Of a DNA stretch of 64,000 nucleotides, positions 1-64,000 are shown piece after piece. Below the pieces are notes generated by a model, which saw only the letters and a program-made list of their open reading frames with translations, ran no database searches and had not been told where the DNA came from. This stretch comes from a bacterium. GTDB taxonomy: Bacteria; Patescibacteriota; Dojkabacteria; GCA-016699595; JBAXKR01. The position numbers were made by a program, and so were the translations under genes. Location: contig JBAXRR010000001.1 in assembly GCA_037131125.1 (NCBI GenBank), positions 7,345-71,344 on the forward strand. The letters run 5' to 3'. Numbering within the stretch: position 1 is the stretch's first letter; each line of letters opens with the position of its first letter.

Positions 1-328
1 TATTTCTAATTACAATTCCACCTTTAACTTTTGCATCTATTGCATAGTTGAATATGAGGCTAGCTGTGGTTATCTTTTTAGTTACGACAGATTCAAGTTT
101 TTCAACTTGTTTAGAATCTAGTTTAGTTGCAGATAGAACTTCAATGATTAAGTTTTCTTTTGTTAATATCTTTTTGTATTCTTCAAATACCTTATCTATA
201 TCTGATCCTTGAATGTTCTTAATGATGCTAAAAAGAATTAAACCGGAATCTTCAAATCCAGCCTTTTTAAATCTCTTTAGATCAAGATAAACATCCTTTG
301 CTAAGGTTTTGTATTTATCGTTTGCCAT
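1..328 (-). CDS. atpH: ATP synthase F1 delta (OSCP) subunit, 3' end outside the window (partial)
   Basis: Reverse-strand ORF starts with ATG at 326-328 (MANDKYKTLAKDVYLDLKRF...) directly downstream of atpF and runs off the window start. The C-terminal part ...IDAKVKGGIVIRN resembles the E. coli delta motif IDKSVMAGVIIRAGD. Gene order atpB-atpE-atpF-atpH is conserved. The track omits it because no stop codon lies inside the window. Confidence 0.7.
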   Translation of the reverse strand, partial: MANDKYKTLAKDVYLDLKRFKKAGFEDSGLILFSIIKNIQGSDIDKVFEEYKKILTKENLIIEVLSATKLDSKQVEKLESVVTKKITTASLIFNYAIDAKVKGGIVIRN

Positions 329-347
329 ATATTTATATACTTAACTA

Positions 348-830
348 TTACTCTATTCTAGAAATTGCTTTATCTATGATTTTTGAATCTAGTTTCTCAA
401 CTTTTTCATCCCAAAGCTTTTCTACTGCAACCTTTACAGATTTTTCAATTTCATTCTTCATATTTGCCTCAAGATCTGCTCTTTCTTGTTCAAGTCTCTT
501 CATAGCACCATCTACTATCTGTTTAGATTCAGAGTTAGCGTTTAAGATAATCTTTTCTCTCTCAGTAAGTCCAGATTTCTTAGCTTTCTCTAAGATTTCA
601 TCAGTTTGAGACTTAGTTTCATCAAACTTAAGTTTAATTTCTTCCTCAAGTTTAATCATCCTTTCCTCAAGTTCTTTTGAAGTCTTAGCATTCTTCTCTA
701 TTTCTTCTCTTCTTTTGTCCATGTTCTTAATGACACCAGATAGAAGAAACTTATCTAGAATGACGTAAAGTACAGCAATTAATATGATATAGATTATTAT
801 CGTAATTGGATTTATTCCAAATGCGTCCAT
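348..830 (-). CDS. atpF: ATP synthase F0 subunit b
   Basis: 160 aa with one N-terminal TM helix followed by a long charged coiled-coil of EEIEK/KLEEE repeats. It sits between atpE and atpH. Confidence 0.85.
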   Translation of the reverse strand: MDAFGINPITIIIYIILIAVLYVILDKFLLSGVIKNMDKRREEIEKNAKTSKELEERMIKLEEEIKLKFDETKSQTDEILEKAKKSGLTEREKIILNANSESKQIVDGAMKRLEQERADLEANMKNEIEKSVKVAVEKLWDEKVEKLDSKIIDKAISRIE

Positions 831-843
831 TTTTGTTTTGTTA

Positions 844-1062
844 TTAGATAATTATAGATACAACTAGGGAAATGATTGCAATACCTTCTGCAAATGCTAA
901 AGGCAAAATCATAGCACCTCTAATTTTTGCATCAGCATCTGGGTTTCTACCAATTGCTTCCATTGCTTTTGAACCAGTCATACCAAGTGCTAGTGCAGGT
1001 CCTAAGCTTGCAAATGCAACGGCAATACCTTTTGCCAAGAATTTTATTGCTTCGTTATCCAT
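844..1062 (-). CDS. atpE: ATP synthase F0 subunit c (proteolipid)
   Basis: 72-aa hairpin protein with the c-subunit loop GRNPDA and a conserved acidic residue in helix 2 (LAFAEGIAI). Confidence 0.9.
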   Translation of the reverse strand: MDNEAIKFLAKGIAVAFASLGPALALGMTGSKAMEAIGRNPDADAKIRGAMILPLAFAEGIAIISLVVSIII

Positions 1063-1092
1063 GTAAATATGTTAAAAAATATAAATAAAACT

Positions 1093-2010
1093 TTAATGAT
1101 GTTGTTCTTCGACTGCAAGACCTGTAAAACTTGTCGTTAAGACAAAGAATACATAAGCTTGTACGAATCCAACAAATAACTCTAATATTAAGAAAGGAAT
1201 TGAAACAACTCCCTTTGCAAGATTAAACATAACCATAAGGAGTACTTCTCCTGCAAATACATTACCAAACATCCTGAAGCTAAAAGATAATATCTTTGCT
1301 GCTTCTAGTATAGTCTCTAAGATGCCAACAAAGAAATTAATTATGCTATTAGCATTAAGTGGGAAAGATAAGTTCAAATATTTCTTTAAGTATTTCTTTC
1401 CATTTATCTTAAATCCAAAGTAGTTAGTTACGAATAGAGATAGTAAAGCAAATGCTATTGTTCCATTTAAGTCGGATGTCATAGGTCTAAATACAGGAAC
1501 TAACGTTCTACTCTCTCCAATCTTTTCTAATTTCATTGTTTCGAAGTTTAATGCACATGGAGTTCCTAAACACTCTAGTATGCTAGAAGGAGATTCTACT
1601 ACTGGTTTAACCTCATGAGTACTTTCAGCTGCAACAGTAGTTTCTGTATTAGTTTTCTTTGTAGTTGAAACAACAACAGGTTTTTCTTCAATTACCCCTA
1701 ATGGTCCTGTTATTGGCAATAGTCCTGACCAATTAGAAAGTATTACTAAAAAGAAAAATGTAAGTGTTAGAGGGAATATCATCTTAGAAGGCTTAATTCC
1801 CATACTATTAATAGAGGTCTCTCTGAGAGATCCTATTACATATTCAAGGAATAACTGAAACTTAGAAGGCTTAGAGTAACTAATAGTTTTCCCAACTATT
1901 ACTGCTAGAACACATAAAATAGATACTAATATAATAGTGGTGAATAGCGAATTGGTAACTGGGTAACCTAATACTGTAAATATTTTTTCTGCAGATAATG
2001 AAAACTCCAT
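1093..2010 (-). CDS. atpB: ATP synthase F0 subunit a, with an extended ~70-aa T/V/E/P-rich loop insertion
   Basis: Carries the a-subunit motifs NWSGLLP, RPMTSDLNGT and FRMFGNVFAGE (the essential Arg region). It is 305 aa against a typical ~240-270; the extra segment PVVVSTTKKTNTETTVAAESTHEVKPVVESPSS lies between helix 2 and helix 3. Confidence 0.85.
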   Translation of the reverse strand: MEFSLSAEKIFTVLGYPVTNSLFTTIILVSILCVLAVIVGKTISYSKPSKFQLFLEYVIGSLRETSINSMGIKPSKMIFPLTLTFFFLVILSNWSGLLPITGPLGVIEEKPVVVSTTKKTNTETTVAAESTHEVKPVVESPSSILECLGTPCALNFETMKLEKIGESRTLVPVFRPMTSDLNGTIAFALLSLFVTNYFGFKINGKKYLKKYLNLSFPLNANSIINFFVGILETILEAAKILSFSFRMFGNVFAGEVLLMVMFNLAKGVVSIPFLILELFVGFVQAYVFFVLTTSFTGLAVEEQHH

Positions 2011-2089
2011 AAATTAATTTTTTAACTCTAAAATTTCGCCGAACAGAAAGAGTATACCTCAAGAACTCAACTTATGTAAACCCTTATCC

Positions 2090-2440
2090 CTACTTTAGCT
2101 TACCTTTTCTAAATGCTCCCCTAATTAGTTTGTATGCTTCTCTTTTCTCAGGCTTGTAAATCAAGTAAACACCTATTAATGTTTTGCATTTGGGACATTC
2201 AAGATTTGGGGGACAGGAATCTTTAAAGTTTTCAGGCCATATGATTCTATCTAAGTAAGTTCTTTGTAATGAACCTATTCCATCTTTTTGGTAAATAAGG
2301 ACCCTTTCGTTACATTTAGCACAGTGTATATCTAATATCTGAGTATTACCTCCCCTGCTTCTTCTGAAGTTATCTTTTTTAATATCAAAATCTTTGAGCT
2401 TTAGTTCTATCTCTTCCATAATATATATTATACATCTCAA
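2090..2440 (-). CDS. hypothetical zinc-ribbon protein (CxxC...CxxC)
   Basis: Four Cys arranged HCAKCN...ECPKCK. There is no other recognisable domain. The likely true start is the internal MEEIELKL. Confidence 0.4.
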   Translation of the reverse strand: MRCIIYIMEEIELKLKDFDIKKDNFRRSRGGNTQILDIHCAKCNERVLIYQKDGIGSLQRTYLDRIIWPENFKDSCPPNLECPKCKTLIGVYLIYKPEKREAYKLIRGAFRKGKLK

Positions 2441-2509
2441 ATATATTTGAAAGAATTCAATTCATATGTTAATACATTGAAATAAAATATTTATTTTTTC
2501 TTAATCTCT

Positions 2510-3016
2510 ATGGAAGATCTACATCGTGTCGTACTTTTGCCTGTTTATAATAATGAATTAGTCTTACTGGGTAATAATCCCAGTGAAGGAAGACACAGAG
2601 GTCTTTATGGTCTTCCAGGAGGAGAATATAACCGTAGGGTAGATAATAAAGCAATAGTGGAAGCTATTGAGGCTGTTAGGCTTAGAATAGGACTGGAGTC
2701 TGTGTTTGGAGGGTATATAGGAAGTTTAGAAACGCAACTCTCCCGAAATGGAACACAAACTCATATACATCTTGTTGGAGTGAATGGAAGCAGTTGTATT
2801 CCAAGTGAATTAGATTTTGAAAGTTCAAATATGTCCCCACTCCCAACTATAGTCTCTGATTCTATGTTTTTATGTAATGCACGTTTAGAAGGAATACATG
2901 GGTTACTTCGAAACGTAAGGGAAAATCGATATGGAATTCAACTTACTCCAATTACTCATCAATTGTTATTTTCTTTAGCAGGAAATATAATCAGCTTTAT
3001 ATCAAGACAAAATTAA
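2510..3016 (+). CDS. Nudix-fold-like protein with a degenerate Nudix box (possibly inactive)
   Basis: LLPVYNNELVLLG...GLYGLPGGE resembles the Nudix N-terminal strands and the LPGG loop. The downstream REUxEE catalytic box is not conserved. Local GC is higher than the surroundings. Confidence 0.3.
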   Translation: MEDLHRVVLLPVYNNELVLLGNNPSEGRHRGLYGLPGGEYNRRVDNKAIVEAIEAVRLRIGLESVFGGYIGSLETQLSRNGTQTHIHLVGVNGSSCIPSELDFESSNMSPLPTIVSDSMFLCNARLEGIHGLLRNVRENRYGIQLTPITHQLLFSLAGNIISFISRQN

Positions 3017-3049
3017 TGAAAGCTGGATGTTCACTATTTTATTTTACTG

Positions 3050-4381
3050 TTATCTCGTTAACTTTTTTTCCTGAACAACTGGATTAACGGTGGGTATAAC
3101 TTTCTTACTTCCTAACTTTTTTGCCTTATACAATCTGTAGAGAAGTATTGCCTTGATTGTAATAGCAGTAGCTCCTATTAATCCTACTATTATTAATATC
3201 CATGAATTGTTTTGTGGCTTTACTGTTGTTTCAGTTGCGTTGAAATTTACTTTTTCGACTTTCCCTTTTGCAACAGTAGGTGCGGAACTTTCTGATGAAG
3301 ATAATGATCCAGATGAAATAGTAGTGCTTGTACTTGAAGTCCTACTTGAACTAGTAATAGAACTTTCTGAACTATTTGGATCATATCCTAAACAACAGCC
3401 ATCATCTTCAAATGTATCTGGAACTCCTACCATCTGACTAATGTTTCCGGAGTTATCTATTACACGAATGTATAATATTCCTATATCTCCTAGATTAGTT
3501 TCAATGTATTTATTGACATAAGAACTGTCATATTTCCTAACATTATCTACGAATTCCCAATTTTGAGCTATCTGGATTTCTTTGACTCCAGTTTCTTTTT
3601 CCGTAACGCTATCTATTTTCCATTTAATAATATTTGGATTTGTTGGATCAATTGCGTATGTTACTTTGTCGATTTCTGGAGCAATAGTGTCCATTCTAAA
3701 TGTCAGAGTACTCATATTGCTCTTATTTCCCATTTCATCATATCCCATACAGTATATTGTATTTACATCTGTGGAATTATATTGTTTATCTGTTAGATTA
3801 ATTTTAAAATCACTTGGCGATTCGTATGGAAATTTCGCATAAGATTCTACATCAGAAAGCTTATCAGTACATCCAAAAGATTTAACGGTGGTATATTGAT
3901 CTGTGATACTTCCTCCTAAGTTTACTATGTAACTACTTTTACTTATCCAAGCTGGAATTGTAACAGTACTTACTGGACCACTTAAGTCTATAGTAAAACT
4001 CTGTGAACCAACGATAACCATATCTGTGCCAGTATATCCTGGAGAGTAACTATCTAATATTCCTTTTACGTATAGAGTATATTTTCCTTCAGCTGGAAAA
4101 GTATATGTACCTTGGAAGTATGCGGTTGTTGCTACATTCTGAGTGAAGTTACTATCTGTAGCTAATACTATTGATTTAACAAAGTAACCAATAGAACCAA
4201 TTATAAGTGGCTCACTGTACGTAAAGATATCTACAGTTTTGCTTCCGGATTTAATCTCAGGAGTAGTTTTCTTTTCAATCATTTCAACAATATCTTTATA
4301 GAATGTTATTGGATGAGGATTAACAGTTTCTGCTTTAACACTTTGAGGGAAGATTAATAGAATTACAAATGCGACAATCAC
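3050..4381 (-). CDS. secreted or surface-anchored protein with a Ser/Thr-rich stalk and a C-terminal TM anchor
   Basis: The N-terminal signal peptide is MIVAFVILLIFPQSVKA. A low-complexity stalk SSESSITSSSRTSSTSTTISSGSLSSSESS follows. The C-terminal hydrophobic helix WILIIVGLIGATAITIKAILLY is followed by a basic tail RLYKAKKLGSKK. Confidence 0.55.
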   Translation of the reverse strand: MIVAFVILLIFPQSVKAETVNPHPITFYKDIVEMIEKKTTPEIKSGSKTVDIFTYSEPLIIGSIGYFVKSIVLATDSNFTQNVATTAYFQGTYTFPAEGKYTLYVKGILDSYSPGYTGTDMVIVGSQSFTIDLSGPVSTVTIPAWISKSSYIVNLGGSITDQYTTVKSFGCTDKLSDVESYAKFPYESPSDFKINLTDKQYNSTDVNTIYCMGYDEMGNKSNMSTLTFRMDTIAPEIDKVTYAIDPTNPNIIKWKIDSVTEKETGVKEIQIAQNWEFVDNVRKYDSSYVNKYIETNLGDIGILYIRVIDNSGNISQMVGVPDTFEDDGCCLGYDPNSSESSITSSSRTSSTSTTISSGSLSSSESSAPTVAKGKVEKVNFNATETTVKPQNNSWILIIVGLIGATAITIKAILLYRLYKAKKLGSKKVIPTVNPVVQEKKLTR

Positions 4382-4518
4382 AAAAGAAAATACCCCAATT
4401 TTTTATTCATGCACACTTCATAAAATATATTAGCATAAATATATTGGAAGAATTTATACACTTGGGAATTAATTGCTAGTGGCCGATTCTCTATTTCTAT
4501 TCTGCAAAGCATTCAAGC

Positions 4519-4965
4519 TTATTTCGTTTCTTCGGATAAATATTCAATCATGTCTTTAAATGCAGTGTCGCCTTCTGGTCTCATATAATCTACTGCGTTC
4601 CCGAATTGCTCACATCCTATTGCAACTTCTGCGATGCACTGATTTATACATTTGCTAGTCAAGATTAAATCTCTTAACTCTATTTTCCCTTTATCACTCA
4701 ATACTGCTGTGGTTCCGTAAAGTGCTCTTAATTCATCTCTAGGCATTCCATTTTTTATTGCACACTTATCAGGTAAATCTTTAACGATTTCTCTTGAAGG
4801 CATAACTCTTACTATATGATCATTAATTGTTGCCGGATACATACTGTCAGTATAGCGGCCAAATGCTACCTCACCAGTTAAAGCTAATGTGACAATTCTA
4901 ATTCCAGATGTTTTTCCTTCATATTTTTCTTGAATTGCTCTTGAACTTTCAGTATCTCCTGCCAT
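4519..4965 (-). CDS. hypothetical protein (148 aa), family not recognised
   Basis: Clean ORF with an AT-rich upstream region. I could not assign a family; I considered MogA, MgsA and PanD and was not convinced by any. Confidence 0.4.
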   Translation of the reverse strand: MAGDTESSRAIQEKYEGKTSGIRIVTLALTGEVAFGRYTDSMYPATINDHIVRVMPSREIVKDLPDKCAIKNGMPRDELRALYGTTAVLSDKGKIELRDLILTSKCINQCIAEVAIGCEQFGNAVDYMRPEGDTAFKDMIEYLSEETK

Positions 4966-5146
4966 TATTATTGAGTAAAAAATAGTAAAGAGATTGTACT
5001 CTTATGTGGTAGGGCTATCAATAAGTGTTGGGAAAAATCCTATTTTTTTCTCGCTTTAAGATAAGGAGAAATCTAGTTGTGAAAATGTTAATATTCATAA
5101 GATGTTCACAAGTGTTTCTAATTATTACTTTGTAAGTTAAGAAATT

Positions 5147-6967
5147 ATGTGTGGAATTGTAGGATTTAGTGGTAAAAACGAAAAAATGTTACATTCAATG
5201 CTAGGTACTATTGAGCATCGTGGTCCAGATGGTGAGGGAATGGAAGTTAATAACTTCTTTAGTATTGGAATGAGAAGACTTGCAATTATAGATCCAAATG
5301 GTGGATGGCAACCTATATATAACAAGGATAAGAGTGTATGTATAGTTTTTAATGGAGAGATATATAACTATCAAGAAGTCTGGAAAGAACTTCAAACACT
5401 TGGATATGAATTCTCAACTGATCATAGTGATACCGAGACTATACTTCATGGATATGAAGAATGGGGAGTATATGTGTTAAATAAGATCAAAGGAATGTTT
5501 GCATTTGCAATATGGGATTCTCGAATCCAAAAACTCTTTATTGCAAGAGATCGACTCGGAATTAAACCACTCTACTACTACAATGAGAATGGAAAGTTTG
5601 TATTTGGATCTGAAATTAAAGCACTGCTTGTAACCAATCTAATTCATAGAGAATATGATGAAGAAACTTTAATGAAGTTTCTTATGTTTAGAGTTCATGA
5701 CTCAACTGAGCAGACGTTCTTTAAAGGAATTAAAAGACTCCAACCTGGTCATTACATGATTGTTGGTGAAAATGGTATAGAAGGGATTAAGAAATATTGG
5801 AATCCTACATTTAATCCTAATTTCAAATCTGAAAAGACCGATGATGAATATGCAAAAGAGTTCTACGATTTATACAAATCCACTATTAAAAGACACATTA
5901 TTTCAGATGTTCCAGTTGGAGTTTCTCTTTCTGGTGGATTAGATTCTAGCGGAGTTGTATCTGTAATGAGAGAACTCATGCTTGAAGGATCGGATCTTCA
6001 TACATCAGGAAAGTTATTTACCTTCTCTGCTCTTTATCCAGGGAAAAGTATAGATGAAAGTAAATATATTAATGAAGTGGAAAGATATGTAGAGAGTACT
6101 CCTGAATATGCATATCCAAGTGTAGATAAGTTTTGGGAAGAAATAAATGAATGGATAATTACTCAAGAAGAACCAACCATATCTTCAGCTCCATATGCAT
6201 ATTACTCTGTGTATAGAAAAGCTTCTGAATTTGTAAAAGTAATGCTTTCAGGAAATGGTGGAGATGAACTTTTAGCTGGATATCTTCCATACTTTAAGTC
6301 GTATGCTACTTCTGCAATTAACCAAGGAGAATACATTCCACTTGCAAGGGAACTTGTTAAGTCTTTCGGAATATATGGAAAGTATTTAGGAGAATTAGTT
6401 TCATCTAAGCTCTCCTCAAAATCTAACCTATTGTCGATGAAAGATTTTCTCTTAGAAGAGAAGAAGAAGTATAAATACAATTACAAATCTTCAGATAATT
6501 TAAATGAAAGACTATTTAATGATGTTACACAGTACTCTACTCCTAACCTTCTTCGTTATGAGGATAAGAATTCAATGGCGTTTTCAATTGAATCTAGAGT
6601 TCCATTTCTAGATAGCGATTTAGTTGAATATATATTTAATCTTCCAATAGACCAGAAGATTAAAAATGGTTGGACAAGATATGTATACAGAAATGCAATG
6701 AAGGGACATATGCCTGAACTAAACAGGTTGAGACGAAGTAAGATTGGCTTTACCAATCCAGAACAAGGTTGGATGAGAGATAAGGGAGACATTATTCTTT
6801 CTATCTTTGAATCTGACCTATTTAAATCCAGAGGAATATATGACACTAATGCTGTTGTCTCTATGTTTAAAAAATGGATAATTAATCCTGATGCAATTCA
6901 AGGAGATGGATTAATATTTTGGAGAATATTAGTTACTGAGCTTTGGATGAGAAATTATCTTGATTAA
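5147..6967 (+). CDS. asnB: asparagine synthetase, glutamine-hydrolysing
   Basis: Starts MCGIVGF (Ntn-amidotransferase catalytic Cys2). It has the PP-loop SLSGGLDSS of the synthetase domain and is 606 aa. Confidence 0.9.
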   Translation: MCGIVGFSGKNEKMLHSMLGTIEHRGPDGEGMEVNNFFSIGMRRLAIIDPNGGWQPIYNKDKSVCIVFNGEIYNYQEVWKELQTLGYEFSTDHSDTETILHGYEEWGVYVLNKIKGMFAFAIWDSRIQKLFIARDRLGIKPLYYYNENGKFVFGSEIKALLVTNLIHREYDEETLMKFLMFRVHDSTEQTFFKGIKRLQPGHYMIVGENGIEGIKKYWNPTFNPNFKSEKTDDEYAKEFYDLYKSTIKRHIISDVPVGVSLSGGLDSSGVVSVMRELMLEGSDLHTSGKLFTFSALYPGKSIDESKYINEVERYVESTPEYAYPSVDKFWEEINEWIITQEEPTISSAPYAYYSVYRKASEFVKVMLSGNGGDELLAGYLPYFKSYATSAINQGEYIPLARELVKSFGIYGKYLGELVSSKLSSKSNLLSMKDFLLEEKKKYKYNYKSSDNLNERLFNDVTQYSTPNLLRYEDKNSMAFSIESRVPFLDSDLVEYIFNLPIDQKIKNGWTRYVYRNAMKGHMPELNRLRRSKIGFTNPEQGWMRDKGDIILSIFESDLFKSRGIYDTNAVVSMFKKWIINPDAIQGDGLIFWRILVTELWMRNYLD

Positions 6968-7028
6968 TAAATTCACTGGAATATATTCCAGATGAAATAT
7001 TACATACTATATATATTATGTTTACTAC

Positions 7029-7700
7029 ATGGAAAAGATAAGAGAAGTTTCAGAGGGTAAGTTTGAAAGAGTTCCTGTTAAAACTCATCTAATACATATT
7101 AAAGAAGATTTTCTTCCAATTGTTGAAAAGTATGTAGTTCCTTTATATAAAAAGGGTGACTTTATAGCCATATCTGAAAAAGTCATAACTATAACACAAG
7201 GAAGAGTTGTTCATATGTCAGCAGTTCATCCAGGCCTTCTTGCTAAGCTTGTAGTTAAGGGCGTAAAGAAATATGAATTTGATATTGGTTATTCACATCC
7301 AGCAAAGATGCAAGTTGCAATTATGCAAGCTGGTTGGTGGAGAGTATTCTTCGCCATGATAGGAGGATCCATAACTAGATTATTTGGTAGACATGGAGAT
7401 TTCTACAGAATTGCAGGACATAGAATATCTGAGATAGATGGATTCAATCCCCATGCAATGGCACCATTTAATGAATTTGCAATGCTAGGACCAGATAAAC
7501 CTTCTGAATTTTGCCAGACTATTGAAGATAAATTTGGAATACCATCTGTAATTATTGATGGTAACAATATTAATGTAGAAGTATTAGGACTAAGTAAACG
7601 AGTTGGTTATACAAAGGCTGAAGTAAGAGATATTCTATTAGACAATCCAATGGGACAAGATGATGAAATGACTCCTGTTGTAATTATTAGGAAAATATAA
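7029..7700 (+). CDS. CofE / F420-0:gamma-glutamyl ligase-like domain protein
   Basis: KGDFIAISEKVITITQGR resembles the CofE-family DGDvlVvsqKivSKaEGR segment, and a later ...SEIDGFNP... resembles GIDASN. It is directly adjacent to the next gene (stop at 7698-7700, GTG start at 7701). Confidence 0.4.
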   Translation: MEKIREVSEGKFERVPVKTHLIHIKEDFLPIVEKYVVPLYKKGDFIAISEKVITITQGRVVHMSAVHPGLLAKLVVKGVKKYEFDIGYSHPAKMQVAIMQAGWWRVFFAMIGGSITRLFGRHGDFYRIAGHRISEIDGFNPHAMAPFNEFAMLGPDKPSEFCQTIEDKFGIPSVIIDGNNINVEVLGLSKRVGYTKAEVRDILLDNPMGQDDEMTPVVIIRKI

Positions 7701-8252
7701 GTGACAAAGATCACTAGTCTTGGATATACCTTCAAAGAGGTAGATGGAAAATACCAATTGTGTTTAGGTGAAATTAAAAAGGAAGGTTTTTCAAAAGGTT
7801 TCTATAATGGATTTGGTGGTAAAGTTGGAGATAAGATTAAAGATGAGACAGTAGAAAGTGGTTTAGTAAGAGAAGCAATGGAGGAATTTTCAATTACACT
7901 TCGAGAGTTTAGTAAGAAAGCTATTGTAAATTTTTATTCCCAAGATAAAACTAATCCAGATGTTACCACTCATGTATTTTTTGTAAAATCTTGGCTAGGA
8001 AGTCCTTCTGAAAGCGAAGAGATTAAACCTGAGTGGTTTGATTTAGATAAGATCCCATATGACAAGATGTGGGCAAGTGATAAATATTGGTTAAGCGACA
8101 TACTGAAATTAAGTTTTGACGATTACTTCAAAAAGTCAGACATTATGATTTATGATATTCTTTCTGATCCAAAAGATTGGAATATGGTCATTAGTGTTAA
8201 GAGATATGGTACTGATCACAATAATGTTATGGAAATCCCACTTTCTAACTGA
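7701..8252 (+). CDS. Nudix hydrolase, MTH1/NUDT1-like
   Basis: Complete Nudix box G-x5-E-x7-RE-U-x-EE in GDKIKDETVESGLVREAMEEFSI. The preceding GFGGKV matches the MTH1-type GFGGKVQEGE. Confidence 0.7.
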   Translation: MTKITSLGYTFKEVDGKYQLCLGEIKKEGFSKGFYNGFGGKVGDKIKDETVESGLVREAMEEFSITLREFSKKAIVNFYSQDKTNPDVTTHVFFVKSWLGSPSESEEIKPEWFDLDKIPYDKMWASDKYWLSDILKLSFDDYFKKSDIMIYDILSDPKDWNMVISVKRYGTDHNNVMEIPLSN

Positions 8253-8311
8253 TTTACAAATATAGTACATCGTGTTACTATGTATCCACACTAACCTATT
8301 ACCCAATTCTC

Positions 8312-9460
8312 ATGCCGGAAGTCAGTGTGGAAGGATCTAAAAGTTTTACAAAATTGTTTTATCAGAACTTATTTGAACTGGGAAACCATTTTGAAATTCG
8401 ATATTCATCAATGACCTACGACGAATTTGAACATGAGGAGTTCAGAGAGTATTACGCAGCGTATGCAATGGCTGGAAAAGATTTTGATAAATTTATAATT
8501 CTTTTTAATAGAAAAGATGCGTCAGTACTGGATCGGTCTTTTGTAAATTCTGGATATATGGAAAGAATGGTGTCTGGTGATTTGTTTGATCAGACTGGAG
8601 AAGAAGACAATGAGAACTTGTTTAAGTATTATTCAATGAAAATCTCAACCGCGATAGGTATATATGCAATCCGAGAACATATGATGGCGCTTTATTCAGG
8701 GAAAGAAGACAGTAAGTTGTACAAAAGTGCAGTAAAGCTTATTAATGAAAGAAGCATTTCACCAGAAAGTTGGTTGCCACTTATGCAAAAGGTAGTGGAA
8801 GAAAATCCTGACGATGCAATTGCACCTCATGTACTAAGTACAATGGAATCTATTATTGATAATGATCCTAGAAAACTTGTCGCGTCAATGTCTGTTCTCT
8901 TCTCCATATTCCATTGGACTGGATCAGTTCTTGAAGAAGCGTTCAATCCTTATGATAAAAAGTCTTGTCCTAATATATATTCTTGTATTTTATCTCTTGG
9001 TCCATCTTTCCCTATACTGACTCCAGAGAAATTTGAAACTGGATACAGGTTCCTTCTAGACAGAAAATCTGAATTTGCAAATTGGGCAATTGCAAATAAA
9101 CGTTATAATATTAGTTCTGCTTCTAAATATATAAGTGACGAAATGCAACTATATAGTCTATTGCATGAAGCTGTTAACTTAGGAGAGGAATATGTTGATG
9201 CTCTTTTTAGAGTCTTACCGGCTTATTGTAAAATTCAGGATCTTTATCTTTTACAAGTATGGGGTAATGATTATTCTACTAAACCAGAGTTATGCTCACT
9301 CATTATCTCTAAGATTGTCCAGTTTTATCCAAATGAAGATATATATTTTTTAATTAACGATTTTCTTACCCCAGATTTCTTAAAACATGGAAGTAAAGAT
9401 GCAGAAGAAAATAAGCAACTGTTTGAAGAACTTTATGCAAAAAAGAAAAGTGCAAATTAA
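8312..9460 (+). CDS. hypothetical protein (382 aa)
   Basis: Long ORF on the same strand as the two upstream genes, about 60 bp downstream, probably in the same operon. No recognisable motif. Confidence 0.4.
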   Translation: MPEVSVEGSKSFTKLFYQNLFELGNHFEIRYSSMTYDEFEHEEFREYYAAYAMAGKDFDKFIILFNRKDASVLDRSFVNSGYMERMVSGDLFDQTGEEDNENLFKYYSMKISTAIGIYAIREHMMALYSGKEDSKLYKSAVKLINERSISPESWLPLMQKVVEENPDDAIAPHVLSTMESIIDNDPRKLVASMSVLFSIFHWTGSVLEEAFNPYDKKSCPNIYSCILSLGPSFPILTPEKFETGYRFLLDRKSEFANWAIANKRYNISSASKYISDEMQLYSLLHEAVNLGEEYVDALFRVLPAYCKIQDLYLLQVWGNDYSTKPELCSLIISKIVQFYPNEDIYFLINDFLTPDFLKHGSKDAEENKQLFEELYAKKKSAN

Positions 9461-9522
9461 TGCATATTGCTTTTATTGTTAATCCTTACTAGCATTATAC
9501 TGTTAATTATTTTGAATCTCAT

Positions 9523-10038
9523 ATGAGAAATAATAAGTCTTTTACAATTGTAGAACTTCTAGTAGTTATGGCCGTAATTGGTGTGCTTCTATCTCTTGCT
9601 GTATTTGGAATTCAAGCGCTTCAGAAGAATCAGAGGGAGACTCAACGAATGCAGGATCTTAAGAATATACAAGGACAACTTGAGGCATTCTATACAAAGT
9701 ATAGAAGATATCCTGTAAGTGGAAGTAATAACAATGCAGAACTTAGAGTTAATGGAAATAATCTTGAAATTAATGTAGGTTTTCAACCTGATCCTTCTTC
9801 TACCTTTGCAACAATTCCAATTCAATCTATGACACCATTAATCCTCGTAGGAAATTATGATACTTATGATTGTAATGATCCATTTAATACTCCTTCTGCA
9901 GATAATTGGAATATTATTTATGCAACAATAAGACAAGATTTAAATCCCAATCCTCAAGTATATGAGCTTTTTGGATGCACAGAAGGAGGAAAGACAAACA
10001 ATCTTGGTGGATCTGATGATCTAGAGTATAACGACTAA
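9523..10038 (+). CDS. type IV pilin / pseudopilin with a prepilin N-terminal methylation motif
   Basis: N-terminus MRNNKSFTIVELLVVMAVIGVLLSLAV: a short basic leader, then the class III signal G/F-T-(I/L)-x-E and a hydrophobic helix with E at +5. Confidence 0.8.
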   Translation: MRNNKSFTIVELLVVMAVIGVLLSLAVFGIQALQKNQRETQRMQDLKNIQGQLEAFYTKYRRYPVSGSNNNAELRVNGNNLEINVGFQPDPSSTFATIPIQSMTPLILVGNYDTYDCNDPFNTPSADNWNIIYATIRQDLNPNPQVYELFGCTEGGKTNNLGGSDDLEYND

Positions 10039-10286
10039 TGCTTTTTTCATCTTTTTTTAATATCCGTATAATCCCCTCTTTGTAATAATCTTCGCAAATA
10101 TATTTACAATATATACTTATTTCTTATCCTGTATATCATGAAAGAAGATAAATCCTTTGTGATATTTTGTGATTCCAAAATAAGAAGGGTTTATGACGAA
10201 AAAACTGGGAAATGGTAGACTCAGATGGAAAATCATACCTGACAGATTGTATAGAATTACGAGAAAATAAGTTTAGAAATTGGAGT

Positions 10287-10316
10287 CGTTACAAAATGTA
10301 ACGGTTTGTATTTCTT
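10287..10316. terminator. putative bidirectional terminator hairpin between the convergent pilin gene and clpC
   Basis: Perfect 7-bp stem cgttaca-aaa-tgtaacg at 10287-10303 followed by the T-rich gtttgtatttctt on the plus strand. It lies immediately after the clpC stop at 10315-10317. Confidence 0.35.
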
Positions 10317-12843
10317 AAGCCTTCTGACTAATTAATTCTTTTGCAACCAACTTTCCCTTTTCCCACTTAAGAAGATATTCACTTTCTTCATTAAGTTCGG
10401 ATCCAAGTAGCATTGAAGATAAGTTATTCTCTATATTCTTTTGTATTACTCTTCTTATTTCTCTTGCTCCGTAAAGATCGCTGAATCCTTTTTCCAAAAC
10501 CATATCTACTATAGATTTATCAAATTCAACATTAATCTTTTGTGCTTTTATCTCTCCTTTAACTTTCTCAAGTTCAAGTTTAACAATATCTTTTATTTCT
10601 GCTTTGGTTAGAGATTCAAAGATAATAATCTCATCTATTCTGTTAAGGAACTCTGGTTTAAAGAATTTATTAAGTTCAATCATTACTTCATCTTTTACTT
10701 TTCCCCAACCAGTTCTTTTTTCTTTTGGTGCAACAATCTTTTCCTCATCATCAAACCCACCCTTCTTTTTGTTATTTTCATTTATAGTTGAGTCAACTTT
10801 AAAATCAAAACCTAAAGTGTTTCCAATTTTACCTTCTCTTGTGAAGTCTTGAATAATGTCTGCACCAATATTAGATGTAGCTATTACAATTGTATTCTTG
10901 AAATCTACCACTCTTCCTTTTCCATCTGTAAGTCTTCCATCTTCAAGTATTTGAAGAAGAGAATTAAATACTTCTGGATGGGCTTTTTCAATCTCATCTA
11001 AAAGAATAATAGAATATGGTTGTCTTCTTATCTTCTCAGTTAGTTGACCACCATCGTCAAATCCTACATAACCTGGAGGAGAACCAATAAGTTTAGATAC
11101 ATTAAACTTTTCTGAGTATTCACTCATATCTATTCTCACAATTGCGTTTTCTGATCCAAACAATATCTTAGATAATGTTTTGGCAAGTTCTGTTTTACCT
11201 ACACCTGTTGGTCCTAAGAATAGGAACGAAGCGATTGGTCTATTAGGGTTCTTAAGACCTGCTCTTGCCCTTCTTACTGCTTCAGCTACAGCTTTAACTG
11301 CCTCGCTTTGTCCTACTAATGTTTTATGTATTTCACTTTCTAGTTTAAGAAGTTTTTTTCTTTCTTCTGATTTAAGTTCAGTTACGGGAACACTTGTAAT
11401 TTGTGAGATTATTGTTGCAACATCATCTACAGTTAGAACTGGAGTTCCAGTTCCTCTACTTTGATTCCATTTGTCTATTAATGGTTTAAGTGATTCTGTC
11501 TTCTTGTCTATAGATATCTTAAGTGTTGCTGCTTCCTCATATTTCTTTGTTCTAGTTAAGCTTTCTCTTTCCTGTTCAAGTTTTTTAATTTCAGATTCCA
11601 ATGCACGAATATCATCAGGCTTACTGAATGCTTCAAGTCTCAACTTGGATGCACCTTCATCTATTACATCGATTGCTTTATCCGGAAGGAATCTATCTGT
11701 AATATATCTTTCACTAAGTTCGCTAGCCGCTACAAGTGCTTCATCACTAATCTTTATTCTATGATGAGATTCATATTTATCTACTATCCCCCTTAGAATA
11801 TCTATAGTTTCACTAACACTTGGTTCTTTTACGATGATTGGTTGAAAACGTCTTTCAAGTGCTGCATCTTTTTCAATATATTTCTGATATTCATTTAACG
11901 TAGTTGCACCAATTACTTGAAGTTCTCCTCTAGCAAGTGGTGGTTTAAGTATATTAGATAAATCTAGTCCTCCCTCTTGGTTACCTGTTCCTACAATTGT
12001 GTGAAGTTCATCTATGAATAGAATAACCTCTCCATTACTCTTTTGTATTTCAGAAAGTATTTTCATTGCTCTTTCTTCGAACTCTCCTCTGAATTTAGCA
12101 CCTGCCATTAAAAGACCTAAGTCCAATGCCATAACTCTTTTGTTAAGAAGAATCTCTGGAACATTTTCTGATGCGATCTTTAGCGCAAGACCCTCAGCTA
12201 TTGCAGTCTTACCAACACCAGGATCTCCAATTAAAACTGGATTGTTCTTTTTTCTACGAGATAAAATTTGAATAACTCTTGTAACTTCATTCTTACGACC
12301 AATAACTGGATCTATCTTTCCAGAAGCTGCATACGCAGTTAGATCTTTTGCAAACTTATCTAGTGTTGGAGTTTTACTGGCATCTTTTTTATTAGCATCA
12401 CCTTCTCCTACAACTTCTGTTACAACCTTATGAAGTTTCTCATAAGTGAGTCCCATAGATTTAAGAACTTGAGCTGCAAGTCCTTCTCCTTCAGAGAGCA
12501 GTCCTAAAAGAATATGCTCAGGTCCTATGTATGTATGATTCATACTTCTAGATTCTTGGAAGGTTATTTCAAGAACTTGTTTTGCACGAGGTGCTAGATC
12601 TATTCTTCCTTCACTAAAATTTCCTGCTGTCATCATGGAGGTCATATTTGTTCTGACCTCTTCTACATCCATATTAAGTTTTTCAAATATCTTTTGAATT
12701 AATTCATCTTGAAGTAAAGCTAAGAGTATATGTTCAGTATCGATATACTTCCTTCTAAACTCTACAGCAATTGATGCTGCATTTTGTAAAACTGCTTTTG
12801 CTTTTTCTGAGAATATTTCTAGTAAGTTAAACATGTTATCCAT
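10315..12843 (-). CDS. clpC: ATP-dependent Clp protease ATP-binding subunit, ClpC-type AAA+ unfoldase
   Basis: Two Clp_N repeats sit at the N-terminus. Walker A motifs GDPGVGKTA (NBD1) and GPTGVGKTE (NBD2) are present. The short middle domain has a UvrB/C-like coiled-coil (LESEIKKLEQERE), which is ClpC-like rather than ClpB-like. Total 842 aa. A ~40-aa Lys-rich insertion lies near the C-terminus of NBD2. Confidence 0.85.
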   Translation of the reverse strand: MDNMFNLLEIFSEKAKAVLQNAASIAVEFRRKYIDTEHILLALLQDELIQKIFEKLNMDVEEVRTNMTSMMTAGNFSEGRIDLAPRAKQVLEITFQESRSMNHTYIGPEHILLGLLSEGEGLAAQVLKSMGLTYEKLHKVVTEVVGEGDANKKDASKTPTLDKFAKDLTAYAASGKIDPVIGRKNEVTRVIQILSRRKKNNPVLIGDPGVGKTAIAEGLALKIASENVPEILLNKRVMALDLGLLMAGAKFRGEFEERAMKILSEIQKSNGEVILFIDELHTIVGTGNQEGGLDLSNILKPPLARGELQVIGATTLNEYQKYIEKDAALERRFQPIIVKEPSVSETIDILRGIVDKYESHHRIKISDEALVAASELSERYITDRFLPDKAIDVIDEGASKLRLEAFSKPDDIRALESEIKKLEQERESLTRTKKYEEAATLKISIDKKTESLKPLIDKWNQSRGTGTPVLTVDDVATIISQITSVPVTELKSEERKKLLKLESEIHKTLVGQSEAVKAVAEAVRRARAGLKNPNRPIASFLFLGPTGVGKTELAKTLSKILFGSENAIVRIDMSEYSEKFNVSKLIGSPPGYVGFDDGGQLTEKIRRQPYSIILLDEIEKAHPEVFNSLLQILEDGRLTDGKGRVVDFKNTIVIATSNIGADIIQDFTREGKIGNTLGFDFKVDSTINENNKKKGGFDDEEKIVAPKEKRTGWGKVKDEVMIELNKFFKPEFLNRIDEIIIFESLTKAEIKDIVKLELEKVKGEIKAQKINVEFDKSIVDMVLEKGFSDLYGAREIRRVIQKNIENNLSSMLLGSELNEESEYLLKWEKGKLVAKELISQKA

Positions 12844-13034
12844 ATTATTTCCTTTTACTTATTTTAATTTCAATTTGATCTTAAGCTATATATATCACCT
12901 ATATATTGTGAGGATGAAGTTACCTTTGTTAGGATTCTGATCTTCCTCATCTGAAGGTATTATATTTCATTAGCAGAGGATAATCAAGAGTGCTAATTGT
13001 GTTTGGTAGAAAAAACTAGTATATTTAATATTAC

Positions 13035-13508
13035 TTGTTATCCAATTACCCAATGCTCTACTCTCCTAATTCTAAATCTATTAAGAATGATTTATCTAAA
13101 TATGATAAATCTAAAGAGATTGTATTCATTTCTCAAGCATCTATTAATATGTGTTGGGCAAGAAAGCTATGTCAGTATGTAATAGAGAAAGGATTGGTTC
13201 CAGTTAACTATTTCACTGTGTATTCTAACTTCGTACATGAACTTGCCTCCCTTCAAACCATGATTGACTGTATTAATACCTTAATAGTTAGATGTGACTA
13301 TCTATGGGTATTTGGTGAAATAAGTGAAGGTATGTGGCATGAGATTAAAATGTGTAAGGAATTAGGAATACCAGTAAGATACTTCTCCATAGAAAAACTT
13401 CCAGAAGAGATTAACGAGATTACTGAAGATAAGGCTATTTATACTCCTAAGTTTGAAAAGAAGATGAAGGAAGATTTATCTTTTTATCCTGTTAATGCAA
13501 GTAAGTAA
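13035..13508 (+). CDS. nucleoside 2-deoxyribosyltransferase-like Rossmann protein (DUF4406-type)
   Basis: IVFISQA...CDYLWVFGEISEGMWHEIKMCKELGIPV matches the DUF4406/NDT-like pattern cD.iy.l.gw..S.G...E...A..lG..V. Confidence 0.45.
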   Translation: MLSNYPMLYSPNSKSIKNDLSKYDKSKEIVFISQASINMCWARKLCQYVIEKGLVPVNYFTVYSNFVHELASLQTMIDCINTLIVRCDYLWVFGEISEGMWHEIKMCKELGIPVRYFSIEKLPEEINEITEDKAIYTPKFEKKMKEDLSFYPVNASK

Positions 13509-13512
13509 GAAG

Positions 13513-13845
13513 CTAAAATTTAATTGTAATAACGCATGGGGCAATAGAAGTTAAACAAATGAACATATTTCCAAGAGCTTTCCATCTTTTTTCTCCAAAT
13601 TCTTCTCCATTTACTTTGTCTTCTTGTCTGAAATCTAAATTCTTAATTCCATAATATGCTGCACTTATTGCTCCAAATGCTAGTGACCCTGTTCTTGCCA
13701 ACTCTATAATATCTTTCCAAGCTTTACTATCTGGATGAGTACTAAGTAAGTAGCTTCCTGCAAAGTTAATGACAAGTGATTGAAGAATTACAACACTTGG
13801 AAGGTCAAATCGAGGTTTGTCATTTGGTTGTTGTTGTTCTTTCAT
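13513..13845 (-). CDS. small hypothetical membrane protein (110 aa)
   Basis: Two hydrophobic segments. Its start is 1 nt after the stop of the upstream HTH-CYTH gene, so the two are probably co-transcribed. Confidence 0.4.
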   Translation of the reverse strand: MKEQQQPNDKPRFDLPSVVILQSLVINFAGSYLLSTHPDSKAWKDIIELARTGSLAFGAISAAYYGIKNLDFRQEDKVNGEEFGEKRWKALGNMFICLTSIAPCVITIKF

Positions 13846-13846
13846 T

Positions 13847-14605
13847 TTAGTATCTGGATAACTTTTCCATAGCTAGGTAAGTTACACTCTTAACAACTTC
13901 ATCTTCTTTTTTGAGTCCTAACTTTCTTGCAAAGTTTCTTATTTCTTCAACTACCATTTCCCTATTCTTTTCAGTTTTATGTTCTATCTCTATTCCTGTT
14001 CCAAAGTCTTTAATATCATCAATGCAAATTTTAAGATCTTCGAATGAATACATTATTCTAGCCTTATCTATTGTCATGAATTCTTTTAAATTCATAAGTT
14101 TTAGAAGATTATTTGTTTCCTCATAGTTCTTTACTTCGATTTCAGATTCTATGCATGTGTTATGGTTAAGTGCATCCGTTAATCTTTTTACTTCAAGTGA
14201 AGTAGTTATCTTTCCTGTATAGTCATTGTCTTGTTCTCGAATTCTAAGGCCGAATCCTTCACCTGAATCAAAATCTCTATTTTTTTCTTCAAGGTTTTTA
14301 ATATGGTTACCTATATACCAGTGATCTACTATATGACTTAGATGTGTAACTCTTGCTCCAATAGTTATTAGTTTGTTCTCAATTGCTTTTCTATCCTTAC
14401 ATAAATATCTAAGTTCAACTTCAGCAATTTCCTTTTGAGGTTTTTTTGAGTTAATGAAAGCATCCAGATCGGATTTCTTTATTCTAATATTCTTACCTAT
14501 CTTTGATGCTTTTAGTTCTTTAGAATCTATGTAGTTTCTTACAGATTGCCAGTGAACCTTGAGTATGTCTGCAGTTTCATTTATGGTAAGGAGTGTGTCA
14601 CTCAT
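13847..14605 (-). CDS. HTH (excisionase/MerR-like, HTH_17) fused to a CYTH (CyaB/thiamine-triphosphatase-like) domain
   Basis: N-terminal LTINETADILKVHWQSVRNYIDSKELKASKIGKNIRIKKSDLDAFI is an Xis/MerR-type HTH. The C-terminal part has CYTH signatures: EVELRY (ExExK-like), FGLRIRE, TSLEVK, and ICIDDIKDFGTGIEIE (compare CyaB ...vDhl.glGdFaEIE). Confidence 0.55.
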   Translation of the reverse strand: MSDTLLTINETADILKVHWQSVRNYIDSKELKASKIGKNIRIKKSDLDAFINSKKPQKEIAEVELRYLCKDRKAIENKLITIGARVTHLSHIVDHWYIGNHIKNLEEKNRDFDSGEGFGLRIREQDNDYTGKITTSLEVKRLTDALNHNTCIESEIEVKNYEETNNLLKLMNLKEFMTIDKARIMYSFEDLKICIDDIKDFGTGIEIEHKTEKNREMVVEEIRNFARKLGLKKEDEVVKSVTYLAMEKLSRY

Positions 14606-14839
14606 TAAATTATTTGTTAAAAATAGATAGAAATATTGTAACTCCTTATATACTAAAGATCAACTTAGTGATAATACGATATAACTTCTTGAGCTTTACT
14701 TCTAGATTGAGGTCAGATAGATTGGTCAGTATAAATATCCTCTTTTGTGTTTTTAAGGTAAATGGGGATATAATCCAAATCTGGTTTACTTTAAATTAAT
14801 GTTGTTTTAATTTATATTCGAGTATACTTTGCCTGTTTT

Positions 14840-14857
14840 ACACTATATATATAGTGT
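14840..14857. promoter_or_regulatory. perfect 18-bp palindrome ACACTATATATATAGTGT in the divergent HTH-CYTH / topA intergenic region
   Basis: Self-complementary over 18 nt, about 30 bp upstream of the topA start and about 235 bp from the HTH-CYTH start. It is a candidate operator for a dimeric HTH protein. Confidence 0.4.
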
Positions 14858-14886
14858 GGAAATAAATAATATTTAAGAACAAGTTT

Positions 14887-17343
14887 ATGAAATTAGTAGT
14901 AGTAGAGTCACCAACAAAAGCAAAAACGATCTCTAAGTTTTTACCTAAAGAGTACTATGTCATTGCTTCTCAAGGACACATTCGTGATCTTCCAAGAAAT
15001 GCAGCTGAGGTTCCAGCTAAGTTTAAGAAAGAGAAATGGGCAAGTCTTGGTGTTGATGTAAAGAATGACTATAATCCTCTCTATGTAATATCTTCTGAAA
15101 AGAAAAAGATTATTAAATCTTTAAAAGAACACTTAGAAAAATCAGATGAATTAATACTCGCAACTGATGAAGATAGAGAAGGAGAATCTATTTCTTGGCA
15201 TCTTAAAGAAGTACTTAAACCTACTGTTCCAGTATCTAGAATGGTATTTCATGAGATCACAAAAGAAGCTATAGCTGACGCCTTAAAATCTCCTCGTAAG
15301 ATTGATCAGAAGATTGTAGATGCACAAGAAGCTAGAAGAATATTAGACAGATTATTTGGCTATACACTCTCCCCTCTTTTATGGAAGAAAATTGCACTTG
15401 GTCTTTCTGCAGGTAGAGTTCAATCTGTTGCAGTAAGATTAATTGTTAATAGAGAGAAAGAAAGAAGAAATTTTGTTAAGGGATCCTTTTGGGATCTTAA
15501 AGCTATTGTTACACCAACAGCACTTGCAGATAAATTTGAAAGTTCATTAGAAAAGATTGAGAACTTATCTGTTGCAAAGGGTGCTGACTTCGATGAGCAA
15601 ACAGGTAAGATTAAAAATGAGAATAAAGTAATATTACTAGATGAGAAATCTGCAAATAAAATAAAAGATTTACTTCAGGATTCTGAATTCAAAGTATTAG
15701 ATGTAAAAGAATCTGAACAAGTTAGAAATCCATATGCACCATTTATTACTTCTTCTTTACAAATTGAAGCAAATAGAAAGTTAGGTTTTGCAGCAAAGTA
15801 CACAATGCAAGTTGCTCAAAGACTTTATGAAAATGGACTGATTACATACATGAGAACAGATTCTACTAATCTTTCACACCAAGCACTAGATGCAATAAGA
15901 AACAATATTGTTGAAAGATATGGTAAAGAATATTTATCTGATGAGGTCCGAGTCTACACAAAGAAATCAAAAGGTGCACAAGAAGCTCATGAGGCAATTA
16001 GGCCTGCTGGAAGCTCTATGCCAACATCTGAAGAGTTAAATCTATCTGGTGATGAATCTAGACTCTATGATCTAATTTGGAAAAGATCTATGGCTACACA
16101 AATGAAGGAAGCAAGAGTTAAGGTTATTAGTATATCTATAAATTCTAAAGTTTCTTCTGATTCTAAATCTAAAGATATAGCGGAACTTATAAAGTTAGAA
16201 AAGAATTCTAAAGAAATTAATTTCTTATTTAAAGCATCTGGAAGAAGAATAATATTTCCAGGATTCTTAAGAGCTTATGTTGAAGGAAATGATAATCCAG
16301 AAAATGCACTAGATGACTCTGAGAAGATACTACCAGAATTAAAAGTAGAACAAGTATTAAAATTACTTGAGCTTAATGAGGAATCTCATGAGACTAAACC
16401 ACCTGCAAGATATACAGATGCAACTTTAGTTAAGAAACTAGAACAAGAAGGAATTGGAAGACCAAGTACTTATGCTTCAATTATTTCTACAATTGTAGAT
16501 AGAGGATATATTGTGAAGAAGAATAATCAGCTGATACCAACATTCACGGCATATTCAGTTACTAATCTTCTTGAAAAATATTTTACTAAATTAGTTGATC
16601 TTAACTTCACAGCTGAAATGGAAGGTAGTTTAGATAAGATAGAAGAAGGAGAAATTAAATGGCTTCCATATTTGAAGTCTTTCTATGAAGGAAAAGAAGG
16701 ATTGGAAAACCAAGTAAAAGAAAAGAATGAAATTATAGATGCACGTGAAATGTGTACACTTAAGATTGCAAACTTCCCATATGACATTAGAGTTGGGAAA
16801 TATGGTGCATTTGTAGAGATAGAGAATAAAAAAGATCCTGAGAATCCAACTAGAGTTACAATAGATGAATCCGTTGCACCTGCAGATATTAATGAAGAAG
16901 AAGTTAAAAGACTTGTTGTAGCGAAGAAAGAATCTGACAAACCACTTGGTACAGACCCTGTTTCCGGAAAAGATGTATACCTTCTTGTTGGAAAGTATGG
17001 TCCATATGTTCAACTTGGCAGACCAGAAAAAGAATCTAAAGAGAAGGTTAAACGTGTATCTATTCCTAAAACACTTCCACTAGATATGGTGGATATTAAG
17101 AAAGCTCTTCAACTTCTTGAACTTCCTAAGACTCTTGGGCAAAATGCAGATGGAAAAGATGTAAAAATAGGAATAGGTCGATTTGGTCCATACATATTAA
17201 TAGATGGAGTGTTTAAGTCTATCCCTGCAAAGGAAGATATGTTTGCGCTAACTCTTGATGAAGCTATCGAGATATTTAGACTAAAGCTTCTAAAGGCAAC
17301 TGGGAGAAAGAGATTCTTCCCTCGCAAAAGTTTTAAAAAGTAG
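14887..17343 (+). CDS. topA: DNA topoisomerase I
   Basis: Toprim N-terminus MKLVVVESPTKAKTISKFL. The active-site region ITYMRTDST carries the catalytic Tyr. The C-terminal repeats GKYGAFVE / GKYGPYVQLG / GRFGPYIL are Topo_C_Rpt repeats rather than zinc ribbons. 818 aa. Confidence 0.9.
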   Translation: MKLVVVESPTKAKTISKFLPKEYYVIASQGHIRDLPRNAAEVPAKFKKEKWASLGVDVKNDYNPLYVISSEKKKIIKSLKEHLEKSDELILATDEDREGESISWHLKEVLKPTVPVSRMVFHEITKEAIADALKSPRKIDQKIVDAQEARRILDRLFGYTLSPLLWKKIALGLSAGRVQSVAVRLIVNREKERRNFVKGSFWDLKAIVTPTALADKFESSLEKIENLSVAKGADFDEQTGKIKNENKVILLDEKSANKIKDLLQDSEFKVLDVKESEQVRNPYAPFITSSLQIEANRKLGFAAKYTMQVAQRLYENGLITYMRTDSTNLSHQALDAIRNNIVERYGKEYLSDEVRVYTKKSKGAQEAHEAIRPAGSSMPTSEELNLSGDESRLYDLIWKRSMATQMKEARVKVISISINSKVSSDSKSKDIAELIKLEKNSKEINFLFKASGRRIIFPGFLRAYVEGNDNPENALDDSEKILPELKVEQVLKLLELNEESHETKPPARYTDATLVKKLEQEGIGRPSTYASIISTIVDRGYIVKKNNQLIPTFTAYSVTNLLEKYFTKLVDLNFTAEMEGSLDKIEEGEIKWLPYLKSFYEGKEGLENQVKEKNEIIDAREMCTLKIANFPYDIRVGKYGAFVEIENKKDPENPTRVTIDESVAPADINEEEVKRLVVAKKESDKPLGTDPVSGKDVYLLVGKYGPYVQLGRPEKESKEKVKRVSIPKTLPLDMVDIKKALQLLELPKTLGQNADGKDVKIGIGRFGPYILIDGVFKSIPAKEDMFALTLDEAIEIFRLKLLKATGRKRFFPRKSFKK

Positions 17344-17390
17344 TATAATTGCGATCAAACACTTAAAAATACGAAAATATGAAAAATATA

Positions 17391-17468
17391 ATGGCTTATA
17401 TCTTTAGTGCATCTATTATTCTGAGTATTTTGATTGTATTTCTTGTAGTTTTCTTTGCATCTAAATAA
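17391..17468 (+). CDS. possible 25-aa hydrophobic micropeptide (MAYIFSASIILSILIVFLVVFFASK)
   Basis: Short ORF in the topA-PBP intergenic region that encodes a single TM-like helix. No support beyond ORF integrity. Confidence 0.15.
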   Translation: MAYIFSASIILSILIVFLVVFFASK

Positions 17469-17536
17469 AATTATTCATCCTTTTTTTGTTACTAATTTGT
17501 ACGATATTAAGTTAAAATATCCATAAGACATTTATT

Positions 17537-20500
17537 GTGTATATGAAATTATTAAGAGATTCAACAAACAAAAAGACAAGCAGATTAGATAATTACTCGA
17601 AACTTTCATCTCTCAAAGCAGATAGAAAAACTTGGAGTAAGAATAAGAAAGGAAAAGGTGGGATTAATTCAAAGATAAAGAAGATATTTGGAATACTTAT
17701 AGCAATTTTTTTCATCTTTTTAATTATCGGAACAATCGCAGGACTTGCAGTAATTGCTCACTATAGTGCACTCGTTCCAAATCCAAATGAAATTCTTACT
17801 GTTCAGCAAGATGAGTACTCTACTTTCTACGATAGAAATGGAAAGGAGCTATACAATGTTGTAGGAAGTGAGAATAGAATCATGATAAACAAGCTCGATG
17901 AAGTTCCCCAAAGTGTAAGATGGGCATTTATAGTTGCAGAAGATGCTGAATTTTATTCCCATAAAGGAATTGACCTTGTAGCTATTGCAAGATGTGCAGT
18001 TGGAAATATTAGTAACAAGCAACAGTGTGGTGGAAGTACAATTACTCAACAGGTTATTAAGAATGCTGCATTTGAAAAAGCAATCCAAGCTGGAAGTATA
18101 TCCAAATATGAAAGAAAGATAGAAGAAATTATTACAAGTTTAAGAGCAGAACAGGATTTCACAAAGGATCAGATTCTCCTCTTTTACATGAATAAGATTA
18201 ATTTTGGAAGTAATAGATATGGGCTTAAAACTGCATCAAAGATATATTTTGGAAAAGATCCAAAAGATTTAACATTAGCAGAATCTGCTCTACTTGCAGG
18301 TATTCCTAATTCCCCTTCTCAATTTGACCCTTTTGGTAATGTTAAAGATGAATACTGTAGAGTTAACGATGGTGAATTATTTGCAGAAAGTAAGATTACA
18401 GCTCAAGCAGGACAAGATGGACTCTACAAAGATAGTAATGGAAATGATGTTATTAAAGCAGCACCATACAAATGTAGACAGCTTTACGTCTTGAAACAAT
18501 ATGAAAAGAATTTAGATAAGATCAATCAAAGTGGGACTACAGTTACACAATCTGACATTGACAATGCAAGAAAAGAAGAACTAAAGTTCCAACCAAATAG
18601 AATAGATATTAAAGCTCCAAGTTTTGTTTTCTATGCAAGAGACCAGTTATATAACGCTGACTATAACTTCACAATTGACGGTAAGGCAATAACTTCTTCA
18701 GATATTGAAACTGGAGGGTATAAAATCTACACGACACTAGATTTGGATATGCAAGATATTGCAGAACAGGAGCTTAAGAACTGGGTAGATGGAACAAAAG
18801 ATTGTAAGTGTGATGATGCAGGTATTGCTAAAAGATTTGGAGTATATAATGGTGCAATGGCAAGCATTGATCCTAAAACAGGAGAAATCCTCATGATGGC
18901 TGGCTCAAAAGATTGGTTTGGGGAAAAAGAACAAGTTGTAACTGCAGATGGACCTCTAAAAGGAACTGCAAAATTCGATCCTAAAGTTAATATTCTAATT
19001 AGTAACCAACAAACAGGCTCCTCAAATAAGCCAATCTCATATCTTGCTGGTATTGAATCTGGTGTACTTAACCCGGCCTCATTCCTTCCAGATATGCCAG
19101 TTACATTTGGAAACTATACACCTCAGAATGCTGAAGGTGGAAATGCAGGCTATGCTCCAGGAAGTTCTAATAACTTCTTAAGAAATCAATTGCGACAATC
19201 TCTAAATAGACCTGCAGTTATGGCAGCAGATATTATGGGTGTAGATTCAATGTTGGATATGTATGAAAAGCTTGGATATACAGAGTTTAAAGATAGAAAG
19301 AGTTTTGGACTTTCCTCTATTTTAGGAGCAACTGCTGTTCAACCAATTGAACATTTTAATGCATATGCAACACTTGCAAATAAAGGGAAGTATCATAAAC
19401 CTCAAGCAATATTAAAGATCGTAGATAGAGCTGGTGTTGTTAAGTGGGAATATAAACCAGATGAAGGTAAACAAGTCGTAGATGAACGAGCAGCATATAT
19501 TATGTCAGATATTCTATATAATTACGGTAAAGAAGATATAGATCTCGTTAAAGCAACTGGTGGATATAGCGTTTCTGGTAAGACAGGAACTAGTGATGAG
19601 AATAAAGATATGTGGTTTGTAGGATATACTCCAGATATTGTTACAGGAGTTTGGACTGGAAATAATAATAACGCTGCTCCTCACAAGCAACCTTACAATA
19701 ATGGAGGACTTCCTTATGGATTTAGTTCAGCTAAGCCTTTATGGGTAAGATATTCTCAAAAGATCTTAACAAAATATCCAAAGACTACACTTACAAGACC
19801 TGCCGGAATTGTTAGTGCAGATGTTTGTTTAATATCTGGAAAATTAGCAACAGATAAGTGTGGCTCCACTATGAAAGAAATCTTTATAGATGGGAAACTT
19901 CCTCCAGTAGATGACAGTATTCAAACAATAAGAGTTTGTACAAATATTCCAGCATATAAACCTGAGGCTCAGTCTCTCAATATGATTGCAAGACCAATTG
20001 ATGAAACAAATGGATATGCAAAAGATGCTTTAGTAACTTATGTTAAGATTGGAGATCCTAAAAAGCCTACAGAACAAGCGCTTTTTGATAAATCTTCAGG
20101 TCAAAGTATTCCAACTGCACAGTGTACAACTGACTACAATACTATTTCTGCAGTTCCTACAATAAATATTGCCTCCCCTACAGATGGTGCGATTATTCCA
20201 TCTGACAATAGGACATTATCTTTGAATATTCAAGCTAGTCCTGCAGTGGGAATTATTAACTCAATAATAGTTACTGTTGGCTCAAATACTGTTGCAAGTA
20301 CAACAGATGCATCACTAACTCAAAATTTAATACTAGATAATAGTTATGGATATGGAGTAAAGACATTAACTGTAACAGCTAAGGATTCTTCAGGTAGAAG
20401 TTCTACAAAATCTATTTCAATTAATCTAGAATCCCCTGTATCATCTCAAAATCTAAAAATAACAAGCCCTAATAGTTCTAATTTAACTGTTGGAGATTCG

Positions 20501-20734
20501 CCTGCAATTACAGCAAAATGGACAGGTAGTGGTGGTTTAGTTGCACCTTCATCGGTTACTTTATCAATATCTAAAGCAGGTATTGCACTTCCTGTCTATA
20601 CTGAGTCACTAAGTAAGTTAGCTGGAGATACCTATACAAAACCTTCATATACATTTTCATCAGCTGGAACTTATACAATAACGGTATTTTCTGGAAGTCT
20701 AACTGATTCTAAGCAGATTACTGTTGCACTTTAG
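17537..20734 (+). CDS. class A penicillin-binding protein (glycosyltransferase + transpeptidase) with a C-terminal Ig-like extension
   Basis: GT51 motif EDAEFYSHKGID. Transpeptidase SxN/KTG region SGKTGTSDE. A basic cytoplasmic N-tail is followed by a TM helix. About 330 extra C-terminal residues form Thr/Ser-rich beta-type repeats (TLTVTAKDSSGRSS..., TYTITVFSGSLTDSKQITV). Confidence 0.85.
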   Translation: MYMKLLRDSTNKKTSRLDNYSKLSSLKADRKTWSKNKKGKGGINSKIKKIFGILIAIFFIFLIIGTIAGLAVIAHYSALVPNPNEILTVQQDEYSTFYDRNGKELYNVVGSENRIMINKLDEVPQSVRWAFIVAEDAEFYSHKGIDLVAIARCAVGNISNKQQCGGSTITQQVIKNAAFEKAIQAGSISKYERKIEEIITSLRAEQDFTKDQILLFYMNKINFGSNRYGLKTASKIYFGKDPKDLTLAESALLAGIPNSPSQFDPFGNVKDEYCRVNDGELFAESKITAQAGQDGLYKDSNGNDVIKAAPYKCRQLYVLKQYEKNLDKINQSGTTVTQSDIDNARKEELKFQPNRIDIKAPSFVFYARDQLYNADYNFTIDGKAITSSDIETGGYKIYTTLDLDMQDIAEQELKNWVDGTKDCKCDDAGIAKRFGVYNGAMASIDPKTGEILMMAGSKDWFGEKEQVVTADGPLKGTAKFDPKVNILISNQQTGSSNKPISYLAGIESGVLNPASFLPDMPVTFGNYTPQNAEGGNAGYAPGSSNNFLRNQLRQSLNRPAVMAADIMGVDSMLDMYEKLGYTEFKDRKSFGLSSILGATAVQPIEHFNAYATLANKGKYHKPQAILKIVDRAGVVKWEYKPDEGKQVVDERAAYIMSDILYNYGKEDIDLVKATGGYSVSGKTGTSDENKDMWFVGYTPDIVTGVWTGNNNNAAPHKQPYNNGGLPYGFSSAKPLWVRYSQKILTKYPKTTLTRPAGIVSADVCLISGKLATDKCGSTMKEIFIDGKLPPVDDSIQTIRVCTNIPAYKPEAQSLNMIARPIDETNGYAKDALVTYVKIGDPKKPTEQALFDKSSGQSIPTAQCTTDYNTISAVPTINIASPTDGAIIPSDNRTLSLNIQASPAVGIINSIIVTVGSNTVASTTDASLTQNLILDNSYGYGVKTLTVTAKDSSGRSSTKSISINLESPVSSQNLKITSPNSSNLTVGDSPAITAKWTGSGGLVAPSSVTLSISKAGIALPVYTESLSKLAGDTYTKPSYTFSSAGTYTITVFSGSLTDSKQITVAL

Positions 20735-21047
20735 TACCTTCTGTTCCACCTTGATTCACTTCTTCTATTTCTCCTAAAGATAAGTATTGGTTGAAATATA
20801 AGTCTGGAATATACCCTTCGGATACCTTACCTCTTGAAGAAATAATTTTATATGCAGAAAATTCAAATATTGGTGATGTTGCAGAAGTTAGTAAAACAGC
20901 TAAAACCTTTACCCTATCTGTTAATCTAGTAAATTTGTCTTTGTTGTCCAAAGTATCTTGAAAAAGAGCTCTTGGATCTGTGGTTATGTCTACAATATAG
21001 TATGTATCGACAAACTTTCCTGGTTTTGGACTGTAAATTGGTTCCAT
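20718..21047 (-). CDS. hypothetical protein (109 aa)
   Basis: ORF convergent with the PBP gene; the two 3' ends overlap by 17 nt. No motif recognised. Confidence 0.3.
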   Translation of the reverse strand: MEPIYSPKPGKFVDTYYIVDITTDPRALFQDTLDNKDKFTRLTDRVKVLAVLLTSATSPIFEFSAYKIISSRGKVSEGYIPDLYFNQYLSLGEIEEVNQGGTEGTKVQQ

Positions 21048-21099
21048 AAGACGTAATTATACTGACGACTTATAGTGTATCACAACGGAAGGGAAAATT

Positions 21100-21723
21100 C
21101 TATTTATTAGCAGCTAATTTAGCTTCTCTTGGAGTCATATTTCGAGTAACTACAAATACCTCCCATTCGTCCTGAGGAACGCATGAAGCAACTTTAACTA
21201 TTTTATTTATAGATTTTCCATTTTCATCCTCTGCTCTGAGCCTTATTGCAAATACTCTGTGATGACGATCTCGATTGTAATAAATTACACTATCAGCGTA
21301 TTCTTTACCTATTTTGTTTAAGGGAGAATGGTTACCTGATGCTATTTGTCTTGCTAATTTATAAAAAAGGTCGAACCCTCCAAAGTCTTTGTTCTCATTC
21401 ATTCTTTGTGATACTTCATAAAGTTTTCGGTTATATTCTCTCCCTATAAGTGATGCTACATAGTACAAATCTCCATTTTGATCTTTCAACTTCGCAAACT
21501 TCACTCTTGTATCTTGAACCAAATCTTTTGATCCAGGAACCCTTCTGTATGGAAATTTTACCCAAGGAAAATCTTTTGTTTCTAAAGTAAATATCCTTTC
21601 ACCTCCTTGTATCAATTCCATCGATTCTCTTTCACCACCTACTTCGACAGGTGGACTAGCTCTATTTACTTCAGTTTTTGATCTATCTGCAACGGATACT
21701 CCGCTTTGCGTTTCAACTCCCAA
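21100..21723 (-). CDS. hypothetical protein (207 aa)
   Basis: ORF with locally raised GC. No motif recognised. Confidence 0.35.
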   Translation of the reverse strand: MGVETQSGVSVADRSKTEVNRASPPVEVGGERESMELIQGGERIFTLETKDFPWVKFPYRRVPGSKDLVQDTRVKFAKLKDQNGDLYYVASLIGREYNRKLYEVSQRMNENKDFGGFDLFYKLARQIASGNHSPLNKIGKEYADSVIYYNRDRHHRVFAIRLRAEDENGKSINKIVKVASCVPQDEWEVFVVTRNMTPREAKLAANK

Positions 21724-21853
21724 ATTATTTCTAATTAATAATATATTTACTATTAATAACGCAATTTTAGATTGATCGCAACATATAATTACGGAATATC
21801 TAAGTCGAAAATTACCTTTTTTATGATATAATTCCCAAAATTAAAATATAGCA

Positions 21854-22324
21854 ATGAATTGTGAAGATTTAGGTATAATTACAACCTCTGCAAGGATATT
21901 AAGAGAGCCAGATAAGTTTGGATACGTATCTTATGGTCTTGGAGAGATTCTTAAAGGAACACTATTAGGATTTATGACACTAAGAGCATATAAAATAGAT
22001 ATGTACGAAACAGTTACTTATTTCCCATATAAATGTACAGAAAAGGCTGTGAAATATGCAAGAGAAGGGTTAGAGAATTTTGAATATCCTCTCCATCTAC
22101 CAGAAACAACTAATCCACGTAGTTTTGAAAAAGCTCTTAGTGAAGTTTTTGCTTCAGAGATGGGAAGAATAATTGCAAAACATTATAGTTCAGGAATGCC
22201 AATAGCAATAATGGAAGTGGGCAATACGCAGTTAGGTGGAACTTTGAATGTTACTGTGCCTAGAAATACTCATCTTGGGCTTGTATCTGAAATGTTTAAA
22301 ACTGCTTTGAGTAAACAACCTTAA
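21854..22324 (+). CDS. hypothetical protein (156 aa)
   Basis: ORF only. Confidence 0.3.
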   Translation: MNCEDLGIITTSARILREPDKFGYVSYGLGEILKGTLLGFMTLRAYKIDMYETVTYFPYKCTEKAVKYAREGLENFEYPLHLPETTNPRSFEKALSEVFASEMGRIIAKHYSSGMPIAIMEVGNTQLGGTLNVTVPRNTHLGLVSEMFKTALSKQP

Positions 22325-24796
22325 CTACCTTACAGTTACTGAGAAGTTCTTACTAATAATCTCGTTAACCTTATCTGTGCATTTTTTGATCTCCCCTTCG
22401 CTTAAGGTTTTTACATCCGACTCTATTTCAAGTCTTAATGTTAGTGAGGTTAATTCATCTTTTACGAATCTATCTATTAGGTAGATATCGTCTAGATTGT
22501 CTATTTTTTCAGATTTTACTTTATCAATTATCTTCTGGCTCTCTATGTTCTCTTTAAGGCCTAAGCTTATATCTTTAAAGTTTTCTTGGTAGATTGATAA
22601 AGGCTTGTAATTTATTACGTCAGGATTGAATGTCTTTAATATGACTTCAAGATCTATTTGAGCAACATATACGTCTTTATTTTCAAGTTTAAAGTTAACA
22701 TTAATTCTTGGATTTAATTTTCCAACAAGTCCTATTACTTTATTCTCTTCATTAAGTATTACAGCAGTTTGTTTTGGTGCAAATAGCTCTGGTCTTGAAT
22801 TATTCCCTCCATCTTTGTATTCAGATAGATTAACAACCTTGTATGTAATATTTAATTTCTTAAGATAGTTAAATATGACTGTTGCTATTTCTGGTATTAA
22901 ATTATTCTCCCCCATTTCGTGGGCCATAACTATTCCAAGTGTCCATGGTTGAAGTGGAATATTTTCTTCTGACTTTTCTTTTAGAATTATTCTGGATATC
23001 TCGAAGAAGTTTAAATTATTTCCCTCTTCAAGGTTCTGATTAACTTTCTCCAAAAGACTTGGTATTAGACTGTTTCTAGCATATTCTAATTCAGGGGATA
23101 TTGCGTTAGTTATTCTTACTAATTTTTTAGTGTCTAGTCCACATTTTTCCCATAACTTTGTGCTTACAAAACTGTAGCTATATATCTCGTTAAAGTCATA
23201 GTTCATTAAGTAATTTACAGTATATCTTTGCAATTCTAATACTTTGTTTACCTTGAATGGCTTTATAGACTTAACTGGAAGCGTTGGATTGAGTTTATCG
23301 TAGCCATATATTCTCGCGATTTCCTCCATAATATCAGCTTCAATATTAAGGTCTTTTCTATATGTAGGTATGATGAGATTTAAATATGTGCTATTCAATG
23401 CTTCGTTCGGGTTATTTCCAGAAACAAATTTAGAATGTTCTGTATTAATATTGAGTCTATTTAGAATATCTACAACTTCTTCTTTCTTAAGGCTAATACC
23501 TAAAAAGCTTTTAATCTTATTAAGATTTACTTCAACGATTTTAATATCTTCTTTTACATTGTAGTTATCTGTAAATTCACTAGTAATATCTCCTCCTGCA
23601 AGCTCTGTAATGAGTGATGTAGCATGTTTTAGTGCTTCCATAGTAAGTTCACTGTCTAACCCCTTCTCGTATCTTGTAGAAGCTTCTGTTCTTAGTCCTA
23701 ATTCTCTTGAAGTATCTCTAATTGAGTCTTTGTTAAAATTTGCAGATTCAAGAAGGATGTTAACTGTATCATTAGAAATTTCGCTTTCCATTCCCCCCAT
23801 AACCCCAGCAATTGCTAATGGCTTATCTTCTGTTGCTATGACCATCATGCCCTTCTTTAGAGTTCTTTCTTTAGAATCCAGAGTTGTGAATTTCTCTCCC
23901 TCATTTGCTTCTCTAACAACAATTTTATTGGATTTTATTTTATCGAAATCAAAGGCATGCATAGGTTGTCCTATGTCTAACATAATATAGTTAGTAGCAT
24001 CCACAACATTGTTAATTGGTCTTACTCCAACTGAGAGTAATTTCATTTGTAACCAAAATGGAGATTCTTTTACTTTAACGTTACTAATTGTTAGGGCAGA
24101 ATATCTTTTACAATTGGTTGTTTTTAAATCTATTGTAATAGCATTCTCTGCTTTTAGTGTTAATTGAATTTCAACTTTATCTATGAATCTAGACTTTGTA
24201 ATAGCGGATAACTCTCTTGCTACTCCTCTATGACAGAAACAGTCTGGTCTATGAGTGAAGGATTTGTTCTCAATTTCTATTATTTGGTCTTTAAGTAACT
24301 CTACTAGATCACTTCCAACAATAGATTCTTCAGGAAGTATTAGGATTCCATCATGTTCTTCGGAAATTCCTAATTCTTTTGCTGAACATATCATGCCATT
24401 AGACATCTCGCCTAGTATCTCTCTTCTTTCAATTTTCATAATCTTCTCGCTGTCTTTTGTTCCATCATACTTTGCATTCATTACGCTTCCACCTACTAAA
24501 CAAACTGCAACTTTCTTTCCAATTTCAACATTTGGTGCACCACAAACAATTACTAGATTATCTTTAGGATCGTTAGTTCCTTTAATTACGTCTACAGTTA
24601 CTATGTGAAGTTTTTTTGAACTTGGGTGATCTTTAATATCTACAATTTCACCTACAATTACCTTCTCCATTTCAGCTCTTAAGTTTTGTATATCTTCAAC
24701 TTCGGCAAGTGAATTAGTTACTAGGGATCTAAAGTCCTGACTTTCAAAATCTGTCTCTGGTAAGTATTGTTTTAACCAATTTCTAGAATAAAGCAT
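22325..24796 (-). CDS. pheT: phenylalanine--tRNA ligase beta subunit
   Basis: N-terminus MLYSRNWLKQYLP is the typical PheT start. 823 aa. It lies immediately downstream of pheS. Confidence 0.9.
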   Translation of the reverse strand: MLYSRNWLKQYLPETDFESQDFRSLVTNSLAEVEDIQNLRAEMEKVIVGEIVDIKDHPSSKKLHIVTVDVIKGTNDPKDNLVIVCGAPNVEIGKKVAVCLVGGSVMNAKYDGTKDSEKIMKIERREILGEMSNGMICSAKELGISEEHDGILILPEESIVGSDLVELLKDQIIEIENKSFTHRPDCFCHRGVARELSAITKSRFIDKVEIQLTLKAENAITIDLKTTNCKRYSALTISNVKVKESPFWLQMKLLSVGVRPINNVVDATNYIMLDIGQPMHAFDFDKIKSNKIVVREANEGEKFTTLDSKERTLKKGMMVIATEDKPLAIAGVMGGMESEISNDTVNILLESANFNKDSIRDTSRELGLRTEASTRYEKGLDSELTMEALKHATSLITELAGGDITSEFTDNYNVKEDIKIVEVNLNKIKSFLGISLKKEEVVDILNRLNINTEHSKFVSGNNPNEALNSTYLNLIIPTYRKDLNIEADIMEEIARIYGYDKLNPTLPVKSIKPFKVNKVLELQRYTVNYLMNYDFNEIYSYSFVSTKLWEKCGLDTKKLVRITNAISPELEYARNSLIPSLLEKVNQNLEEGNNLNFFEISRIILKEKSEENIPLQPWTLGIVMAHEMGENNLIPEIATVIFNYLKKLNITYKVVNLSEYKDGGNNSRPELFAPKQTAVILNEENKVIGLVGKLNPRINVNFKLENKDVYVAQIDLEVILKTFNPDVINYKPLSIYQENFKDISLGLKENIESQKIIDKVKSEKIDNLDDIYLIDRFVKDELTSLTLRLEIESDVKTLSEGEIKKCTDKVNEIISKNFSVTVR

Positions 24797-24797
24797 A

Positions 24798-25847
24798 TTA
24801 GAATTGTCTTAAAAATTTTAATCCTCCATTCTTAAATAGTCTTACATCTTCGACACCATGTTTTATCATAATGAGTCTTTCAATACCTCCACCCCATGCA
24901 AATCCTGAGTATACTTCTGGATCTATTCCCCCCATTGTTAATACATTTGGATGAATCATTCCACATCCCATAATCTCTAACCATCCAGTTCCTTTTGTAA
25001 TTCTTTTAATAGCTTCAGATTGTCCTTCCCATTTTACAGATATCATTCCGCCTGGTTCAACAAATGGAAACATATCTGGTGTTAACATAACTTGAACCTC
25101 TTTTCCAAAGTATTCACTAAAGAATGCTTGTAATGTACCCATCATGTCTGTAAAAGTTATTCCCTTGTCTACAACAACTCCCTCAATTTGGAAGAAAGTA
25201 TGTTCATGTCTTGCATCAGTAGATTCGTTTCTAAAACACTTACCGGGAACAACTGTATATATAGGTAATTTCTTTGTCCTATATATCCTATTTTGCATTG
25301 AAGATGTGTGTACTATTGGTACATCATGGTCGTCAGTGTAAAAAGTATCCCAGCTACTTCTAGCAGGATGTGTTGGAGGTAAGTTTACAAATGTGAAGTT
25401 ATTATCTTCAGAATCTATCTCGTATGGAAGTTCAATGTCAAAACCCATTCTTTTAAAAATATCCTCTATTTCCCATATAGCCTTTGTTATTGGATGTACT
25501 GTTCCCTTGTTTGGTTTTGAATTAAATGCTGTTACATCAGTCCATTTCTCTAGCTCAACACCATATTCCTCTTCTTTTAGGTCGTATTCTTTCTTGGCAA
25601 TAAGGTTAGTAACTGTTTCTTTTAGTTCATTCATCTTTTCCCCAAATGCTTTCTTTTCAGAAGCCTCTTTGTACTTAACAATCTCTTTCATGAGGTCATT
25701 AATAGGAGATTTCCTTCCTAAAAAGGAGGTTTTAACATTTTCGAGCTCAGAGGTAGTCTTTACTGATGAAAGTTGAGATTTTAGGAGATCAATTATCTGT
25801 TCAGGTCCCCCTAGGTTTTGGGTAGGCAGTATTTTTTTGTCTGACAT
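24798..25847 (-). CDS. pheS: phenylalanine--tRNA ligase alpha subunit
   Basis: Class II aaRS core with HPITKAIWEIEDIFKRMGF and the C-terminal GFAWGGGIERL motif. Confidence 0.9.
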   Translation of the reverse strand: MSDKKILPTQNLGGPEQIIDLLKSQLSSVKTTSELENVKTSFLGRKSPINDLMKEIVKYKEASEKKAFGEKMNELKETVTNLIAKKEYDLKEEEYGVELEKWTDVTAFNSKPNKGTVHPITKAIWEIEDIFKRMGFDIELPYEIDSEDNNFTFVNLPPTHPARSSWDTFYTDDHDVPIVHTSSMQNRIYRTKKLPIYTVVPGKCFRNESTDARHEHTFFQIEGVVVDKGITFTDMMGTLQAFFSEYFGKEVQVMLTPDMFPFVEPGGMISVKWEGQSEAIKRITKGTGWLEIMGCGMIHPNVLTMGGIDPEVYSGFAWGGGIERLIMIKHGVEDVRLFKNGGLKFLRQF

Positions 25848-25851
25848 TTCT

Positions 25852-26196
25852 TTATTTCTTTACAAGTGCAACTAGCTCTCTAAAGGAATCTTTGTGATCT
25901 AATGCTAAATCTGCCATCACTTTCCTATTGAGCTTAATGTTTGACTTGTTAAGAAGATTTATGAAATCCGAGTATCTAACACCATATTCCATAAGACCTG
26001 CGTTAATTCTTCCGATCCATAGTGCTCTAAAGTCACCTGTTCTTTTTCTTCTAGATTGCTTTGAATATTCTCCAGCGTGTAAAACTGCTTCATGAGCTCT
26101 TTTTACAAGTCTGCTGTAAGAACCAGTAAAGCCTTTTGTCTGTTTTAATAACTTTTTATGTTTTGCGTGTGCGGTTACTCCTCGTTTTACTCTCAT
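25852..26196 (-). CDS. rplT: 50S ribosomal protein L20
   Basis: MRVKRGVTAHAKHKKLLKQTKGF matches the L20 N-terminus. Confidence 0.9.
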   Translation of the reverse strand: MRVKRGVTAHAKHKKLLKQTKGFTGSYSRLVKRAHEAVLHAGEYSKQSRRKRTGDFRALWIGRINAGLMEYGVRYSDFINLLNKSNIKLNRKVMADLALDHKDSFRELVALVKK

Positions 26197-26210
26197 GTCA
26201 ATAAATCAGA

Positions 26211-26411
26211 TTATATAAATTTTTTTACTAAGGCAATTTGAACTTTACCGGATAATGTTTCTTCTCTTTCCTTTCTATTCTTAGATCTAGCAGTGTGCTT
26301 CGTTCTTAAGTGATGACTATTGTTCTGTGGCATATGAACAAGTTTGCTATGCTTTTTAGAACCAGTAGCCTTTATTCTTTTAGATAGTCCTTTGTGTGTT
26401 TTAAGTTTCAT
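26211..26411 (-). CDS. rpmI: 50S ribosomal protein L35
   Basis: 66-aa basic protein starting MKLKTHKGLSKRIKATGSKK, located between infC and rplT. Confidence 0.85.
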   Translation of the reverse strand: MKLKTHKGLSKRIKATGSKKHSKLVHMPQNNSHHLRTKHTARSKNRKEREETLSGKVQIALVKKFI

Positions 26412-26476
26412 ATGAATGCTTCTTTAAGTACGAGTTAAATTCTATCATTAGAAAGCCAGATTATCAATCTAAATCA

Positions 26477-27175
26477 CTAAATTTGGGCATTCTCACTTGG
26501 TTTTTCGTCTTTTTTCTCTTTTTTGTCAGAGAGTTTAAGAGGATAAACAATCACAGAATAGTTCTTTCCTTCAAATTTAGGAGTACCTTCTAGCTTTATC
26601 TTTCCCTCAAGTAGCGCTAAAACTTCTCTCATTCTTGCAAATACTATCTCTCTTTGTATTCTACCTCTTACCCTAACTTCAATTTTAACTGGGTGTTTCT
26701 TAGATAAGAACTCCAAGACTCTTTCCACCTTATGGTTTAAGTCCCCTTCTCCAATAACAGGACTAAACCACATACCTTTCATTTCTACGGATTTGCTAGA
26801 GTTATTCTGCTTTTTAGATTGTTCATACTTAAATTTTGACCAATCCATAATCCTACATACTGGAGGCTTAGAGTTAGGGGCAACCTCGATTAAATCAAGG
26901 TCGTAATCCTCTCTTGCCTTAAGAATAGCATCTGCAGTCTTCATCTCTCCAAGAGATTCTCCGTTTGGATCGATTACCATTACAACTTCAGCTTTAATGA
27001 ATTCATTACGGTTAAAGCCGTATGTATTTTCGGTCTTAACGAATGGTTTGTACTGTCTAGGGCCAGTGTATGGGCCTCTGGGTCTAAATGCAAAACCACC
27101 AGGTCTACTAAACTGTGGTCTACCTTGGAAACCTCTAGATGGTCCTGAGTTTGTATTGTTTATATTAGTAAATAT
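26477..27175 (-). CDS. infC: translation initiation factor IF-3 with a non-AUG start and an RG/P-rich N-terminal extension
   Basis: The track ORF (26477-26980) begins at an internal Met. The same frame is open upstream to a stop at 27182-27184 and encodes ...NRNEFIKAEVVMVIDPNGESLGEM...EVAPNSKPPVCRIMDWSKFKYE. This aligns with E. coli [23 protein letters not shown]...EISPNAEPPVCRIMDYGK. There is no ATG in the extension; candidate ATA/ATT starts lie at 27161-27175. The exact 5' end is uncertain. Confidence 0.8.
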   Translation of the reverse strand: MFTNINNTNSGPSRGFQGRPQFSRPGGFAFRPRGPYTGPRQYKPFVKTENTYGFNRNEFIKAEVVMVIDPNGESLGEMKTADAILKAREDYDLDLIEVAPNSKPPVCRIMDWSKFKYEQSKKQNNSSKSVEMKGMWFSPVIGEGDLNHKVERVLEFLSKKHPVKIEVRVRGRIQREIVFARMREVLALLEGKIKLEGTPKFEGKNYSVIVYPLKLSDKKEKKDEKPSENAQI

Positions 27176-27227
27176 AAGAACTTATATATAATTATATCAA
27201 ATATATTAAGATTTTCTTAAATATATT

Positions 27228-29012
27228 CTAAAGCTTTTTTTCGTCAATTTCAGCTTTGAGCTTTAGAATAAATTCTTCAGTTTTCATCATACCCATATCT
27301 TTTCCAATTCTAGGTCTAACTGCTACTGAATCATTCTCAACTTCTTTATCTCCCATTACTAACATGTATGGTACCTTTTGCATCTGAGCATCTCGAATTC
27401 TAGATTGCATTCTTTCAGGTCTGCTATCTAGCTCTACTCTCATATTTAATGCATTCATCTTCTTTTGAAGTTGTTTTGCATATTCAACATGCTTATCTCC
27501 TATTGGTATAAGCACAACCTGAGTTGGTGCTAACCAAACTGGAAATGCTCCTGCATATCTTTCAATTAGTAATGCTATTGTTCTTTCTATACAACCTACA
27601 GATGATCTATGTATGACGATTGGTTCTACTTCCATTCCGTTCTCATCCGTATATCTAAGTTCAAATCTTTTTGGCATGACAAAGTCATACTGAACCGTAA
27701 ATGCAGTTTCTTCTTTTCCTAAGATATTCTTCATTTGAATATCTAGCTTAGGTCCATAGAATGCTGCTTCACCTTCAGCTTCGTAACTTTTTACTGATCT
27801 TGTCTTAAGTAAATCTCTAAGGATTCCTTCTGCATGATCCCATGCTGCATCGTCCTTAAAGTATTTCTTTGTATCTTTTCTATCTCCAAGTGAGAGCCTA
27901 TACCAATAGTCTTCATTTGGTTTAAGTCCAAATATTCCATTTGCAAATTCAATAAGATCCAAAGCCTTGTTGATCTCATCTGTTGCTTGAGCTTTGGTTG
28001 CTATTATATGTGCATCTGCAAGACAAAAACTTCTAACTCTCATAAGTCCACTAAGTTCACCTGACTGCTCATATCTATATAGCTTTGCAAGTTCTGCAAT
28101 TCTCATTGGAAGTTCTCTATAGCTTCTCTTTTCAGATGAATATATTTGAAAGTGATGAGGGCAAGTCATAGGCCTAAGCATAAACTCCTCTTCATCTATT
28201 ACAATTGGTGCATACATTGAATCTTTGTAGTATGGATAATGACCTGACTTTTTATATAGATCAATTTTTGCAATATCTGGAGTATATACATGGTCATATC
28301 CTCTTTTAATTTCTTCATCTACTATGAATCTTTCAATTTCTCGTCTTATTGTTGCTCCTTTTTTCGTCCAAAGTGGTAAGCCTTTTCCAACTAGATCCGA
28401 GAATATGAATAGACCAAGTTCCTTTCCAAGAGTTCTATGATCTCTTTTCTTTGCTTCTTCAAGCATTAAGAAATATTTGTCTACTTCTTCTTGAGTGTCA
28501 AATTCTATACCATATATTCTTTGTAAAGATGGTCGTTTTTCATCTCCTTTCCAGTAAGCTGCAGCCGTAGTCGTAAGCTTGAAGATACCTATCATGCCGG
28601 TGCTTTTTACGTGAGGACCTTTACACATATCTTCAAATACATCACCAGTTTTAAAGAAACTTATTTGTTCATCTTTAATGTCGTTAAGAAGCTCTGCTTT
28701 ATATATTTGTCCCTTCTGATTAAGCATGTCTATAGCTTCATCTCTAGGTATCATAACCTGGTTAATTGCTAAATCTTGTTTTTTTATCTCATACATTCTA
28801 TCTTCGATCTTTTGAAGATCATCTGAAGATAGTGGTTTAGATAAATCAAAGTCATAATAAAAACCATTATCTATAGCAGGGCCTATTCCAAGTTTTGCAT
28901 CAGGAAATAGCTCTAATACAGCTTGACCTAATATATGTGCGGATGAATGTCTTTTAACTTCAATCTCTGAAACATTGGATTCTACTTTTTCTTCTACTTT
29001 ATTATTTTGCAT
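27228..29012 (-). CDS. thrS: threonine--tRNA ligase lacking the N-terminal TGS domain
   Basis: It starts within the second additional domain (HSSAHILGQAV...). The class II core and the C-terminal anticodon-binding domain are present. 594 aa. It heads the conserved thrS-infC-rpmI-rplT-pheST cluster. Confidence 0.9.
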   Translation of the reverse strand: MQNNKVEEKVESNVSEIEVKRHSSAHILGQAVLELFPDAKLGIGPAIDNGFYYDFDLSKPLSSDDLQKIEDRMYEIKKQDLAINQVMIPRDEAIDMLNQKGQIYKAELLNDIKDEQISFFKTGDVFEDMCKGPHVKSTGMIGIFKLTTTAAAYWKGDEKRPSLQRIYGIEFDTQEEVDKYFLMLEEAKKRDHRTLGKELGLFIFSDLVGKGLPLWTKKGATIRREIERFIVDEEIKRGYDHVYTPDIAKIDLYKKSGHYPYYKDSMYAPIVIDEEEFMLRPMTCPHHFQIYSSEKRSYRELPMRIAELAKLYRYEQSGELSGLMRVRSFCLADAHIIATKAQATDEINKALDLIEFANGIFGLKPNEDYWYRLSLGDRKDTKKYFKDDAAWDHAEGILRDLLKTRSVKSYEAEGEAAFYGPKLDIQMKNILGKEETAFTVQYDFVMPKRFELRYTDENGMEVEPIVIHRSSVGCIERTIALLIERYAGAFPVWLAPTQVVLIPIGDKHVEYAKQLQKKMNALNMRVELDSRPERMQSRIRDAQMQKVPYMLVMGDKEVENDSVAVRPRIGKDMGMMKTEEFILKLKAEIDEKKL

Positions 29013-29247
29013 TGATTTTAATTAATATATTTATATATGAAATGAGTATATATCATTTTACTATATTCTTGTCTTTGTTGGGTCTTGGGAGTTAATGTCG
29101 AATGAGTCATATACTCCAGTCGTGTTTAGCACAACTGACCCTAGTAGTTGTAGTGGTGGTTGTGTTACTTCTGGTTTTTGTATTCAAAACGAATGACTTC
29201 ATTAGTAAGTATTGTAATAGAAATGAGAGAAAATTTCAAAAATAATG

Positions 29248-30015
29248 CTAATTTGTATGCAGAGTAAACAAGATTAATATTATTAGATCAAACAGTAATG
29301 AGAATGCATACTTCATTTCCCCAAGATATAAAGAGTATGAGCTAAGTGCAATGAAGTGAAGTATCATGAGAATAATAATGACATTTCTTACCTTTCTACT
29401 TTTCTTCCATACAAGAGTAATAACCATTACAGAGTAGATAATTAAATCTCCAATAATAATGGGTAGTACCTCAAGTGGATTGGACTTTGTATATTTTTCT
29501 ATGAAGATATATGCAATTTGTAAAATGAATTTTGTAACAGTTAAAGCTATTACAAGATATTTAAAAAGAGAGATATCGAATTGTCTGTTTTGAGTTAATT
29601 CGTTAATTTCCTCTTTGGCTTTTCCATCAAATCTAATCATGTATAGAAATATGAAGAACTGAACAATAAAGCTCGCGTATATAATTGGCAATGCAGGTTT
29701 AAAGAAGTAATCATTTGAACTGGATATAAATTTACCAAGCTCATCCCAGAAGAATCCGAAACCTATTCCCACTCCTATTGCACTTAATAGCTTTAACTTA
29801 GTATTTGGTTTTATGATTAAGTTAAGAAGAATAACAAGTAACATTATTATTCCACCATACAAAAGATGTGCAATATGAAAATCTGAAAAAGATACTTGTG
29901 GAAAGTTAGTTGCTGTAAGAAATATTCTAATACCAAATATAGTGACTATAGATGTAAGAAGATAAATAAAAAGATAAACACTAAACCCTTTAATAAATAT
30001 ATCTTTTATTTTCAT
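29248..30015 (-). CDS. hypothetical polytopic membrane protein (255 aa)
   Basis: About 7-8 hydrophobic helices. No other motif. Confidence 0.4.
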   Translation of the reverse strand: MKIKDIFIKGFSVYLFIYLLTSIVTIFGIRIFLTATNFPQVSFSDFHIAHLLYGGIIMLLVILLNLIIKPNTKLKLLSAIGVGIGFGFFWDELGKFISSSNDYFFKPALPIIYASFIVQFFIFLYMIRFDGKAKEEINELTQNRQFDISLFKYLVIALTVTKFILQIAYIFIEKYTKSNPLEVLPIIIGDLIIYSVMVITLVWKKSRKVRNVIIILMILHFIALSSYSLYLGEMKYAFSLLFDLIILILFTLHTN

Positions 30016-30026
30016 CTCGCTTAATA

Positions 30027-30665
30027 TTAAATTATTTCTGTTTCCTTATCTAACTCAAGTGCCATAAACTTTATTCCCATAGGTTCTAATACCTTTGGAG
30101 GAATCATGTGTGTACCACCTGGTACTTTAAGAATTCCCTCATGAACAGGAATACAAATTCTAGGTTTAACCTCTAAAGCATAGTCTATTGCTTCAGATAG
30201 TTTCATCCATGGGCCAGCAACAGGAAGGAATAGTATATCTACTTCTTTGTTTGGATTTGTAAATGAATCTCCTGGATAGAATATTTTGTTTCCAATAAAG
30301 TAACCAGTGTTTTGTATGGTTGGAATACTTTTGTAAATAACTGCATGTTGTTTTCCAAATCCTTCAACTAAAACTCCATTTAAATCCATACTTTGTCCAT
30401 CTTCTACCAAAGTATATTTAATATTTTCTTTGTCTAGAAGTATACCTACAGATTTGTTTGTAATAATTTTTACTTCGGGATTATTTGAAATTACTTGCTT
30501 TAATGATTCAATATGAAGATGATCTGGATGTTCGTGAGTAATAAGAACAAAATGTATATTCTTAATGCTATTTTGAGAAGTTGAATATGTTCCTGGATCT
30601 GTAAGTATTCTGACATTCTTTTCTTCTATTAGCATGCAACAATGTCCGAATTTAGTGATTTTCAT
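30027..30665 (-). CDS. MBL-fold metallo-hydrolase
   Basis: HxHxDH motif in VLITHEHPDHLH; beta-lactamase-fold architecture; 212 aa. Confidence 0.75.
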   Translation of the reverse strand: MKITKFGHCCMLIEEKNVRILTDPGTYSTSQNSIKNIHFVLITHEHPDHLHIESLKQVISNNPEVKIITNKSVGILLDKENIKYTLVEDGQSMDLNGVLVEGFGKQHAVIYKSIPTIQNTGYFIGNKIFYPGDSFTNPNKEVDILFLPVAGPWMKLSEAIDYALEVKPRICIPVHEGILKVPGGTHMIPPKVLEPMGIKFMALELDKETEII

Positions 30666-30687
30666 TTTATGAAGTTAAGGTCTTATG

Positions 30688-30763
30688 TGGTGGACGCTAG
30701 AGGATTCGAACCTCTGACCCTACCCACGTCAAGGGTATGCTCTACCAGCTGAGCTAAGCGTCC
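30688..30763 (-). tRNA. tRNA-Val (anticodon GAC), CCA encoded
   Basis: The reverse complement GGACGCTTAGCTCAGCTGGTAGAGCATACCCTTGACGTGGGTAGGGTCAGAGGTTCGAATCCTCTAGCGTCCACCA folds into a cloverleaf. It has a 7-bp acceptor stem, a GCTC/GAGC D-stem and a TACCC/GGGTA anticodon stem with loop TTGACGT. The T-arm is AGAGG-TTCGAAT-CCTCT. Confidence 0.9.
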
Positions 30764-30785
30764 AACACTTAGGATTATACCCTAC

Positions 30786-31397
30786 TTATTTAGTAGGATG
30801 AAGTACTTTATCTATTAATCCATATTCTTTTGCTTGGTCAGATGTCATCCAGTAGTTTCTATCTGAATCCTTTAGAACCTTAGCTTTCTTTTGACCAGAT
30901 TGTTTAGCAATAAGTTCCATTAAGACGTCTTTTATTCTTAATATCTCTCTTGCTTCTATTTCAATATCTGATGCTTGTCCTTCTGTTCCACCAATTGGTT
31001 GGTGAATAAGAATAGATGCATTAGGTAAAGAGTATCTCTTACCTTTTGTTCCAGATGTTAATAGAATTGCTCCCATAGATGCAGCCATTCCAACTGCAAC
31101 AGTTGAAACATCACAGCTAATTAAATTCATTGTATCTACAATTGCTAAGCCTGCATTAACAGATCCACCTGGAGTATTAATATACATTGTAATATCTTTA
31201 TTAGGAGCTTCTTTTTGAAGGAATAACATTTGAGCAATGACACTATTTGCTAGTGCATCACTGACTTGTCCTTCTACAAATATGATTCTATCTTTTAAAA
31301 GTCGGGAATAGATATCATAAGAACGTTCGCCATCTCTGGTCTTTTCAATTACTGATGGGATTAGGATAGTGTCATTTCTTGTTTCTTTGTTACTCAT
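30786..31397 (-). CDS. clpP: ATP-dependent Clp protease proteolytic subunit
   Basis: YINTPGGSV, the catalytic Ser in GMAASMGA, and the HQP motif in ILIHQPIGG. Confidence 0.9.
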
Positions 31398-31470
31398 ATT
31401 ATTAGCAATCTAAAGTAAGTAGTGCTAATTATATCACAGAGTTATTAAAAGGAAAGTTGAAAATTACATT

Positions 31471-32145
31471 GTGATAAAATTACTTATGCAAATTATTATA
31501 ATTATTCTTGCTTACTTTGGATTAACGAATTGGGTACAAATTAGATTTCTACTCGGAAACTTTTTCAAACCTAAATCTAAATCTAGAGAAATTGACTTTA
31601 GTAAGATGACAGATCTTGTTAAACAAAAGATTGGATTAGATGTAACTATAAAAGAACTTCCCGAGCAAAATAAGATGATTGGATTTATGGTTACTCAAAG
31701 ACCGTTCAAACCAATAATGGTTTTTTCTCAAAAGATGTTATCTAGTTTTAACATTGATGAACTTGAATGGGTAGTACTTCATGAATCAGCTCACTATATG
31801 AAATTTCATAACTACAAGTTAGTTGCATCTGATATATTCTGCTTTTTATTAGCCTACTCAATAATTATGATATTTAACTTGCCTTTATTATTAGCGTTAG
31901 TTGTTATCCTAATATTTTCAGTAATATATGTTCAAATTGCTAAGATATTTGAATATGAGGCAGATAAATTTGCTATCGAAAACGTAGATAATCCAGAGGG
32001 TGTTATATCTGGAAATATTAAAATGAAAAATTCAAAGATCTCTAAGAACATTGTGTTCAATAAGCTTTTGGTAATAGCTGTTCCTGCTGATAAAAGAATT
32101 CAAATGGCAAAAGAAGAAATTCAAAAACGAACACAAAGTCATTAA
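31471..32145 (+). CDS. membrane zinc metalloprotease, M48/M56-like (HExxH ... EYEADKFA)
   Basis: An N-terminal TM helix is followed by VVLHESAHYMKFH (HExxH). More TM helices follow, then a C-terminal EYEADKFA that matches the M48 third-ligand/helix motif sRxxEyxAD. Confidence 0.55.
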   Translation: MIKLLMQIIIIILAYFGLTNWVQIRFLLGNFFKPKSKSREIDFSKMTDLVKQKIGLDVTIKELPEQNKMIGFMVTQRPFKPIMVFSQKMLSSFNIDELEWVVLHESAHYMKFHNYKLVASDIFCFLLAYSIIMIFNLPLLLALVVILIFSVIYVQIAKIFEYEADKFAIENVDNPEGVISGNIKMKNSKISKNIVFNKLLVIAVPADKRIQMAKEEIQKRTQSH

Positions 32146-32224
32146 AATTTTCCCACTTATATAGCTTTAATACTCATCTAACATATTTATTGATACCTTC
32201 CATAAAGAGAGTAATATTTATTTT

Positions 32225-33118
32225 ATGGAAGATTCTAGTATGGATACAAATAAAAACATTTTTTCTTTAACCGTTGATTATGACAAAACTTCCAGTCCCT
32301 CGAGTGCTTTTAAGGCAATAGGTGAGATTATTGAATCACTTGAAAAATTAGACAGTGTTCTTGTTAAGAGTGTTGATAGCAAAATAGAAACAGATACGAT
32401 ACTAGAAAATCTTGAAAATGGGTCCATTAAAACAAAATTAATTACAATCCTAAAAAATGTAGACGATAAAGGACTTGGTGAATTAGAAGTTAAACGTATA
32501 ATTGGGAAATTTTTAGTTAAGGCAAAATACTTTATTCTAAAAAGAATTGAAACTGATGAGGAATTAAGTGTGGAAGCTTTTAAGCATCTTCCAAATGAAA
32601 TAGATCTAATTGCTACAGAAGCAGGTGTAAGAAAAGTTGGAATATATACCTCTGTTACTTCCAGAGAATTAATTGATAGGGTTGTTGGAATACAGGAATC
32701 ATTAAAATATTTAAGGTCAGGAGATAAAGCATATTTTGAATATGATGGGAATAAAATCGAAGTGAAACAAAGGGAATATTTGTCTGAATCTAATTTAGTA
32801 GGAATAGTTACAAGAGAAAGTTTAAGTTCAAGTTCAATAATGTTTCTAAGGGTAAGAAAACCTGACTATCTTGGTGATACTAAGTGGATATTTAAGCATG
32901 GAAAGACAGAAGTTAAAGCAATTATTACTGATAAAGACTTCTTAAACGATTTTCATGACAGGAAAATAAAGGTACAACCAGGAGACTCTATAAAATGCGA
33001 AGTAAAAGTTGTAAGTAAATATGATTTCAATAGTGATTTAATATCTGCAGAGTACGAAATTACTAAAGTAATCGAAGTTATTCCTCCTGAAAATAGTACA
33101 CAAATGAAAATAAGTTAA
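32225..33118 (+). CDS. hypothetical protein (297 aa)
   Basis: Soluble, mixed alpha/beta composition. No motif recognised. Confidence 0.35.
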   Translation: MEDSSMDTNKNIFSLTVDYDKTSSPSSAFKAIGEIIESLEKLDSVLVKSVDSKIETDTILENLENGSIKTKLITILKNVDDKGLGELEVKRIIGKFLVKAKYFILKRIETDEELSVEAFKHLPNEIDLIATEAGVRKVGIYTSVTSRELIDRVVGIQESLKYLRSGDKAYFEYDGNKIEVKQREYLSESNLVGIVTRESLSSSSIMFLRVRKPDYLGDTKWIFKHGKTEVKAIITDKDFLNDFHDRKIKVQPGDSIKCEVKVVSKYDFNSDLISAEYEITKVIEVIPPENSTQMKIS

Positions 33119-33166
33119 ATCCAGTATACTCACTATTATTAGACCCATCGAAATTGACGAGTTTAT

Positions 33167-34342
33167 CTATTTGTCTCCAAAATATTTTCTATCTTTAAGT
33201 TTATCTGGAAAACATTGTTGTTTAGATTTACCACTTGGTAGATCTGGATCATATTCATATCCTTTTCCATAATCCAACTCTTTCATAAGCTTAGTAGGAG
33301 CATTTCTTAGGTGCATTGGAACTGGAAGATTCCCATAATTCTTAATATCTTCTTTTGCAAGATTTGCTGCAACATATGCCCTATTATCTTTAGGTGAATT
33401 AGCAAGATATTCTGCAAGTTGAATAAGTGCAGTATTACATTCAGGTATACCTAAGTTCTGACATGCTTGAAATACTTGGTTAGCAAGAAGAAGTGCGTTT
33501 GGATTAGCATTTCCAATATCTTCAGATGCAAAACGTAATAATCTTCTTGCTATGTAAAGTGGATCTTCTCCTGCTTCAAGCATTCTGGTTACCCAGTAAA
33601 CTCCAGCGGATGGATTACTAGATCTTAAACTCTTATGCATAGCAGATATAATATTGTAGTGCTCTTCTCCGTTTTTATCATATCTTAGGAACTTCTGGGC
33701 TGCTTGTTCTAACTCTTCTTTTGTAATCTTTTTAGATATTTGTGATGCGATTTCAATTGTATTAAGTGCAAATCTAATATCTCCATTAGATATTTCAGCT
33801 AGATAGTCTAAATCTGCATCTTTAACTTTAATCTTAAGAAGCTTTACTCCCCTTTCGAGTGCAATTTTAATATTTTCCTTACTGTGAGATTCAAAAACAA
33901 ATACTCTAGATCTTGAAAGTAATGGAGATATTACTGTGAAAGATGGATTTTCTGTTGTTGCACCAATTAAAGTTATTACTCCTGTTTCTACATATGGAAG
34001 AAGTGCATCTTGTTGTGCTTTACTCCATCTATGGATTTCATCAATAAATAGGATTGTAACTATTTTGTTTTCTCTATTCTTCTCTGCAATATCTATTATC
34101 TCTTTTAACTTCTCTTTTCCATCTATAACTGCAGAGATCTTTTCAAAGTCTGCTTGAATAGTGTTTGCGATTATATTTGCCAAAGTGGTTTTTCCAGATG
34201 CAGGTGGTCCCCAAAATATCATACTTGTTATTCTTCCACCTTCAATCATTTTACGAATTGGACCATCTTTTCCAACAAGTTTATCTTGTCCTAAGAAGTC
34301 TTCTAGTTTTTGTGGTCTTAGAAGTGATGCTAATGGTTCCAT
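33167..34342 (-). CDS. rarA: replication-associated recombination protein A (MgsA/RarA) AAA+ ATPase
   Basis: Walker A FWGPPASGKTTLANIIA, Walker B ILFIDEIHRW, and the C-terminal MgsA helical lid (SLRSSNPSAGVYWVTRMLEAGEDPLYIARRL). Confidence 0.85.
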   Translation of the reverse strand: MEPLASLLRPQKLEDFLGQDKLVGKDGPIRKMIEGGRITSMIFWGPPASGKTTLANIIANTIQADFEKISAVIDGKEKLKEIIDIAEKNRENKIVTILFIDEIHRWSKAQQDALLPYVETGVITLIGATTENPSFTVISPLLSRSRVFVFESHSKENIKIALERGVKLLKIKVKDADLDYLAEISNGDIRFALNTIEIASQISKKITKEELEQAAQKFLRYDKNGEEHYNIISAMHKSLRSSNPSAGVYWVTRMLEAGEDPLYIARRLLRFASEDIGNANPNALLLANQVFQACQNLGIPECNTALIQLAEYLANSPKDNRAYVAANLAKEDIKNYGNLPVPMHLRNAPTKLMKELDYGKGYEYDPDLPSGKSKQQCFPDKLKDRKYFGDK

Positions 34343-34375
34343 TACCGAATTATACCAGAAATAGAAGATGAATAA

Positions 34376-34786
34376 TTATTGAAGTTTGGTAAGATCACCT
34401 AATAATATAACAGGCTTCATTGCCTCCAATTCTGATGTATATATCATTTCTGGAATTGGTTTTAGAAAATAGATTTTTTTACCAAGAATAAATCCATAAC
34501 CTAACTCTAAAAAACTGTTTCCCCCAATATAGTTTTTAATTCCTTTTTTATCATAGTTTAAAGCCAATACAGCATCACACTTTTCTATAAGATTACAGAA
34601 CTCAATTAATCCATCTTTATTATTTTTGTCTTTAATAGTTTGTGATTCTATTTGTTCTTTTGGAAGTTTCGAATATTCTTCAGCAAAAGATGATGCAAAA
34701 ACTTTATGGTTGTTATTCTCAAGATTTTTTTTTGTTTCCAACATTTTATCCACAAATGTCATACTTCCAACTATTGCAATCTTCAT
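34376..34786 (-). CDS. nucleoside 2-deoxyribosyltransferase-like protein (YtoQ-like)
   Basis: MKIAIVGSM...CDAVLALNYDKKG...GGNSFLELGYGFILGKKIYFL parallels the YtoQ/NDT-like GTCFELGYAHALGKPVIL segment. Confidence 0.45.
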   Translation of the reverse strand: MKIAIVGSMTFVDKMLETKKNLENNNHKVFASSFAEEYSKLPKEQIESQTIKDKNNKDGLIEFCNLIEKCDAVLALNYDKKGIKNYIGGNSFLELGYGFILGKKIYFLKPIPEMIYTSELEAMKPVILLGDLTKLQ

Positions 34787-34900
34787 TTTTATCTATTTAA
34801 TAAATATACATGTATTTTACAACAAGGTTTATCTCATTAATAATTATTACCAAAAAGTCCCGACAACTCGGGACTCTTTGTAATATCTTTTAAAAGTATA

Positions 34901-35299
34901 TTAAGCTTGTGGTGCTACAGGTCCAGTTGCTTTTGGAGCTTCTGAAACATGAGCAGAAGCTGTCTTTTTCTTTCCAACAAATGCATATAGTAACCAACCA
35001 ATCCAGCTTAAAAGTAATGCTAGAACTAACCATAGTGCTGGGTTTTCAACATTATTTTTCTTAGCATTGTTATAAATTACAATTGCAATGATAAGATCAA
35101 CTACAAAATAAAGACAAAGACATACCAAAGGAAGAATAGTTACTGCACCAAATAATCCTGCTGCTGCTGCTGAATCTGCTGAACTTAGAGAGAAAGTTGA
35201 GTCGTAACTAGTAGTGAATCCGTAATCTTGAGCGTGTACTGCTACTGGAAATGCAAGAGCTGATAATGCCATCAGTCCTGCTGTAATTGCTTTCTTCAT
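34901..35299 (-). CDS. small membrane protein with a C-terminal PLDc_N-like domain (paralog 1 of 3, carries a signal peptide)
   Basis: Signal peptide MKKAITAGLMALSALAFPVAVHA. The C-terminal part YNNAKKNNVENPALWLVLALLLSWIGWLLYAFVGKKK fits the PLDc_N-type D...W...G..LY..gR pattern. Confidence 0.4.
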   Translation of the reverse strand: MKKAITAGLMALSALAFPVAVHAQDYGFTTSYDSTFSLSSADSAAAAGLFGAVTILPLVCLCLYFVVDLIIAIVIYNNAKKNNVENPALWLVLALLLSWIGWLLYAFVGKKKTASAHVSEAPKATGPVAPQA

Positions 35300-35331
35300 G
35301 AGAAAAAGATAATAAATAAAATATATAATTA

Positions 35332-35640
35332 CTAATCTCGCTTGTTAATAACAAAGTATAGTACTATTCCTATCCAAGTTATACCAGAAATTACTCCCCA
35401 TAAAACAGGGTTTTCAATGTTATGTTTTTTTGCATCAGAGTATATTAGGTAGCCGATACCAAAAGAAATTGCTAGAGGTATAAATGTAGCAATTATTATA
35501 ATTAGAATTGTAAATATCACAGATCCTCCAAATATAAGTGCAATTAAACCAGCTCCAAAGGCTTCATTGCTAGTTGTTGCTGGGGCACTTACTGAATATT
35601 GGGAAAATGTATTTGATGCTGCTAAAATTATTGTATCCAT
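35332..35640 (-). CDS. small membrane protein with a C-terminal PLDc_N-like domain (paralog 2 of 3)
   Basis: C-terminus YSDAKKHNIENPVLWGVISGITWIGIVLYFVINKRD. Confidence 0.4.
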   Translation of the reverse strand: MDTIILAASNTFSQYSVSAPATTSNEAFGAGLIALIFGGSVIFTILIIIIATFIPLAISFGIGYLIYSDAKKHNIENPVLWGVISGITWIGIVLYFVINKRD

Positions 35641-35700
35641 TGTACTTATTAATAGTTTGTATCTTAAATGCTAAAACAACACTGTCTGTTTTGCAACAAA

Positions 35701-35940
35701 TTACTTCTCTCTTTTGTTTATTACAAAATATAGAAGTATTCCAATCCATGTAATTCCTGATATTACACCCCATAGAGCAGGGTTTTCTATATTGTGTTTC
35801 TTTGCATCTTTGTAAATCAGGTATCCAATAGTGAATGCAACTGCGAAACCAATAACTGTGGCAAATAACATAAAAATACCCATAAAACCGAAGCTTAGTG
35901 AGTTAAAAGGGGAACTGTATGCTGAGTAATAATTCATCAT
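35701..35940 (-). CDS. small membrane protein with a C-terminal PLDc_N-like domain (paralog 3 of 3)
   Basis: C-terminus YKDAKKHNIENPALWGVISGITWIGILLYFVINKREK, nearly identical to paralog 2. Confidence 0.4.
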   Translation of the reverse strand: MMNYYSAYSSPFNSLSFGFMGIFMLFATVIGFAVAFTIGYLIYKDAKKHNIENPALWGVISGITWIGILLYFVINKREK

Positions 35941-35980
35941 TGGCTCAAATAGTTAAGAAATTAACATATATTATGCTAGA

Positions 35981-37045
35981 TCAAGGGTTCCTGTTTTGCA
36001 AGTAGCTATCTATAACATCCTTTACATGTTGATAAGCATCATCAAAATTATCTTTAAAGTTTGCTCCTGCCGATCTTTCATGACCTCCACCTCTTCCACC
36101 TTCTGCAATATTTCTACATATTTGGCTACAATCTATTCCACTATCTTCACTGGATCTCATAGATACCCATACAAAGCTTTTAGGAGATTCTTTAATCGTT
36201 ACGATTAGTTTCCAATTACTAGTGTTTTGAAGTTGAGTTAGGTAATAGTCTTTAATGTTTCCAAAATCATCGAAAGTTAATTTATTTTCTGCCTCAAACT
36301 TTAGAGGAATAACCACAAAGTAATATCCTTTCTCTTCATCTACTCTTGTGTAATCTACTAATTTAAAACAAGTTTGTAGGTCTTTGTAACTTAAGAATCT
36401 AAAGTAATTTTTGTTAACGAATCCAAGGTCTCCTCCACATTCAACCATCTCTTCAAATGTTTTTATATCCTCTGCATTATATGTCCATCTTAGATACTGA
36501 GTATCTCCTAAGTATCCAGCTAAACATAATGTTACAATTTTTTTATTGTTTTTTAATCCAAGTACTTTCACAATCTGATCCCAAATTATTGCTGTAGCAC
36601 TTCTATATTTACTATTTACCATTACTATTTTTGCTTCTTCTCTTGTGTTATTTTCAGAATGATGATCAATAAGTACTAAGGAGTATGGAAGTGTTAGTTC
36701 AACTTTCCCTAAGTTCTTTTTTAGAAGTTGGGATTTTGTAACTCCATCTACAATTATTCCAAGATCATACATAGTGAAGTCTTTATGAGCTTCATCAAAT
36801 TTATTAAATGTATATCCTTCTGCAATAAATTTATGATAATTGTCTACTGAAAAGTCACACCAAATTGAGACTTCTGCATTTGGGTTAAGAAATTTACATA
36901 CCTCTAGCATTACTGCAGCTGAACTTATGCAATCTAGGTCAATTCTTGCTGTAGGAAATATCGCTATTTTTTTTGCTTCTAGTATCTGTTTTTTAAGTTC
37001 TTCTAGCATTTTAGTTAGTAATAGATTGAAGTAGCATTGTATCAC
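35981..37045 (-). CDS. nrnA: DHH-DHHA1 phosphoesterase (nanoRNase / pAp phosphatase NrnA-like)
   Basis: DHH motif LIDHHSENN and DHHA1 motif GGGHERSAGANF. 354 aa. Confidence 0.7.
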   Translation of the reverse strand: MIQCYFNLLLTKMLEELKKQILEAKKIAIFPTARIDLDCISSAAVMLEVCKFLNPNAEVSIWCDFSVDNYHKFIAEGYTFNKFDEAHKDFTMYDLGIIVDGVTKSQLLKKNLGKVELTLPYSLVLIDHHSENNTREEAKIVMVNSKYRSATAIIWDQIVKVLGLKNNKKIVTLCLAGYLGDTQYLRWTYNAEDIKTFEEMVECGGDLGFVNKNYFRFLSYKDLQTCFKLVDYTRVDEEKGYYFVVIPLKFEAENKLTFDDFGNIKDYYLTQLQNTSNWKLIVTIKESPKSFVWVSMRSSEDSGIDCSQICRNIAEGGRGGGHERSAGANFKDNFDDAYQHVKDVIDSYLQNRNP

Positions 37046-37532
37046 CTTCTTGTATATTCAGTTTATCAGAAAGTCCACCATTTATCTCAAGCACATACAT
37101 TCCGTAAGAGGAGTATGTAAGGTCTTCTCTTTTAGGTGTAGTATTTTTATATATCTTTACAATCTTTTTATTTTTATCCATAAATAGCATATCCAAAGGA
37201 ATCAGGGTGTTTTTCATCCAAAATGAAAGTGTTTGTTCTGAATTAAATACAAAAAGCATTCCAGATTTTGGATCAAGTGAATCCCTATTCATGAGTCCTA
37301 CTTCCTTTTTAGCACTTGTATCTGCAAGCTCAACATTAAATATTACTCCATCAAGTACTTTTCCATCTCTTTGGAATTGAACTTTAGATATAACAGTATT
37401 AACACCGTTAACTGAATTTGTAGGTGAGTTTACTTCAGATATTCTCAATACAACTGCAAGTAATATGCAGAATGCTATGAATCCGAGGGTAAATAAATAC
37501 ATTATTTTTTTCTTTTTATTTTGATCTTCCAA
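37011..37532 (-). CDS. DUF192 (COG1430) family protein with an N-terminal TM anchor
   Basis: LADTSAKKEVGLMNR...GMLFVF...FWMKNTLIPLDMLFMD...YVLEINGG matches the DUF192 consensus (aDT..e...GLM.r...GMLF...FWMkNT.iPLDiiF). It overlaps mutL and nrnA by a few codons and is probably operonic with both. Confidence 0.65.
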   Translation of the reverse strand: MEDQNKKKKIMYLFTLGFIAFCILLAVVLRISEVNSPTNSVNGVNTVISKVQFQRDGKVLDGVIFNVELADTSAKKEVGLMNRDSLDPKSGMLFVFNSEQTLSFWMKNTLIPLDMLFMDKNKKIVKIYKNTTPKREDLTYSSYGMYVLEINGGLSDKLNIQEGDTMLLQSITN

Positions 37533-39357
37533 ATTTCTTTTCGAATTCAGATAATTTTAATTCCCATACAATTGGTCTTCCATGAGGACAGGAGTATGGA
37601 TTGTCTGTAGATAGTAGGTCTAGTACTAGATGATTAATTTCTTCTCTTGTAAGATTATCTCCTCCTCTAATTGAGTGATGACATGCCATAGTAGCAATAA
37701 GTTTATCTATTTTGTCATTTGCACTTTTAGCAGATAAATTCTCTTCAGAGATCTCACTTAGTGTTTCTTCTATTGTTTCTTCAATACTTTCTTTAGATAG
37801 TTCATGTGGTATTTCTATAACTCCATACTCACTTGGTCCCATTTTCTCAATAACTATTCCCAATGAATTGAATAATTCTAGATTATCTGTAAGTGTATTT
37901 AATTGTTTTGCGTTTAGAGTAAGAGTGTATGGAAGTAAAAGCTTTTGTGAACTAAAAGATTTCATTTCAAAAGATTTTTTGAGTCTGTCAAAAGTTATTC
38001 TTTCAGCTGCTGCATGTTGATCAATTATTTGTACCTTATCTATGTATTCAATAAGAATATATGTTTTAAGAAATTGAGTTGCATTGATGTAAGGAAGTAT
38101 TGTTGTATTAGGAACACCTTCTGTATTTGTTGAAATCTGTCCTTCTTCTAGGTTTGAATTTAAAGATTTAGAATCTTCAAATATATTCTTTGTGAATGAC
38201 ATGGCTTCTCTAGGTCCACCATTCCAAGTACTTTTAGTTTCCCATGAGTTCTTAATACTTTGTTTATATGGAGATGAATACATACTGTTACTAGTTCCAG
38301 ATAGTTCAGTTTTTATGCTACTTAGATTGTTGTTATAACTGTCTCCAGTTATTTGGCTTTGTGTTTGAATCTTTAAAGCTTTTTCAAGTGCAGAATGAAC
38401 TGCAATGTTAATAGAGTTAAATATTTGTTGTTGGTTTCCCCATTTTACTTCTAGTTTTCTAGGATGAACATTTACGTCTACATCTTTTGGATTAAGTGAG
38501 ATCTTTATGAAGAAAACAGGGTACAGTTCTCGTGGCATAAAGCCTGTATATGATTGTTGAACAGCTTTGCCTATAATATTGTCTTTAATGAATCTTCCAT
38601 TTACAAATATATATGTGTTTTGTTTTGAACTTTTGCATGTTTTAGGGTGAAGTGTAAATCCAGATATATTTATTTGGGATTCATACTTTATTTCAATTAA
38701 CTCACTCTCGTCATATTTGAATATATCCTGAATTCTTTGTTTTAAAGTATCCCTTGCCGGGAGTTTATATGAATTTTTTCCATCGAAGTTCAATTCAAAA
38801 GATATTTTTTCATTTACTAATGCTATATTAAGAAATGCATCTATAAGATGATTCTTCTCAGTATTTTCAGACTTTAAAAATTTCCTTCTTGCAGGAACAT
38901 TATAGAATAAATCCTCGACATTAATTGTAGTTCCTCTGTTCTTTCCAATTTCATTGTTTTCGAAAACTTTTCCTTCACTTGTTCTTACTTTAGTTCCTAC
39001 TTTTGAAGATTCCGATTTTGTTTCAATTGTAACTTTGGAAACAGAGGCAATTGATGCTAATGCTTCCCCGCGAAAGCCATAACTCATAATGGAATATAGG
39101 TCATCAAGATTGGTTATTTTACTAGTTGCGTGTCTTTCAAATGATTTAATTGCATCTTCTTCATCCATTCCAGAACCATCGTCAATTATTTGTATCTTTT
39201 GGATTCCACCTCTTTGTATGTTTATTATGATATTACTTGCCCCAGCATCTATACTATTCTCAACAAGTTCTTTAAGAACAGATGCAGGTCTTTCTACAAC
39301 TTCACCAGCTGCTATTTGGTTAATAAGATTTTGTGGAAGTAAGTGAATCTTTGACAT
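37516..39357 (-). CDS. mutL: DNA mismatch repair protein MutL
   Basis: GHKL ATPase N-terminus IAAGEVVERPASVLKELVENSIDAGAS and GFRGEAL. The C-terminal dimerisation/endonuclease region includes ACHHSIRGGD. 613 aa. Confidence 0.9.
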   Translation of the reverse strand: MSKIHLLPQNLINQIAAGEVVERPASVLKELVENSIDAGASNIIINIQRGGIQKIQIIDDGSGMDEEDAIKSFERHATSKITNLDDLYSIMSYGFRGEALASIASVSKVTIETKSESSKVGTKVRTSEGKVFENNEIGKNRGTTINVEDLFYNVPARRKFLKSENTEKNHLIDAFLNIALVNEKISFELNFDGKNSYKLPARDTLKQRIQDIFKYDESELIEIKYESQINISGFTLHPKTCKSSKQNTYIFVNGRFIKDNIIGKAVQQSYTGFMPRELYPVFFIKISLNPKDVDVNVHPRKLEVKWGNQQQIFNSINIAVHSALEKALKIQTQSQITGDSYNNNLSSIKTELSGTSNSMYSSPYKQSIKNSWETKSTWNGGPREAMSFTKNIFEDSKSLNSNLEEGQISTNTEGVPNTTILPYINATQFLKTYILIEYIDKVQIIDQHAAAERITFDRLKKSFEMKSFSSQKLLLPYTLTLNAKQLNTLTDNLELFNSLGIVIEKMGPSEYGVIEIPHELSKESIEETIEETLSEISEENLSAKSANDKIDKLIATMACHHSIRGGDNLTREEINHLVLDLLSTDNPYSCPHGRPIVWELKLSEFEKKFGRSK

Positions 39358-39387
39358 GCCTTAATTATCTCTTTTCTTGCCTGTTTG

Positions 39388-40773
39388 TCAAATCTGAAAG
39401 TCCATTTCTGCCAATAATGATTTTCTTATTCCGGCCTCAATTCTTGCCTTTGCCTCTTTATATTCTTTTTTATTTTGATACATTGCAAGATCAGCAGTCT
39501 TCATAACCTTAGATATTGTTGTTCCGGGAGTTACTTTTGTAGCAACCCCAACAGCTATGCTTGGGTGTTTATGAATTTTTTCGGAGACATATTCTGTTAA
39601 ACATTTTTCAAGAATTTTTTGTACTACTATCATTGCTTCCATATCATTTGTATTTGGAAGTAATATGGCAAATTCATCTCCTCCAATTCTCGCCACTATG
39701 TCTGTATTTCTTAGAGTATCAGTGAAAACTGTGGCAACTGCTTTAAGAAGTTCATCTCCTGCATCGTGCCCATACGTATCATTCAATTCTTTTAACCCAT
39801 TAACGTCGCATAATATTACTGAGTAAGGTTCTTTTACTTTATCCTTCTCTACTTCCTCGTCCAGTTTTCTTATTTCTTGCTCAAAGAACGCTCGATTATT
39901 AAGTCCAGTTAATGCATCTCGTTTACTTAATTCCTCAAGTCTTTTAGTTTCTATAATAACCGCAGTATCATCTCTAATAGTTAAAAAGAAATACTCATCA
40001 TCAGCTCTCATTACACTTAAATTAAGGTATCTTATTTCTCCATCTTCTCCCGGTATTTTTAATAATGCAATATCATGATTTTCATTAGGATTTGTTGAAA
40101 ATTTTGTTTTTATCATTTCTAAACTACCGTTCACTATATCTGAAATATTCATTCCTTTTAATTCATCTGGTTCTTTTCCTAATTTAGTCCCAGCACTTCC
40201 ATTTACGTCAATAATTTGTCCATCCATATTAATTAAAACTTTTCCATTTGGTGAGTGCTCAAATAGCCCAGTAAGCATCTGTACAATTTTAAATAGTGAC
40301 TGTTTCATTGCAATTGATCTAGCTTCCTCAACTTTCTGTTCAGTGATATCTTCATTAGCAATAGAGTATATGTATTCAGTTCTATTTGTTGGTACTCTTC
40401 TTATTGAAAGCCTGAAATATCTTTTCCCATCAGAAGTATTTATCCAATAATTTGTGCTAGCCTCTGTTTTGGAATTTCCTTCATGCCGTTTTTGAACTTG
40501 ACCTACTAATCCCTTTATTATATCTATTACGGAATTTGGAATTAAGTCGTTTAAGTTTTTGTCAGTAATATTCTCGAATTTTACACTTGTAGTTTGCTCT
40601 GACTCAACACTCAAAACCTGATATTCTTTACTTATACTTAGGGAAATTGTTTTGGAAGCAGTAAGTATTTCACTAAGTCTTGATGCAGATGGAGTCGTTT
40701 CATTGGACCCTTCCCAAAGAGGCCCTATGTCAGCGATATCTATTTTTATCTCAGAAATGGGTAAGAAGGACAT
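39388..40773 (-). CDS. PAS-domain diguanylate cyclase (GGDEF) with an intact I-site
   Basis: The N-terminal part has PAS-like modules. The C-terminal GGDEF domain carries ALTGLNNRAFF and RNTDIVARIGGDEFAILL. RNTD five residues upstream of GGDEF has the same spacing as the PleD RxxD I-site. Confidence 0.85.
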   Translation of the reverse strand: MSFLPISEIKIDIADIGPLWEGSNETTPSASRLSEILTASKTISLSISKEYQVLSVESEQTTSVKFENITDKNLNDLIPNSVIDIIKGLVGQVQKRHEGNSKTEASTNYWINTSDGKRYFRLSIRRVPTNRTEYIYSIANEDITEQKVEEARSIAMKQSLFKIVQMLTGLFEHSPNGKVLINMDGQIIDVNGSAGTKLGKEPDELKGMNISDIVNGSLEMIKTKFSTNPNENHDIALLKIPGEDGEIRYLNLSVMRADDEYFFLTIRDDTAVIIETKRLEELSKRDALTGLNNRAFFEQEIRKLDEEVEKDKVKEPYSVILCDVNGLKELNDTYGHDAGDELLKAVATVFTDTLRNTDIVARIGGDEFAILLPNTNDMEAMIVVQKILEKCLTEYVSEKIHKHPSIAVGVATKVTPGTTISKVMKTADLAMYQNKKEYKEAKARIEAGIRKSLLAEMDFQI

Positions 40774-40855
40774 CTATATTATTTAACTATTTAGATAAAC
40801 TATGGGATAGTATTATATCACTTTGAAGCTATATATAACAAATCTAACAGTACAG

Positions 40856-41923
40856 TTAAAGTATGCCTTTTAGCTCTTCATCACTGAATCCTTTGAAGAA
40901 GATTTCAGGCTTAAGCTCAAGATTAAATTTACTCTTTGCTTCGCTTTTTATTTTTCTAATAACCTCTAAATAGTCTTCAGATGAAGCATTTCCAAGATTA
41001 ACTATGAAGTTATTTGAAGTTGGACACACCATTGCATCTCCTACTTTATATCCTGAAAGTTTTAATTCATGCTCAACAAGATATCCTATGCTTGGTGTTG
41101 GAAATCCAAGTCTTACTTGATCTTCTTTTGAGATGTTTCTAAATACAGATCCAAGTGAATTTCTTGGTTGAGATATTTTTCTTCTTGCCCACTCAATGGA
41201 TACATACTTTGCTTTTTCTTTATCTCCTTCTTTCATGTTAAATGTTCCTGAAACAATTATTTCTCCTGACTTTTGAAATCTAGATTTTTCATATCCCATT
41301 CCAAGTTCGGTTATAGATATAACATTTACATTACCATCTTTATCTACAACTTCTACCTCACTTAGATATTCTGAAAGAGAATGTGTACCTCCATGAATAT
41401 TGTTATATATTGCTCCTCCTATTGTTCCTGGAATTCCTGCAAACCATTGTAGTCCAGTTATCCCTTTGTCTATTAAATAGTTCATTGCATAAGCAAGACT
41501 TACTCCACTATCTATTTTAACTTTAACATTCTCTTTTGCACTTTCGTCATAATCTAAATCTTTAAATTCAATTCCTCTAAAAGTTCCTTTTGTTTTGTCT
41601 ACTTCATGTCTACTATCTACTGCTTCTGGAGTAAACTCTTCTTCAGCTCCCTCAATTTTTTCTCCACTAGATTCATATTCTTTTTCAGATAGTACTTCTA
41701 CGTTTAAAGCTTTGTTTTTGATTAGACAGTAATCTAATCCTTTGTCAGAAAACAATGTATTAGATCCCCATCCAATTACTTCAAATATTTCTTTAGATTT
41801 AATTTTCTCAATTAAAATACTTTTAAATTCTTCAGAAGATTCTGCTTCTATATATTCTTTTACGTCTCCACCAATTTTAATCCAAGAGATTTTCTTAAGA
41901 GGATAGTTTGTATATTTCTTCAT
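40856..41923 (-). CDS. murB: UDP-N-acetylenolpyruvoylglucosamine reductase with an acidic ~45-aa insertion
   Basis: FAD-binding N-terminal domain (TNYPLKKISWIKIGGDVKEY, GWGSNTLFSD) and a MurB C-terminal domain (GYKVGDAMVCPTSNNFIVNLGNASSEDY). The insertion is EYESSGEKIEGAEEEFTPEAVDSRHEV.... Confidence 0.75.
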   Translation of the reverse strand: MKKYTNYPLKKISWIKIGGDVKEYIEAESSEEFKSILIEKIKSKEIFEVIGWGSNTLFSDKGLDYCLIKNKALNVEVLSEKEYESSGEKIEGAEEEFTPEAVDSRHEVDKTKGTFRGIEFKDLDYDESAKENVKVKIDSGVSLAYAMNYLIDKGITGLQWFAGIPGTIGGAIYNNIHGGTHSLSEYLSEVEVVDKDGNVNVISITELGMGYEKSRFQKSGEIIVSGTFNMKEGDKEKAKYVSIEWARRKISQPRNSLGSVFRNISKEDQVRLGFPTPSIGYLVEHELKLSGYKVGDAMVCPTSNNFIVNLGNASSEDYLEVIRKIKSEAKSKFNLELKPEIFFKGFSDEELKGIL

Positions 41924-42005
41924 AAGTATTGAAAATAAAGTATGTTTGCTTAGATAACTATATCACTGCATAGGATAAATTAGAATAACGGGAAAAATTA
42001 CATAT

Positions 42006-45000
42006 TTAGAAATTGAATAGATTTCTAAGGCTATCCAGCAATAAGTTAGTTGCATCAGTTGAAGCTTTCGTAGTTATTGCAACAGTATTGCTAGATATTC
42101 CTGTGTTTTCAGCTTTATCTTTAGATACCGCTCTGAAATGATAGACCTTAGATGGTTCTAGATTTGAAATTACCACCATATGATTAGATGTTAGATTAAA
42201 GTCAGTAATAGATTTGGAAGGATATGTATCTGAATATCCCTCTCCAAATTCTACTGCAGAAGTTGCTGGTTCATCTGTATTCCAAGATACGATTATTTGT
42301 GCTTTTCCAGTACTGCTATTTGCTGTATTCTCTGCAACACTTTCTACAAGCATATCTGTAATTACAGGAGGTCTAGTATCTGATGCTGTAGTGAATTTAA
42401 CTATGTCAGATCTTGCTTCATTTCCAATTCTATCTTGTCCTTTTACAATTAGGTTATACAGTGTATCTGCTTTTAATCCGGATAATGTTATTTTATGTTC
42501 TCCAGATATTAATGCTAAGTTAACAGTATCTCTACTTTGGCTCGCTTTTCCATCTGGATAGTAAGTAACAATTGAACTTACTTCTGTATTAGACTGCCAA
42601 CTAATAATAATACTTGTCTCTGCAGTATTTTTTACTTGTTGTAACTTAACAGAGGAAACTCTTGGTCTTGGAAGTGTTTTGAAATCCAAAACAGTACCTT
42701 CATATTCTGTATTCTCAATGTCAAAAGGATTTACTCTGTAGTAATACTTAGTTCCGTCATCTAGACCGTCTAAGATTACCATGTACTTTGATTCATTATT
42801 ACTTGTTGGTAATTCTTGAAGTCCTCCAAATTGTGTAGATTTTCCATAATATATCTTTACCTTGTTTGCTCCAATTGAAGTGAATTGAATTCGAGCTGAG
42901 TTAGTTCCTACATTTACAACAGTTACATCTTTAACACTAGGAGCAGGTAATGTTTCAAAACTTTGTTCTGTAGATTCACCTAGGTTACCATCTTCATCAG
43001 TCCATCTTGCTTTGTAATAGTAAGTAGTTGAAGGAAGAAGATTTGTTAAATTAGTTACATGTTCAGTTACTTGTTTAGAATTTCCTGTATCGTCTGGGAA
43101 GTATTCACCTTGAGTAAGTCCATATACAATTCTGCTATCTGAATTTCTAGCTGTAACCCAAGAAATTGTTGCTCTTCTTGTCGTAATATTTGAAGTAACT
43201 GGACTAGATACTAATTCTGCAGGTACAGTATATGCTCCTTTTGGTGTAATACTTACAGATAATGAATAACTTGGACTTGCTTTGGATTCATCTGTGTTAT
43301 CCATACTTCCTACTCTGTAATAGTACTTCTTAGAAAGAGGTACTACGTCTACAAATGCAGTTCCATTCGTTTCAATTACTTTAGTCCAAGATGTTCCATT
43401 TTCAGATCTGTCTACTTCATAACTTAAAGCTCCAGTTCCTTTATATATAGGTTCATTCCATGCAAGAGATACACTCCAAAGACTTACACTCTTAATAGAT
43501 GTATCTGCAACTCTTAAATTTATTGCAGGATCTGGTAATGTAGAATTTAATGTAAATGTTTTAGATAGACCATTACTTCCTGAGTAGTTATTAAGATCGT
43601 CTATTGCCACTACATACACCCTATTTTGCCCTTTTACTGCACCAACAAGTTTACCTTCAGGTATTGAAGTACTTGTTGTAGGGATATATATTGTTGAATT
43701 ACTTAATATTGTACTTAAGAGATTTGGTGGAGTGGTGTTTATCATGTAGTAGTAAGATTTTAAGGATCTTCCAACAGATGGGACTGCTACTGGCCAAGAT
43801 AATGAGAAGCTATTAGTTGAGGATACAGATGGTGTAACAGTAATAGAAGATCCATCTGCAAACTTAGGAGCTTCTCCACCATATGAAATACTTGCTGTTC
43901 TACTTATTGTAGATAAATTACCCGCATTATCTAAAGCTCTGAAATATATTGTGTTATTTCCCATTTGAATCCTTGATGAGTCATTAGCAACACTTAAGTA
44001 GTAAGGTTGAGAATCACCAACAGGAATATATTTAACTCCAAGAGAAGCACTTGTATTACTTCCTGTCCAATTAGATTCACTATTAATAGAGTATTCGTAT
44101 CCAAGTAGTTGTGAGTTATTGTCAGAAGCTCCACTATTTCCACTTGTTGGCCAGTTGAAGTAGATATCGTCTACGTTTGAGAATGAATTTTGTGGTGTAG
44201 AGAAAGATGCAACATTTGTTGGTGGAAGATCATCATATTTGAATTCAAATGTTTCGGATGTTGGAAATGTGTTTCCTGCATTATCTAGTGCTTTAATGTT
44301 TAGATAGTATGGATTATTAGATGTTGTTAACCAAGTATTACCTCTTAGGGATAAATCACTAAAATCTATTTCATTAGTTCCTACAATAAACTGACAAGGC
44401 ATACCTATTGTACTTACTGGAGATGTACCCAATATTCCTTTAACAGATGTAGGATCGTCTGCTTGTGTCCCACTTAAAGATAAACAATATCCTTTTATTC
44501 CACTTCCTCCAACATTATCTACACCAAGGTCCCATCTAAAATATGGAGACTGATCATTTGTCCATCCAGTTTCTGAAACACTTCTTCCTTGTGCTGTGGT
44601 TTTCATACTTGTGTTAGCAGCATTAGTTGTTGGAGGAGTGTTATCTTCCACATAGTGAACTGACATCGTACTAATGCTTGGTGACGTAATTTGAGAAGCT
44701 GAATTTAATGTAGCTTTTATTTGAATATATTTTTGAGCTAATGCATTAATATTATAGTTAGGTGAAGTTCCAGAATTTGCAGTGTAGTTTGTCCATGTAT
44801 TTGCATCTGGACTTGTTCTAACATCATAACTTACTGTGTTTCCATTTAGAGATTCAGTTGTTACAAAGTTAGGAGATGTTCCCCACATTGCATTTGAATT
44901 AAGATTAATTACAGGAGATTCCCAGGTGCCTGTTGTTGTATATTTTCTTTGATCTGTTGTACTTTGTGAATAATTTGTAAGACTTTGATTATATAGGTCG

Positions 45001-48000
45001 GAAATCTGTGTTGATGTGAGTGCTTGATTAAATACTCTTAAGTCTGAAAGCATGCGAGTTGTATTACTTGAAATACCTCGAGAGAGAATAATACTTGAAA
45101 CAGTTGGAACAACTGAGTATGAGTTTGAAACTTTAAAAACTCCATCAAGATAAAATGATAATAGAGTTCCATTCCATGTTCCTACCCAGTTATGCCACTT
45201 ACCCTGTCCATATGTTGGCAAGCTTGTAAATGCTCCTGAACCACCAGTTCCTCTAATCTCAATTCCAGCTGAACCACAATCTTGCCCGAAATGAATATAG
45301 TTAGCACCGGAAGTATCTAATATTCCAGCATGAGCACCAGTACAACCAACATAGTAACTTGGGAACCAAATCCAAGCACTAATACTTCCAGAGCTTGCTG
45401 AAATATTTCCAGCTGACGGATAAACTATGTCACCTGCAGTTCTTATGCTTGTTGAGTTATTTTCTGTTCCACTCCATGTGTATCCAGGTCCTAAAGATCC
45501 ATCTACGTAACTTGTTGCGTATGCTTTTGCTTCAAGTTGAACACCATCAACATATATTATTTTATTTGATTTTATCTGAACTCCATAAAGAGCTGCCTGA
45601 TTAACTCCTGTTAAAGATCCAGTTAGCCTCCACCATCCTCCACCCATATCTGTATATGTTGTAGCAATTGTTGAAGTGTTGAAATATAGCTCTGCAATTG
45701 TATTACTTACAATTCCTCCAACATTTCCCGCTGTTCCATCGTAGACATAGCCACTTAATGTATTAGTTCCTGTATTTCCTACGTTAATATTAGTAGTTAC
45801 TTCATCTGTATATGAGCCACCATAATTTAATGCCATACTATTACTTCCAAATTTATAGTATGGCGCTACTGAATTTTGAGTCATAGATGCAGAATAGAAA
45901 CTAATGTATGTCCCATCTATTTGTCTTATTCCTCCCATGTAACTTCCCAAATATGCTGTCGTAAGTGCTGAGCTAAATGATGCTGGAATCGAAGTTGCAG
46001 TTATTCTATCTACTCCATTGACGGATACAATCATATTACCTCCACCTGAATATCGAACACCTATAACATATGTAGCACCTGCTGCAAAATCACCTACTGC
46101 ATTTGCATCATAAGTTGCCGTATTTGATACTCCATTCATTACATATTTCAAAGTTAATACATTTGCAACTGAGAAGTATAAATGTATTTCATTATTTGCA
46201 GTTCCATCTGAGATATATAGGATTCTAGGAGGTACACCATCTGCAAATTTAATTGCATTTGCAGCACTATGTCTTGGTGTAAATTTAAATTTAATACTTC
46301 CACTTGTAGTAGACATGCTGGAGACTGCTTGTGTTAAGGTATCTCCCCCATCTACTCTTAAACCAGTTGATTCTCCACTATTTGCTTGAGATGCTGGAGT
46401 AACTGTGAGTGAAATATTGTCCAACGTAAAATAGTACATATCGTCTGCATAACCATCTGTTGCGGTTAATCTGTGATCGTTAAATCCAGATGATGCATAT
46501 CTGTAAACACCTTTTAATAGACTCCAACTTCCTGTTCCACTAGTTGTTAAAGTTGTACTATTTGAGCCAGAGTTCAATATATATTTGCTACTCCAATATT
46601 TGTTAATTACTCCTGAGTTTGCATAAGCATACATTCCAAAGTCATAGAAATTTCCTGAAGTTGAAGCAGGTCTGGTGGGCATTATACAGTTACTTGAACT
46701 AGCACCAGATATTGCTAACTTAAGTGAATACTGTCCAGAATGAACAATGGAACTTGATAAAGATGTTGAGCCTGCAGGTAAAGTATTTATCCATCCATCC
46801 CATCCTGTTGGTAAAAGAGGATCTCCTGTTCCAGATTCCATGGATGGAGAAGACATGAGGTTAGGAAGTACTTCCACCTGATGCCAATAACATGTACCTG
46901 TTGCTACTGTATTAATTAATTGTACTTGTTCAGATTCAGCTGCAGGAGATGTCCATGTAAATATATATATATCTGGTGATGCTCTTGTACTAGTTTTTGT
47001 TCCTGTTAAGTGAGATATTTCAGTTGTTCCATCTGCTCTTGTTACTTTAACTTGAGGAGTACATGTTCCATCGCTATTTCCCAATGCCCTTAATACATAA
47101 TTTCCACCATTAGTTGCAGTAAATGTATTGTAAATTCCTTGCCCGATTCCTGTAGTTGTATATTTATATCCTCCTGGGTAGATCTTTTCAGATGTTGCTA
47201 ATGATGTAACATTGAATGATGAGGAAAGATTACCCATCGCTGCTGATACCGCAGCGATTTGTGGGGCAGACAATGTTGAGTTATATATTGCAATGGATTG
47301 TATCTTTATATTTGAATATTGTGCTGGACTTCCAGAGATATTTAATGCTGCAATGTAAAGTTCAGTATATCCTGAACCAGTTCCTGCAACAATGGTAGTA
47401 GGCTCAGCAATACCATTTCTGTAAGGAGTTTTTCCAGCAACTGCATATGTTCCTGCAGTAAGTACTGGAGTATTGACACCTGAAAATGAAGTTGTACCAT
47501 GGTAGCTATTCATTCCAGTATTATATGATTGCATTAATAATGAACCTGTTCCCCAAGTTCCAATAATTGTAGTTGATGCTGTTCCTGCGTATCCTGTGTA
47601 TGAAACAATAACTGTTGACGAATCAGTTGGAATAATTCCAGTTTTTAAATAATTAGATGTTCCATTAAATGTCCACCCATTAACGCTATCCCATGTCGGA
47701 GCCACTCCAACACTTGCATTATTTGTTCCAGGATTCGCTAGATTTATGTACGAATTAGCTAGGGAAGATGCGTTATATGGTTGATATGCTGCAACAACAT
47801 TTCCAGCTGATACTCCTCCAGCTAAATACCATGGTGTTTGTGATATAGCAGTAAATCCATCATTTGATGCAGTTCCATTCATCATATATCCACCAGTATT
47901 AGTTGTACTTGTATACAAAAGATTAGAACTATGAGGATGGCTCCATGCATTACCTGTACCACTAGCTAATGTTCCAGTAGAGGAATTAGTTGGAAGTGCA

Positions 48001-50243
48001 AATACAATATCCCATGATCCAGTTATTTGTGAAGGATCTTTGCCAGCACCTGCAGCATATATTTGACTTAACTCATCTCCATTTCCAATATTAATTCCAG
48101 ATGGAGTTGTTGCTTCATAAAGTACTCTTCGATAGATTGTTAAACCTTGAATGATTGCATCTGCTGGGAAAGTATTGTCATTCCTACTTCCTATTGTAAG
48201 TGTGGTTGGAGCGACTTCAGATCCATTCCCAATCATAAAGGTAGTAACATTATCAATTGTTAAACTTGCAGGATTTGATCCATTCAGGTTATTTTTGTTA
48301 TCCCATCTTGCAATAACTAGATGAGTGGATCCAGCTGTCCAAGCACTAACGTCAACATATTGAGAACCTCCTGCATTTTTACTATAGAAATATAGCCTGT
48401 TATCGCTGTATTTTCTGATTCCGGTTGTAGTATTACTCAATATGAAGTGATCAACATTATCATTTCCATTCCATTCTGGAGTTATCCAAAATACAATTGA
48501 CCCTTGTGTTGAATCAAAATTTTGATAGAAATTGCCAGATATTTGCGATCCCTGTGAAGCAGTCAGGGAATCTGGAATTCCTGTTCCATCCATGTTTCCC
48601 TGTACTATTGGAGCAGCAACAAATGGACCTGCTGGTGGAGTTCTTTTAGACATATTGGGGGTATAGGTTGAAGAACCTGCTGAATATGTCATGTAATTAG
48701 TTCCCCAGTTAGTTGCATATGATGCATTTTCAAAAGATGGATTAGTAATAAGGTTTGTTGTTCCCTCTTCTATCATGACTCCACTATGCGATGCATAAGA
48801 TTGATTATTTAATTTTCCTGAATCTGCTGAACTTGCATCTATACCAATAATTCCACCAACATATTTAGCACCAGATATTGTTCCGTTATTTCCATTCCCT
48901 GATGAGTCTATTGCTTTGCCTGTATTTCTAGGATCATCTCCATTTTCGTCAAAATGATAAAGTAATTTTGTATTTGAATCTGGTATTACAACTTTTCCAT
49001 TTCCTGAATTATATAGAGCTAATAATTCTTGAGAACTTAATATTCTGTTATACATTGAAAATTCATCTATCTGTCCATTAAAGAAATTAGCTGTTCCTCC
49101 AATTGTCATGTCATATGGGGAATCATCTTGAATAGTTCCACTTCCAGGATTATTTGATGTAAGTGTTTCTTCTACTCCATTTACAAAAAGATGAGTTACT
49201 CTGTCTGTAGAATCGTTATATGTATATGTAACCATATACCATGTGTTTGGATTCATTGCTGTTGTGCCAATAGAATTTCCCCCTCCATTAATATTTGCCC
49301 TTATCCTGTTAACTGAACCGTTATTATAGATGGTAAAGGAATCATTTCTTTTTACGTAAATTGTAAAACTTGCACCATTTGCGATTGGATTAAATTTAAC
49401 CCATGTATTAACTGTAATTAGATTATGAATATTATTAATTGAAGATTGTTTTCCCACGTTAATGTTGTCGTTAATTCCATCGAATGAAATCGCACTCTTA
49501 GTTGAATACCTTATTGCTCCACTTTCTGTAGATGGTGTTTGACCTGTCTCACATGTTGAAGATCCATTAAATGAACATACCATAGATGCTACTGGTCCAG
49601 ATTGAATTGAATATCCATTAGACCCTTGAGAAGATGCCCCACTATTTCCGTAATAAAGGAAATAGTTTGTTGAATCTGTTGAACTAGATGCTAAGTTTGC
49701 TTGAAGTGGAAATGTTAGTTGAGTAATTTTCGAATCATTACATCCAGTAGAACCATTTTCTTTCTTTATTGTAAGTGCTAGTTCAGTAGTATTTTGGTAA
49801 ACAATTCTAATGTCATTACAATTAGCAAGAACACTTTCAAGAGCTGTTGTATCTATTGAAATAGAAATTGGACTATTAGCGTTTATAGTTGAAGCTGAAG
49901 TATTCTTTATTGTTAATGGTCTTTTGTAATTCCAATTTAAGTTATACCAATTTGAATCTTTTCCAAGAGATATACTTGTTGTTGTGGCAATTACTCCATT
50001 TGCACTTCCTGCTGTGAAATCTGAAGATCCACCTTGTTGAATGTTAAAGTTTGTTTCATTTGCTGCAAGAATTTTCGGAAGTATTCCTATTCCCCCAACA
50101 GTTAATCCAAGTCCAATACAAACAATAGCAAATATATTTAATTGCCATTTAATAATTGTGATTTTTTTTGTGAAGAAATAGAAAGTAAAGGCGTCAAAAC
50201 ACTTCTTGAATACGATTCGTATTTTTTCAAGCAGAGTAAGCAT
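42006..50243 (-). CDS. giant surface protein (2745 aa): N-terminal signal-anchor, LamG and CBM4_9-like lectin domains, C-terminal FN3-like repeat cassette (paralog A)
   Basis: The N-terminal TM is IFAIVCIGLGLTVGGIGILP. The Laminin_G_3 signature is LLYHFDENGDDPRNTGKAIDSSGNGNNGTISGAKYV, with FNGQIDEFSMYNRILSSQELLALYNSGNG just upstream. CBM4_9-like modules start at NPSFENASYATNW. The C-terminal ~600 aa hold repeated ~90-aa FN3/PAP-N-like modules (ISWVTARNSDSRIVYGL...TTYYYKARWTDEDGN). No in-frame stops. Confidence 0.7.
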   Translation of the reverse strand: MLTLLEKIRIVFKKCFDAFTFYFFTKKITIIKWQLNIFAIVCIGLGLTVGGIGILPKILAANETNFNIQQGGSSDFTAGSANGVIATTTSISLGKDSNWYNLNWNYKRPLTIKNTSASTINANSPISISIDTTALESVLANCNDIRIVYQNTTELALTIKKENGSTGCNDSKITQLTFPLQANLASSSTDSTNYFLYYGNSGASSQGSNGYSIQSGPVASMVCSFNGSSTCETGQTPSTESGAIRYSTKSAISFDGINDNINVGKQSSINNIHNLITVNTWVKFNPIANGASFTIYVKRNDSFTIYNNGSVNRIRANINGGGNSIGTTAMNPNTWYMVTYTYNDSTDRVTHLFVNGVEETLTSNNPGSGTIQDDSPYDMTIGGTANFFNGQIDEFSMYNRILSSQELLALYNSGNGKVVIPDSNTKLLYHFDENGDDPRNTGKAIDSSGNGNNGTISGAKYVGGIIGIDASSADSGKLNNQSYASHSGVMIEEGTTNLITNPSFENASYATNWGTNYMTYSAGSSTYTPNMSKRTPPAGPFVAAPIVQGNMDGTGIPDSLTASQGSQISGNFYQNFDSTQGSIVFWITPEWNGNDNVDHFILSNTTTGIRKYSDNRLYFYSKNAGGSQYVDVSAWTAGSTHLVIARWDNKNNLNGSNPASLTIDNVTTFMIGNGSEVAPTTLTIGSRNDNTFPADAIIQGLTIYRRVLYEATTPSGINIGNGDELSQIYAAGAGKDPSQITGSWDIVFALPTNSSTGTLASGTGNAWSHPHSSNLLYTSTTNTGGYMMNGTASNDGFTAISQTPWYLAGGVSAGNVVAAYQPYNASSLANSYINLANPGTNNASVGVAPTWDSVNGWTFNGTSNYLKTGIIPTDSSTVIVSYTGYAGTASTTIIGTWGTGSLLMQSYNTGMNSYHGTTSFSGVNTPVLTAGTYAVAGKTPYRNGIAEPTTIVAGTGSGYTELYIAALNISGSPAQYSNIKIQSIAIYNSTLSAPQIAAVSAAMGNLSSSFNVTSLATSEKIYPGGYKYTTTGIGQGIYNTFTATNGGNYVLRALGNSDGTCTPQVKVTRADGTTEISHLTGTKTSTRASPDIYIFTWTSPAAESEQVQLINTVATGTCYWHQVEVLPNLMSSPSMESGTGDPLLPTGWDGWINTLPAGSTSLSSSIVHSGQYSLKLAISGASSSNCIMPTRPASTSGNFYDFGMYAYANSGVINKYWSSKYILNSGSNSTTLTTSGTGSWSLLKGVYRYASSGFNDHRLTATDGYADDMYYFTLDNISLTVTPASQANSGESTGLRVDGGDTLTQAVSSMSTTSGSIKFKFTPRHSAANAIKFADGVPPRILYISDGTANNEIHLYFSVANVLTLKYVMNGVSNTATYDANAVGDFAAGATYVIGVRYSGGGNMIVSVNGVDRITATSIPASFSSALTTAYLGSYMGGIRQIDGTYISFYSASMTQNSVAPYYKFGSNSMALNYGGSYTDEVTTNINVGNTGTNTLSGYVYDGTAGNVGGIVSNTIAELYFNTSTIATTYTDMGGGWWRLTGSLTGVNQAALYGVQIKSNKIIYVDGVQLEAKAYATSYVDGSLGPGYTWSGTENNSTSIRTAGDIVYPSAGNISASSGSISAWIWFPSYYVGCTGAHAGILDTSGANYIHFGQDCGSAGIEIRGTGGSGAFTSLPTYGQGKWHNWVGTWNGTLLSFYLDGVFKVSNSYSVVPTVSSIILSRGISSNTTRMLSDLRVFNQALTSTQISDLYNQSLTNYSQSTTDQRKYTTTGTWESPVINLNSNAMWGTSPNFVTTESLNGNTVSYDVRTSPDANTWTNYTANSGTSPNYNINALAQKYIQIKATLNSASQITSPSISTMSVHYVEDNTPPTTNAANTSMKTTAQGRSVSETGWTNDQSPYFRWDLGVDNVGGSGIKGYCLSLSGTQADDPTSVKGILGTSPVSTIGMPCQFIVGTNEIDFSDLSLRGNTWLTTSNNPYYLNIKALDNAGNTFPTSETFEFKYDDLPPTNVASFSTPQNSFSNVDDIYFNWPTSGNSGASDNNSQLLGYEYSINSESNWTGSNTSASLGVKYIPVGDSQPYYLSVANDSSRIQMGNNTIYFRALDNAGNLSTISRTASISYGGEAPKFADGSSITVTPSVSSTNSFSLSWPVAVPSVGRSLKSYYYMINTTPPNLLSTILSNSTIYIPTTSTSIPEGKLVGAVKGQNRVYVVAIDDLNNYSGSNGLSKTFTLNSTLPDPAINLRVADTSIKSVSLWSVSLAWNEPIYKGTGALSYEVDRSENGTSWTKVIETNGTAFVDVVPLSKKYYYRVGSMDNTDESKASPSYSLSVSITPKGAYTVPAELVSSPVTSNITTRRATISWVTARNSDSRIVYGLTQGEYFPDDTGNSKQVTEHVTNLTNLLPSTTYYYKARWTDEDGNLGESTEQSFETLPAPSVKDVTVVNVGTNSARIQFTSIGANKVKIYYGKSTQFGGLQELPTSNNESKYMVILDGLDDGTKYYYRVNPFDIENTEYEGTVLDFKTLPRPRVSSVKLQQVKNTAETSIIISWQSNTEVSSIVTYYPDGKASQSRDTVNLALISGEHKITLSGLKADTLYNLIVKGQDRIGNEARSDIVKFTTASDTRPPVITDMLVESVAENTANSSTGKAQIIVSWNTDEPATSAVEFGEGYSDTYPSKSITDFNLTSNHMVVISNLEPSKVYHFRAVSKDKAENTGISSNTVAITTKASTDATNLLLDSLRNLFNF

Positions 50244-50290
50244 TTACATTGTATATTTAATATATTCCATATAGGAATATTTATGTTAAT

Positions 50291-50319
50291 AATATATATA
50301 AATATGAGGGTGATTACAA
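50291..50319 (-). promoter_or_regulatory. sigma70-like promoter of giant paralog A (TTGTAA-N17-TATATT)
   Basis: Minus strand reads TTGTAA tcaccctcatatttata TATATT, about 45 nt upstream of the ATG at 50243. The same architecture and spacer core TCACC(C/T)C recur upstream of paralog B. Confidence 0.45.
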
Positions 50320-50365
50320 ATTAATGTGTGGCGATTATCTCTTGCTCTGCTTGATAAATTGAAAT

Positions 50366-53300
50366 TTAGAAATTAAATATTCCTCTAATATTTTTGAGAA
50401 TTAAATCCAGTGCATTATCTTGTGTGTTAGCAGTAATTGTTACAATATCCTGACTTTTACTTATGTTAGAAGCTTTATCTTTTGAAACAGCTACAAGGTG
50501 ATAAATCTTTGCAATTTCAAGGTTTGAAATTATTACCACATGGTTAACATTTAAGTTTCCATCTTCTGGAGTTTTGTATTTATATATATCTGTATTACCA
50601 TCTCCATATTCTATTTGAGAAGTAGCTGGTTCATCAGTTTTCCAGCTTACAATTACTTGAGCAGTTTTGTTTCCACCAGTTGCGCTTGTATCCGATGGAT
50701 ATGTCTCTACTAACAAATCTGTAATTACAGGAGGTCTTGTATCTGATGCTGTTGTAAACTTAACAATATCTGATCTTGCTTCGTTTCCTACTTTATCTAG
50801 TCCTCTTACAACTAAGCTATAGCTAACATCGGGCATTAAACCAGTAAGTGTCATTTGGTGAGAACCAACTAGAAGATTTAAGTTAACGCTATCTCTGCTC
50901 TGCTCTATTTTTCCTTCTGGATAGTATGTGATCATTGAAGTAATCTCAGTATTTGAAGTCCAAGATATTAGTATAGATGTTTCTGCTGTATTCTTTATCT
51001 GTTGTAATTTTATGTCACTTACTTTTGGTTTTTGAAGTGTTTTAAGATCCAAAACAGTTCCTTCATATTCAGTATCTTCAATGTCATAAGGATTAATTCT
51101 GTAGTAGTACTTCATTCCATCTTCTAGTCCATCTAATACAACAGTGTATTTAGATTCATTAACACTAGTTGGTAACTCTTGAAGCGAACCAAATTGTGTA
51201 GATTTACCATAATATATTTTAACTTTACTTGCACCTTTTGTAGTGAATTGTATTTGTGCAGAATTTGTATTTACAAACTTAACTACTACATCTTTTATCT
51301 CAGGAGCTGGACTTGTTGTAAATGTTTGCTCGTTAGATTTTCCTGTATTTCCATCTTCATCTGTCCATTTTGCAATGTAGTAATATGTTGTTGAAGGTTG
51401 AAGATTTGTTAGAGGAATAACATGAGAAGTTGTTTGTGTAGATATAGAGGTTTCTGCTTCAAAGTATTTCCCGGATTCTAATCCGTAGGAGATCTTACTA
51501 TCTGAATTTCTAGCTGTTACCCAAGTTACTATTGCTCTCTTCGTTGTTATATCAGAAGTAACAGGATTAGATATTAATTCAGCTGGGGTAGTATATGATC
51601 CCTTTGGAGTAATATTCACACTTAATGCATAACTTGGATTGGCTCTAGATAAGTCTGTATTATCCATACTTCCAACTCTGTAGTAGTACTTCTTTGAAGA
51701 TGGAACAATATCCACGTAAGCAAGTCCACTTGTTTCAGTAACTTTTACCCAATTAATACCATCTTCGGATCTATTTACAACGTATGTTAGTATTCCTGTT
51801 CCTTTATACTCTGGAACTTCCCATGCAAGAGATGCTCTCCATAAGGATGCAGATTTAACAGATGCATCCGATACTGTTAAGTTCTTAACAGGATCTGGAA
51901 TATTTGAATTCAAAGTGAAAGATTTTGAAAGTGAATTACTTCCTGAATAGTTATTAAGATCATCTATTGCAACTACATATATTGTGTTTGTTCCTTTAAT
52001 AACTCCACCTAGAGCAGATGCAGGAATGCTAAGGTTCTCTGTTGGAATATATATACTTGAATTGTTAAGTATTGTATCTAGAGTTGTAGGAGGTGCAGTG
52101 TTTATCATGTAGTAGTATTTAGAAACAGTTCTACCTGAAGAAGCAACTGCTTCTGGCCAACTTACACTAAAGTTATTAATCTCAGATGTCAGAGGGGTTA
52201 TAGTTATACTTGAACCATCTGTAAATTTAGGTGCTTCTCCACCATACGACACACTTGCTGTTCTAGATATACTTGATCTATTACCAGCAACATCTAAAGC
52301 TCTAAAATATATTGTGTTACTTCCCATTTGTATTCTTGATGCATCGTTTGCAATTGTTAAGTAATATGGTTGTGAATGTCCTAATGGAATGTAATTTAAT
52401 CCTAGGACAGAACTTGTATCACTTCCTGTCCAGTTAGATTCTGAGTTAATTGAATACTGGTATCCAAGCAGTTGAGAGTTACTATCTGAAGCGACACCAT
52501 TACCGCTTGCTGGCCAATTGAAATATATGTCGTCAACATTAGCAAAAGAATTTTGTGGTGTTGAAAATGAATTTACATTAGTAGGAGGGATGTCATCATA
52601 CATGAATTCAAAAGTTTCTGAAGTTGGATATGTATTTCCTGTGTTGTCTATTGCTTTGATGTTTAAGTAGTATGGACTATTTGATGCAGATAACCATGTA
52701 TTACCTTTAAGAGCACTATTTGCAAAATCTATCTCGTTAGTTCCAACTATGAACTGACATGTGTAACCAACCGTACTTATAGGTGATGTTCCAAGTAATC
52801 CTTTTTGAGAGGCTGGATCATCTGACAATGTTTGGCTTAAAGATAGACAGTATCCCTTTATTCCAGATCCACCTACATTATCTGCTCCTAAGTCCCATCT
52901 AAAATATGGAGAAGGATCATTCGTCCAGTTAGTTTCAGAAATATCTCTACCAGTAGTAGTACTTTTCATTGCAGTATTCGCAGCGTTAGTAATTGGTGCA
53001 GTTGTATCTTGAACATAATGTATAGATAATCCAGATACAACAGGTGTAGTTACCTGTCCTGGACTATTTAGTGTTGCTCTTATTTGAATATATTTTTGAG
53101 CTTGAGAAGCAATTGCATAGTTTGGATAATTTCCAGTATTAGCAGAATATGAATTCCATGTATTACCATCTGGAGATGTTCTTACTTCATAACTAGTTGT
53201 ATTTCCATTTAGCGTTTCTGTAGTAACAAAGTTAGGAGTTAATCCCCACTGTGCATTTGAATTAAGATTTATGACTGGTGATTCCCATGTACCACTAGTT

Positions 53301-56300
53301 GTATATTTTTGTTGATTAGTACTTGCTTCTGTGTGTAAAACCAAACCCTGATTGTATAAATCGCTTATCTGATTTACTGTTAATGGCTGATTATATATTC
53401 TGAAATCACTTATTACTGAGTTGCTTAGTGAGCCACCATCTCTTCCAACATACATTGAAGTTGGTGTTCCTATTGGGGCAACATAGTTAGCAGTTGCTCC
53501 ACTTTGAACATTGTTGACATATATTTTCAAAGCTCCGTTTGTCCAAGTTGCTACAATGTGTTGCCATTGATTAGTTGAAATTGTAGGTGTTGCCCCATTG
53601 TATCCAGTACTTGCAACTACTCCTCCACTATATGCAAATGAGTAAATTCTTCTTGCAGGACTGCCATTGTCATAAAGAATATTGAAATAGTTTTGCCCAT
53701 CTATGACATATGAGAATATTCTTGAATAGTCATTTTGCCAACTTACGGGTTTAACCCATAAGGAAACACTGCCTGAAGTTTTATCTATATTTCCTACTGT
53801 TGAGTACTGTATATTACTTTCGTTCTTTGTTGTATTTGAATTGTTTGCAGTTCCTGTCCAGTTGTACCCTCCCGAAATAGGGAGTGAGCCATCTGCATAT
53901 GAGGTTGCGAAAGCTTTTCTTTCTAATTGAATACCATCTATATATACCAATTTTGTAGGTTTAACTTGTACTCCAAATGTTTGAGATGTTGTAACTCCAG
54001 TGAATGTTCCTGTAAGTCTCCACCATCCACCTCCCATGTCCGTATATGTTGATGTTAGTGGTTGTGAATTTGCAATAAGTGATAAATCTGTATTTGAAAT
54101 ACTTGCACCAGTTGTATATGCATATGCAGATAATGTATATGAAGTAGCAGTTAGAGTTAGAGGTGTAGTATATGTACTATCTAGTATACTTCCAGAGTTA
54201 TCTAGTTTTGCTGAAGCAGTTCCAAATTTAAAATATGGGCTTGTTGTATTTCTTGTTTTAGTTATTTGATCTGCTCCAAGAACTGTTACTCCATTTGCAC
54301 TAGATCCTGCAACAAGTGTAGGAAGTGTTCCTTGTCCTACTCCCCAAATAGCGATGGTATCATTGTTTAAAAGAGCTGGTGTTGTTGCCGAGGTATACGA
54401 AGCTATCATTGAATCTGAATCTGTATAGTCTCCTACTTTTCCATTTCTAATTACGCTAACTCCACCATTTGCTCCACTTGTTGCTATGTATATATATTTA
54501 TTATCACTACTTGTCCATACACCTTTTGTAATTGCACTTGTACCTGCAAGTTGTTGTGTAAATGAACTTTGTCTTGCAGCATTTCCTTTTGCATACATAT
54601 CTGCAACTTGAGTAGCAGTAACTGCGGTAACACCAATGAAAGGCTCATCTATTGTTCCTTGAAAATTACTTGTACCTGAAGTATTTGCTCCTATTATGAA
54701 TGGTTTGTTGTTGTCATTAGGGGCAGTTAAACTACCTGTTTTGTTTAAAGCACCATCTATGTATATATTTCCAGTAGTTCCGTTAGATGTGAACACATAT
54801 TGATGCCAATTTGTATCAGCAATTGTTGCAACACTAGTTAAAGAATTAATTCCACCATATATCCAGTTTATTGTATTGTCTGCATTAAAGTATGCACTAT
54901 ATCCTGTATTTGCTCCTCCAGATGTTCCTTTTGAAAACAGATTTTCAACAACTCCAGATCTTCCTCTTTTAGCCCAAAGTCCAACACTTAACTCTCCTGA
55001 ATATATTTGAAAATCTGTCTTTCTTACTTCAAAAGTATATGTTGTATCATTGTAGTTAAAACCAGATTCTATACTGGTCCAGTTTCTAACTGCTCCATTT
55101 CTTGTAGAAACAATATGTACTCCATCAATTTGAGTATCTGTTACTTCTTTTACGGATACTTCATCAAAATATGCAGTATCATTAAGATTAGAAGTTCCGG
55201 GTCCTAACCTAATATATGTAGTAGTTGCGTTTGCTACAAAATATCTTGTAAGAAGTGTCCAACTAGTACCACCGCTATATCCATAAGATATATTTTCATT
55301 TCCACCTTGAGAAGTTCCTGAATATATTGAATTGTTCCCGGTTCCGTTTTTTACATACATTGAAATTCTATACATCTTTCCAACTACTGTTGTAATGCTT
55401 TGATAAACATATCCATACGTACCACCTGATCCAATAGTTGTCTGTAATGCATTATTACTAAATCCTCCCGCAACACTTGCTCCTGTTCCTCCTGCAGCTG
55501 CTGTCCATCCTGTTGCATTAGTATCAAAAGTTCCATTTGTAATTAATTCACTCCCAACTGTTTCTCCAGATGAGTTATTTCCCATATATCCCCATGCAGC
55601 TTTTCCAGCACTATCTTTCATGGTGATAATAAATGGTGTGGCACTAGTATCATTTCCTTTGTATGAGGAAAGAATTGGAGAAGATAAAGGTTTAACAGAG
55701 ATATCATCAAATCTACAAGTTTTATTTAAGGATGAATTTGCTAAGGCAATAAAATGTGATCCGGTTAAGGTTGAAGTAAAGTAACCTGAAATATATGTCC
55801 AGCTTGTTGAACTAATTACAGGACTTGTATACATTGAGGAGTAATCCGTTTTTGTTACAGTTAGTGAGCAGATGGTCGAATCTATAGCTTTAATCCACCC
55901 AGTTACTTTATACACAGTTCCATAAGTGAGTGTTATGGCTTGACTTACTATCCAGCTATTTGTTCCTCCATATACTGCATCTATAGCTTTTGTTCCTGTA
56001 CCTCCTGGAGCCTGATCTGCTGCTGAAGTTACAGTACTTCCAGAACTTGCACTCCAAGTACTTGGTGGTGTTCCAGTTTCCATATTTCCATTTATAACTG
56101 TTTCACTTCCAAGTGTTTCCCCTGCTCTAATAAATGCCTGTCCATTTGCATAAGAAGCATTATTTGTTGCTGATCCCCAAGTTGCGCCAGTTTCTGTTAA
56201 ATATGTTTTTTCTTTTAAATAATCCCCTGTTCCATCAAACTTTAATCCACTTCCTCTAACAGCTCTTTCGTAATCAGCACTTTGAATTTCTGCACTTGCT

Positions 56301-59062
56301 CCACCTGATCCCCCCCATGGTCTTGTTGCATTCCCGACCGTTAATTCACTTTGAGTTGTTGTTCCATTGTAATTTGTGGAGGCACCACTTTGAATAACTG
56401 GGTTTATTCCTACCTCTCCATATAGTGGCCACATGCCTCTAATCTCCCCATACATTTCTTCAGTTATGAAATCTTTTCTATAAAACTTTACTGAACTTCT
56501 TGATTCATCCCCCTGTTTTTCTTGTATTACGGCTAAATTACCAGCATTCCCAGCTAAAGTTCTTTCTGATGCGACATATATTGTATTACTTGTCCCATCA
56601 ATTAAAGAAGTTCCTTCGTTTACAAAGAATTTATAGTTACCACTTTGTGAATCATATGGCTTTCCAAGTGATACAGATGTAGATGTTCCATATCCATAGT
56701 ATGGTCCCAGAGCAAAGTTATTAGTTTTGGATTGAATTGAATAAGTTCCATAAATTCCACCATTTGTTGGAGAATTATTAGGTGAAGGTAAGGCTAAGTA
56801 AAGTTCTCCTCTACTTGTTAACCAAACATAGTTAAATCTCATAACAGAAGCTGAATTTATTGCGGTTCCGTCAGTCTCATTAATTATTGTTGCACCTGCA
56901 TCAGTTCCGACTGCAACATATGTTTTCCCAGATATTACATTTGTATGAACTGCATAAACATAATTATTCATTATCTTAATATTTGTTCCTAAGTAGGAAG
57001 AAGAAAGTCCAGCGGCTCTTTGTGCAATTGTTCCTGAATATACCTGAGGAGAAGTACCATCATTCCAGTAATGAAGACCTGCTTCAGTTTTGAAGTTAAC
57101 GGAGAAAAGTCCACTATATGATGAAGATCCATTATCTCTTCCAATATATATTTCTCCATTTAATGCATATACCGAAGATATAATTGAAGCTGAATTTCCT
57201 CCAAGAAAACTTCCACCATTTGTTGAAAATCTCATCCACAACTTATTCTCAACTGCATCTATGACATCTAGATAACTAATACTTCCATTGTAACTAGCTA
57301 CTATGTATGACTTTTCAGGAAACTCTTGCTTTTTACCTCTAGTTGTTGAAAATGCTTCTGTATACCATGATTTAGATTGCGCGTTTGCATTATTTCTCCA
57401 TGCTCCACTATCCGAATCTTTTGTGGTGTCATAATAGAAAACATCTTTTATGTTATTTGCACCGATAAGTGTATTTCCATCTGCATCTGTTTGAGAAGAT
57501 GTGTAATTAAATGTATTTTTTCCATTCCAAGAAGTTGTAATGTCACTTTCAAAAGATGGATTAGGAATATAGTTAGTTGTACCTTCTTCAACAAGAATTC
57601 CTTGATGTGATGCATATGATTGTGATGGAACCTTTCCAATTTCCGTTGATGCAAAATCTATTCCAATAGTTCCACTTACATACTTAGCATTAGATATTGT
57701 TCCATTTAAACCATTTCCCGAGGCATCTAGTGCTTTCCCTGTGTTTCTTGGGTCATCCCCATTCTCATCAAAGTGATAAATAAGTTTTGTATTTGAATCT
57801 GCAATTATTATCTTTCCATTTCCAGAGTTGTATTGACCTAGTATTTCAGAATCTGAAAGTGCTCTATCATACATGACTACTTCATCCATTTGTCCTTTAA
57901 AAGGAACTGCACCGTCTGGCCTTCTTCCTAACATAAACTTAGAACCACTTGTTGGCAAGATATATGCAGTAGATATTGGAGTAGATGGGACAAGTACTCC
58001 ATTAATGTACATGTTTGCAGTTGTTCCACTAAATGTTCCAACTAGATGTATCCATTGATTCGTTTGTGAAAACGCATTATTCGCATATATTCTATATGCA
58101 GTTCCACCTCTAACAACTTGTACCATAAGTCTTCCACCACCAAGTAATATGTGAGCATTATTCTGGTTATCTACGAAATTACTTACAATTGTTTGATTAC
58201 TTATTGCATCTTGGAAATTAATCCACATTCCAACTGTAAAATCTCCTGACATATTAAGATTTGAACTTGATCCAGCATCTACGTAACTTGTTGATCCATT
58301 AAACGATAAAGCGCTCTTTGTTGAATATCTTAATGCTCCTGTTGCTACTGATGGGGTTTGAGCTGTTTCACAAGTTGTTGTTCCATTGAACGAACATACC
58401 ATAGTCGCTTGAGGTCCTCCCGGTATTGAATATCCATTTGTACCTTGAGCAGTTGCTCCTGAATTCCCATAATATAAAGCGTAGTTTGTTGTATCTGAAG
58501 ATCCTGAGGTTATATTTGCTTGAATTGGGAATGTAAGAATAGTTGCTTTTGAATCATTACAACCTGTAGATCCTAAATCTCTTTTAATGGTTATTGGTAA
58601 GTCTGTGTTGGATTGGTATATAACCCTTATGTCATTACAATTTGCAAGGACACTTTCAAGAGAAGAAGTATCTATGGTAATAGATACTGAACTTGTTGTA
58701 TTAAGTGTTGAACCAGAAGTATTTTTTATTGTTAGTTGTTTTTTGTAATTCCAATTCATACTAAACCAATTTGTGGATTTCCCAAGTGTAAGATTAGAAG
58801 CATTAGCAACTGTGTTTACAGATGTTCCAAGAGTGAAATTAGAATCTCCACCTTGAGCTATTGTGAAGTTTGTTTCATTTAGAGCCATAAGCTTAGGAAG
58901 TATTCCAGCTCCTCCAATTAATATACCAAGGCCTAATACAGAAACAGTAAAGACGTTAAGTTGCCACTTAATTAATGTGATTTTCTTAGTAAAGAAGAAT
59001 ATATATATCGAGTTTAAAACTCTTCTTGCTTTAATTCTAATTTTTGTAACTACATCATGCAT
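50366..59062 (-). CDS. giant surface protein (2898 aa), paralog B of the same family
   Basis: The first ~250 aa are about 70% identical to paralog A (FFTKKITLIKWQLNVF, NWNYKKQLTIKNTS, SVLANCNDIRVIYQ). The same LamG signature is present (LIYHFDENGDDPRNTGKALDASGNGLNGTISNAKYV). The central ~1000 aa are divergent. The C-terminal ~1200 aa are highly similar (YTDMGGGWWRLTG, FN3 cassette, ...LDLILKNIRGIFNF end). Confidence 0.7.
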   Translation of the reverse strand: MHDVVTKIRIKARRVLNSIYIFFFTKKITLIKWQLNVFTVSVLGLGILIGGAGILPKLMALNETNFTIAQGGDSNFTLGTSVNTVANASNLTLGKSTNWFSMNWNYKKQLTIKNTSGSTLNTTSSVSITIDTSSLESVLANCNDIRVIYQSNTDLPITIKRDLGSTGCNDSKATILTFPIQANITSGSSDTTNYALYYGNSGATAQGTNGYSIPGGPQATMVCSFNGTTTCETAQTPSVATGALRYSTKSALSFNGSTSYVDAGSSSNLNMSGDFTVGMWINFQDAISNQTIVSNFVDNQNNAHILLGGGRLMVQVVRGGTAYRIYANNAFSQTNQWIHLVGTFSGTTANMYINGVLVPSTPISTAYILPTSGSKFMLGRRPDGAVPFKGQMDEVVMYDRALSDSEILGQYNSGNGKIIIADSNTKLIYHFDENGDDPRNTGKALDASGNGLNGTISNAKYVSGTIGIDFASTEIGKVPSQSYASHQGILVEEGTTNYIPNPSFESDITTSWNGKNTFNYTSSQTDADGNTLIGANNIKDVFYYDTTKDSDSGAWRNNANAQSKSWYTEAFSTTRGKKQEFPEKSYIVASYNGSISYLDVIDAVENKLWMRFSTNGGSFLGGNSASIISSVYALNGEIYIGRDNGSSSYSGLFSVNFKTEAGLHYWNDGTSPQVYSGTIAQRAAGLSSSYLGTNIKIMNNYVYAVHTNVISGKTYVAVGTDAGATIINETDGTAINSASVMRFNYVWLTSRGELYLALPSPNNSPTNGGIYGTYSIQSKTNNFALGPYYGYGTSTSVSLGKPYDSQSGNYKFFVNEGTSLIDGTSNTIYVASERTLAGNAGNLAVIQEKQGDESRSSVKFYRKDFITEEMYGEIRGMWPLYGEVGINPVIQSGASTNYNGTTTQSELTVGNATRPWGGSGGASAEIQSADYERAVRGSGLKFDGTGDYLKEKTYLTETGATWGSATNNASYANGQAFIRAGETLGSETVINGNMETGTPPSTWSASSGSTVTSAADQAPGGTGTKAIDAVYGGTNSWIVSQAITLTYGTVYKVTGWIKAIDSTICSLTVTKTDYSSMYTSPVISSTSWTYISGYFTSTLTGSHFIALANSSLNKTCRFDDISVKPLSSPILSSYKGNDTSATPFIITMKDSAGKAAWGYMGNNSSGETVGSELITNGTFDTNATGWTAAAGGTGASVAGGFSNNALQTTIGSGGTYGYVYQSITTVVGKMYRISMYVKNGTGNNSIYSGTSQGGNENISYGYSGGTSWTLLTRYFVANATTTYIRLGPGTSNLNDTAYFDEVSVKEVTDTQIDGVHIVSTRNGAVRNWTSIESGFNYNDTTYTFEVRKTDFQIYSGELSVGLWAKRGRSGVVENLFSKGTSGGANTGYSAYFNADNTINWIYGGINSLTSVATIADTNWHQYVFTSNGTTGNIYIDGALNKTGSLTAPNDNNKPFIIGANTSGTSNFQGTIDEPFIGVTAVTATQVADMYAKGNAARQSSFTQQLAGTSAITKGVWTSSDNKYIYIATSGANGGVSVIRNGKVGDYTDSDSMIASYTSATTPALLNNDTIAIWGVGQGTLPTLVAGSSANGVTVLGADQITKTRNTTSPYFKFGTASAKLDNSGSILDSTYTTPLTLTATSYTLSAYAYTTGASISNTDLSLIANSQPLTSTYTDMGGGWWRLTGTFTGVTTSQTFGVQVKPTKLVYIDGIQLERKAFATSYADGSLPISGGYNWTGTANNSNTTKNESNIQYSTVGNIDKTSGSVSLWVKPVSWQNDYSRIFSYVIDGQNYFNILYDNGSPARRIYSFAYSGGVVASTGYNGATPTISTNQWQHIVATWTNGALKIYVNNVQSGATANYVAPIGTPTSMYVGRDGGSLSNSVISDFRIYNQPLTVNQISDLYNQGLVLHTEASTNQQKYTTSGTWESPVINLNSNAQWGLTPNFVTTETLNGNTTSYEVRTSPDGNTWNSYSANTGNYPNYAIASQAQKYIQIRATLNSPGQVTTPVVSGLSIHYVQDTTAPITNAANTAMKSTTTGRDISETNWTNDPSPYFRWDLGADNVGGSGIKGYCLSLSQTLSDDPASQKGLLGTSPISTVGYTCQFIVGTNEIDFANSALKGNTWLSASNSPYYLNIKAIDNTGNTYPTSETFEFMYDDIPPTNVNSFSTPQNSFANVDDIYFNWPASGNGVASDSNSQLLGYQYSINSESNWTGSDTSSVLGLNYIPLGHSQPYYLTIANDASRIQMGSNTIYFRALDVAGNRSSISRTASVSYGGEAPKFTDGSSITITPLTSEINNFSVSWPEAVASSGRTVSKYYYMINTAPPTTLDTILNNSSIYIPTENLSIPASALGGVIKGTNTIYVVAIDDLNNYSGSNSLSKSFTLNSNIPDPVKNLTVSDASVKSASLWRASLAWEVPEYKGTGILTYVVNRSEDGINWVKVTETSGLAYVDIVPSSKKYYYRVGSMDNTDLSRANPSYALSVNITPKGSYTTPAELISNPVTSDITTKRAIVTWVTARNSDSKISYGLESGKYFEAETSISTQTTSHVIPLTNLQPSTTYYYIAKWTDEDGNTGKSNEQTFTTSPAPEIKDVVVKFVNTNSAQIQFTTKGASKVKIYYGKSTQFGSLQELPTSVNESKYTVVLDGLEDGMKYYYRINPYDIEDTEYEGTVLDLKTLQKPKVSDIKLQQIKNTAETSILISWTSNTEITSMITYYPEGKIEQSRDSVNLNLLVGSHQMTLTGLMPDVSYSLVVRGLDKVGNEARSDIVKFTTASDTRPPVITDLLVETYPSDTSATGGNKTAQVIVSWKTDEPATSQIEYGDGNTDIYKYKTPEDGNLNVNHVVIISNLEIAKIYHLVAVSKDKASNISKSQDIVTITANTQDNALDLILKNIRGIFNF

Positions 59063-59109
59063 ATTCGCGTGTTTGTACTAATCGTAAATAGATACAAATA
59101 TACGAATAT

Positions 59110-59138
59110 AATATATAGAAAATGGGAGGTGATTACAA
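59110..59138 (-). promoter_or_regulatory. sigma70-like promoter of giant paralog B (TTGTAA-N17-TATATT)
   Basis: Minus strand reads TTGTAA tcacctcccattttcta TATATT, about 48 nt upstream of the ATG at 59062. It duplicates the paralog A promoter. Confidence 0.45.
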
Positions 59139-59166
59139 ACTTAAAAATATTAAATCTAGCAAGTGA

Positions 59167-61119
59167 TTACTCGTACTTCAGAGCAGATAGTGGAGATATT
59201 TTTGCAGCTCTTCTAGATGGATATATTCCTGTAAGAATTCCTACTAAAAGAGATATAACTGCAACGAATAAAACTAACTCTATTGGTATCCTTGTAAGTT
59301 CAAATGGATCTGATATTTGAACAATAGAAAGAACAGATAATATGAAACTTACTAATTTACCAAATAGGAATCCGAATAGAAGACCAGATAATCCTCCATA
59401 GAATCCAATAGAAAGAGATTCTATGAGGAATAAGTCTCTTATTTCTCTCTTACCCATACCCATAGTTTTAAGAAGTCCTACCTCTCTTGTTCTTTCAAGA
59501 AGCGAAACTGTAAGTGTATTAAACATACCAACAGCAGATACTAGAAGTGCCATTAATCCTAGTAACAGAAGAACTAATTTAACTGTTTGGAATACACTAT
59601 CTATTTGAGCAATAACATCTAGAACTGATGTTGTTGAGAAACCACTGGTTTCTATACTCTTTCTAAGTGTGTTAACAATTTCTTTTGAAGAAGCTATTAC
59701 TTTTAAGTTTGTATAACTATTAAGTCCAATAGGTTTGAGATCTGAAAGTGGTACATATATAGATGGTGATGGAAGTTCATCATTAATTACTGCAACAATT
59801 GTGTATGTGTCAGCAATTGTTGTTTGTTTCTGATTCTCTCCTGTATCTGTTCTTGTAAAGAATACAAAGGATACAGATATAGTTTTGTTTAATGCGCCAT
59901 TTTCTGGAATATTCATTATCTTTAAAAAGTCCTTGTTTACAACAGCTTTTTTAGTAGCTTTAATTGGAAGTTTAGATGCAGGAATCTCTTTTACTGTCTG
60001 ATCTGGCGTAGATAAATCTATTAAGTCTAATGTACCAAGAACACTAGGTGTATCCTCAACAGAAATTAAACTATTAGCTGGAATATATCCATCTTTAGAT
60101 ACTTGCTCACCCTTCTTATCTTTCTGAACAACAAATTTTTTGTCTATACAAGATTTAGAATTCGTTAAGCAATCTTTGTTAGTCCAGAGAACAAAGTTAG
60201 ATTTGACCCATCTTTCAATACTATCTCCATTTAATGCCTTAGATGGTATTTCAGAATCTTTCTTATCTGAATACTTACTTCCCCAAAGAGATGTTCCACT
60301 TTGAGTATCTGTTACTCTTTTTGTAAAACCAATAACTTCAGAAGTTGTGTCCGGAGATCCGTATACTTTAATCCATTTTTGAGGAAGGAGTGAAAATGAA
60401 ATTTCATTAACTTTATTTGGATCAATATTCTTACTCTGGTCGTCTTGCACACCTTTAACATTTGAAGATGGATTAACTGCTTCGTTTTCTTCAAATATTT
60501 TTCCTTCTGTAATTTTAGAAGACAAAATATTTAAGTATGCAGATGTTACTGCATATGTTGGAACATCTGTTATAGAGTTATTGTTATTAACTTTAGATAC
60601 AACACTTGCAATTGGAAATACATTTTCTACTCCACTTATTGCTTTAACATTTTGTACTGAATTGTCATTCAGGGGGATCTTATCTCCCCTTCTTGGATAT
60701 ACATCTACTTGTTTCATTTCATCTAAGTTAGCAATTCTTTTGGTAATAGAATCTTGTACTCCATAACCAACCGAAAGAAGGAATACAACTGAACCTATAC
60801 CTATCATGAGGCCAAAAATCGTTATATATACCCTAGATTTTTTTGAGATTGTGTTTTTTGATGCAATTTCAAGTAATTCAAGTTTTGGAATATTTTTTCC
60901 TGTATTGGAATCAATCTTTAATGCAAATACAGAATATATTTTATATATTCCATCTGAAATACGTTGAATAAAGTTTAGTTTGGTAATTTTTGAAAGTTCT
61001 GTGAATAAATAGCAGATTACTTTTGTAATGACAAAGGTAACAAAGAGGATGTTAATAAGTGCAACGTTAGCGATGTAATCCAATAAACGATAAGGTATTA
61101 AAACAATCTTTTTAAACAT
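59167..61119 (-). CDS. MacB/FtsX-type ABC transporter permease with a large extracytoplasmic domain
   Basis: The N-terminal TM (FGLMIGIGSVVFLLSVGYG) precedes a ~400-aa extracytoplasmic region. The C-terminal FtsX domain has three TM helices (TREVGLLKTMGMGKREIRDLFLIESLSIGFYGG). 650 aa. Confidence 0.75.
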   Translation of the reverse strand: MFKKIVLIPYRLLDYIANVALINILFVTFVITKVICYLFTELSKITKLNFIQRISDGIYKIYSVFALKIDSNTGKNIPKLELLEIASKNTISKKSRVYITIFGLMIGIGSVVFLLSVGYGVQDSITKRIANLDEMKQVDVYPRRGDKIPLNDNSVQNVKAISGVENVFPIASVVSKVNNNNSITDVPTYAVTSAYLNILSSKITEGKIFEENEAVNPSSNVKGVQDDQSKNIDPNKVNEISFSLLPQKWIKVYGSPDTTSEVIGFTKRVTDTQSGTSLWGSKYSDKKDSEIPSKALNGDSIERWVKSNFVLWTNKDCLTNSKSCIDKKFVVQKDKKGEQVSKDGYIPANSLISVEDTPSVLGTLDLIDLSTPDQTVKEIPASKLPIKATKKAVVNKDFLKIMNIPENGALNKTISVSFVFFTRTDTGENQKQTTIADTYTIVAVINDELPSPSIYVPLSDLKPIGLNSYTNLKVIASSKEIVNTLRKSIETSGFSTTSVLDVIAQIDSVFQTVKLVLLLLGLMALLVSAVGMFNTLTVSLLERTREVGLLKTMGMGKREIRDLFLIESLSIGFYGGLSGLLFGFLFGKLVSFILSVLSIVQISDPFELTRIPIELVLFVAVISLLVGILTGIYPSRRAAKISPLSALKYE

Positions 61120-61238
61120 TCCTATTCCTGCTTTACGTATGTAAATATGTGAGTTAAGTTTTTAAACTTTCACTAATACAATTTACTATTTTTTAAGAAA
61201 GATTGGAAATATATTCGAGGATACCGTCCTTATTATTC

Positions 61239-62951
61239 TTACATTTGTTTTCCTAATGTAATTACTTCTCCTCCAACATTTTTAGCAAAGTAACTATCAT
61301 GGGAGACATATATTACAGCACCTTTATACTCGGCTAACATATTCTCAAGTTCTTCAATTGAAGGAAGATCAAGATGGTTAGTTGGTTCATCTAGGATAAT
61401 GAGATTTGGATTGTTTATCATCATTTTTATGAATTGAATTCTACTTTTTTGTCCTCCTGACAGATTAATATATTTGGTATCCCCATCTATTATTGGATCA
61501 AAAAGATAATTTGAAAGTACTACATTTACTTTCTGTTTGTTTATTGGAATCCTTGCATCTGTGTACAGTTTGAAGATAACATCAGATAGTGTAAGGGAGA
61601 ATATATCTAGCTTATCATCAGGATGGGATTTCAATTCTTGTTCATAAACACCTATTCTAATATTTTTATCAAATTCAACTATTCCATCAAAGTACTTTAT
61701 GCCTGTATTCTCATGAACTAAATCAACTATTCCTAATTTATGAAGATTAATGACGAAGTTTAGAAATGTCGTTTTACCTTGCCCATTTCTTCCTCTGATT
61801 TGAAGTTTCTTTCCACCATCAAGTCTTACATTTAATCCTTTGAATAAAGGATCTGAGTATCCAATAGATAGATTTTTTATCTTGATAAGATCATATATAT
61901 TAATATCTGTTCTTCTATCCATTTCAAAGAGTCGGAATCTAATTTCACGAGATTTAAACTCTGCATACTTCTCTTTCATTTTCTTATCTAAGTTTCCAAC
62001 ACTTTCTTTATCTATCCAAAATTCTGGATCATTAAGATTAGCTCTTGCATCGTCATAGAGTTTCTTGTATTTCATCTCCCTTATCTTTGCAGATGTTCTA
62101 GATCCGTCTGAGTGAGCAGATAGCTTCATTTCTTTAGCAACTATCATCTGTTTTCTATATTGCTCTATTTGTTTCAAATCTACTTCATGCTCATGTACTT
62201 CAGATACGATATTTACAGAATTAATCTTAAGATATTTTTCATAGTTTCCCTTGAAGTCTTTAATTTCATCTGAAGTAAGCTCTAGTATTCTATCTACTTC
62301 ATGCAGAACATCTCTATCATGGGATATGATGAATAAGGCTTTTTTATAATCTCTCATCCAATTTAGAAAATTGGCTTTTGCATAAATGTCTAAGTGATTA
62401 GTTGGTTCGTCAAGTATCGCTAAATCTGCTTTTGCATATTCGACTCTTAATAGTTCTACAAATCTTTTTTGTCCTCCTGAAAGTTTTGATATTGGAGATA
62501 ACATCTGATCAATAGTCATTCCAAGCTTATGGAATTTAATACCTATATCATCGGCCATTTCAGAATATGACAAACTATGCCATTCGTTTATAGAATCTGA
62601 ATATATTTGTATTTCATTAAGATCATGAGTTGGATTAGCTTCATATCCTTTTATCTTTCCTTCCAGTTCCCTATACATAGGAACAGAGTCGAGAATATAG
62701 TCTAATGGTGTTAAACTTTCATTTCCAATGAACTCTTGTTTGGTAACAATAACCTTAATACCCTTTCGAATGTTTAGTTCTCCAACATATTCTTTATCTT
62801 TTCCTTCAATAATTCCTGCTAAAGTAGTTTTACCTATTCCATTTCTACCTATTAAAGCACATTTTTCAAACTCTTCAAGTTGAAAAGAGACGTTTTCAAA
62901 TAGCTTTTTTACCCCTATTTCTTTTTTTATATTCGATAACTGAACTAGCAT
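61239..62951 (-). CDS. ABC-F family ATPase (two NBDs joined by a charged linker; translation-factor type, not a transporter subunit)
   Basis: The two Walker A motifs are GRNGIGKTTL and GRNGQGKTTF. The two signature plus Walker B regions are LSGGQKRFV...ILDEPTNHLD and LSGGQKSRI...ILDEPTNHLD. A ~80-aa Lys/Arg-rich inter-domain linker and the absence of a TMD are typical of EttA/Uup/YbiT-type proteins. Confidence 0.8.
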   Translation of the reverse strand: MLVQLSNIKKEIGVKKLFENVSFQLEEFEKCALIGRNGIGKTTLAGIIEGKDKEYVGELNIRKGIKVIVTKQEFIGNESLTPLDYILDSVPMYRELEGKIKGYEANPTHDLNEIQIYSDSINEWHSLSYSEMADDIGIKFHKLGMTIDQMLSPISKLSGGQKRFVELLRVEYAKADLAILDEPTNHLDIYAKANFLNWMRDYKKALFIISHDRDVLHEVDRILELTSDEIKDFKGNYEKYLKINSVNIVSEVHEHEVDLKQIEQYRKQMIVAKEMKLSAHSDGSRTSAKIREMKYKKLYDDARANLNDPEFWIDKESVGNLDKKMKEKYAEFKSREIRFRLFEMDRRTDINIYDLIKIKNLSIGYSDPLFKGLNVRLDGGKKLQIRGRNGQGKTTFLNFVINLHKLGIVDLVHENTGIKYFDGIVEFDKNIRIGVYEQELKSHPDDKLDIFSLTLSDVIFKLYTDARIPINKQKVNVVLSNYLFDPIIDGDTKYINLSGGQKSRIQFIKMMINNPNLIILDEPTNHLDLPSIEELENMLAEYKGAVIYVSHDSYFAKNVGGEVITLGKQM

Positions 62952-63041
62952 ATATCAATATAGATATGGGAAATTAAGTAGCAGGATATATATTACCATA
63001 TATATGGCTAATACTTCATAGAGGAAATAGCTAAATAAGAC

Positions 63042-63383
63042 TTATAATGAGAATTGTACTGCTGATTCTTGTCTAATAGGACAACCAGTTAATATTCGTT
63101 CTACTGGAGTGCCTTCAAGCTTACATCGTTTGCACATCCAAGTTACAAATAAATATGAAGTTTCTTTCCCAAAAACTTCAGTGTATTCGAGTAAAGTAGC
63201 AGATACTTCTTTAATAACAGGACATTGGCAATAAGCAGTTTGTATATCATCAACAAATGGTGAAACTTCAAAGCAAGTTAATGAATCTCCTTCTGGATGA
63301 ATTGCAGTTACTTTTCCGAAATCTTTTTCCAGTTTTGCAACTTTTATTCTTGTACCGTCAAATTCACTAACAAAACTTTCCAT
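63042..63383 (-). CDS. Cys-rich FmdE/FwdE-like domain protein
   Basis: CFEVSPFVDDIQTAYCQCP parallels the FmdE core VETDGCGVDAIQVLTGCTFG. A C-terminal CKRC...GCP is a zinc-ribbon-like cluster. 113 aa. Confidence 0.35.
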   Translation of the reverse strand: MESFVSEFDGTRIKVAKLEKDFGKVTAIHPEGDSLTCFEVSPFVDDIQTAYCQCPVIKEVSATLLEYTEVFGKETSYLFVTWMCKRCKLEGTPVERILTGCPIRQESAVQFSL

Positions 63384-63447
63384 AATGGGAAGGTAAAATA
63401 TTAATGCCCCAGATTATATTCTTATCCTTAAATTATGCAAAAAATAA

Positions 63448-64000
63448 TTAGAATCCGAAGATGTTTCTTAAGTTTTTAACTATTAAATCGAGAGCGTTAT
63501 CGTTAGGATTTGGAGTAATGGATACCTGATCTACTGATTTATCTTCATTACCTGCTTTATCTGAAGATATAGCTCTTAAGTGGTAGATCTGACTTGCACT
63601 TAAGTTAGAGATTATTACAACATGATCAGTCTTAAGATTATTGTCTTCTGGTGTTTTGTAATTGTATACATCTCCAGTATTCTCTCCATACTCTACTCTT
63701 GAAGAAGCTGGTTCATCTGTTTTCCAACTAACTATTATTTGTGTAGTCTTTTTTCCACTTACAGTATCTGTTACATCAGAAGGAGAAGCTTCCACAGATA
63801 CTTCAGATATGGAAGGTGCTCTTGTATCTGTTGCTGTTGTGAATTTGATTATGTCTGATCTTGCTTCGTTACCTATTCTATCTACTCCTTTTACTACTAG
63901 GTTATATGTAGTATCTGGAAGTAATCCAGTTAGAGTTATCTTGTGTGCTCCTTTTTCAAGATTAATATTTACTGAATCTCTACTTAAGTTAATCTTATTC
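63448..64000 (-). CDS. giant surface protein paralog C, C-terminal end only (gene continues beyond the window)
   Basis: The last 115 aa (..QIIVSWKTDEPASSRVEYGENTGDVYNYKTPEDNNLKTDHVVIISNLSASQIYHLRAISSDKAGN...ALDLIVKNLRNIFGF) align with the C-termini of paralogs A and B. The frame stays open upstream of the track's internal Met to position 64000. Nucleotide similarity to 50590-50900 and 42240-42560 is about 75-80% by eye. Confidence 0.65.
   Translation of the reverse strand, partial: NKINLSRDSVNINLEKGAHKITLTGLLPDTTYNLVVKGVDRIGNEARSDIIKFTTATDTRAPSISEVSVEASPSDVTDTVSGKKTTQIIVSWKTDEPASSRVEYGENTGDVYNYKTPEDNNLKTDHVVIISNLSASQIYHLRAISSDKAGNEDKSVDQVSITPNPNDNALDLIVKNLRNIFGF

Follow-up and report, generated by a model that had tools for sequence, protein, structure and literature searches.

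Features of the locus

The window, i.e. the whole 64-kb stretch of DNA analysed in this study, carries a gene on the reverse strand whose 252-aa product combines an HTH domain with a CYTH domain. A small open reading frame follows it on the same strand, a convergent gene lies beyond, and topA is encoded on its upstream side. The features considered here are the following:

13053..13508, + strand: DUF7768 protein, 151 aa, NDT-like superfamily, convergent (PF24963, PHROG 355, AF2/Foldseek)
13513..13845, - strand: 110-aa ORFan with two to three hydrophobic segments (ORF; self match only)
13847..14605, - strand: HTH_17-CYTH (TTM) fusion gene, 252 aa (ORF, Pfam/NCBIfam, homologues, AF2)
13850..14428, - strand: CYTH / triphosphate tunnel metalloenzyme (TTM) domain, aa 60-252 (PF01928, TIGR00318, conservation, fold match)
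14444..14593, - strand: excisionase/MerR-type winged HTH, aa 5-54 (PF12728, TIGR01764)
14635..14663, - strand: predicted sigma-70-type promoter of the HTH-CYTH gene, TTGATC-17-TACAAT (consensus scan, upstream comparison)
14668..14683, - strand: TATATCG-TAT-TATCAC, a possible degenerate, 8-nt-spaced relative of TATCA-N5-TATCA (TATCAC at -68)
14840..14857, no strand assigned: perfect 18-bp palindrome ACACTATATATATAGTGT, upstream of the topA ATG (14887)

Domain architecture of the fusion protein

A sequence-only reading of this DNA had proposed that the 252-aa protein is a fusion of an excisionase/MerR-type HTH with a CYTH domain. This architecture is borne out by Pfam, NCBIfam and the AF2 model, and the motifs quoted in support of it are indeed present in the ORF at 13847-14605(-). 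The N-terminal domain matches HTH_17 (PF12728, E 2.3e-14, 53.8 bits against a cutoff of 27, residues 5-54) and the excisionase family TIGR01764 (E 2e-9, 37.6 bits against a cutoff of 28.8), as well as PHROG 66 (excisionase). In the AF2 model, helices 8-15 and 19-27 are followed by strand 41-43 and helix 44-51, which is the HTH-plus-wing topology of the HTH_17/excisionase family, and the closest solved structure is that of the mycobacteriophage Xis Gp37 (Pukovnik; 4j2n). None of the full MerR Pfam models matched the protein. The coiled-coil dimerisation helix and the effector region of MerR proteins are absent, and the CYTH barrel follows the HTH via a short linker of approximately 10 residues.

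With regard to the recognition-helix region, the sequence KVHWQ(T/S)VRNYI shows almost no variation in the alignment of the fusion family. H18, Q20 and R23 are invariant and W19 is nearly so; the invariance of the former three residues implies a conserved DNA target.

The C-terminal domain matches CYTH (PF01928, E 3.4e-9, 37.2 bits against a cutoff of 23.2), and most homologues carry a precomputed match to the same family. The AF2 model (mean pLDDT 91) comprises strands 61-69, 85-99, 119-127, 133-144, 147-158, 173-188, 191-198 and 202-211 and a C-terminal helix at 241-249, forming the eight-stranded antiparallel beta-barrel tunnel with a C-terminal plug helix that is expected of CYTH proteins. 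Foldseek searches against the PDB returned 2dc4, 1yem, 2een, SaTTM (7ns9) and YpAC-IV (2fjt) with E values of ~1e-11 and target-normalised TM scores of 0.72-0.86. The earlier reading would have been abandoned had this domain not modelled as a CYTH tunnel fold, and AF2 and Foldseek both give that fold.

Residues of the tunnel and type of enzyme

The complete set of tunnel residues was found in the 252-aa protein: E62, E64, R66, R121, R123, K132, E138, K140, H148, E153, K181, R183, D196, K199, E206 and E208. Within the fusion family, E62, R121, K140, H148, E153 and R183 are invariant, and the remaining ten are conserved in at least 90% of the members. The tunnel motifs are kept as ExExR, RxR and ExE, so that both the basic residues typical of CYTH tunnels and the C-terminal acidic ExE metal site are present. 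The hallmark ExExK motif retains both glutamates, with the lysine replaced by arginine (R66) in the fusion proteins and their stand-alone relatives alike. Judged by these residues, the best explanation is that the tunnel metalloenzyme is catalytically intact.

The automatic JGI name is 'predicted adenylyl cyclase CyaB', and a DNA-binding class IV adenylate cyclase (AC-IV), producing cAMP in the manner of CyaB from Aeromonas and Yersinia, has some evidence in its favour: TIGR00318 (cyaB) is the best NCBIfam match (E 1e-13), and the top fold matches include YpAC-IV structures. The bit score of this match, however, is 51.4, which is below the curated cutoff of 57.95. The published determinants of AC-IV are an HF motif four residues before ExExK (HFxxxxExExK), the replacement of the first arginine of xxRxR by valine, cysteine or leucine, and the replacement of the second glutamate of ExE by alanine (PMC8233210). 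All three fail in the fusion protein. The sequence preceding E62 is PQKEIA, in columns that belong to the variable linker of the family, and both R121, the first arginine of RxR, and E208, the second glutamate of ExE, are retained. This is the pattern of a TTM and not of an AC-IV. Moreover, SaTTM, the nearest characterised relative by these determinants, makes no cyclic nucleotide (PMC8233210). A cyclase is therefore very improbable, and the published determinants suggest instead a phosphohydrolase-type CYTH domain, i.e. a PPPi/NTP triphosphatase.

Distribution and genomic context of the fusion family

Approximately 60 full-length homologue clusters of the fusion were identified, with identities of 44-78%, and wherever a taxon was named it belonged to Patescibacteria, mostly to Dojkabacteria. 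A search of representatives retrieved about a dozen fusion clusters among stand-alone CYTH proteins of the ExExR type of ~195 aa. The related loci were recovered by alignment-based scans of contigs, as a scan with the single protein gave none. We found no description of HTH-CYTH fusions or of Dojkabacteria cyclases in the searchable literature.

The neighbouring genes were clustered all against all, at first for 16 and then for 31 non-redundant contexts, and no neighbour family occurred in more than 3 of the 31. Neither a DUF7768 gene nor a small membrane protein of any kind was found beside the fusion in any of these contexts. Likewise, no homologue of the 110-aa protein or of the DUF7768 protein lies within ~6 kb of 11 fusion homologues, and no non-homologous small membrane ORF was detected downstream of fusion homologues. 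The gene is thus solitary, with no conserved partner. In the window, it is flanked by housekeeping genes (clpC, topA, PBP1A) in a region of flat GC content, and no tRNA or flanking repeats were found at the locus.

The excisionase-like HTH could also mark the protein as a recombination directionality factor that serves a mobile element and carries the CYTH domain as cargo. The matches to TIGR01764, PHROG 66 and Xis Gp37 would agree with such a role, and a degenerate paralogue (L005/L021) does lie immediately downstream of a gene for a tyrosine recombinase. For the canonical family, however, an integrase neighbour was seen in 0 of ~28 other contexts, the surroundings are those of the core housekeeping genome described above, and the fusion behaves as a vertically conserved gene of a single lineage. 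We consider this possibility extremely improbable. The subfamily of the degenerate paralogue (P0060) indicates that the scaffold is able to persist without catalysis.

Promoter and direct repeat

Against the coding background, the k-mers enriched in the upstream regions chiefly reflected the -10 hexamer (TATAATC), which pointed to the promoter position and then to the TATCA repeat. Among hexamers, TTATCA showed the strongest enrichment in front of family members (11 of 29, against 3 expected). Thirty upstream regions were also compared with the ATG as the anchor. In the window, the predicted promoter at 14635..14663 has its -10 hexamer at -36 to -31 from the ATG, a position at which TATAAT or TATCAT occurs in most homologues.

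An exact TATCA-N5-TATCA repeat was found on the coding strand at -37, -36 or -31 in six loci, whose proteins mostly share 48-58% mutual identity; the sites TATCATTCATTATCAT are those of the homologues L024, L030 and L039. Elsewhere, the same pattern has 2 matches in 208 kb, counting both strands. Simulation gave a mean of 0.04 loci with a maximum of 2 in 2000 simulations, and 5-mer repeats at spacings of 7-12 never exceeded 4 loci in 300 simulations. Overlapping the promoters of six divergent homologues, TATCA-N5-TATCA is a candidate operator that would fit head-to-tail binding of HTH domains of the excisionase type. It is nevertheless exact in only 6 of ~30 promoters, and as it coincides with -10-like hexamers it is possibly a feature of the promoter and not an operator.

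In the window itself, TATATCG-TAT-TATCAC lies just upstream of the -35 element of the HTH-CYTH promoter and may at best be a distant relative of the repeat. With one mismatch allowed, TATCA-N5-TATCA has 3 matches in the window against 14 expected, none of them at the gene, and the scan gave no sign of a regulon in the window.

The palindrome upstream of topA

The perfect palindrome ACACTATATATATAGTGT, which the sequence-only reading had placed at 14840-14857 in the region towards topA and regarded as an obvious operator, has exactly this sequence and position. Within the 64-kb window it is not a common AT-rich repeat, as it has no second copy there. Its proposed role did not hold up equally well. 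It precedes the topA ATG by 30 nt and is 235 nt away from the start codon of the HTH-CYTH gene and ~180 nt away from the promoter predicted for the latter, and 0.68 perfect palindromes of at least 18 bp are expected in a 64-kb window of the same composition, in which 1 was observed. At the closest orthologous locus (L007, 78%), the left half and the TA core are kept and the right arm is lost, and no palindrome is common to the upstream regions of the fusion homologues. An operator of the HTH-CYTH gene is thus only weakly indicated.

The palindrome is probably part of the promoter or leader of topA, or else a (TA)5 run extended by chance. MerR-family regulators use a palindromic operator within a -35/-10 spacer of 19-20 bp; the palindrome can be placed after a TTTACA hexamer, with no convincing -10 element behind it. 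It could also be a functional control element of topA, either as a cruciform-prone or easily melted (TA)5 sensor of supercoiling or as the operator of another regulator, unrelated to any autoregulation of the HTH-CYTH gene. Its proximity to the topA start and the conservation of its left arm and TA core would be in keeping with this, as would the fact that it adjoins a block conserved with L007 (AAAACAGGCAAAGTATACYCGAATAT, containing TTGCCT). Against this stand the chance expectation, the loss of the right arm in a footprinting comparison of two species only, and the lack of any Rfam match or significant RNA structure in the intergenic regions. We regard a dedicated topA element as doubtful.

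Neighbouring genes and the proposed module

The convergent gene had been described as DUF4406/NDT-like. The NDT-like assignment stands at the superfamily level, whereas that to DUF4406 does not: DUF7768 (PF24963, E 1.9e-12) is the sole significant Pfam match at an E limit of 1, with neither PF05014 nor DUF4406 matching. The true start of the gene is the ATG at 13053 and not the TTG at 13035, because 16 of 16 DUF7768 homologues begin with ML[YF]. The protein matches PHROG 355 'nucleoside 2-deoxyribosyltransferase' (E 4e-11), and its AF2 model matches NDT structures weakly (Foldseek, E ~1e-3, TM ~0.5). In line with the NDT-like superfamily (NDT, DNPH1, MilB/BcmB; PHROG 355), it keeps an SxGxxxE-type motif, S91-E92-G93-M94-W95-x-E97; the differences from this superfamily are the missing PF05014/DUF4406 match and the weakness of the fold match. 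DUF7768 homologues have a conserved context of their own, NUDIX-DUF7768-IleRS. Adjacency to the HTH-CYTH gene is not conserved, and no functional link between the two was seen.

The start codon of the 110-aa ORF lies 1 nt past the HTH-CYTH stop (TAAAATG). In the sequence-only reading, the ORF was a translationally coupled membrane partner of the fusion; the tight spacing and the two to three hydrophobic segments are confirmed, and the partnership is not. The protein matches only itself among 5.8 billion clusters, and the ORF is absent at L007, where the stop codon is followed immediately by an aldo-keto-reductase-like gene. It is, on this sequence comparison, apparently specific to this species and not a partner of the family.

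The proposal, put forward as speculative, of a three-gene unit for nucleotide signalling or abortive infection, made up of the HTH-CYTH protein, the 110-aa membrane protein and the NDT-like protein under the control of the palindrome, has in its favour this stop/start coupling, the hydrophobicity of the small protein, the superfamily of the neighbour and a perfect and unique palindrome. None of this is matched by conservation. The gene pair did not recur in any of the 31 contexts, the 110-aa protein being an ORFan, and neither did the DUF7768 neighbour. The surroundings are of the housekeeping type, and the palindrome is at chance level. PADLOC, applied to the three proteins, matched only the HTH, as a mad1-like domain (E 8e-6), with no match for the other two; components matching defence-system models of PADLOC-DB in a conserved multi-gene arrangement were not found. 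Comparative genomics has already largely refuted the three-gene module, which we deem highly improbable. The best explanation is that the 110-aa ORFan, the DUF7768 gene, the adjacency to topA and the 18-bp palindrome are local accidents outside the system.

Discussion

This study indicates that the HTH-CYTH protein is best read as a ligand-coupled DNA-binding protein. We favour a one-component protein, encoded by a solitary gene and specific to the lineage of Dojkabacteria-like Patescibacteria, in which a short flexible linker tethers a winged HTH to an intact TTM and DNA binding would depend on a ligand, and we assign this reading a probability of about 0.5. Such a protein would most likely act as a one-component regulator or 'trigger enzyme', in which the binding and hydrolysis of a triphosphate are coupled to DNA binding, in the manner of BirA, NadR or NrtR.

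From the domains and their conservation, we infer the DNA binding, dimerisation, substrate and allostery of the protein as follows. Dimerisation would probably occur through the CYTH domain; SaTTM is reported to dimerise in this way, which is described as typical of CYTH proteins (PMC8233210). DNA would then be bound through the two HTH domains of the dimer. A triphosphate ligand, which may be inorganic triphosphate, a short polyphosphate or an NTP, could alter DNA binding through occupancy of the tunnel, through hydrolysis and through switching between open and closed forms. The likeliest target would be the protein's own promoter, given that in several divergent homologues TATCA-N5-TATCA covers the -10 element and the region of the predicted transcription start. 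In its most specific form, this proposal describes a dimeric triphosphatase in which occupancy of the tunnel by one of these ligands sets the binding of the HTH to TATCA-N5-TATCA, which would make it the first one-component transcription factor based on a CYTH/TTM domain. We put this form forward only tentatively.

As every catalytic residue is retained, a plain enzyme could fit the residues equally well. The HTH might then serve only to keep an active TTM at the nucleoid or at particular DNA sites, with no ligand-controlled transcription, and the substrates of such a DNA- or nucleic-acid-targeted phosphohydrolase could be PPPi, NTPs or 5'-triphosphate ends like those processed by Cet1-type RNA triphosphatases. 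A fully conserved set of catalytic residues is indeed more typical of an enzyme than of an enzyme-derived sensor, RNA 5'-triphosphatases do occur among TTMs (PMC8233210), and the fusion has no conserved adjacent target gene. In contrast, the closest relatives of the CYTH domain are small-molecule TTMs (SaTTM and Pyrococcus CyaB-like proteins) and not Cet1-like enzymes, and two observations speak for sequence-specific binding at promoters: the strong conservation of the recognition helix and the repeat that overlaps the promoter in several homologues. We therefore consider a targeted phosphohydrolase to be unlikely, and retain the ligand-coupled DNA-binding protein as our preferred reading.

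CYTH/TTM enzymes are ancient and widespread, and the conservation of this fusion with a DNA-binding domain suggests, for one lineage of the candidate phyla radiation, that the tunnel has been wired to gene expression. If this is correct, the fusion would offer a tractable handle on the natural ligand and provide one-component signal transduction with a new sensor fold. In the most specific form of the proposal, it would also give the genome-reduced Dojkabacteria a direct read-out of their phosphate and energy status, and inorganic triphosphate a regulatory role. For the fusion family, this analysis corrects two automatic annotations, 'adenylyl cyclase CyaB' and 'excisionase'. The locus also calls for caution, as a perfect palindrome in AT-rich DNA and a tight spacing of genes do not constitute evidence of a functional module.

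Comparison with known systems

The best matches to the C-terminal domain, in both sequence and fold, are the archaeal CyaB-like TTMs, namely SaTTM (Saci_0718, 7NS8/7NS9) and the proteins of P. furiosus (1YEM) and P. horikoshii (2DC4/2EEN). The determinants that they share with the fusion protein would predict a triphosphatase and not a cyclase. These archaeal proteins are single-domain proteins of 165-200 aa with an ExExK motif, whereas the 252-aa protein has ExExR, an N-terminal DNA-binding domain and more residues in the loop that joins the second strand (HxxDHWY) to GLRIRE. With CyaB (Yersinia pestis YpAC-IV, 2FJT/3N0Y; TIGR00318), the superfamily and the fold are held in common; the 252-aa protein is not a member of that family, because it fails the HF motif, the small residue in place of arginine and ExA, and scores under the curated cutoff. 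The fusion partners listed for CYTH domains in the SaTTM paper are HD, exopolyphosphatase, nucleotidyl kinase and CHAD, with no mention of an HTH (PMC8233210). The partners named there are all metabolic.

The likeness to the phage Xis (Gp37, 4J2N), to Streptomyces BldC and to the N-terminal domain of MerR is found in the N-terminal 55 residues (PF12728, TIGR01764). Xis and BldC bind head-to-tail to direct repeats, a mode that would fit TATCA-N5-TATCA. Both are single-domain proteins, and MerR has an effector pocket and dimerises through a long coiled-coil helix. As both of these MerR features are absent from the 252-aa protein, dimerisation and effector binding would fall to its CYTH domain. 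BirA, NadR and NrtR each carry an N-terminal HTH fused to a catalytic domain that handles nucleotides or phosphate, thereby coupling the turnover of a metabolite to transcription. Their catalytic folds differ from CYTH (biotin ligase, NMNAT/RNK and Nudix, respectively), and it is by architecture that the HTH-CYTH protein may be likened to them.

Domain architecture and fold of the HTH-CYTH protein

This analysis revealed that the 252-aa protein is a fusion of two known folds, and that the motifs quoted in the sequence-only reading are all present in its open reading frame. The genome has a GC content of 32%, with a flat composition across the region, and a PBP1A gene comes after topA. The features are as follows:

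10315-12843, minus strand: clpC, one flank of the region
13053-13508, plus strand: DUF7768 gene, convergent with the HTH-CYTH gene
13513-13845, minus strand: 110-aa open reading frame, starting 1 nt past the HTH-CYTH stop (TAAAATG)
13847-14605, minus strand: HTH-CYTH gene, 252-aa open reading frame
14663-14635, minus strand: predicted HTH-CYTH promoter, TTGATC-17-TACAAT
14887-17343, plus strand: topA, the other flank

On the strand opposite to clpC, and just downstream of it, is a type IV pilin-like gene (9523-10038) whose N-terminus bears a FTIVELLVVMAVIGVL prepilin motif; such genes are common in Patescibacteria.

The protein belongs to HTH_17 (Pfam, aa 5-54, E 2.3e-14; NCBIfam excisionase DNA-binding domain TIGR01764, E 2e-9) and to the CYTH/TTM superfamily (Pfam CYTH, E 3.4e-9), and it does not qualify as a MerR regulator. 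An AlphaFold2 model computed from 37 members of the family (mean pLDDT 91) exhibits a small helix-turn-helix-wing domain, a linker of lower confidence (residues 51-60, pLDDT ~70) and a beta-barrel that carries a C-terminal helix. Foldseek matches in the PDB include the archaeal CyaB-like proteins 2dc4, 1yem and 2een, the Sulfolobus triphosphatase SaTTM (7ns9, 7nsd) and the Yersinia AC-IV (2fjt, 3n0y), with E ~1e-11 and a target-normalised TM of 0.72-0.86, and a profile-sequence search agreed on these relatives. As these matches are CYTH tunnel proteins, the proposed fusion withstood the refutation test set in the sequence-only reading, namely that the C-terminal domain might not model as a CYTH tunnel.

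Predicted catalytic type

True class IV cyclases have three determinants: an HF motif four residues ahead of ExExK, a small residue replacing the first Arg of xxRxR, and Ala replacing the second Glu of ExE (Vogt et al. 2021, PMC8233210). None of the three is found here: a variable linker, PQKEIA, stands ahead of ExExR in place of the HF motif, R121 is invariant in the family, and E208 is conserved. The score against the class IV adenylate cyclase model TIGR00318 is 51.4 bits, below its equivalog cutoff of 57.95, and a class IV cyclase identity was rejected. On these grounds, the prediction for the CYTH domain is a phosphohydrolase-type TTM resembling SaTTM, an enzyme that forms no cyclic nucleotide (PMC8233210). 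The prediction is drawn from motifs, and the change from ExExK to ExExR adds uncertainty to it.

Distribution of the family and a degenerate subfamily

A word-indexed search yielded 60 clusters of homologues, nearly all full-length (251-258 aa, 44-78% identity), whose named sources are Candidatus Dojkabacteria, Patescibacteria or WWE3 MAGs; the fusion is restricted to one lineage. Database names include 'adenylyl cyclase CyaB', 'excisionase family DNA-binding protein' and 'CYTH domain-containing protein'. An exhaustive search of representatives gave 849 matches, headed by about a dozen full-length fusions and followed by stand-alone CYTH proteins of ~195 aa with 30-45% identity. These relatives (P0071-P0102) share with the fusion the unusual ExExR form, a DHW(Y/F) strand and a KSxT..AM..LA.F C-terminal helix, and more distant matches go back to ExExK. 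This pattern suggests that the fusion arose within an ExExR CYTH subfamily, and the closest stand-alone proteins appear to define this uncharacterised subfamily. In one locus, L031, a stand-alone ExExR copy (5855-6442) lies 2.2 kb downstream of the fusion gene.

Across the fusion family, E62, E64, R66, R121, R123, K132, E138, K140, H148, E153, K181, R183, D196, K199, E206 and E208 of the CYTH domain are invariant or at least 90% conserved, as is the HTH segment V17-H18-W19-Q20..R23. The main rival to a regulatory role is an ordinary enzyme for which the HTH serves only as a localising device; complete retention of the catalytic residues fits the regulator and the localised enzyme alike. A degenerate paralogue subfamily, represented by P0060, bears on this choice. 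It occurs in four loci (L005 and L006, 6001-6759; L021, 5001-5756; L046, 3001-3756), always between an upstream tyrosine recombinase gene and a downstream greA, and the MAG CG_2015-02_35_19 has both a degenerate (L021) and a canonical copy (L018). In these paralogues EVDTW replaces ExExR, IDIGI replaces VEIE, and no Pfam CYTH match is obtained. The scaffold of HTH and barrel thus persists where catalysis is lost, an observation in favour of DNA binding or regulation as the core function.

Gene neighbourhood

We gathered 46 loci with near-full-length homologues, which collapsed to 31 proteins below 90% identity. In an all-against-all comparison of open reading frames within 3-4 kb, no neighbour family recurred in more than 3 of the 31 contexts. 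Neighbours vary (msrA/msrB, P-type ATPase, PIF1 helicase, trmD, folD, greA, tyrosine recombinase), and topA adjacency is common only to a 99% relative (L008) and a 78% orthologue (L007). The gene organisation is solitary.

The 110-aa open reading frame, previously taken as a membrane partner, does abut the HTH-CYTH stop and has two to three hydrophobic stretches. Its only match among 5.8 billion clusters is itself, and no comparable small membrane frame was found downstream of the homologues. It is absent in L007 because a convergent aldo-keto reductase-like gene abuts the HTH-CYTH stop codon there. The chance of 110 stop-free codons is estimated at ~2e-4 per start in such AT-rich DNA; the frame is probably a real gene, but a species-specific one.

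The convergent gene had been described as DUF4406/NDT-like. Its Pfam family is DUF7768 rather than DUF4406, and its start, judged from an alignment to 16 homologues, is ATG 13053, not TTG 13035. The NDT likeness holds at the superfamily level, to which the protein is assigned from PHROG 355 (E 4e-11), from matches of its model to NDT, DNPH1 and MilB (Foldseek, E ~1e-3), and from a retained SEGMWxE motif. In other genomes the gene lies away from the HTH-CYTH gene, sharing 23-47 nt with the 3' end of a NUDIX gene and preceding ileS (L022, 4622-5453; L023, 4625-5462), which suggests a nucleotide-sanitising pair, broken up in the window.

PADLOC recognised the HTH alone among the module genes, which were not assigned to any known defence system, and no tRNA, GC shift or flanking repeat marking an island was found around the region. 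Lacking recurrent partners as well, the abortive-infection or signalling module is unsupported, and most of the story built around the fusion falls away.

The palindrome and a candidate direct-repeat operator

ACACTATATATATAGTGT is, as described, a perfect 18-bp palindrome at 14840-14857, and with no second copy in the 64-kb window it is not a dispersed repeat. Four points weigh against its being an operator. With a complementary-pair chance of ~0.28 at 68% A+T, first-order Markov simulations gave 0.68 expected perfect palindromes of at least 18 bp per 64 kb versus 1 observed, and palindromes of 12, 14 and 16 bp likewise occur about as often as expected. The palindrome is a (TA)5 run lengthened by four matched pairs; the ATG of topA is 30 nt away, that of the HTH-CYTH gene 235 nt and the predicted HTH-CYTH promoter roughly 180 nt. 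L007 keeps its TA core and left arm, with a changed right arm; the adjacent blocks AAAACAGGCAAAGTATACYCGAATAT, GGATTATATCCCC and AAAACACAAAA are conserved. The leader has no Rfam match and folds no better than shuffles (z = -0.54). No result links the palindrome with the HTH-CYTH protein; it may conceivably act at the topA promoter. GGGGATATAATCC (14764-14776, plus strand), conserved with L007, contains a perfect TATAAT facing topA, with TTGTGT upstream at 18-nt spacing (14745-14774). Should this be the promoter of topA, the palindrome would sit in a ~105-nt leader and not in the promoter. Next in length among the window's perfect palindromes is CTGGAATATATTCCAG (16 bp, 6976-6991), 13 nt from ATACTATATATATTATGT (7004-7021), the only near-match to the 18-bp palindrome (3 mismatches).

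When 30 non-redundant upstream regions were aligned on the ATG, the predicted -10 of the HTH-CYTH gene, at about -36, fell where most homologues have TATAAT or TATCAT. Six loci carry an exact TATCA-N5-TATCA (typically TATCATTCATTATCAT) on the coding strand at -37, -36 or -31 (L024, 895-909; L030, 101-115; L002, 5970-5984; L026, L035 and L039, each 2964-2978). Their proteins share 48-58% mutual identity (one pair 80%) and are dispersed over the family tree. Elsewhere in the loci the repeat occurs twice in 208 kb, both strands counted; simulated upstream sets gave a mean of 0.04 and a maximum of 2 in 2000 trials, and any 5-mer repeat at spacings of 7-12 nt reached at most 4 loci in 300 simulations versus the 6 observed.

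Among hexamers between -120 and -1, TTATCA has the strongest enrichment (11/29 versus 3 expected), ranking beside TTGACA and TATAAT. The repeat falls on the -10 hexamer, on the spacer or on the predicted start of transcription, in registers that vary relative to the -35; this resembles an operator more than a promoter element, but two paired -10-like hexamers could also account for it. Direct repeats spaced by one helical turn are bound head to tail by HTH_17 domains of the Xis and BldC type, and the closest solved HTH is that of the phage Xis Gp37. TATCA-N5-TATCA is a better candidate operator for the HTH_17 domain than the palindrome. The window's own version, just upstream of the -35, is degenerate (TATATCG-TAT-TATCAC, 14668-14683, minus strand), and the motif is depleted across the window as a whole. 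An ACTAA-N8-TTAGT inverted repeat brackets the predicted -35, TTGATC (14651-14668, minus strand), and in L007 a TTAGT-T-ACTAA stands shortly before that locus's TTGACA; with two species compared, this may be chance.

Proposed regulatory role

With architecture, fold and residue conservation established, we rate the protein as a putative regulator of the one-component or trigger-enzyme type, whose sensor/enzyme fold is unreported. The CYTH domain would have phosphohydrolase chemistry and would mediate dimerisation, DNA binding would depend on ligand or turnover, and regulation would probably be autoregulatory. Our literature searches found no description of an HTH-CYTH protein. SaTTM is a dimer, as is reportedly typical for CYTH proteins, and the fusion partners named for the CYTH domain are HD, exopolyphosphatase, nucleotidyl kinase and CHAD (PMC8233210).

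Follow-up and report, generated by a model that had tools for sequence, protein, structure and literature searches.

The window, a stretch of 64,000 nucleotides of bacterial DNA, carries infC on its minus strand, where the open reading frames follow the order thrS-infC-rpmI-rplT-pheS-pheT, with thrS at 29012-27228, rpmI at 26411-26211, rplT at 26196-25852 and pheS at 25847-24798, all on that strand. The thrS-infC-rpmI-rplT(-pheST) neighbourhood is thus intact, and the same order was found at loci L003-L007, L015, L020 and L021. The closest named sequences to the ThrRS came from WS6/Dojkabacteria at 65-66% identity. On this approximate placement the host is a relative of Dojkabacteria/WS6, with a small genome rich in A+T. 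One related contig carries a submitter's label of Saccharibacteria, and a contig of 0.76 Mb holds one of the tail-bearing relatives described below, which fits the earlier suggestion of a CPR affiliation.

The infC product is translation initiation factor IF3. It contains the IF3 N-terminal domain (PF05198; minus strand, 26804-27007; residues 59-126 of the 234-codon open frame, E 2.2e-25) and the IF3 C-terminal domain (PF00707; minus strand, 26540-26788; residues 132-214, E 1.5e-12), joined by a Lys-rich linker. TIGR00168 (infC), for which the cut-off is 60 bits, scored 126 bits and agreed with Pfam on where the N-terminal domain begins, and the best PDB match was the IF3 chain 5me0_Y (E 2.6e-26). 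In an AlphaFold2 model the protein folded into two alpha/beta domains, with a pLDDT of about 90 over both IF3 domains. The coding sequence that we favour, on the basis of Pfam, TIGR00168 and synteny, spans 26477-27163 on the minus strand and encodes 228 amino acids plus a stop codon, starting at an ATA codon at 27163-27161. It ends in a short Lys/Glu-rich C-terminal tail, LKLSDKKEKKDEKPSENAQI (minus strand, 26480-26539; pLDDT below 50 for residues 216-232), which is genus-specific and is missing in P0002, P0003, P0005 and other aligned relatives.

The first ATG of the infC frame lies at 26980-26978 (Met68). Ahead of it the frame is open for a further 67 codons (27181-26981, minus strand), closed upstream by an in-frame TAA at 27182-27184, and a scan of these 67 codons found zero ATG, GTG or TTG. 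Re-reading the sequence confirmed this open frame and its translation, VLIFTNINNTNSGPSRGFQGRPQFSRPGGFAFRPRGPYTGPRQYKPFVKTENTYGFNRNEFIKAEVV, as they had been given in the initial annotation. The Pfam alignment of the N-terminal domain begins at residue N59, corresponding to profile position 2 of 70, and the domain therefore starts nine codons before Met68; the segment NRNEFIKAEVV had been taken for the beginning of the IF3 N domain, and this alignment bears that out. Met68 itself is not conserved, being replaced by N, L or K in aligned relatives.

We compared the upstream stretch with its counterpart in L009 (MAG ELA406), whose IF3 is 96% identical at the protein level; L011 is identical to L009 across the infC start region. 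Codons 7-67 differ at 28 nucleotides, comprising 26 synonymous and 2 non-synonymous changes (pS 0.64, pN 0.014, pN/pS about 0.02), a constraint at least as strong as that on the rest of infC, where pN/pS is about 0.05. The remaining five frames over the same stretch displayed the opposite substitution pattern and fared worse than the infC frame. Given the excess of synonymous over non-synonymous differences, the stretch upstream of Met68 is translated. When the tail was aligned codon by codon, pN/pS was 0.016 between the window and L009, 0.29 between the window and the third variant, L019, and 0-0.14 within the L001/L010/L012 group. The analysis as a whole shows that infC translation starts upstream of Met68, at an ATA codon, and that the first approximately 50 residues form a conserved, disordered, basic tail under purifying selection.

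Base composition follows the same reading frame. The GC content is 0.44 in the extension, 0.33 in the window and 0.09 in the thrS-infC spacer. GC3 in the extension is 0.31, equal to that in the remainder of infC, and the surplus is located at codon position 2 (0.59 versus 0.30 in the rest of infC), where it reflects codons for Gly, Pro, Arg, Ser and Thr; Arg is encoded by AGA at six of its seven positions in the tail. This pattern is a coding signature, that of a Gly/Pro/Arg-rich protein in an AT-rich genome, and the earlier argument from GC content to coding holds, as does the expectation that the upstream frame would be conserved as coding in relatives.

Gene callers restricted to ATG, GTG and TTG yield a 167-aa product beginning at the internal ATG (26978-26980, minus strand), and on that reading the protein would start at Met68, with the open frame ahead of it arising by chance or serving as an RNA leader element. 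The substitution pattern in this frame (26 synonymous, 2 non-synonymous), the extension of IF3_N homology upstream of Met68, the lack of conservation of Met68 and the presence of homologous tails that begin with ATG in relatives all count against it. An RNA element in the GC-rich stretch was also considered and rejected: the predicted fold of 27186-27100 was not significant relative to shuffled sequences (z = -0.04), a search of the whole window with Rfam at gathering thresholds matched tRNA only, with no match on the infC upstream stretch, and the synonymous sites of this stretch vary as freely as those in the remainder of infC. We therefore judge that the internal ATG is not the true start; so far as comparative sequence analysis reaches, the Met68 start is refuted, and we give it almost no weight. 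The antisense 64-aa open reading frame that covers the same DNA (plus strand, 26997-27191) was rejected as a gene, as had been suspected, since its L009 counterpart contains two stop codons and it is the infC frame, not its own, in which the substitutions are silent.

Near-cognate codons in the infC frame are ATA at 27175-27173, ATA at 27163-27161 and ATT at 26998-26996, the last of which lies inside the IF3_N domain. Ahead of the domain only the two ATA codons, the third and the seventh after the TAA, can serve as near-cognate starts, and in the lack of any ATG, GTG or TTG the start is accordingly of the near-cognate AUH type. The initial annotation had placed an ATA or ATT initiator near 27161-27175; two ATA codons do lie there, but there is no in-frame ATT.

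The two ATA codons were distinguished by comparing three genus-level variants, namely the window, L009/L011 and L019; L015-L018 match the window across the start region. The sequence ATA AAC AAT at codon 7 is identical in all three, although their synonymous sites differ by 50-70%. The 18 nucleotides between the TAA and ATA 27163 are 61% identical, comparable to the thrS-infC spacer at 58%, and with pN 0.37 against pS 0.46 they diverge in the manner of non-coding DNA. ATH codons within this interval shift in position, occurring at codon 3 in the window, at codons 2, 3 and 6 in L009 and at codon 4 in L019. We consequently favour ATA 27163-27161 (codon 7 after the TAA) as the probable start, because the ATA AAC AAT sequence is conserved while the 18 nucleotides before it have diverged like the spacer. 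The choice draws on three sequences and 18 nucleotides, a small sample, and in L019 the dozen or so residues that follow ATA 27163 vary as well.

Initiation at the upstream ATA (27173-27175, minus strand), as in the NCBI record, would give a protein of 232 aa beginning M-F-T-N-I-N-N..., and we regard this as the less likely of the two starts, though a credible one. It is the first near-cognate codon met in the open frame, the sequence ATA TTT ACT AAT resembles the ATG TTT ACT AAC start of the L001/L010 group, and L009 has ATT at this codon; in L019, however, the codon is AAC. The resemblance to MFTN fits ATA(27163)-AAC-AAT-ACA-AAC-TCA-GGA equally well, and the interval from one ATA to the other has diverged as non-coding DNA does (pN about equal to pS). 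Moreover, in a spacer of 91% A+T an in-frame ATH is expected by chance about once per five codons, and a start at 27175 would leave a predicted leader of only about 9 nt.

The treatment of this gene in databases varies with the rules applied. The NCBI protein MEI6462069.1 (P0001) is 232 aa long, 100% identical, and already starts at ATA 27175, so that a non-AUG start of infC, a textbook trait, is not new to its annotation. For L009 the NCBI call is ATT at codon 2, giving 233 aa; the use of codon 3 in one genome and codon 2 in the other suggests a longest-ORF rule, and the NCBI start here is probably four codons too long. Prodigal-type pipelines report an IF3 of 165-167 aa that starts at the internal Met, and the protein accordingly appears with 167 aa in JGI, ENA and Logan versus 232 aa in NCBI. 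The statement that infC is annotated from the internal Met thus holds for Prodigal-type calls but not for the NCBI record. For annotation, the lesson is that callers limited to ATG, GTG and TTG cut 61-65 residues off IF3, and the start of this infC should probably be corrected to 27163, neither 27175 nor 26980.

Upstream of the gene lies a promoter-like site, identified by sequence match and conservation, which consists of TTAAGA, an 18-nt spacer and the extended -10 element TGaTATAAT (minus strand, 27191-27220; TG at 27199-27198, TATAAT at 27196-27191). L009 shares with the window the 20 nt TTTGATATAATTATATATAA, covering the extended -10 and the 12 nt after it, without a single change, whereas the rest of the spacer has diverged, and TGnTATAAT occurs upstream of infC in five related lineages (L001/L010, L002, L003-5, L006-8 and L019). 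If transcription starts about 7 nt after the -10 element, the leader would measure about 21 nt to ATA 27163 and about 9 nt to ATA 27175. A second candidate promoter (TTGATA, 18 nt, TATATT; 27200-27171), which would have produced a leaderless mRNA beginning at ATA 27163, was discarded, as its -10 reads TATTTC in L009. The infC leader contains no Shine-Dalgarno sequence. Such sequences precede 3 of the 45 genes in the window and none of the 28 genes in related tail-bearing loci; in the tail-less relatives they precede 2 of 16 genes (L020) and 0 of 14 (L021). A link between the tail and initiation without Shine-Dalgarno sequences was therefore rejected for want of a specific correlation: the tail does not track their absence, because the tail-less L020 and L021 lack them likewise.

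The N-terminal extension itself, NNTNSGPSRGFQGRPQFSRPGGFAFRPRGPYTGPRQYKPFVKTENTYGFNR (minus strand, 27008-27160), comprises 51 codons. The tail of about 50 residues includes eight Gly, seven Pro, seven Arg, six Phe and three Tyr with a single Glu, and carries a net charge of +7. As an R/G/P-rich, acid-poor stretch of 40 residues it is unique among the six frames of the 64-kb window. AlphaFold2, supplied with an alignment of 25 sequences, assigned a pLDDT of 43-60 to the first ~50 residues, and DSSP found no secondary structure elements over residues 1-55 of the model, consistent with intrinsic disorder. The tail alone matched no Pfam family at E values up to 10. For solved bacterial IF3s in the PDB, the alignment does not begin until about residue 50 of the infC product, and they have only 3-15 residues ahead of that point. 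As the initial annotation had it, the extension lies outside canonical IF3, and the model and sequence describe it as a predicted disordered tail, basic and rich in proline and aromatic residues.

The tail ends in a junction motif, KPFVKTENTYGF (minus strand, 27014-27049), which leads into the IF3 N domain and at which the pLDDT climbs to about 80. In a nine-sequence alignment, P44, E49, N50 and G53 of the junction are invariant, and its consensus is [RK]P[FY]V[KR]xEN[TD][YF]G. Within the tail, the recurring unit is [RK]-P-x(0-2)-[FY], present three times in the window sequence against 0.5 expected from shuffles (P about 0.005); of the six tails tested, four were enriched at P<0.01, and the remaining two came close to significance (P about 0.06). 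The tail had been likened to RGG-type RNA-binding tails, and its predicted disorder and paucity of acidic residues agree with that. By contrast, there are 0 RGG/GGR and only 3 RG/GR in 54 residues, and no RG dipeptide occurs in the tails of the relatives P0003, P0004 and P0005. The 'RGG-type' label is, on this sequence evidence, inaccurate, and 'basic, proline- and aromatic-rich' fits better.

Relatives were sought among 5.8 billion protein clusters, followed by a profile search. A tail-bearing clade emerged, made up of nine clusters at 90% identity (P0001-P0005, P0140, P0141, P0142 and P0413), and the profile score falls from 282 bits in this clade to 205 bits in the tail-less IF3 of WS6 bacterium OLB20. 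All nine clusters have an N-terminal extension, of 35-62 residues and variable in length and sequence, and all of these tails end in the conserved junction into the N domain. They share a composition of 15-20% R+K, 16-24% aromatic residues, 10-14% P, about 30% N/Q/S/T and about 2% D+E, and contain 2-3 [RK]-P-x(0-2)-[FY] repeats each, where shuffled sequences would give about 0.5. When contig collections from genomes and metagenomes were scanned with the profile of this clade, only 2 and 4 loci were recovered, respectively, and the diversity within the genus amounted to the three variants described above.

The start codon behaves differently from the tail. In eight of the nine clusters infC starts with ATG, with a homologous tail behind it, which, together with the purifying selection and the Pfam and PDB alignments, supports the earlier claim that translation begins upstream of the internal Met, here at a non-AUG codon. 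The non-canonical start is kept in the three genus-level variants, but is genus-specific within the clade; of the two features whose conservation in related genomes had been in question, only the tail is shared throughout. In L021, a distant and tail-less relative, the N-terminal infC frame likewise contains no ATG or GTG.

Many other IF3s appeared to have long N-termini that proved to be over-extended open reading frames with a real start at an Ile codon, such as ...INKEFRVNEQI and ...INNRDFRGFDRNRD, and these were not counted. Putative N-terminal tails bearing RP[FY] were found on the distant IF3s P0148, P0273, P0170, P0237, P0171 and P0151; that of P0148 would be about 190 residues long with five RPY units, and that of P0273 would contain three RPPY units. 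It is conceivable, albeit improbable, that basic, aromatic, Pro-rich [RK]-P-[FY] tails arose repeatedly on IF3, forming an unrecognised ribosome- or mRNA-binding module that changes start-site selection on the 30S subunit in small-genome, uncultured lineages lacking Shine-Dalgarno sequences. We found no bacterial IF3 tail of this kind in searches of the open-access literature, which is absence of evidence only, and we modestly describe the tail as a little-described, lineage-specific variant.

Autoregulation of infC through a non-canonical start has been described in E. coli, Streptomyces and other bacteria (PMC5472188, PMC5499595). The gene studied here is the same and sits in the same thrS-infC-rpmI-rplT context, and both systems use a near-cognate AUH codon, in which two of the three bases pair with the initiator tRNA and which belongs to the codon class that IF3 discriminates against (PMC5472188, PMC5499595). 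The present gene differs from those with AUU/AUC starts in using AUA, in having no Shine-Dalgarno sequence, in its short predicted leader and in that its closest relatives use AUG. Mitochondrial IF3 (human MTIF3, yeast Aim23p) and chloroplast IF3 share with this protein a two-domain core and lineage-specific terminal extensions. Organellar extensions, tens of residues long, are considered to adapt IF3 to a translation apparatus that has changed (PMC6321546), with those of mitochondrial IF3 either accommodating an altered ribosome or lowering the affinity for the large subunit (PMC6321546). The present tail is bacterial, strongly basic and aromatic, and distinguished by its [RK]P[FY] units and ENTYGF junction, and no homology to organellar extensions was found: the mitochondrial chains 6rw4_8, 7po0_8 and 6neq_z match the core only (E about 2e-6), aligning from query residue 43-47 on.

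Like RGG/RG tails, the tail is disordered, Arg/Gly-rich and acid-poor with interspersed aromatic residues; unlike them it has no RGG, only the three RG/GR, and Pro as common as Gly, and the relatives P0004 and P0005 are almost Gly-free yet retain the [RK]P[FY] units. Short units of the PRP/RPY type are also common to drosocin and oncocin, free insect proline-rich antimicrobial peptides that bind the 50S exit tunnel and whose Arg and Tyr in such units stack on rRNA bases. The resemblance is compositional only, and the tail is tethered to a 30S-binding factor, whereas the peptides are free.

We consider the following account of the whole to be the best explanation and reasonably likely: an ATA-started infC, a tail that makes extra RNA contacts, and feedback by IF3 on its own synthesis. 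The infC gene would have a promoter of its own, of the extended -10 type and situated about 27 nt upstream, and its mRNA would carry a short leader that is rich in A/U and devoid of a Shine-Dalgarno sequence. Initiation at a near-cognate ATA would render IF3 synthesis sensitive to discrimination by IF3 and thereby generate negative feedback, as for E. coli infC. The tail would be anchored at the N domain, which in solved complexes is positioned on the 30S platform near uS11 or the initiator tRNA elbow (PMC8266586). From the platform, a cationic, aromatic tail of 50 residues could extend to 16S rRNA, to the region where the mRNA exits or to the tRNA. The Arg/Lys and Phe/Tyr of the [RK]-P-x-[FY] units would most likely add contacts to RNA (16S rRNA, the mRNA leader, tRNA), and such contacts would tune the binding of IF3 to the 30S subunit and its departure from it. 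The extra RNA contacts at the platform are our best guess, suggested by the net charge and aromatic content of the tail; autoregulation through the ATA start we infer by analogy with the known systems.

Each half of this account has a competitor. The ATA may have no regulatory role and represent a tolerated G-to-A decay of an ancestral ATG, lowering IF3 output without feedback, a reading that we hold to be possible but not the likelier one. It agrees with the ATG start in eight of the nine related clusters, owing to which start-codon feedback is in any case no general feature of the clade, and with a genome of 33% GC. A cell-free system from E. coli translated AUA to about the same extent as AUG, with no more than weak repression by IF3 (PMC5499595), as decay would have it, and E. 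coli IF3 in vitro cut AUA-initiated translation by 20-25%, compared with more than 60% for AUU (PMC5499595). However, ATA has been kept in three variants that differ so widely at synonymous sites, and non-AUG infC starts also occur in the tail-less L021 and are widespread among bacteria; the retention of ATA and the non-AUG starts elsewhere argue for selection rather than accident. As for the tail, the main alternative to extra RNA contacts is that it adapts IF3 to a ribosome that has changed, or to a partner protein, and does not act as a general RNA binder, in analogy to mitochondrial IF3 extensions, for which such roles are known (PMC6321546). The pN/pS of 0.016 within the genus and the invariant junction would suit a specific docking surface, but the tail shows no sequence similarity to the mitochondrial extensions and its acid-poor composition of Arg and aromatic residues is more typical of nucleic-acid binding; we thus consider an adaptor role rather unlikely.

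IF3 extensions are known from organelles, and the protein reported here is overall a modest variant. The tail nonetheless gives one of the core initiation factors a disordered appendage that is strongly conserved, in a lineage in which nearly all genes are without a Shine-Dalgarno sequence, and the putative tails that resemble it on unrelated IF3s are a hint of convergence. The occurrence of ATG and ATA starts in close lineages provides a natural experiment on whether the start-codon feedback of IF3 is dispensable. Should the tail touch mRNA or rRNA on the 30S platform, it would be the bacterial equivalent of the extensions on organellar IF3 and would provide an entry point for studying how candidate-phyla bacteria initiate independently of Shine-Dalgarno sequences.

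Many database IF3 entries carry an over-extended N-terminus (the protein clusters P0025, P0030, P0061, P0063, P0027, P0028 and P0090-P0093, among others), the gene caller having passed a probable Ile-codon start (...INKEFRVNEQI or ...INNRDFRGFDRNRD) to reach the nearest upstream ATG, GTG or TTG. For infC this over-extension amounts to an annotation artefact of a systematic kind, and it errs in the opposite direction to the window gene, which callers limited to ATG, GTG and TTG truncate by starting at an internal ATG. Inspection of L021, a WS6-type relative of 28% GC whose IF3 lacks the N-terminal tail, revealed an infC whose called start is a TTG inside the gene, giving 164 aa, with the frame remaining open for 30 more codons upstream (7911-8000). 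Start candidates within these codons are limited to ATT and ATA, and the gene is a further case of non-AUG initiation, in a tail-less relative.

Repeated RPY, RPPY or RPF units were also observed in the putative N-terminal tails of six distant IF3 homologues from other lineages, outside the window (P0148, P0273, P0170, P0237, P0171 and P0151), the longest being that of P0148 at approximately 190 residues. Their resemblance to the tail of the window IF3 may represent convergence. At its other end, IF3 of the window genus harbors a Lys/Glu-rich C-terminal tail of approximately 20 residues, LKLSDKKEKKDEKPSENAQI (26480-26539, minus strand), which is predicted to be disordered and is missing from the other clade members.

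Downstream, another promoter-like site, the second at this locus, falls within the 65-nt spacer between infC and rpmI (26439-26467, minus strand; TTGATA, 17 nt, TAGAAT). Its -10 is of the extended type, with TG, and its position suggests that rpmI-rplT can be transcribed separately from infC. An Rfam search of the whole 64-kb window at gathering thresholds returned no match besides a single tRNA gene (30691-30763, minus strand).

Two adjoining giant ORFs on the minus strand (42006-50243, 2745 aa; 50366-59062, 2898 aa) carry Laminin_G_3 (ConA-like lectin), fn3 and purple-acid-phosphatase-N-like domains and are probably paralogous surface proteins. Such proteins are frequent among episymbiotic bacteria with small genomes.

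We surveyed gene leaders across the whole window and the related loci L001-L008, L015, L019, L020 and L021, and found them to be A/U-rich. A Shine-Dalgarno motif preceded 3 of 45 genes in the window; among tail-bearing relatives none of 28 genes had one, and two WS6-type relatives together had 2 in 30. Such motifs are thus nearly missing upstream of genes, a pattern that points to Shine-Dalgarno-independent initiation across the lineage.

Follow-up and report, generated by a model that had tools for sequence, protein, structure and literature searches.

Giant LamG-rich proteins of a bacterium near Dojkabacteria share a C-terminal cassette genetically linked to a MacB/FtsX-like ABC system

In the 64,000-nt stretch of bacterial DNA that we analysed (the window), positions 42006-64000 hold two complete giant genes, paralogs A and B, and the end of a third, paralog C (Table 1). 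The initial annotation had described three co-oriented giant genes lying back to back and filling about a third of the window. The minus-strand orientation and the exact sizes of A and B were confirmed and C is a real gene on the contig, but C does not adjoin B, from which it is separated by a MacB_PCD/FtsX permease, an ABC-F ATPase and a 113-aa ORF. The proposed third holds for the whole interval (34%), but the giants alone take up 27%. The part of C present in the window consists of its last FN3 domains and the terminal helix. Extending the contig, as had been suggested, recovered the full gene, which encodes 3105 aa (P0003; L001 8949-18266). The 113-aa ORF is annotated as a gene in both public contigs. 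The cluster is surrounded by housekeeping genes (MurB, MutL, ThrRS, PheST, ClpP, TopA and a PBP). A block with the promoter-like element is kept upstream of A, B and C, and the consensus promoter scan as a whole showed no enrichment compared with shuffled sequences. As for the giants being targets of a diversity-generating retroelement, we found no reverse transcriptase among the scanned window ORFs and no notable repeats in 41-64 kb.

Table 1. Features of the giant-gene cluster, in order of position in the window.
Feature	Position	Strand	Residues	Basis
Giant paralog A	42006..50243	(-)	2745 aa	ORF; identical to database protein P0001
A C-terminal amphipathic helix STDATNLLLDSLRNLFNF	42009..42062	(-)		conserved motif
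A C-terminal cassette gC	42009..44966	(-)	1760-2745	Pfam, hhalign repeat classes, synteny statistics
A LamG_3 domain 4, variable cassette	45000..45419	(-)	1609-1748	Pfam 44.3 bits
A YTDMGGGWWRLTG motif	45618..45656	(-)	1530-1542	inside conserved block aa ~1470-1595
A CBM_4_9-like module, sub-threshold	46494..46808	(-)	1146-1250	PF02018 E 1.6e-3, 19.3 bits vs 25.9
A conserved core	47844..49031	(-)	405-800	family's most conserved segments, 0.53-0.72 identity
A LamG_3 domain 1, variable cassette	49026..49478	(-)	256-406	Pfam 52-55 bits
A N-terminus	50064..50243	(-)	1-60	basic leader, ~22-residue hydrophobic segment, site ILA↓ANET
Promoter-like element upstream of A, TTGTAA-17-TATATT	50291..50319	(-)		consensus scan
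Giant paralog B	50366..59062	(-)	2898 aa	ORF
B C-terminal amphipathic helix QDNALDLILKNIRGIFNF	50369..50422	(-)		conserved motif
B LamG_3 domain	53363..53821	(-)	1748-1900	Pfam 67 bits
B LamG_3 domain	54602..55012	(-)	1351-1487	Pfam 66.1 bits
B CBM_4_9 module	55763..56104	(-)	987-1100	PF02018 41.2 bits vs 25.9, two stretches
B-specific module, probable beta-propeller	56063..57496	(-)	523-1000	AlphaFold and Foldseek
B LamG_3 domain 1	57842..58300	(-)	255-407	Pfam 94.9 bits on tile
Promoter-like element upstream of B, TTGTAA-17-TATATT	59110..59138	(-)		consensus scan
MacB_PCD/FtsX-type (type VII ABC) permease	59167..61119	(-)	650 aa	Pfam
ABC-F family double-ATPase	61239..62951	(-)	570 aa	two ABC_tran domains
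Cys-rich ORF between ABC-F gene and paralog C	63042..63383	(-)	113 aa	no family match
Giant paralog C, end	63448..64000	(-)	last 183 codons	frame open to window edge

Sequence comparison identifies A and B as true paralogs. Their N-terminal residues 1-522 are 52% identical and their C-terminal ~1300 aa are 62% identical (BLASTP), both far beyond chance, and between their middles BLASTP detected no similarity. The C segment (183 codons) shares 63% identity with B and 53% with A. Both A and B carry the motif (L/I)YHFDENGDDPRNTGKA at aa 428 and NPSFE at aa 501, and the conserved block annotated around YTDMGGGWWRLTG is present in A (aa 1530) and in B (aa 1673). Full-length C has the variants LYHLDENGDDPRNAGKA and YTDMGGGWWRLNG, so the LamG-associated motif, which had been called invariant, is not strictly so. 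A common leader, LamG module and motifs had been claimed for all three; this is borne out for A and B, but only the last 183 codons of C lie in the window. The middle of each paralog has orthologs in other genomes at 40-47% identity, and the variation is concentrated in the LamG/CBM cassettes. This speaks for old paralog types and against the tandem duplication with divergent middles that had been proposed. A, B and C have different heads and the same tail.

We assigned the domain classes of A from Pfam on tiles and hhalign. From the N-terminus, A consists of a signal sequence, a DUF2341-like sandwich, LamG1, the conserved core, LamG2, an A-specific LamG-like insert, CBM-like modules, LamG3, a YTDMGGGWWRL block, LamG4, three Ig-like domains, about five FN3 domains and a C-terminal helix. 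The giants have four or five LamG domains, CBM4_9-like modules, three Ig-like domains and about five FN3 domains. When whole proteins were scanned, Laminin_G_3 (PF13385) scored 98 bits in A and 197 bits in B (cut-off 27.6), with two stretches above the Pfam threshold in A and three in B. In both proteins Pur_ac_phosph_N scored 47-78 bits and fn3 30-50 bits. Four of the FN3-type C-terminal repeats are related to each other at 96-99% hhalign probability and the fifth more weakly, in agreement with the annotated cassette of about five FN3/Pur_ac_phosph_N-like repeats. The cassette, which we call gC, also contains a discoidin-like module and the three Ig-like domains. DUF2341 (PF10102) remained below its gathering threshold in residues 141-210 of A (12.5 bits, E 0.21; threshold 23.4). 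Residues 104-204 form a confident beta-sandwich in the AlphaFold model, and PF10102 is carried by some distant relatives.

The conserved core of A holds the motifs HFDENGDDPRNTGKA, EEGTTN, NPSFE, WITPEWNGND, YRR, GSWDIVFALPTN and AWSHPH. Among 1.84 billion cluster representatives, 489 have this core. Part of it is LamG-like domain 2 (aa ~557-749); hhalign linked aa 557-735 to other LamG domains with 94% probability, and aa 579-749 alone are confident in the AlphaFold model of the core. LamG_3 domain 1, modelled at pLDDT 65-78, has a mean identity to its orthologs of 0.15-0.23, and for LamG_3 domain 4 the identity to orthologs is 0.18-0.27. Judged by identity, the recognisable LamG/CBM domains (0.15-0.27) vary within a scaffold that is otherwise highly conserved (0.53-0.72). 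The most conserved segments of A (405-560, 750-800, 1050-1150 and 1500-1600) matched no known fold, several of them being modelled with low confidence, and they could hide an activity that would change the picture. To none of the other modules did hhalign connect the block at aa ~1470-1595 with a probability of at least 50%.

B has the same ends as A and an alternative middle, in which a probable beta-propeller is joined by two CBM_4_9 stretches and one additional LamG. For aa 523-1000 there was no Pfam match. AlphaFold gave a poor model of this region (mean pLDDT 42), in which four-strand sheets nevertheless recur, and the model's top Foldseek matches are all propellers with a low TM-score; we tentatively regard it as a beta-propeller. 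The middle of B (aa 523-1602) is common to P0063, P0065, P0011, P0062 and P0059 at 31-46% identity. The annotated NPSFE-type CBM4_9-like modules were confirmed in part: NPSFE occurs in both proteins and a tile of B passes the Pfam threshold (41.2 bits), but the tile of A does not reach it (19.3 bits). CBM_4_9 was absent from the whole-protein Pfam scans of A and B at E <= 0.01, and the hhalign link of the other NPSFE-type blocks to CBM_4_9 is limited to a 9-column match.

All related genome loci (58/58) belong to Patescibacteria, and the full architecture of A is kept at 35-47% identity across Microgenomates-type members of this group. The orthologs P0016, P0018, P0019 and P0026 align with 97-100% of A and are 35-40% identical to it. 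Among named ThrRS relatives, the nearest come from WS6/Dojkabacteria (65-66% identity), some of them on contigs of 0.87-0.9 Mb. This relationship places the organism near Dojkabacteria (WS6) in Patescibacteria/CPR, in line with the small-genome bacterium that had been assumed. Patescibacteria are single-membraned, and Dojkabacteria are not known to be episymbionts. No curated NCBIfam family names the giants, in keeping with the initial annotation, and among the papers that we found none covers the family, its C-terminal helix or its MacB/FtsX linkage. Lectin-type (concanavalin-type) proteins have been proposed, in general terms, for Patescibacteriota attachment (PMC12911398).

The proposed carbohydrate-binding-type folds were recovered by Pfam, by AlphaFold with Foldseek and by the family profile. 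Foldseek matched the AlphaFold model to laminin LG pairs, neurexin LNS domains, pentraxins and carbohydrate-binding modules, and the family profile hit LamG-type and FN3-type PDB chains exclusively. The giants are very probably extracellular, as indicated by the export signal, the invariant cysteines and a Ser/Thr/Asn/Gly-rich acidic composition. N-termini of the family have a hydrophobic segment followed by (V/I/L)-x-A↓L-x-E-(T/S), a site in keeping with the -3/-1 rule of signal peptidase. In several orthologs, including P0059 and P0015, the signal peptide is of textbook form. The hydrophobic segment of A is a probable Sec signal peptide, and the conserved xA↓LxET site suggests that it is cleavable. 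If it is cleaved, the lectin head would be distal, and the FN3 cassette and the terminal helix would be cell-proximal. The helix is amphipathic, has 18-20 residues with the consensus ALDLIxKNLxxxFGF and a hydrophobic moment of 0.33-0.52, and lies at the extreme C-terminus of all complete cassette-bearing proteins that adjoin an ABC/FtsX pair. A, B and C end in ...LRNLFNF, ...IRGIFNF and ...LRNIFGF, respectively.

The window permease, 104 bp upstream of B, combines an FtsX C-terminal TM domain (PF02687, 72.8 bits) with a MacB-type periplasmic core (PF12704, 60.3 bits), as type VII ABC permeases do. The initial annotation did not mention a MacB/FtsX-type ABC partnership. The extracytoplasmic domain has ~400 aa, roughly twice the usual size, and the best PDB relatives are YtrF, MacB, LolC/E/F and YbbP. 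The best NCBIfam matches, LolCE, MacB and ADOP, are all far under the equivalog cut-offs; orthology to LolCE (88 against 362), MacB (85 against 966) and FtsX (24-30 against 225-255) was rejected. These scores put the permease in the type VII superfamily and not among the orthologs of any characterised system. A paralogous permease, 40% identical, is encoded upstream of C. The ABC-F ATPase next to the window permease has its best full-length NCBIfam match in NF000355, a ribosomal-protection-like ABC-F (305 bits, cut-off 380), and its identity to the LolD-like ATPase from upstream of C is only 22-27%. It probably serves as a factor in translation rather than as the ATPase of the transporter. The window permease has no dedicated ATPase beside it, the nearest LolD-like one being that upstream of C, outside the window, and gene A has no permease of its own.

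Across the family, a MacB_PCD/FtsX permease was found within 2 kb on the same strand for 18 of the 20 cassette-bearing giants, and for none of the 17 cassette-less relatives (Fisher p = 1.2e-8). Of the two exceptions, one locus is cut by the contig end (L042) and the other lacks the C-terminal motif (L046). Start and stop codons of the giant and the ABC/permease genes often overlap, for example in L005, L012, L016, L019 and L023. Kelch-headed giants with the same tail likewise adjoin the ABC/FtsX pair. Reciprocally, all four permease homologs, picked by permease similarity, follow a protein ending in the helix and are accompanied by an ABC ATPase. The stalk-plus-helix cassette is genetically linked to a type VII (MacB/FtsX-like) ABC ATPase-permease pair family-wide. 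This adjacency shows a functional link, whatever its nature, and points to an undescribed way to hold or drive giant surface proteins.

On a modest balance of this evidence, we propose that the giants are exported fibre-like arrays of ~20 beta-sandwich binding modules, with glycan-binding heads and a helix held at the membrane and linked to the ABC system. They would be exported by Sec, probably followed by signal-peptide cleavage, and the C-terminal helix would retain them at the membrane. The helix would most likely dock onto the enlarged extracytoplasmic domain of the permease; we infer this because of the analogy with type VII ABC systems, in which FtsX binds helices of EnvC, PcsB and RipC. 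The stalk would then carry the variable lectin head away from the cell, where it would bind glycans, either those of a partner cell or those of polymer particles. For its part, the ABC motor might pass ATP-driven conformational changes to the fibre, or it might extract the helix and release it from the membrane, as LolCDE does with lipoproteins. Adhesion of the giants to glycans is plausible, and we infer that these may be host glycans.

The same fibres could also be feeding scaffolds. Resembling surface glycan-binding proteins or non-catalytic cellulosome-like scaffolds, they would capture polysaccharide at the cell surface, be it soluble or particulate, in the form of plant, algal or microbial debris. 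LamG_3 and CBM_4_9 are mostly accessory modules of glycoside hydrolases, the best structural and sequence matches include a Bacteroides carbohydrate-binding protein and domain 4 of the arabinanase AbnA (a PDB match of B aa 1748-1900), and no host is known. However, all folds recognised by Pfam, hhalign, the partial AlphaFold model with Foldseek and the family profile are beta-sandwiches of the binding type, A, B and C and nearly all relatives lack a catalytic domain, and the cluster contains no glycoside hydrolase or sugar importer. We consider feeding scaffolds, which differ from our proposal only in their target, unlikely.

The initial annotation had placed the lectin folds on a membrane-anchored stalk. 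In such a reading the giants would be N-terminally anchored adhesins with a distal FN3 cassette, and the neighbouring ABC/FtsX genes would be unrelated in function. In A, B and C the hydrophobic segment of ~22 residues follows a basic leader of 35 residues, which is long for a signal peptide and compatible with a type II signal anchor, so that the segment might remain uncleaved. Against this stand the cleavage-type site found family-wide and the short textbook signal peptides of several orthologs. Moreover, the ABC/FtsX linkage goes with the C-terminal cassette whichever of the two is taken as the starting point, the genes overlap, and a conserved distal stalk with proximal variable heads would make an unusual adhesin. 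We therefore find an N-terminal anchor quite improbable.

It is even more doubtful that the giants form a structural envelope or S-layer-like coat assembled with the aid of the ABC system. The very strong conservation of the scaffold, the conserved promoter-like element of each paralog and an 'S-layer domain-containing protein' among the PDB matches to LamG would fit such a coat, but ~20 beads-on-a-string domains with hypervariable lectin cassettes suit a fibre better than a lattice, and one tail carries three different heads. An SLH-anchored S-layer protein was rejected, as whole-protein and tile Pfam scans found no SLH or other wall-binding domain. A prophage origin as tail-fibre or receptor-binding proteins, which the annotation had named as something that would overturn its reading, is effectively refuted: phages do have large LamG/FN3 proteins, and concanavalin-like genes are known from Patescibacteriota phages (PMC12911398), but A and B had no PHROGs match at E <= 1e-3, the flanks are all cellular housekeeping genes and the same genes stand beside ABC/FtsX in differing chromosomal contexts of many genomes.

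Returning to the membrane-held fibres, they may, as a more speculative and rather doubtful extension, form together with the LolD-like ATPase and the MacB/FtsX-type permease, as a conserved three-gene unit, an undescribed envelope machine of Patescibacteria in which the ABC system actively works the fibres. If so, a type VII ABC mechanotransducer would hold interchangeable lectin-headed or Kelch-headed giant fibres, and with energy from ATP these attachment fibres would extend, retract, be released or step on a partner cell. Motifs of the core that hardly vary, such as HFDENGDD, EEG and WSHPH, would then be a conserved functional site and not mere scaffold.

Several known systems resemble parts of this arrangement. 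The modelled head finds its best structural matches in the tandem LamG jelly rolls of laminin alpha chains and neurexin LG/LNS arrays and in pentraxins, which classically bind calcium and glycans; the similarity is one of fold (7-17% identity), and organism and context are unrelated. Like MSCRAMM-type sortase-anchored adhesins of Gram-positive bacteria, the giants would combine a signal peptide, an N-terminal binding head, an Ig/FN3-like stalk and a C-terminal retention signal. Unlike them, they lack LPXTG, a hydrophobic C-terminal segment and a charged tail, and their tail is an amphipathic helix tied genetically to an ABC system instead of sortase; none of the three proteins has LP.[TSA][GAN] within its last 100 residues. 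RTX adhesins that leave the cell by type I secretion (LapA, SiiE and MpIBP) are likewise giant and repeat-built; their tips are of the lectin type, their C-terminal signal stays uncleaved and their operon encodes an ABC transporter. However, the ABC system of the giants is of the MacB/FtsX and not the HlyB type, and they have an N-terminal Sec-type signal. The RTX assignment was rejected with 0, 0 and 1 GG.G.D motifs in A, B and C, and no locus has a membrane-fusion (HlyD-type) gene or an outer-membrane component.

In Mycoplasma mobile, a wall-reduced bacterium with a tiny genome, the giant surface proteins Gli349 and Gli521 are encoded side by side. Glycans of the host are bound by at least one of these proteins, and an ATP-driven, F1-ATPase-like motor is coupled to them. 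The likeness is a functional analogy only, as that motor is not an ABC system. Very large multi-domain extracellular proteins are also found in ultra-small, probably host-dependent prokaryotes (10.1101/2023.11.21.568195), such as those of Omnitrophota giant genes and DPANN/CPR symbiont surfaces, which are far larger or built differently. The type VII ABC systems described in the cited work each have a dedicated extracytoplasmic partner (FtsEX-EnvC, LolCDE-LolA, MacAB-TolC and YbbAP-TesA; PMC12646458, PMC7668044, PMC6355983, PMC5985334), and in those for which binding is described, helices contact the extracytoplasmic domain (PMC7668044, PMC6355983, PMC12646458). Those partners are a hydrolase activator, a chaperone, a duct or a lipase, whereas the partner here is an Ig/FN3-stalked fibre of 1,400-4,000 aa with a C-terminal amphipathic helix, the permease has a ~400-aa outer domain, and the link is a genetic one. 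What the giants share with these systems is a permease with an FtsX C-terminal domain and a MacB periplasmic core, a LolD/FtsE/MacB-like ATPase in the family, and a partner protein encoded within the same operon.

The initial annotation had described a tandem array of at least three giant paralogs. The three giants A, B and C exist, but the real order is C, three other genes, B and A, and within the window the features listed for all three were checkable for A and B only. A and B are separated by 122 bp. In BLASTP they match only at their ends, with 52% identity at residues 1-522 and 62% across the final ~1300 residues; the middles show no similarity. The fragment of C shares 63% identity with the end of B and 53% with that of A. 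A has an exact match in a database protein annotated 'LamG-like jellyroll fold domain-containing protein', whose 124-kb MAG contig also carries B and C (P0003, 3105 aa). The suggested extension of the contig towards the full C was successful, as C is complete on the public contig (locus L001). It shares 49% identity with A at residues 1-1067 and 63% across the C-terminal ~1350 residues.

The order in L001 is unrelated giant (>1769 aa) - His_Phos_1 - LolD-like ABC ATPase (225 aa) - MacB_PCD/FtsX permease (649 aa) - C - orf113 - ABC-F - permease (650 aa) - B - A - MurB. Identity between its two permeases is 40%. The 570-aa ABC protein was considered as the missing transporter ATPase and rejected, since it is ABC-F-like along its full length (NF000355, ribosomal-protection-like; 305 bits, cut-off 380) and shares only 22-27% identity with the LolD-like ATPase. 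It sits between orf113 and the permease before B, which therefore has no adjoining transporter-type ATPase; the cluster's sole LolD-like ATPase is encoded beyond the window edge, upstream of C. The Cys-rich orf113 had no match in Pfam, NCBIfam or PHROGs and is annotated as a gene in both public contigs carrying the cluster. The fourth giant ORF (L001 2..5311, plus strand) lies upstream of C, outside the window, and is truncated at the locus end. BLASTP related it to none of A, B and C, its one motif signal is weak (MopE-like, metal-binding), and the C-terminal helix motif described below is absent from it. A conserved ~35-nt block was seen upstream of A (50291..50319, minus strand), B (59110..59138, minus strand) and C (L001 ~8880-8930), with promoter-like hexamers (TTGTAA or TTGTCA, 17 nt, TATATT), which suggests that each giant has its own similar promoter. 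Promoter and terminator scans showed no enrichment over shuffles, and the shared block alone is noteworthy.

Coordinates of cluster genes (nucleotides) and of regions in giants A and B (residues); identities are means against 16 orthologs
Feature	Position	Strand	Remark
Giant A	42006..50243	-	complete ORF, 2745 aa
Giant B	50366..59062	-	complete ORF, 2898 aa
MacB_PCD/FtsX permease	59167..61119	-	650 aa, upstream of B
Double ABC ATPase	61239..62951	-	570 aa, upstream of B, beyond permease
orf113	63042..63383	-	113 aa, Cys-rich, directly downstream of C
Giant C, 3' end	63448..64000	-	183 codons, frame open at window edge
A LamG_3	256-406		Pfam, above threshold
A LamG_3	1609-1748		Pfam, above threshold
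A CBM_4_9	1146-1250		Pfam, 19.3 bits, below threshold
A Ig-like	~1972-2003		Pfam, weak signal
A FN3/Pur_ac_phosph_N repeats	2350-2745		Pfam
B LamG_3	255-407		Pfam, above threshold
B LamG_3	1351-1487		Pfam, above threshold
B LamG_3	1748-1900		Pfam, above threshold
B CBM_4_9	987-1100		Pfam, 41.2 bits, passes
B FN3/Pur_ac_phosph_N	C-terminal		Pfam, tail as in A
A, Pfam-visible LamG	251-400		identity 0.15-0.23
A, Pfam-visible CBM	1151-1250		identity 0.21-0.24
A, Pfam-visible LamG	1601-1750		identity 0.18-0.27
A, unannotated	401-600		identity 0.53-0.63
A, unannotated	701-800		identity 0.62-0.72
A, unannotated	1051-1150		identity 0.58-0.67
A, unannotated	1501-1600		identity 0.59-0.66

Whole proteins and 400-aa tiles were scanned with Pfam, and sub-alignments of 17 orthologs were compared by hhalign. 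The latter interrelated four LamG-like domains at 94-96% probability (A 250-412, ~557-735, 1290-1470 and 1595-1758) and revealed three related Ig-like repeats at A 1870-2240 and FN3 repeats at A 2240-2745, four strongly and one weakly related. The AlphaFold model of A 60-800 (mean pLDDT 56) has three usable domains, confident beta-sandwiches at 104-204, 249-414 and 579-749, while the most conserved motif regions were not resolved. Its Foldseek matches were laminin LG pairs, neurexin LNS domains, pentraxins, carbohydrate-binding proteins and toxin or sialidase lectin domains, with no enzymes among them. Against the PDB, A and B singly gave only weak FN3/LamG matches and the family profile only LamG-type and FN3-type chains, adding nothing for the conserved core. 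Of the folds proposed initially, LamG was found by Pfam, hhalign, modelling with Foldseek and the family profile, FN3 by Pfam, hhalign and the family profile, and the tail of about five FN3/Pur_ac_phosph_N repeats by Pfam and hhalign. Of the proposed CBM4_9-like modules, the one in B passes the Pfam threshold and the one in A stays below it, and hhalign gave no support for A 1005-1132 and A 1470-1595 (YTDMGGGWWRL block). The private module of B (523-1000) had no Pfam match. Its poor model (pLDDT 42, from 8 sequences) resembles propellers alone, at low TM, and we tentatively regard it as a beta-propeller.

The giants are thus exported beads-on-a-string proteins built solely of binding-type folds. 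Their Ser/Thr/Asn/Gly-rich, acidic composition and the invariant cysteines in the N-terminal part fit an extracellular location. A structural role like that of an S-layer is conceivable but improbable. Host adhesion and glycan capture in feeding fit the data alike, the latter being the less likely. Concanavalin-type lectin proteins for attachment have been proposed for Patescibacteriota in general, which is not a tested fact for the A/B/C family (PMC12911398).

Orthologs P0016, P0018, P0019 and P0026 align with 97-100% of A at 35-40% identity (40-47% in its middle), and the middle of B is common to P0063, P0065, P0011, P0062 and P0059 at 31-46%. Since both middles have orthologs in other genomes, the paralog types are old, and by these alignments A, B and C belong to a conserved family and not to a fast-diverging local duplication. 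The regional identities along A look like variable binding cassettes carried by a conserved frame. Diversified binding specificity, attributed initially to tandem duplication with divergent middles, is therefore supported at the level of cassettes and not of whole middles. Few proteins have the conserved core (A 405-800): of 1.84 billion cluster representatives, 489 match it at E <= 1e-3 and 223 at E <= 1e-30. The conserved segments carry the motifs HFDENGDD, EEG, NPSFE, WxTPEWNGND, YRR, GSWDVVFALPTN, AWSHPH and YTDMGGGWWRL; they had no PDB match and several are of low confidence in the AlphaFold model. Many shorter proteins (~750-1270 aa; P0254-P0373; loci L014, L017, L040, L043 and L045), several per Roizmanbacteria genome, begin directly with the counterpart of A 518-800 and align to A 518-1446. 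Part of the core therefore also occurs stand-alone, without tail or ABC neighbour.

The N-termini have a hydrophobic segment followed family-wide by (V/I/L)-x-A↓L-x-E-(T/S), as expected from the -3/-1 rule of signal peptidase I. In some orthologs the signal peptide is short and of textbook form, e.g. MKRRISLKSKVERIWLLVFVVLIFTKPVFA↓LTES. Since A, B and C have a longer leader and hydrophobic segment, their cleavage is only presumed. At the other end, every protein with the Ig/FN3 cassette closes with an 18-20-residue amphipathic helix directly after the last FN3, of the type A(F/L)D(L/I)I(I/L)KNLEDVFGF(LKL), with a hydrophobic moment of 0.33-0.52. Endings in the A/B/C lineage are ...NALDLILKNIRGIFNF, ...NALDLIVKNLRNIFGF and ...ATNLLLDSLRNLFNF. 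Sortase attachment was rejected, as no LPXTG motif was found in A, B and C, and so was an RTX/T1SS reading, with only 0, 0 and 1 GG.G.D motifs, respectively. A DGR reading was also rejected, as the window ORFs scanned included no reverse transcriptase and 41-64 kb showed no notable repeats.

ORFs were called in all fetched loci and searched with HMMs of the local permeases, ATPases and three giant parts. A MacB_PCD/FtsX permease was present less than 2 kb away on the same strand in 18 of 20 giants with the C-terminal cassette, whereas none of the 17 complete relatives sharing only the head (mostly WWE3-type) had one nearby (Fisher p = 1.2e-8). One of the two unlinked cassette giants is cut by the contig end and the other lacks the terminal helix. 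An ABC ATPase of ~260 aa usually lies between giant and permease, often with overlapping start and stop codons. In the reciprocal test, each of four permease homologs (34-41% identity, same enlarged size) was directly preceded by an ABC ATPase and by an FN3/Pur_ac_phosph_N protein of 1430-2059 aa with the same terminal helix. The tail and its helix are therefore conserved and tied at the operon level to a type VII ABC pair, i.e. of the MacB/FtsX-like superfamily. The permease scores far under the LolCE, MacB and FtsX ortholog cut-offs and, by these scores, is not an ortholog of any of them; its closest solved relatives are YtrF, MacB, LolC/E/F and YbbP. In other Patescibacteria, Kelch or beta-propeller heads occur on the same Ig/FN3 tail at L003 1..6972, L005 22649..28580 and L019 1..6711, and the complete proteins terminate in the same helix beside an ABC/FtsX pair. 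The tail thus looks like a portable module on which heads can be exchanged. At L068 7056..11584 the fibre-ABC-permease trio directly precedes type IV secretion/conjugation-like genes (TrbC/T4SS pilin, TraC-like gene, VirB4-like ATPase, M23 peptidase).

These two ends bear on the initial picture of a membrane-anchored stalk. N-terminal anchoring of the giants is unlikely, because the cleavage-type site is conserved and the ABC linkage is tail-specific.

The other genes of the window are housekeeping (ATP synthase a, AsnB, ClpB/C, TopA, class A PBP, PheST, IF3, ThrRS, ClpP, MgsA, MutL, a PAS-GGDEF protein, MurB). Prophage origin, named initially as a possible refutation of the adhesin claim, was rejected because A and B had no match in PHROGs and the surroundings are housekeeping. 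The nearest named relatives of ThrRS are from candidate division WS6/Dojkabacteria (65-66% identity), some on 0.87-0.9 Mb contigs. The search with the 17-sequence alignment A2 gave 58 related loci, all with labels that are Patescibacteria-type or evidently automatic (one genome per GTDB species), including Woese-, Roizman-, Dojka-, Shapiro-, Collier-, Ames-, Gottesman- and Chisholmbacteria, WWE3 and CPR3. The PAS-GGDEF diguanylate cyclase (39388..40773, minus strand; GGDEF 145 bits) is encoded past MurB, as the second gene downstream of the giants. In other bacteria c-di-GMP signalling governs the retention of giant adhesins, and by analogy a regulatory link to the cluster is conceivable. A CHASE4-PAS protein was seen near one related locus (L069). 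In the class A penicillin-binding protein (17537..20734, plus strand; 1065 aa) the transglycosylase and transpeptidase domains end near residue 700, leaving a C-terminal extension of ~360 aa without annotation. Four ORFs of 255-443 aa had no Pfam match at E <= 1e-5 (3050..4381 and 29248..30015, minus strand; 8312..9460 and 32225..33118, plus strand).

We infer all aspects of the giants' function. After export and cleavage of the signal peptide, the C-terminal helix would hold the giant at the membrane, most plausibly on the enlarged outer domain of the permease. There is a precedent in E. coli, whose periplasmic PBP5 is likewise held by an amphipathic helix at its C-terminus. The stalk would project the variable lectin head outward, where it may bind glycans, and the ABC motor could transmit force or a conformational change, or extract and release the helix.

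To our knowledge, how ultra-small Patescibacteria recognise and hold their partners is largely known only from a few cultivated Saccharibacteria, and the cluster is a concrete, widely conserved candidate for this role. The three giants (~26 kb) would take up roughly 3% of the genome, if this is ~0.9 Mb as in relatives' contigs. The domains are already known, as is the adhesin idea for lectin-type CPR proteins. NCBIfam has no model for the family, in agreement with the initial remark that it matched no named adhesin family. In the literature we found general statements on lectin-type Patescibacteriota surface proteins, nothing on the A/B/C family or its ABC link, and no description of its variable cassettes, its C-terminal helix motif or its two-way linkage to an enlarged MacB/FtsX-type ABC. 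The family unites variable lectin cassettes, a conserved scaffold and a dedicated ABC partner, and the helix motif and gene trio are simple enough for searching any genome.

Each characterised type VII ABC system has a dedicated extracytoplasmic partner, and FtsX contacts helices of its partner protein (PMC12646458, PMC7668044, PMC6355983, PMC5985334). By their gene linkage, the giants may be likened to these partners. If the link between helix and MacB/FtsX pair is real, the helix would be a new C-terminal signal by which single-membrane bacteria retain or handle surface proteins, and the giants a fifth kind of partner for the type VII ABC 'mechanotransmission' family.
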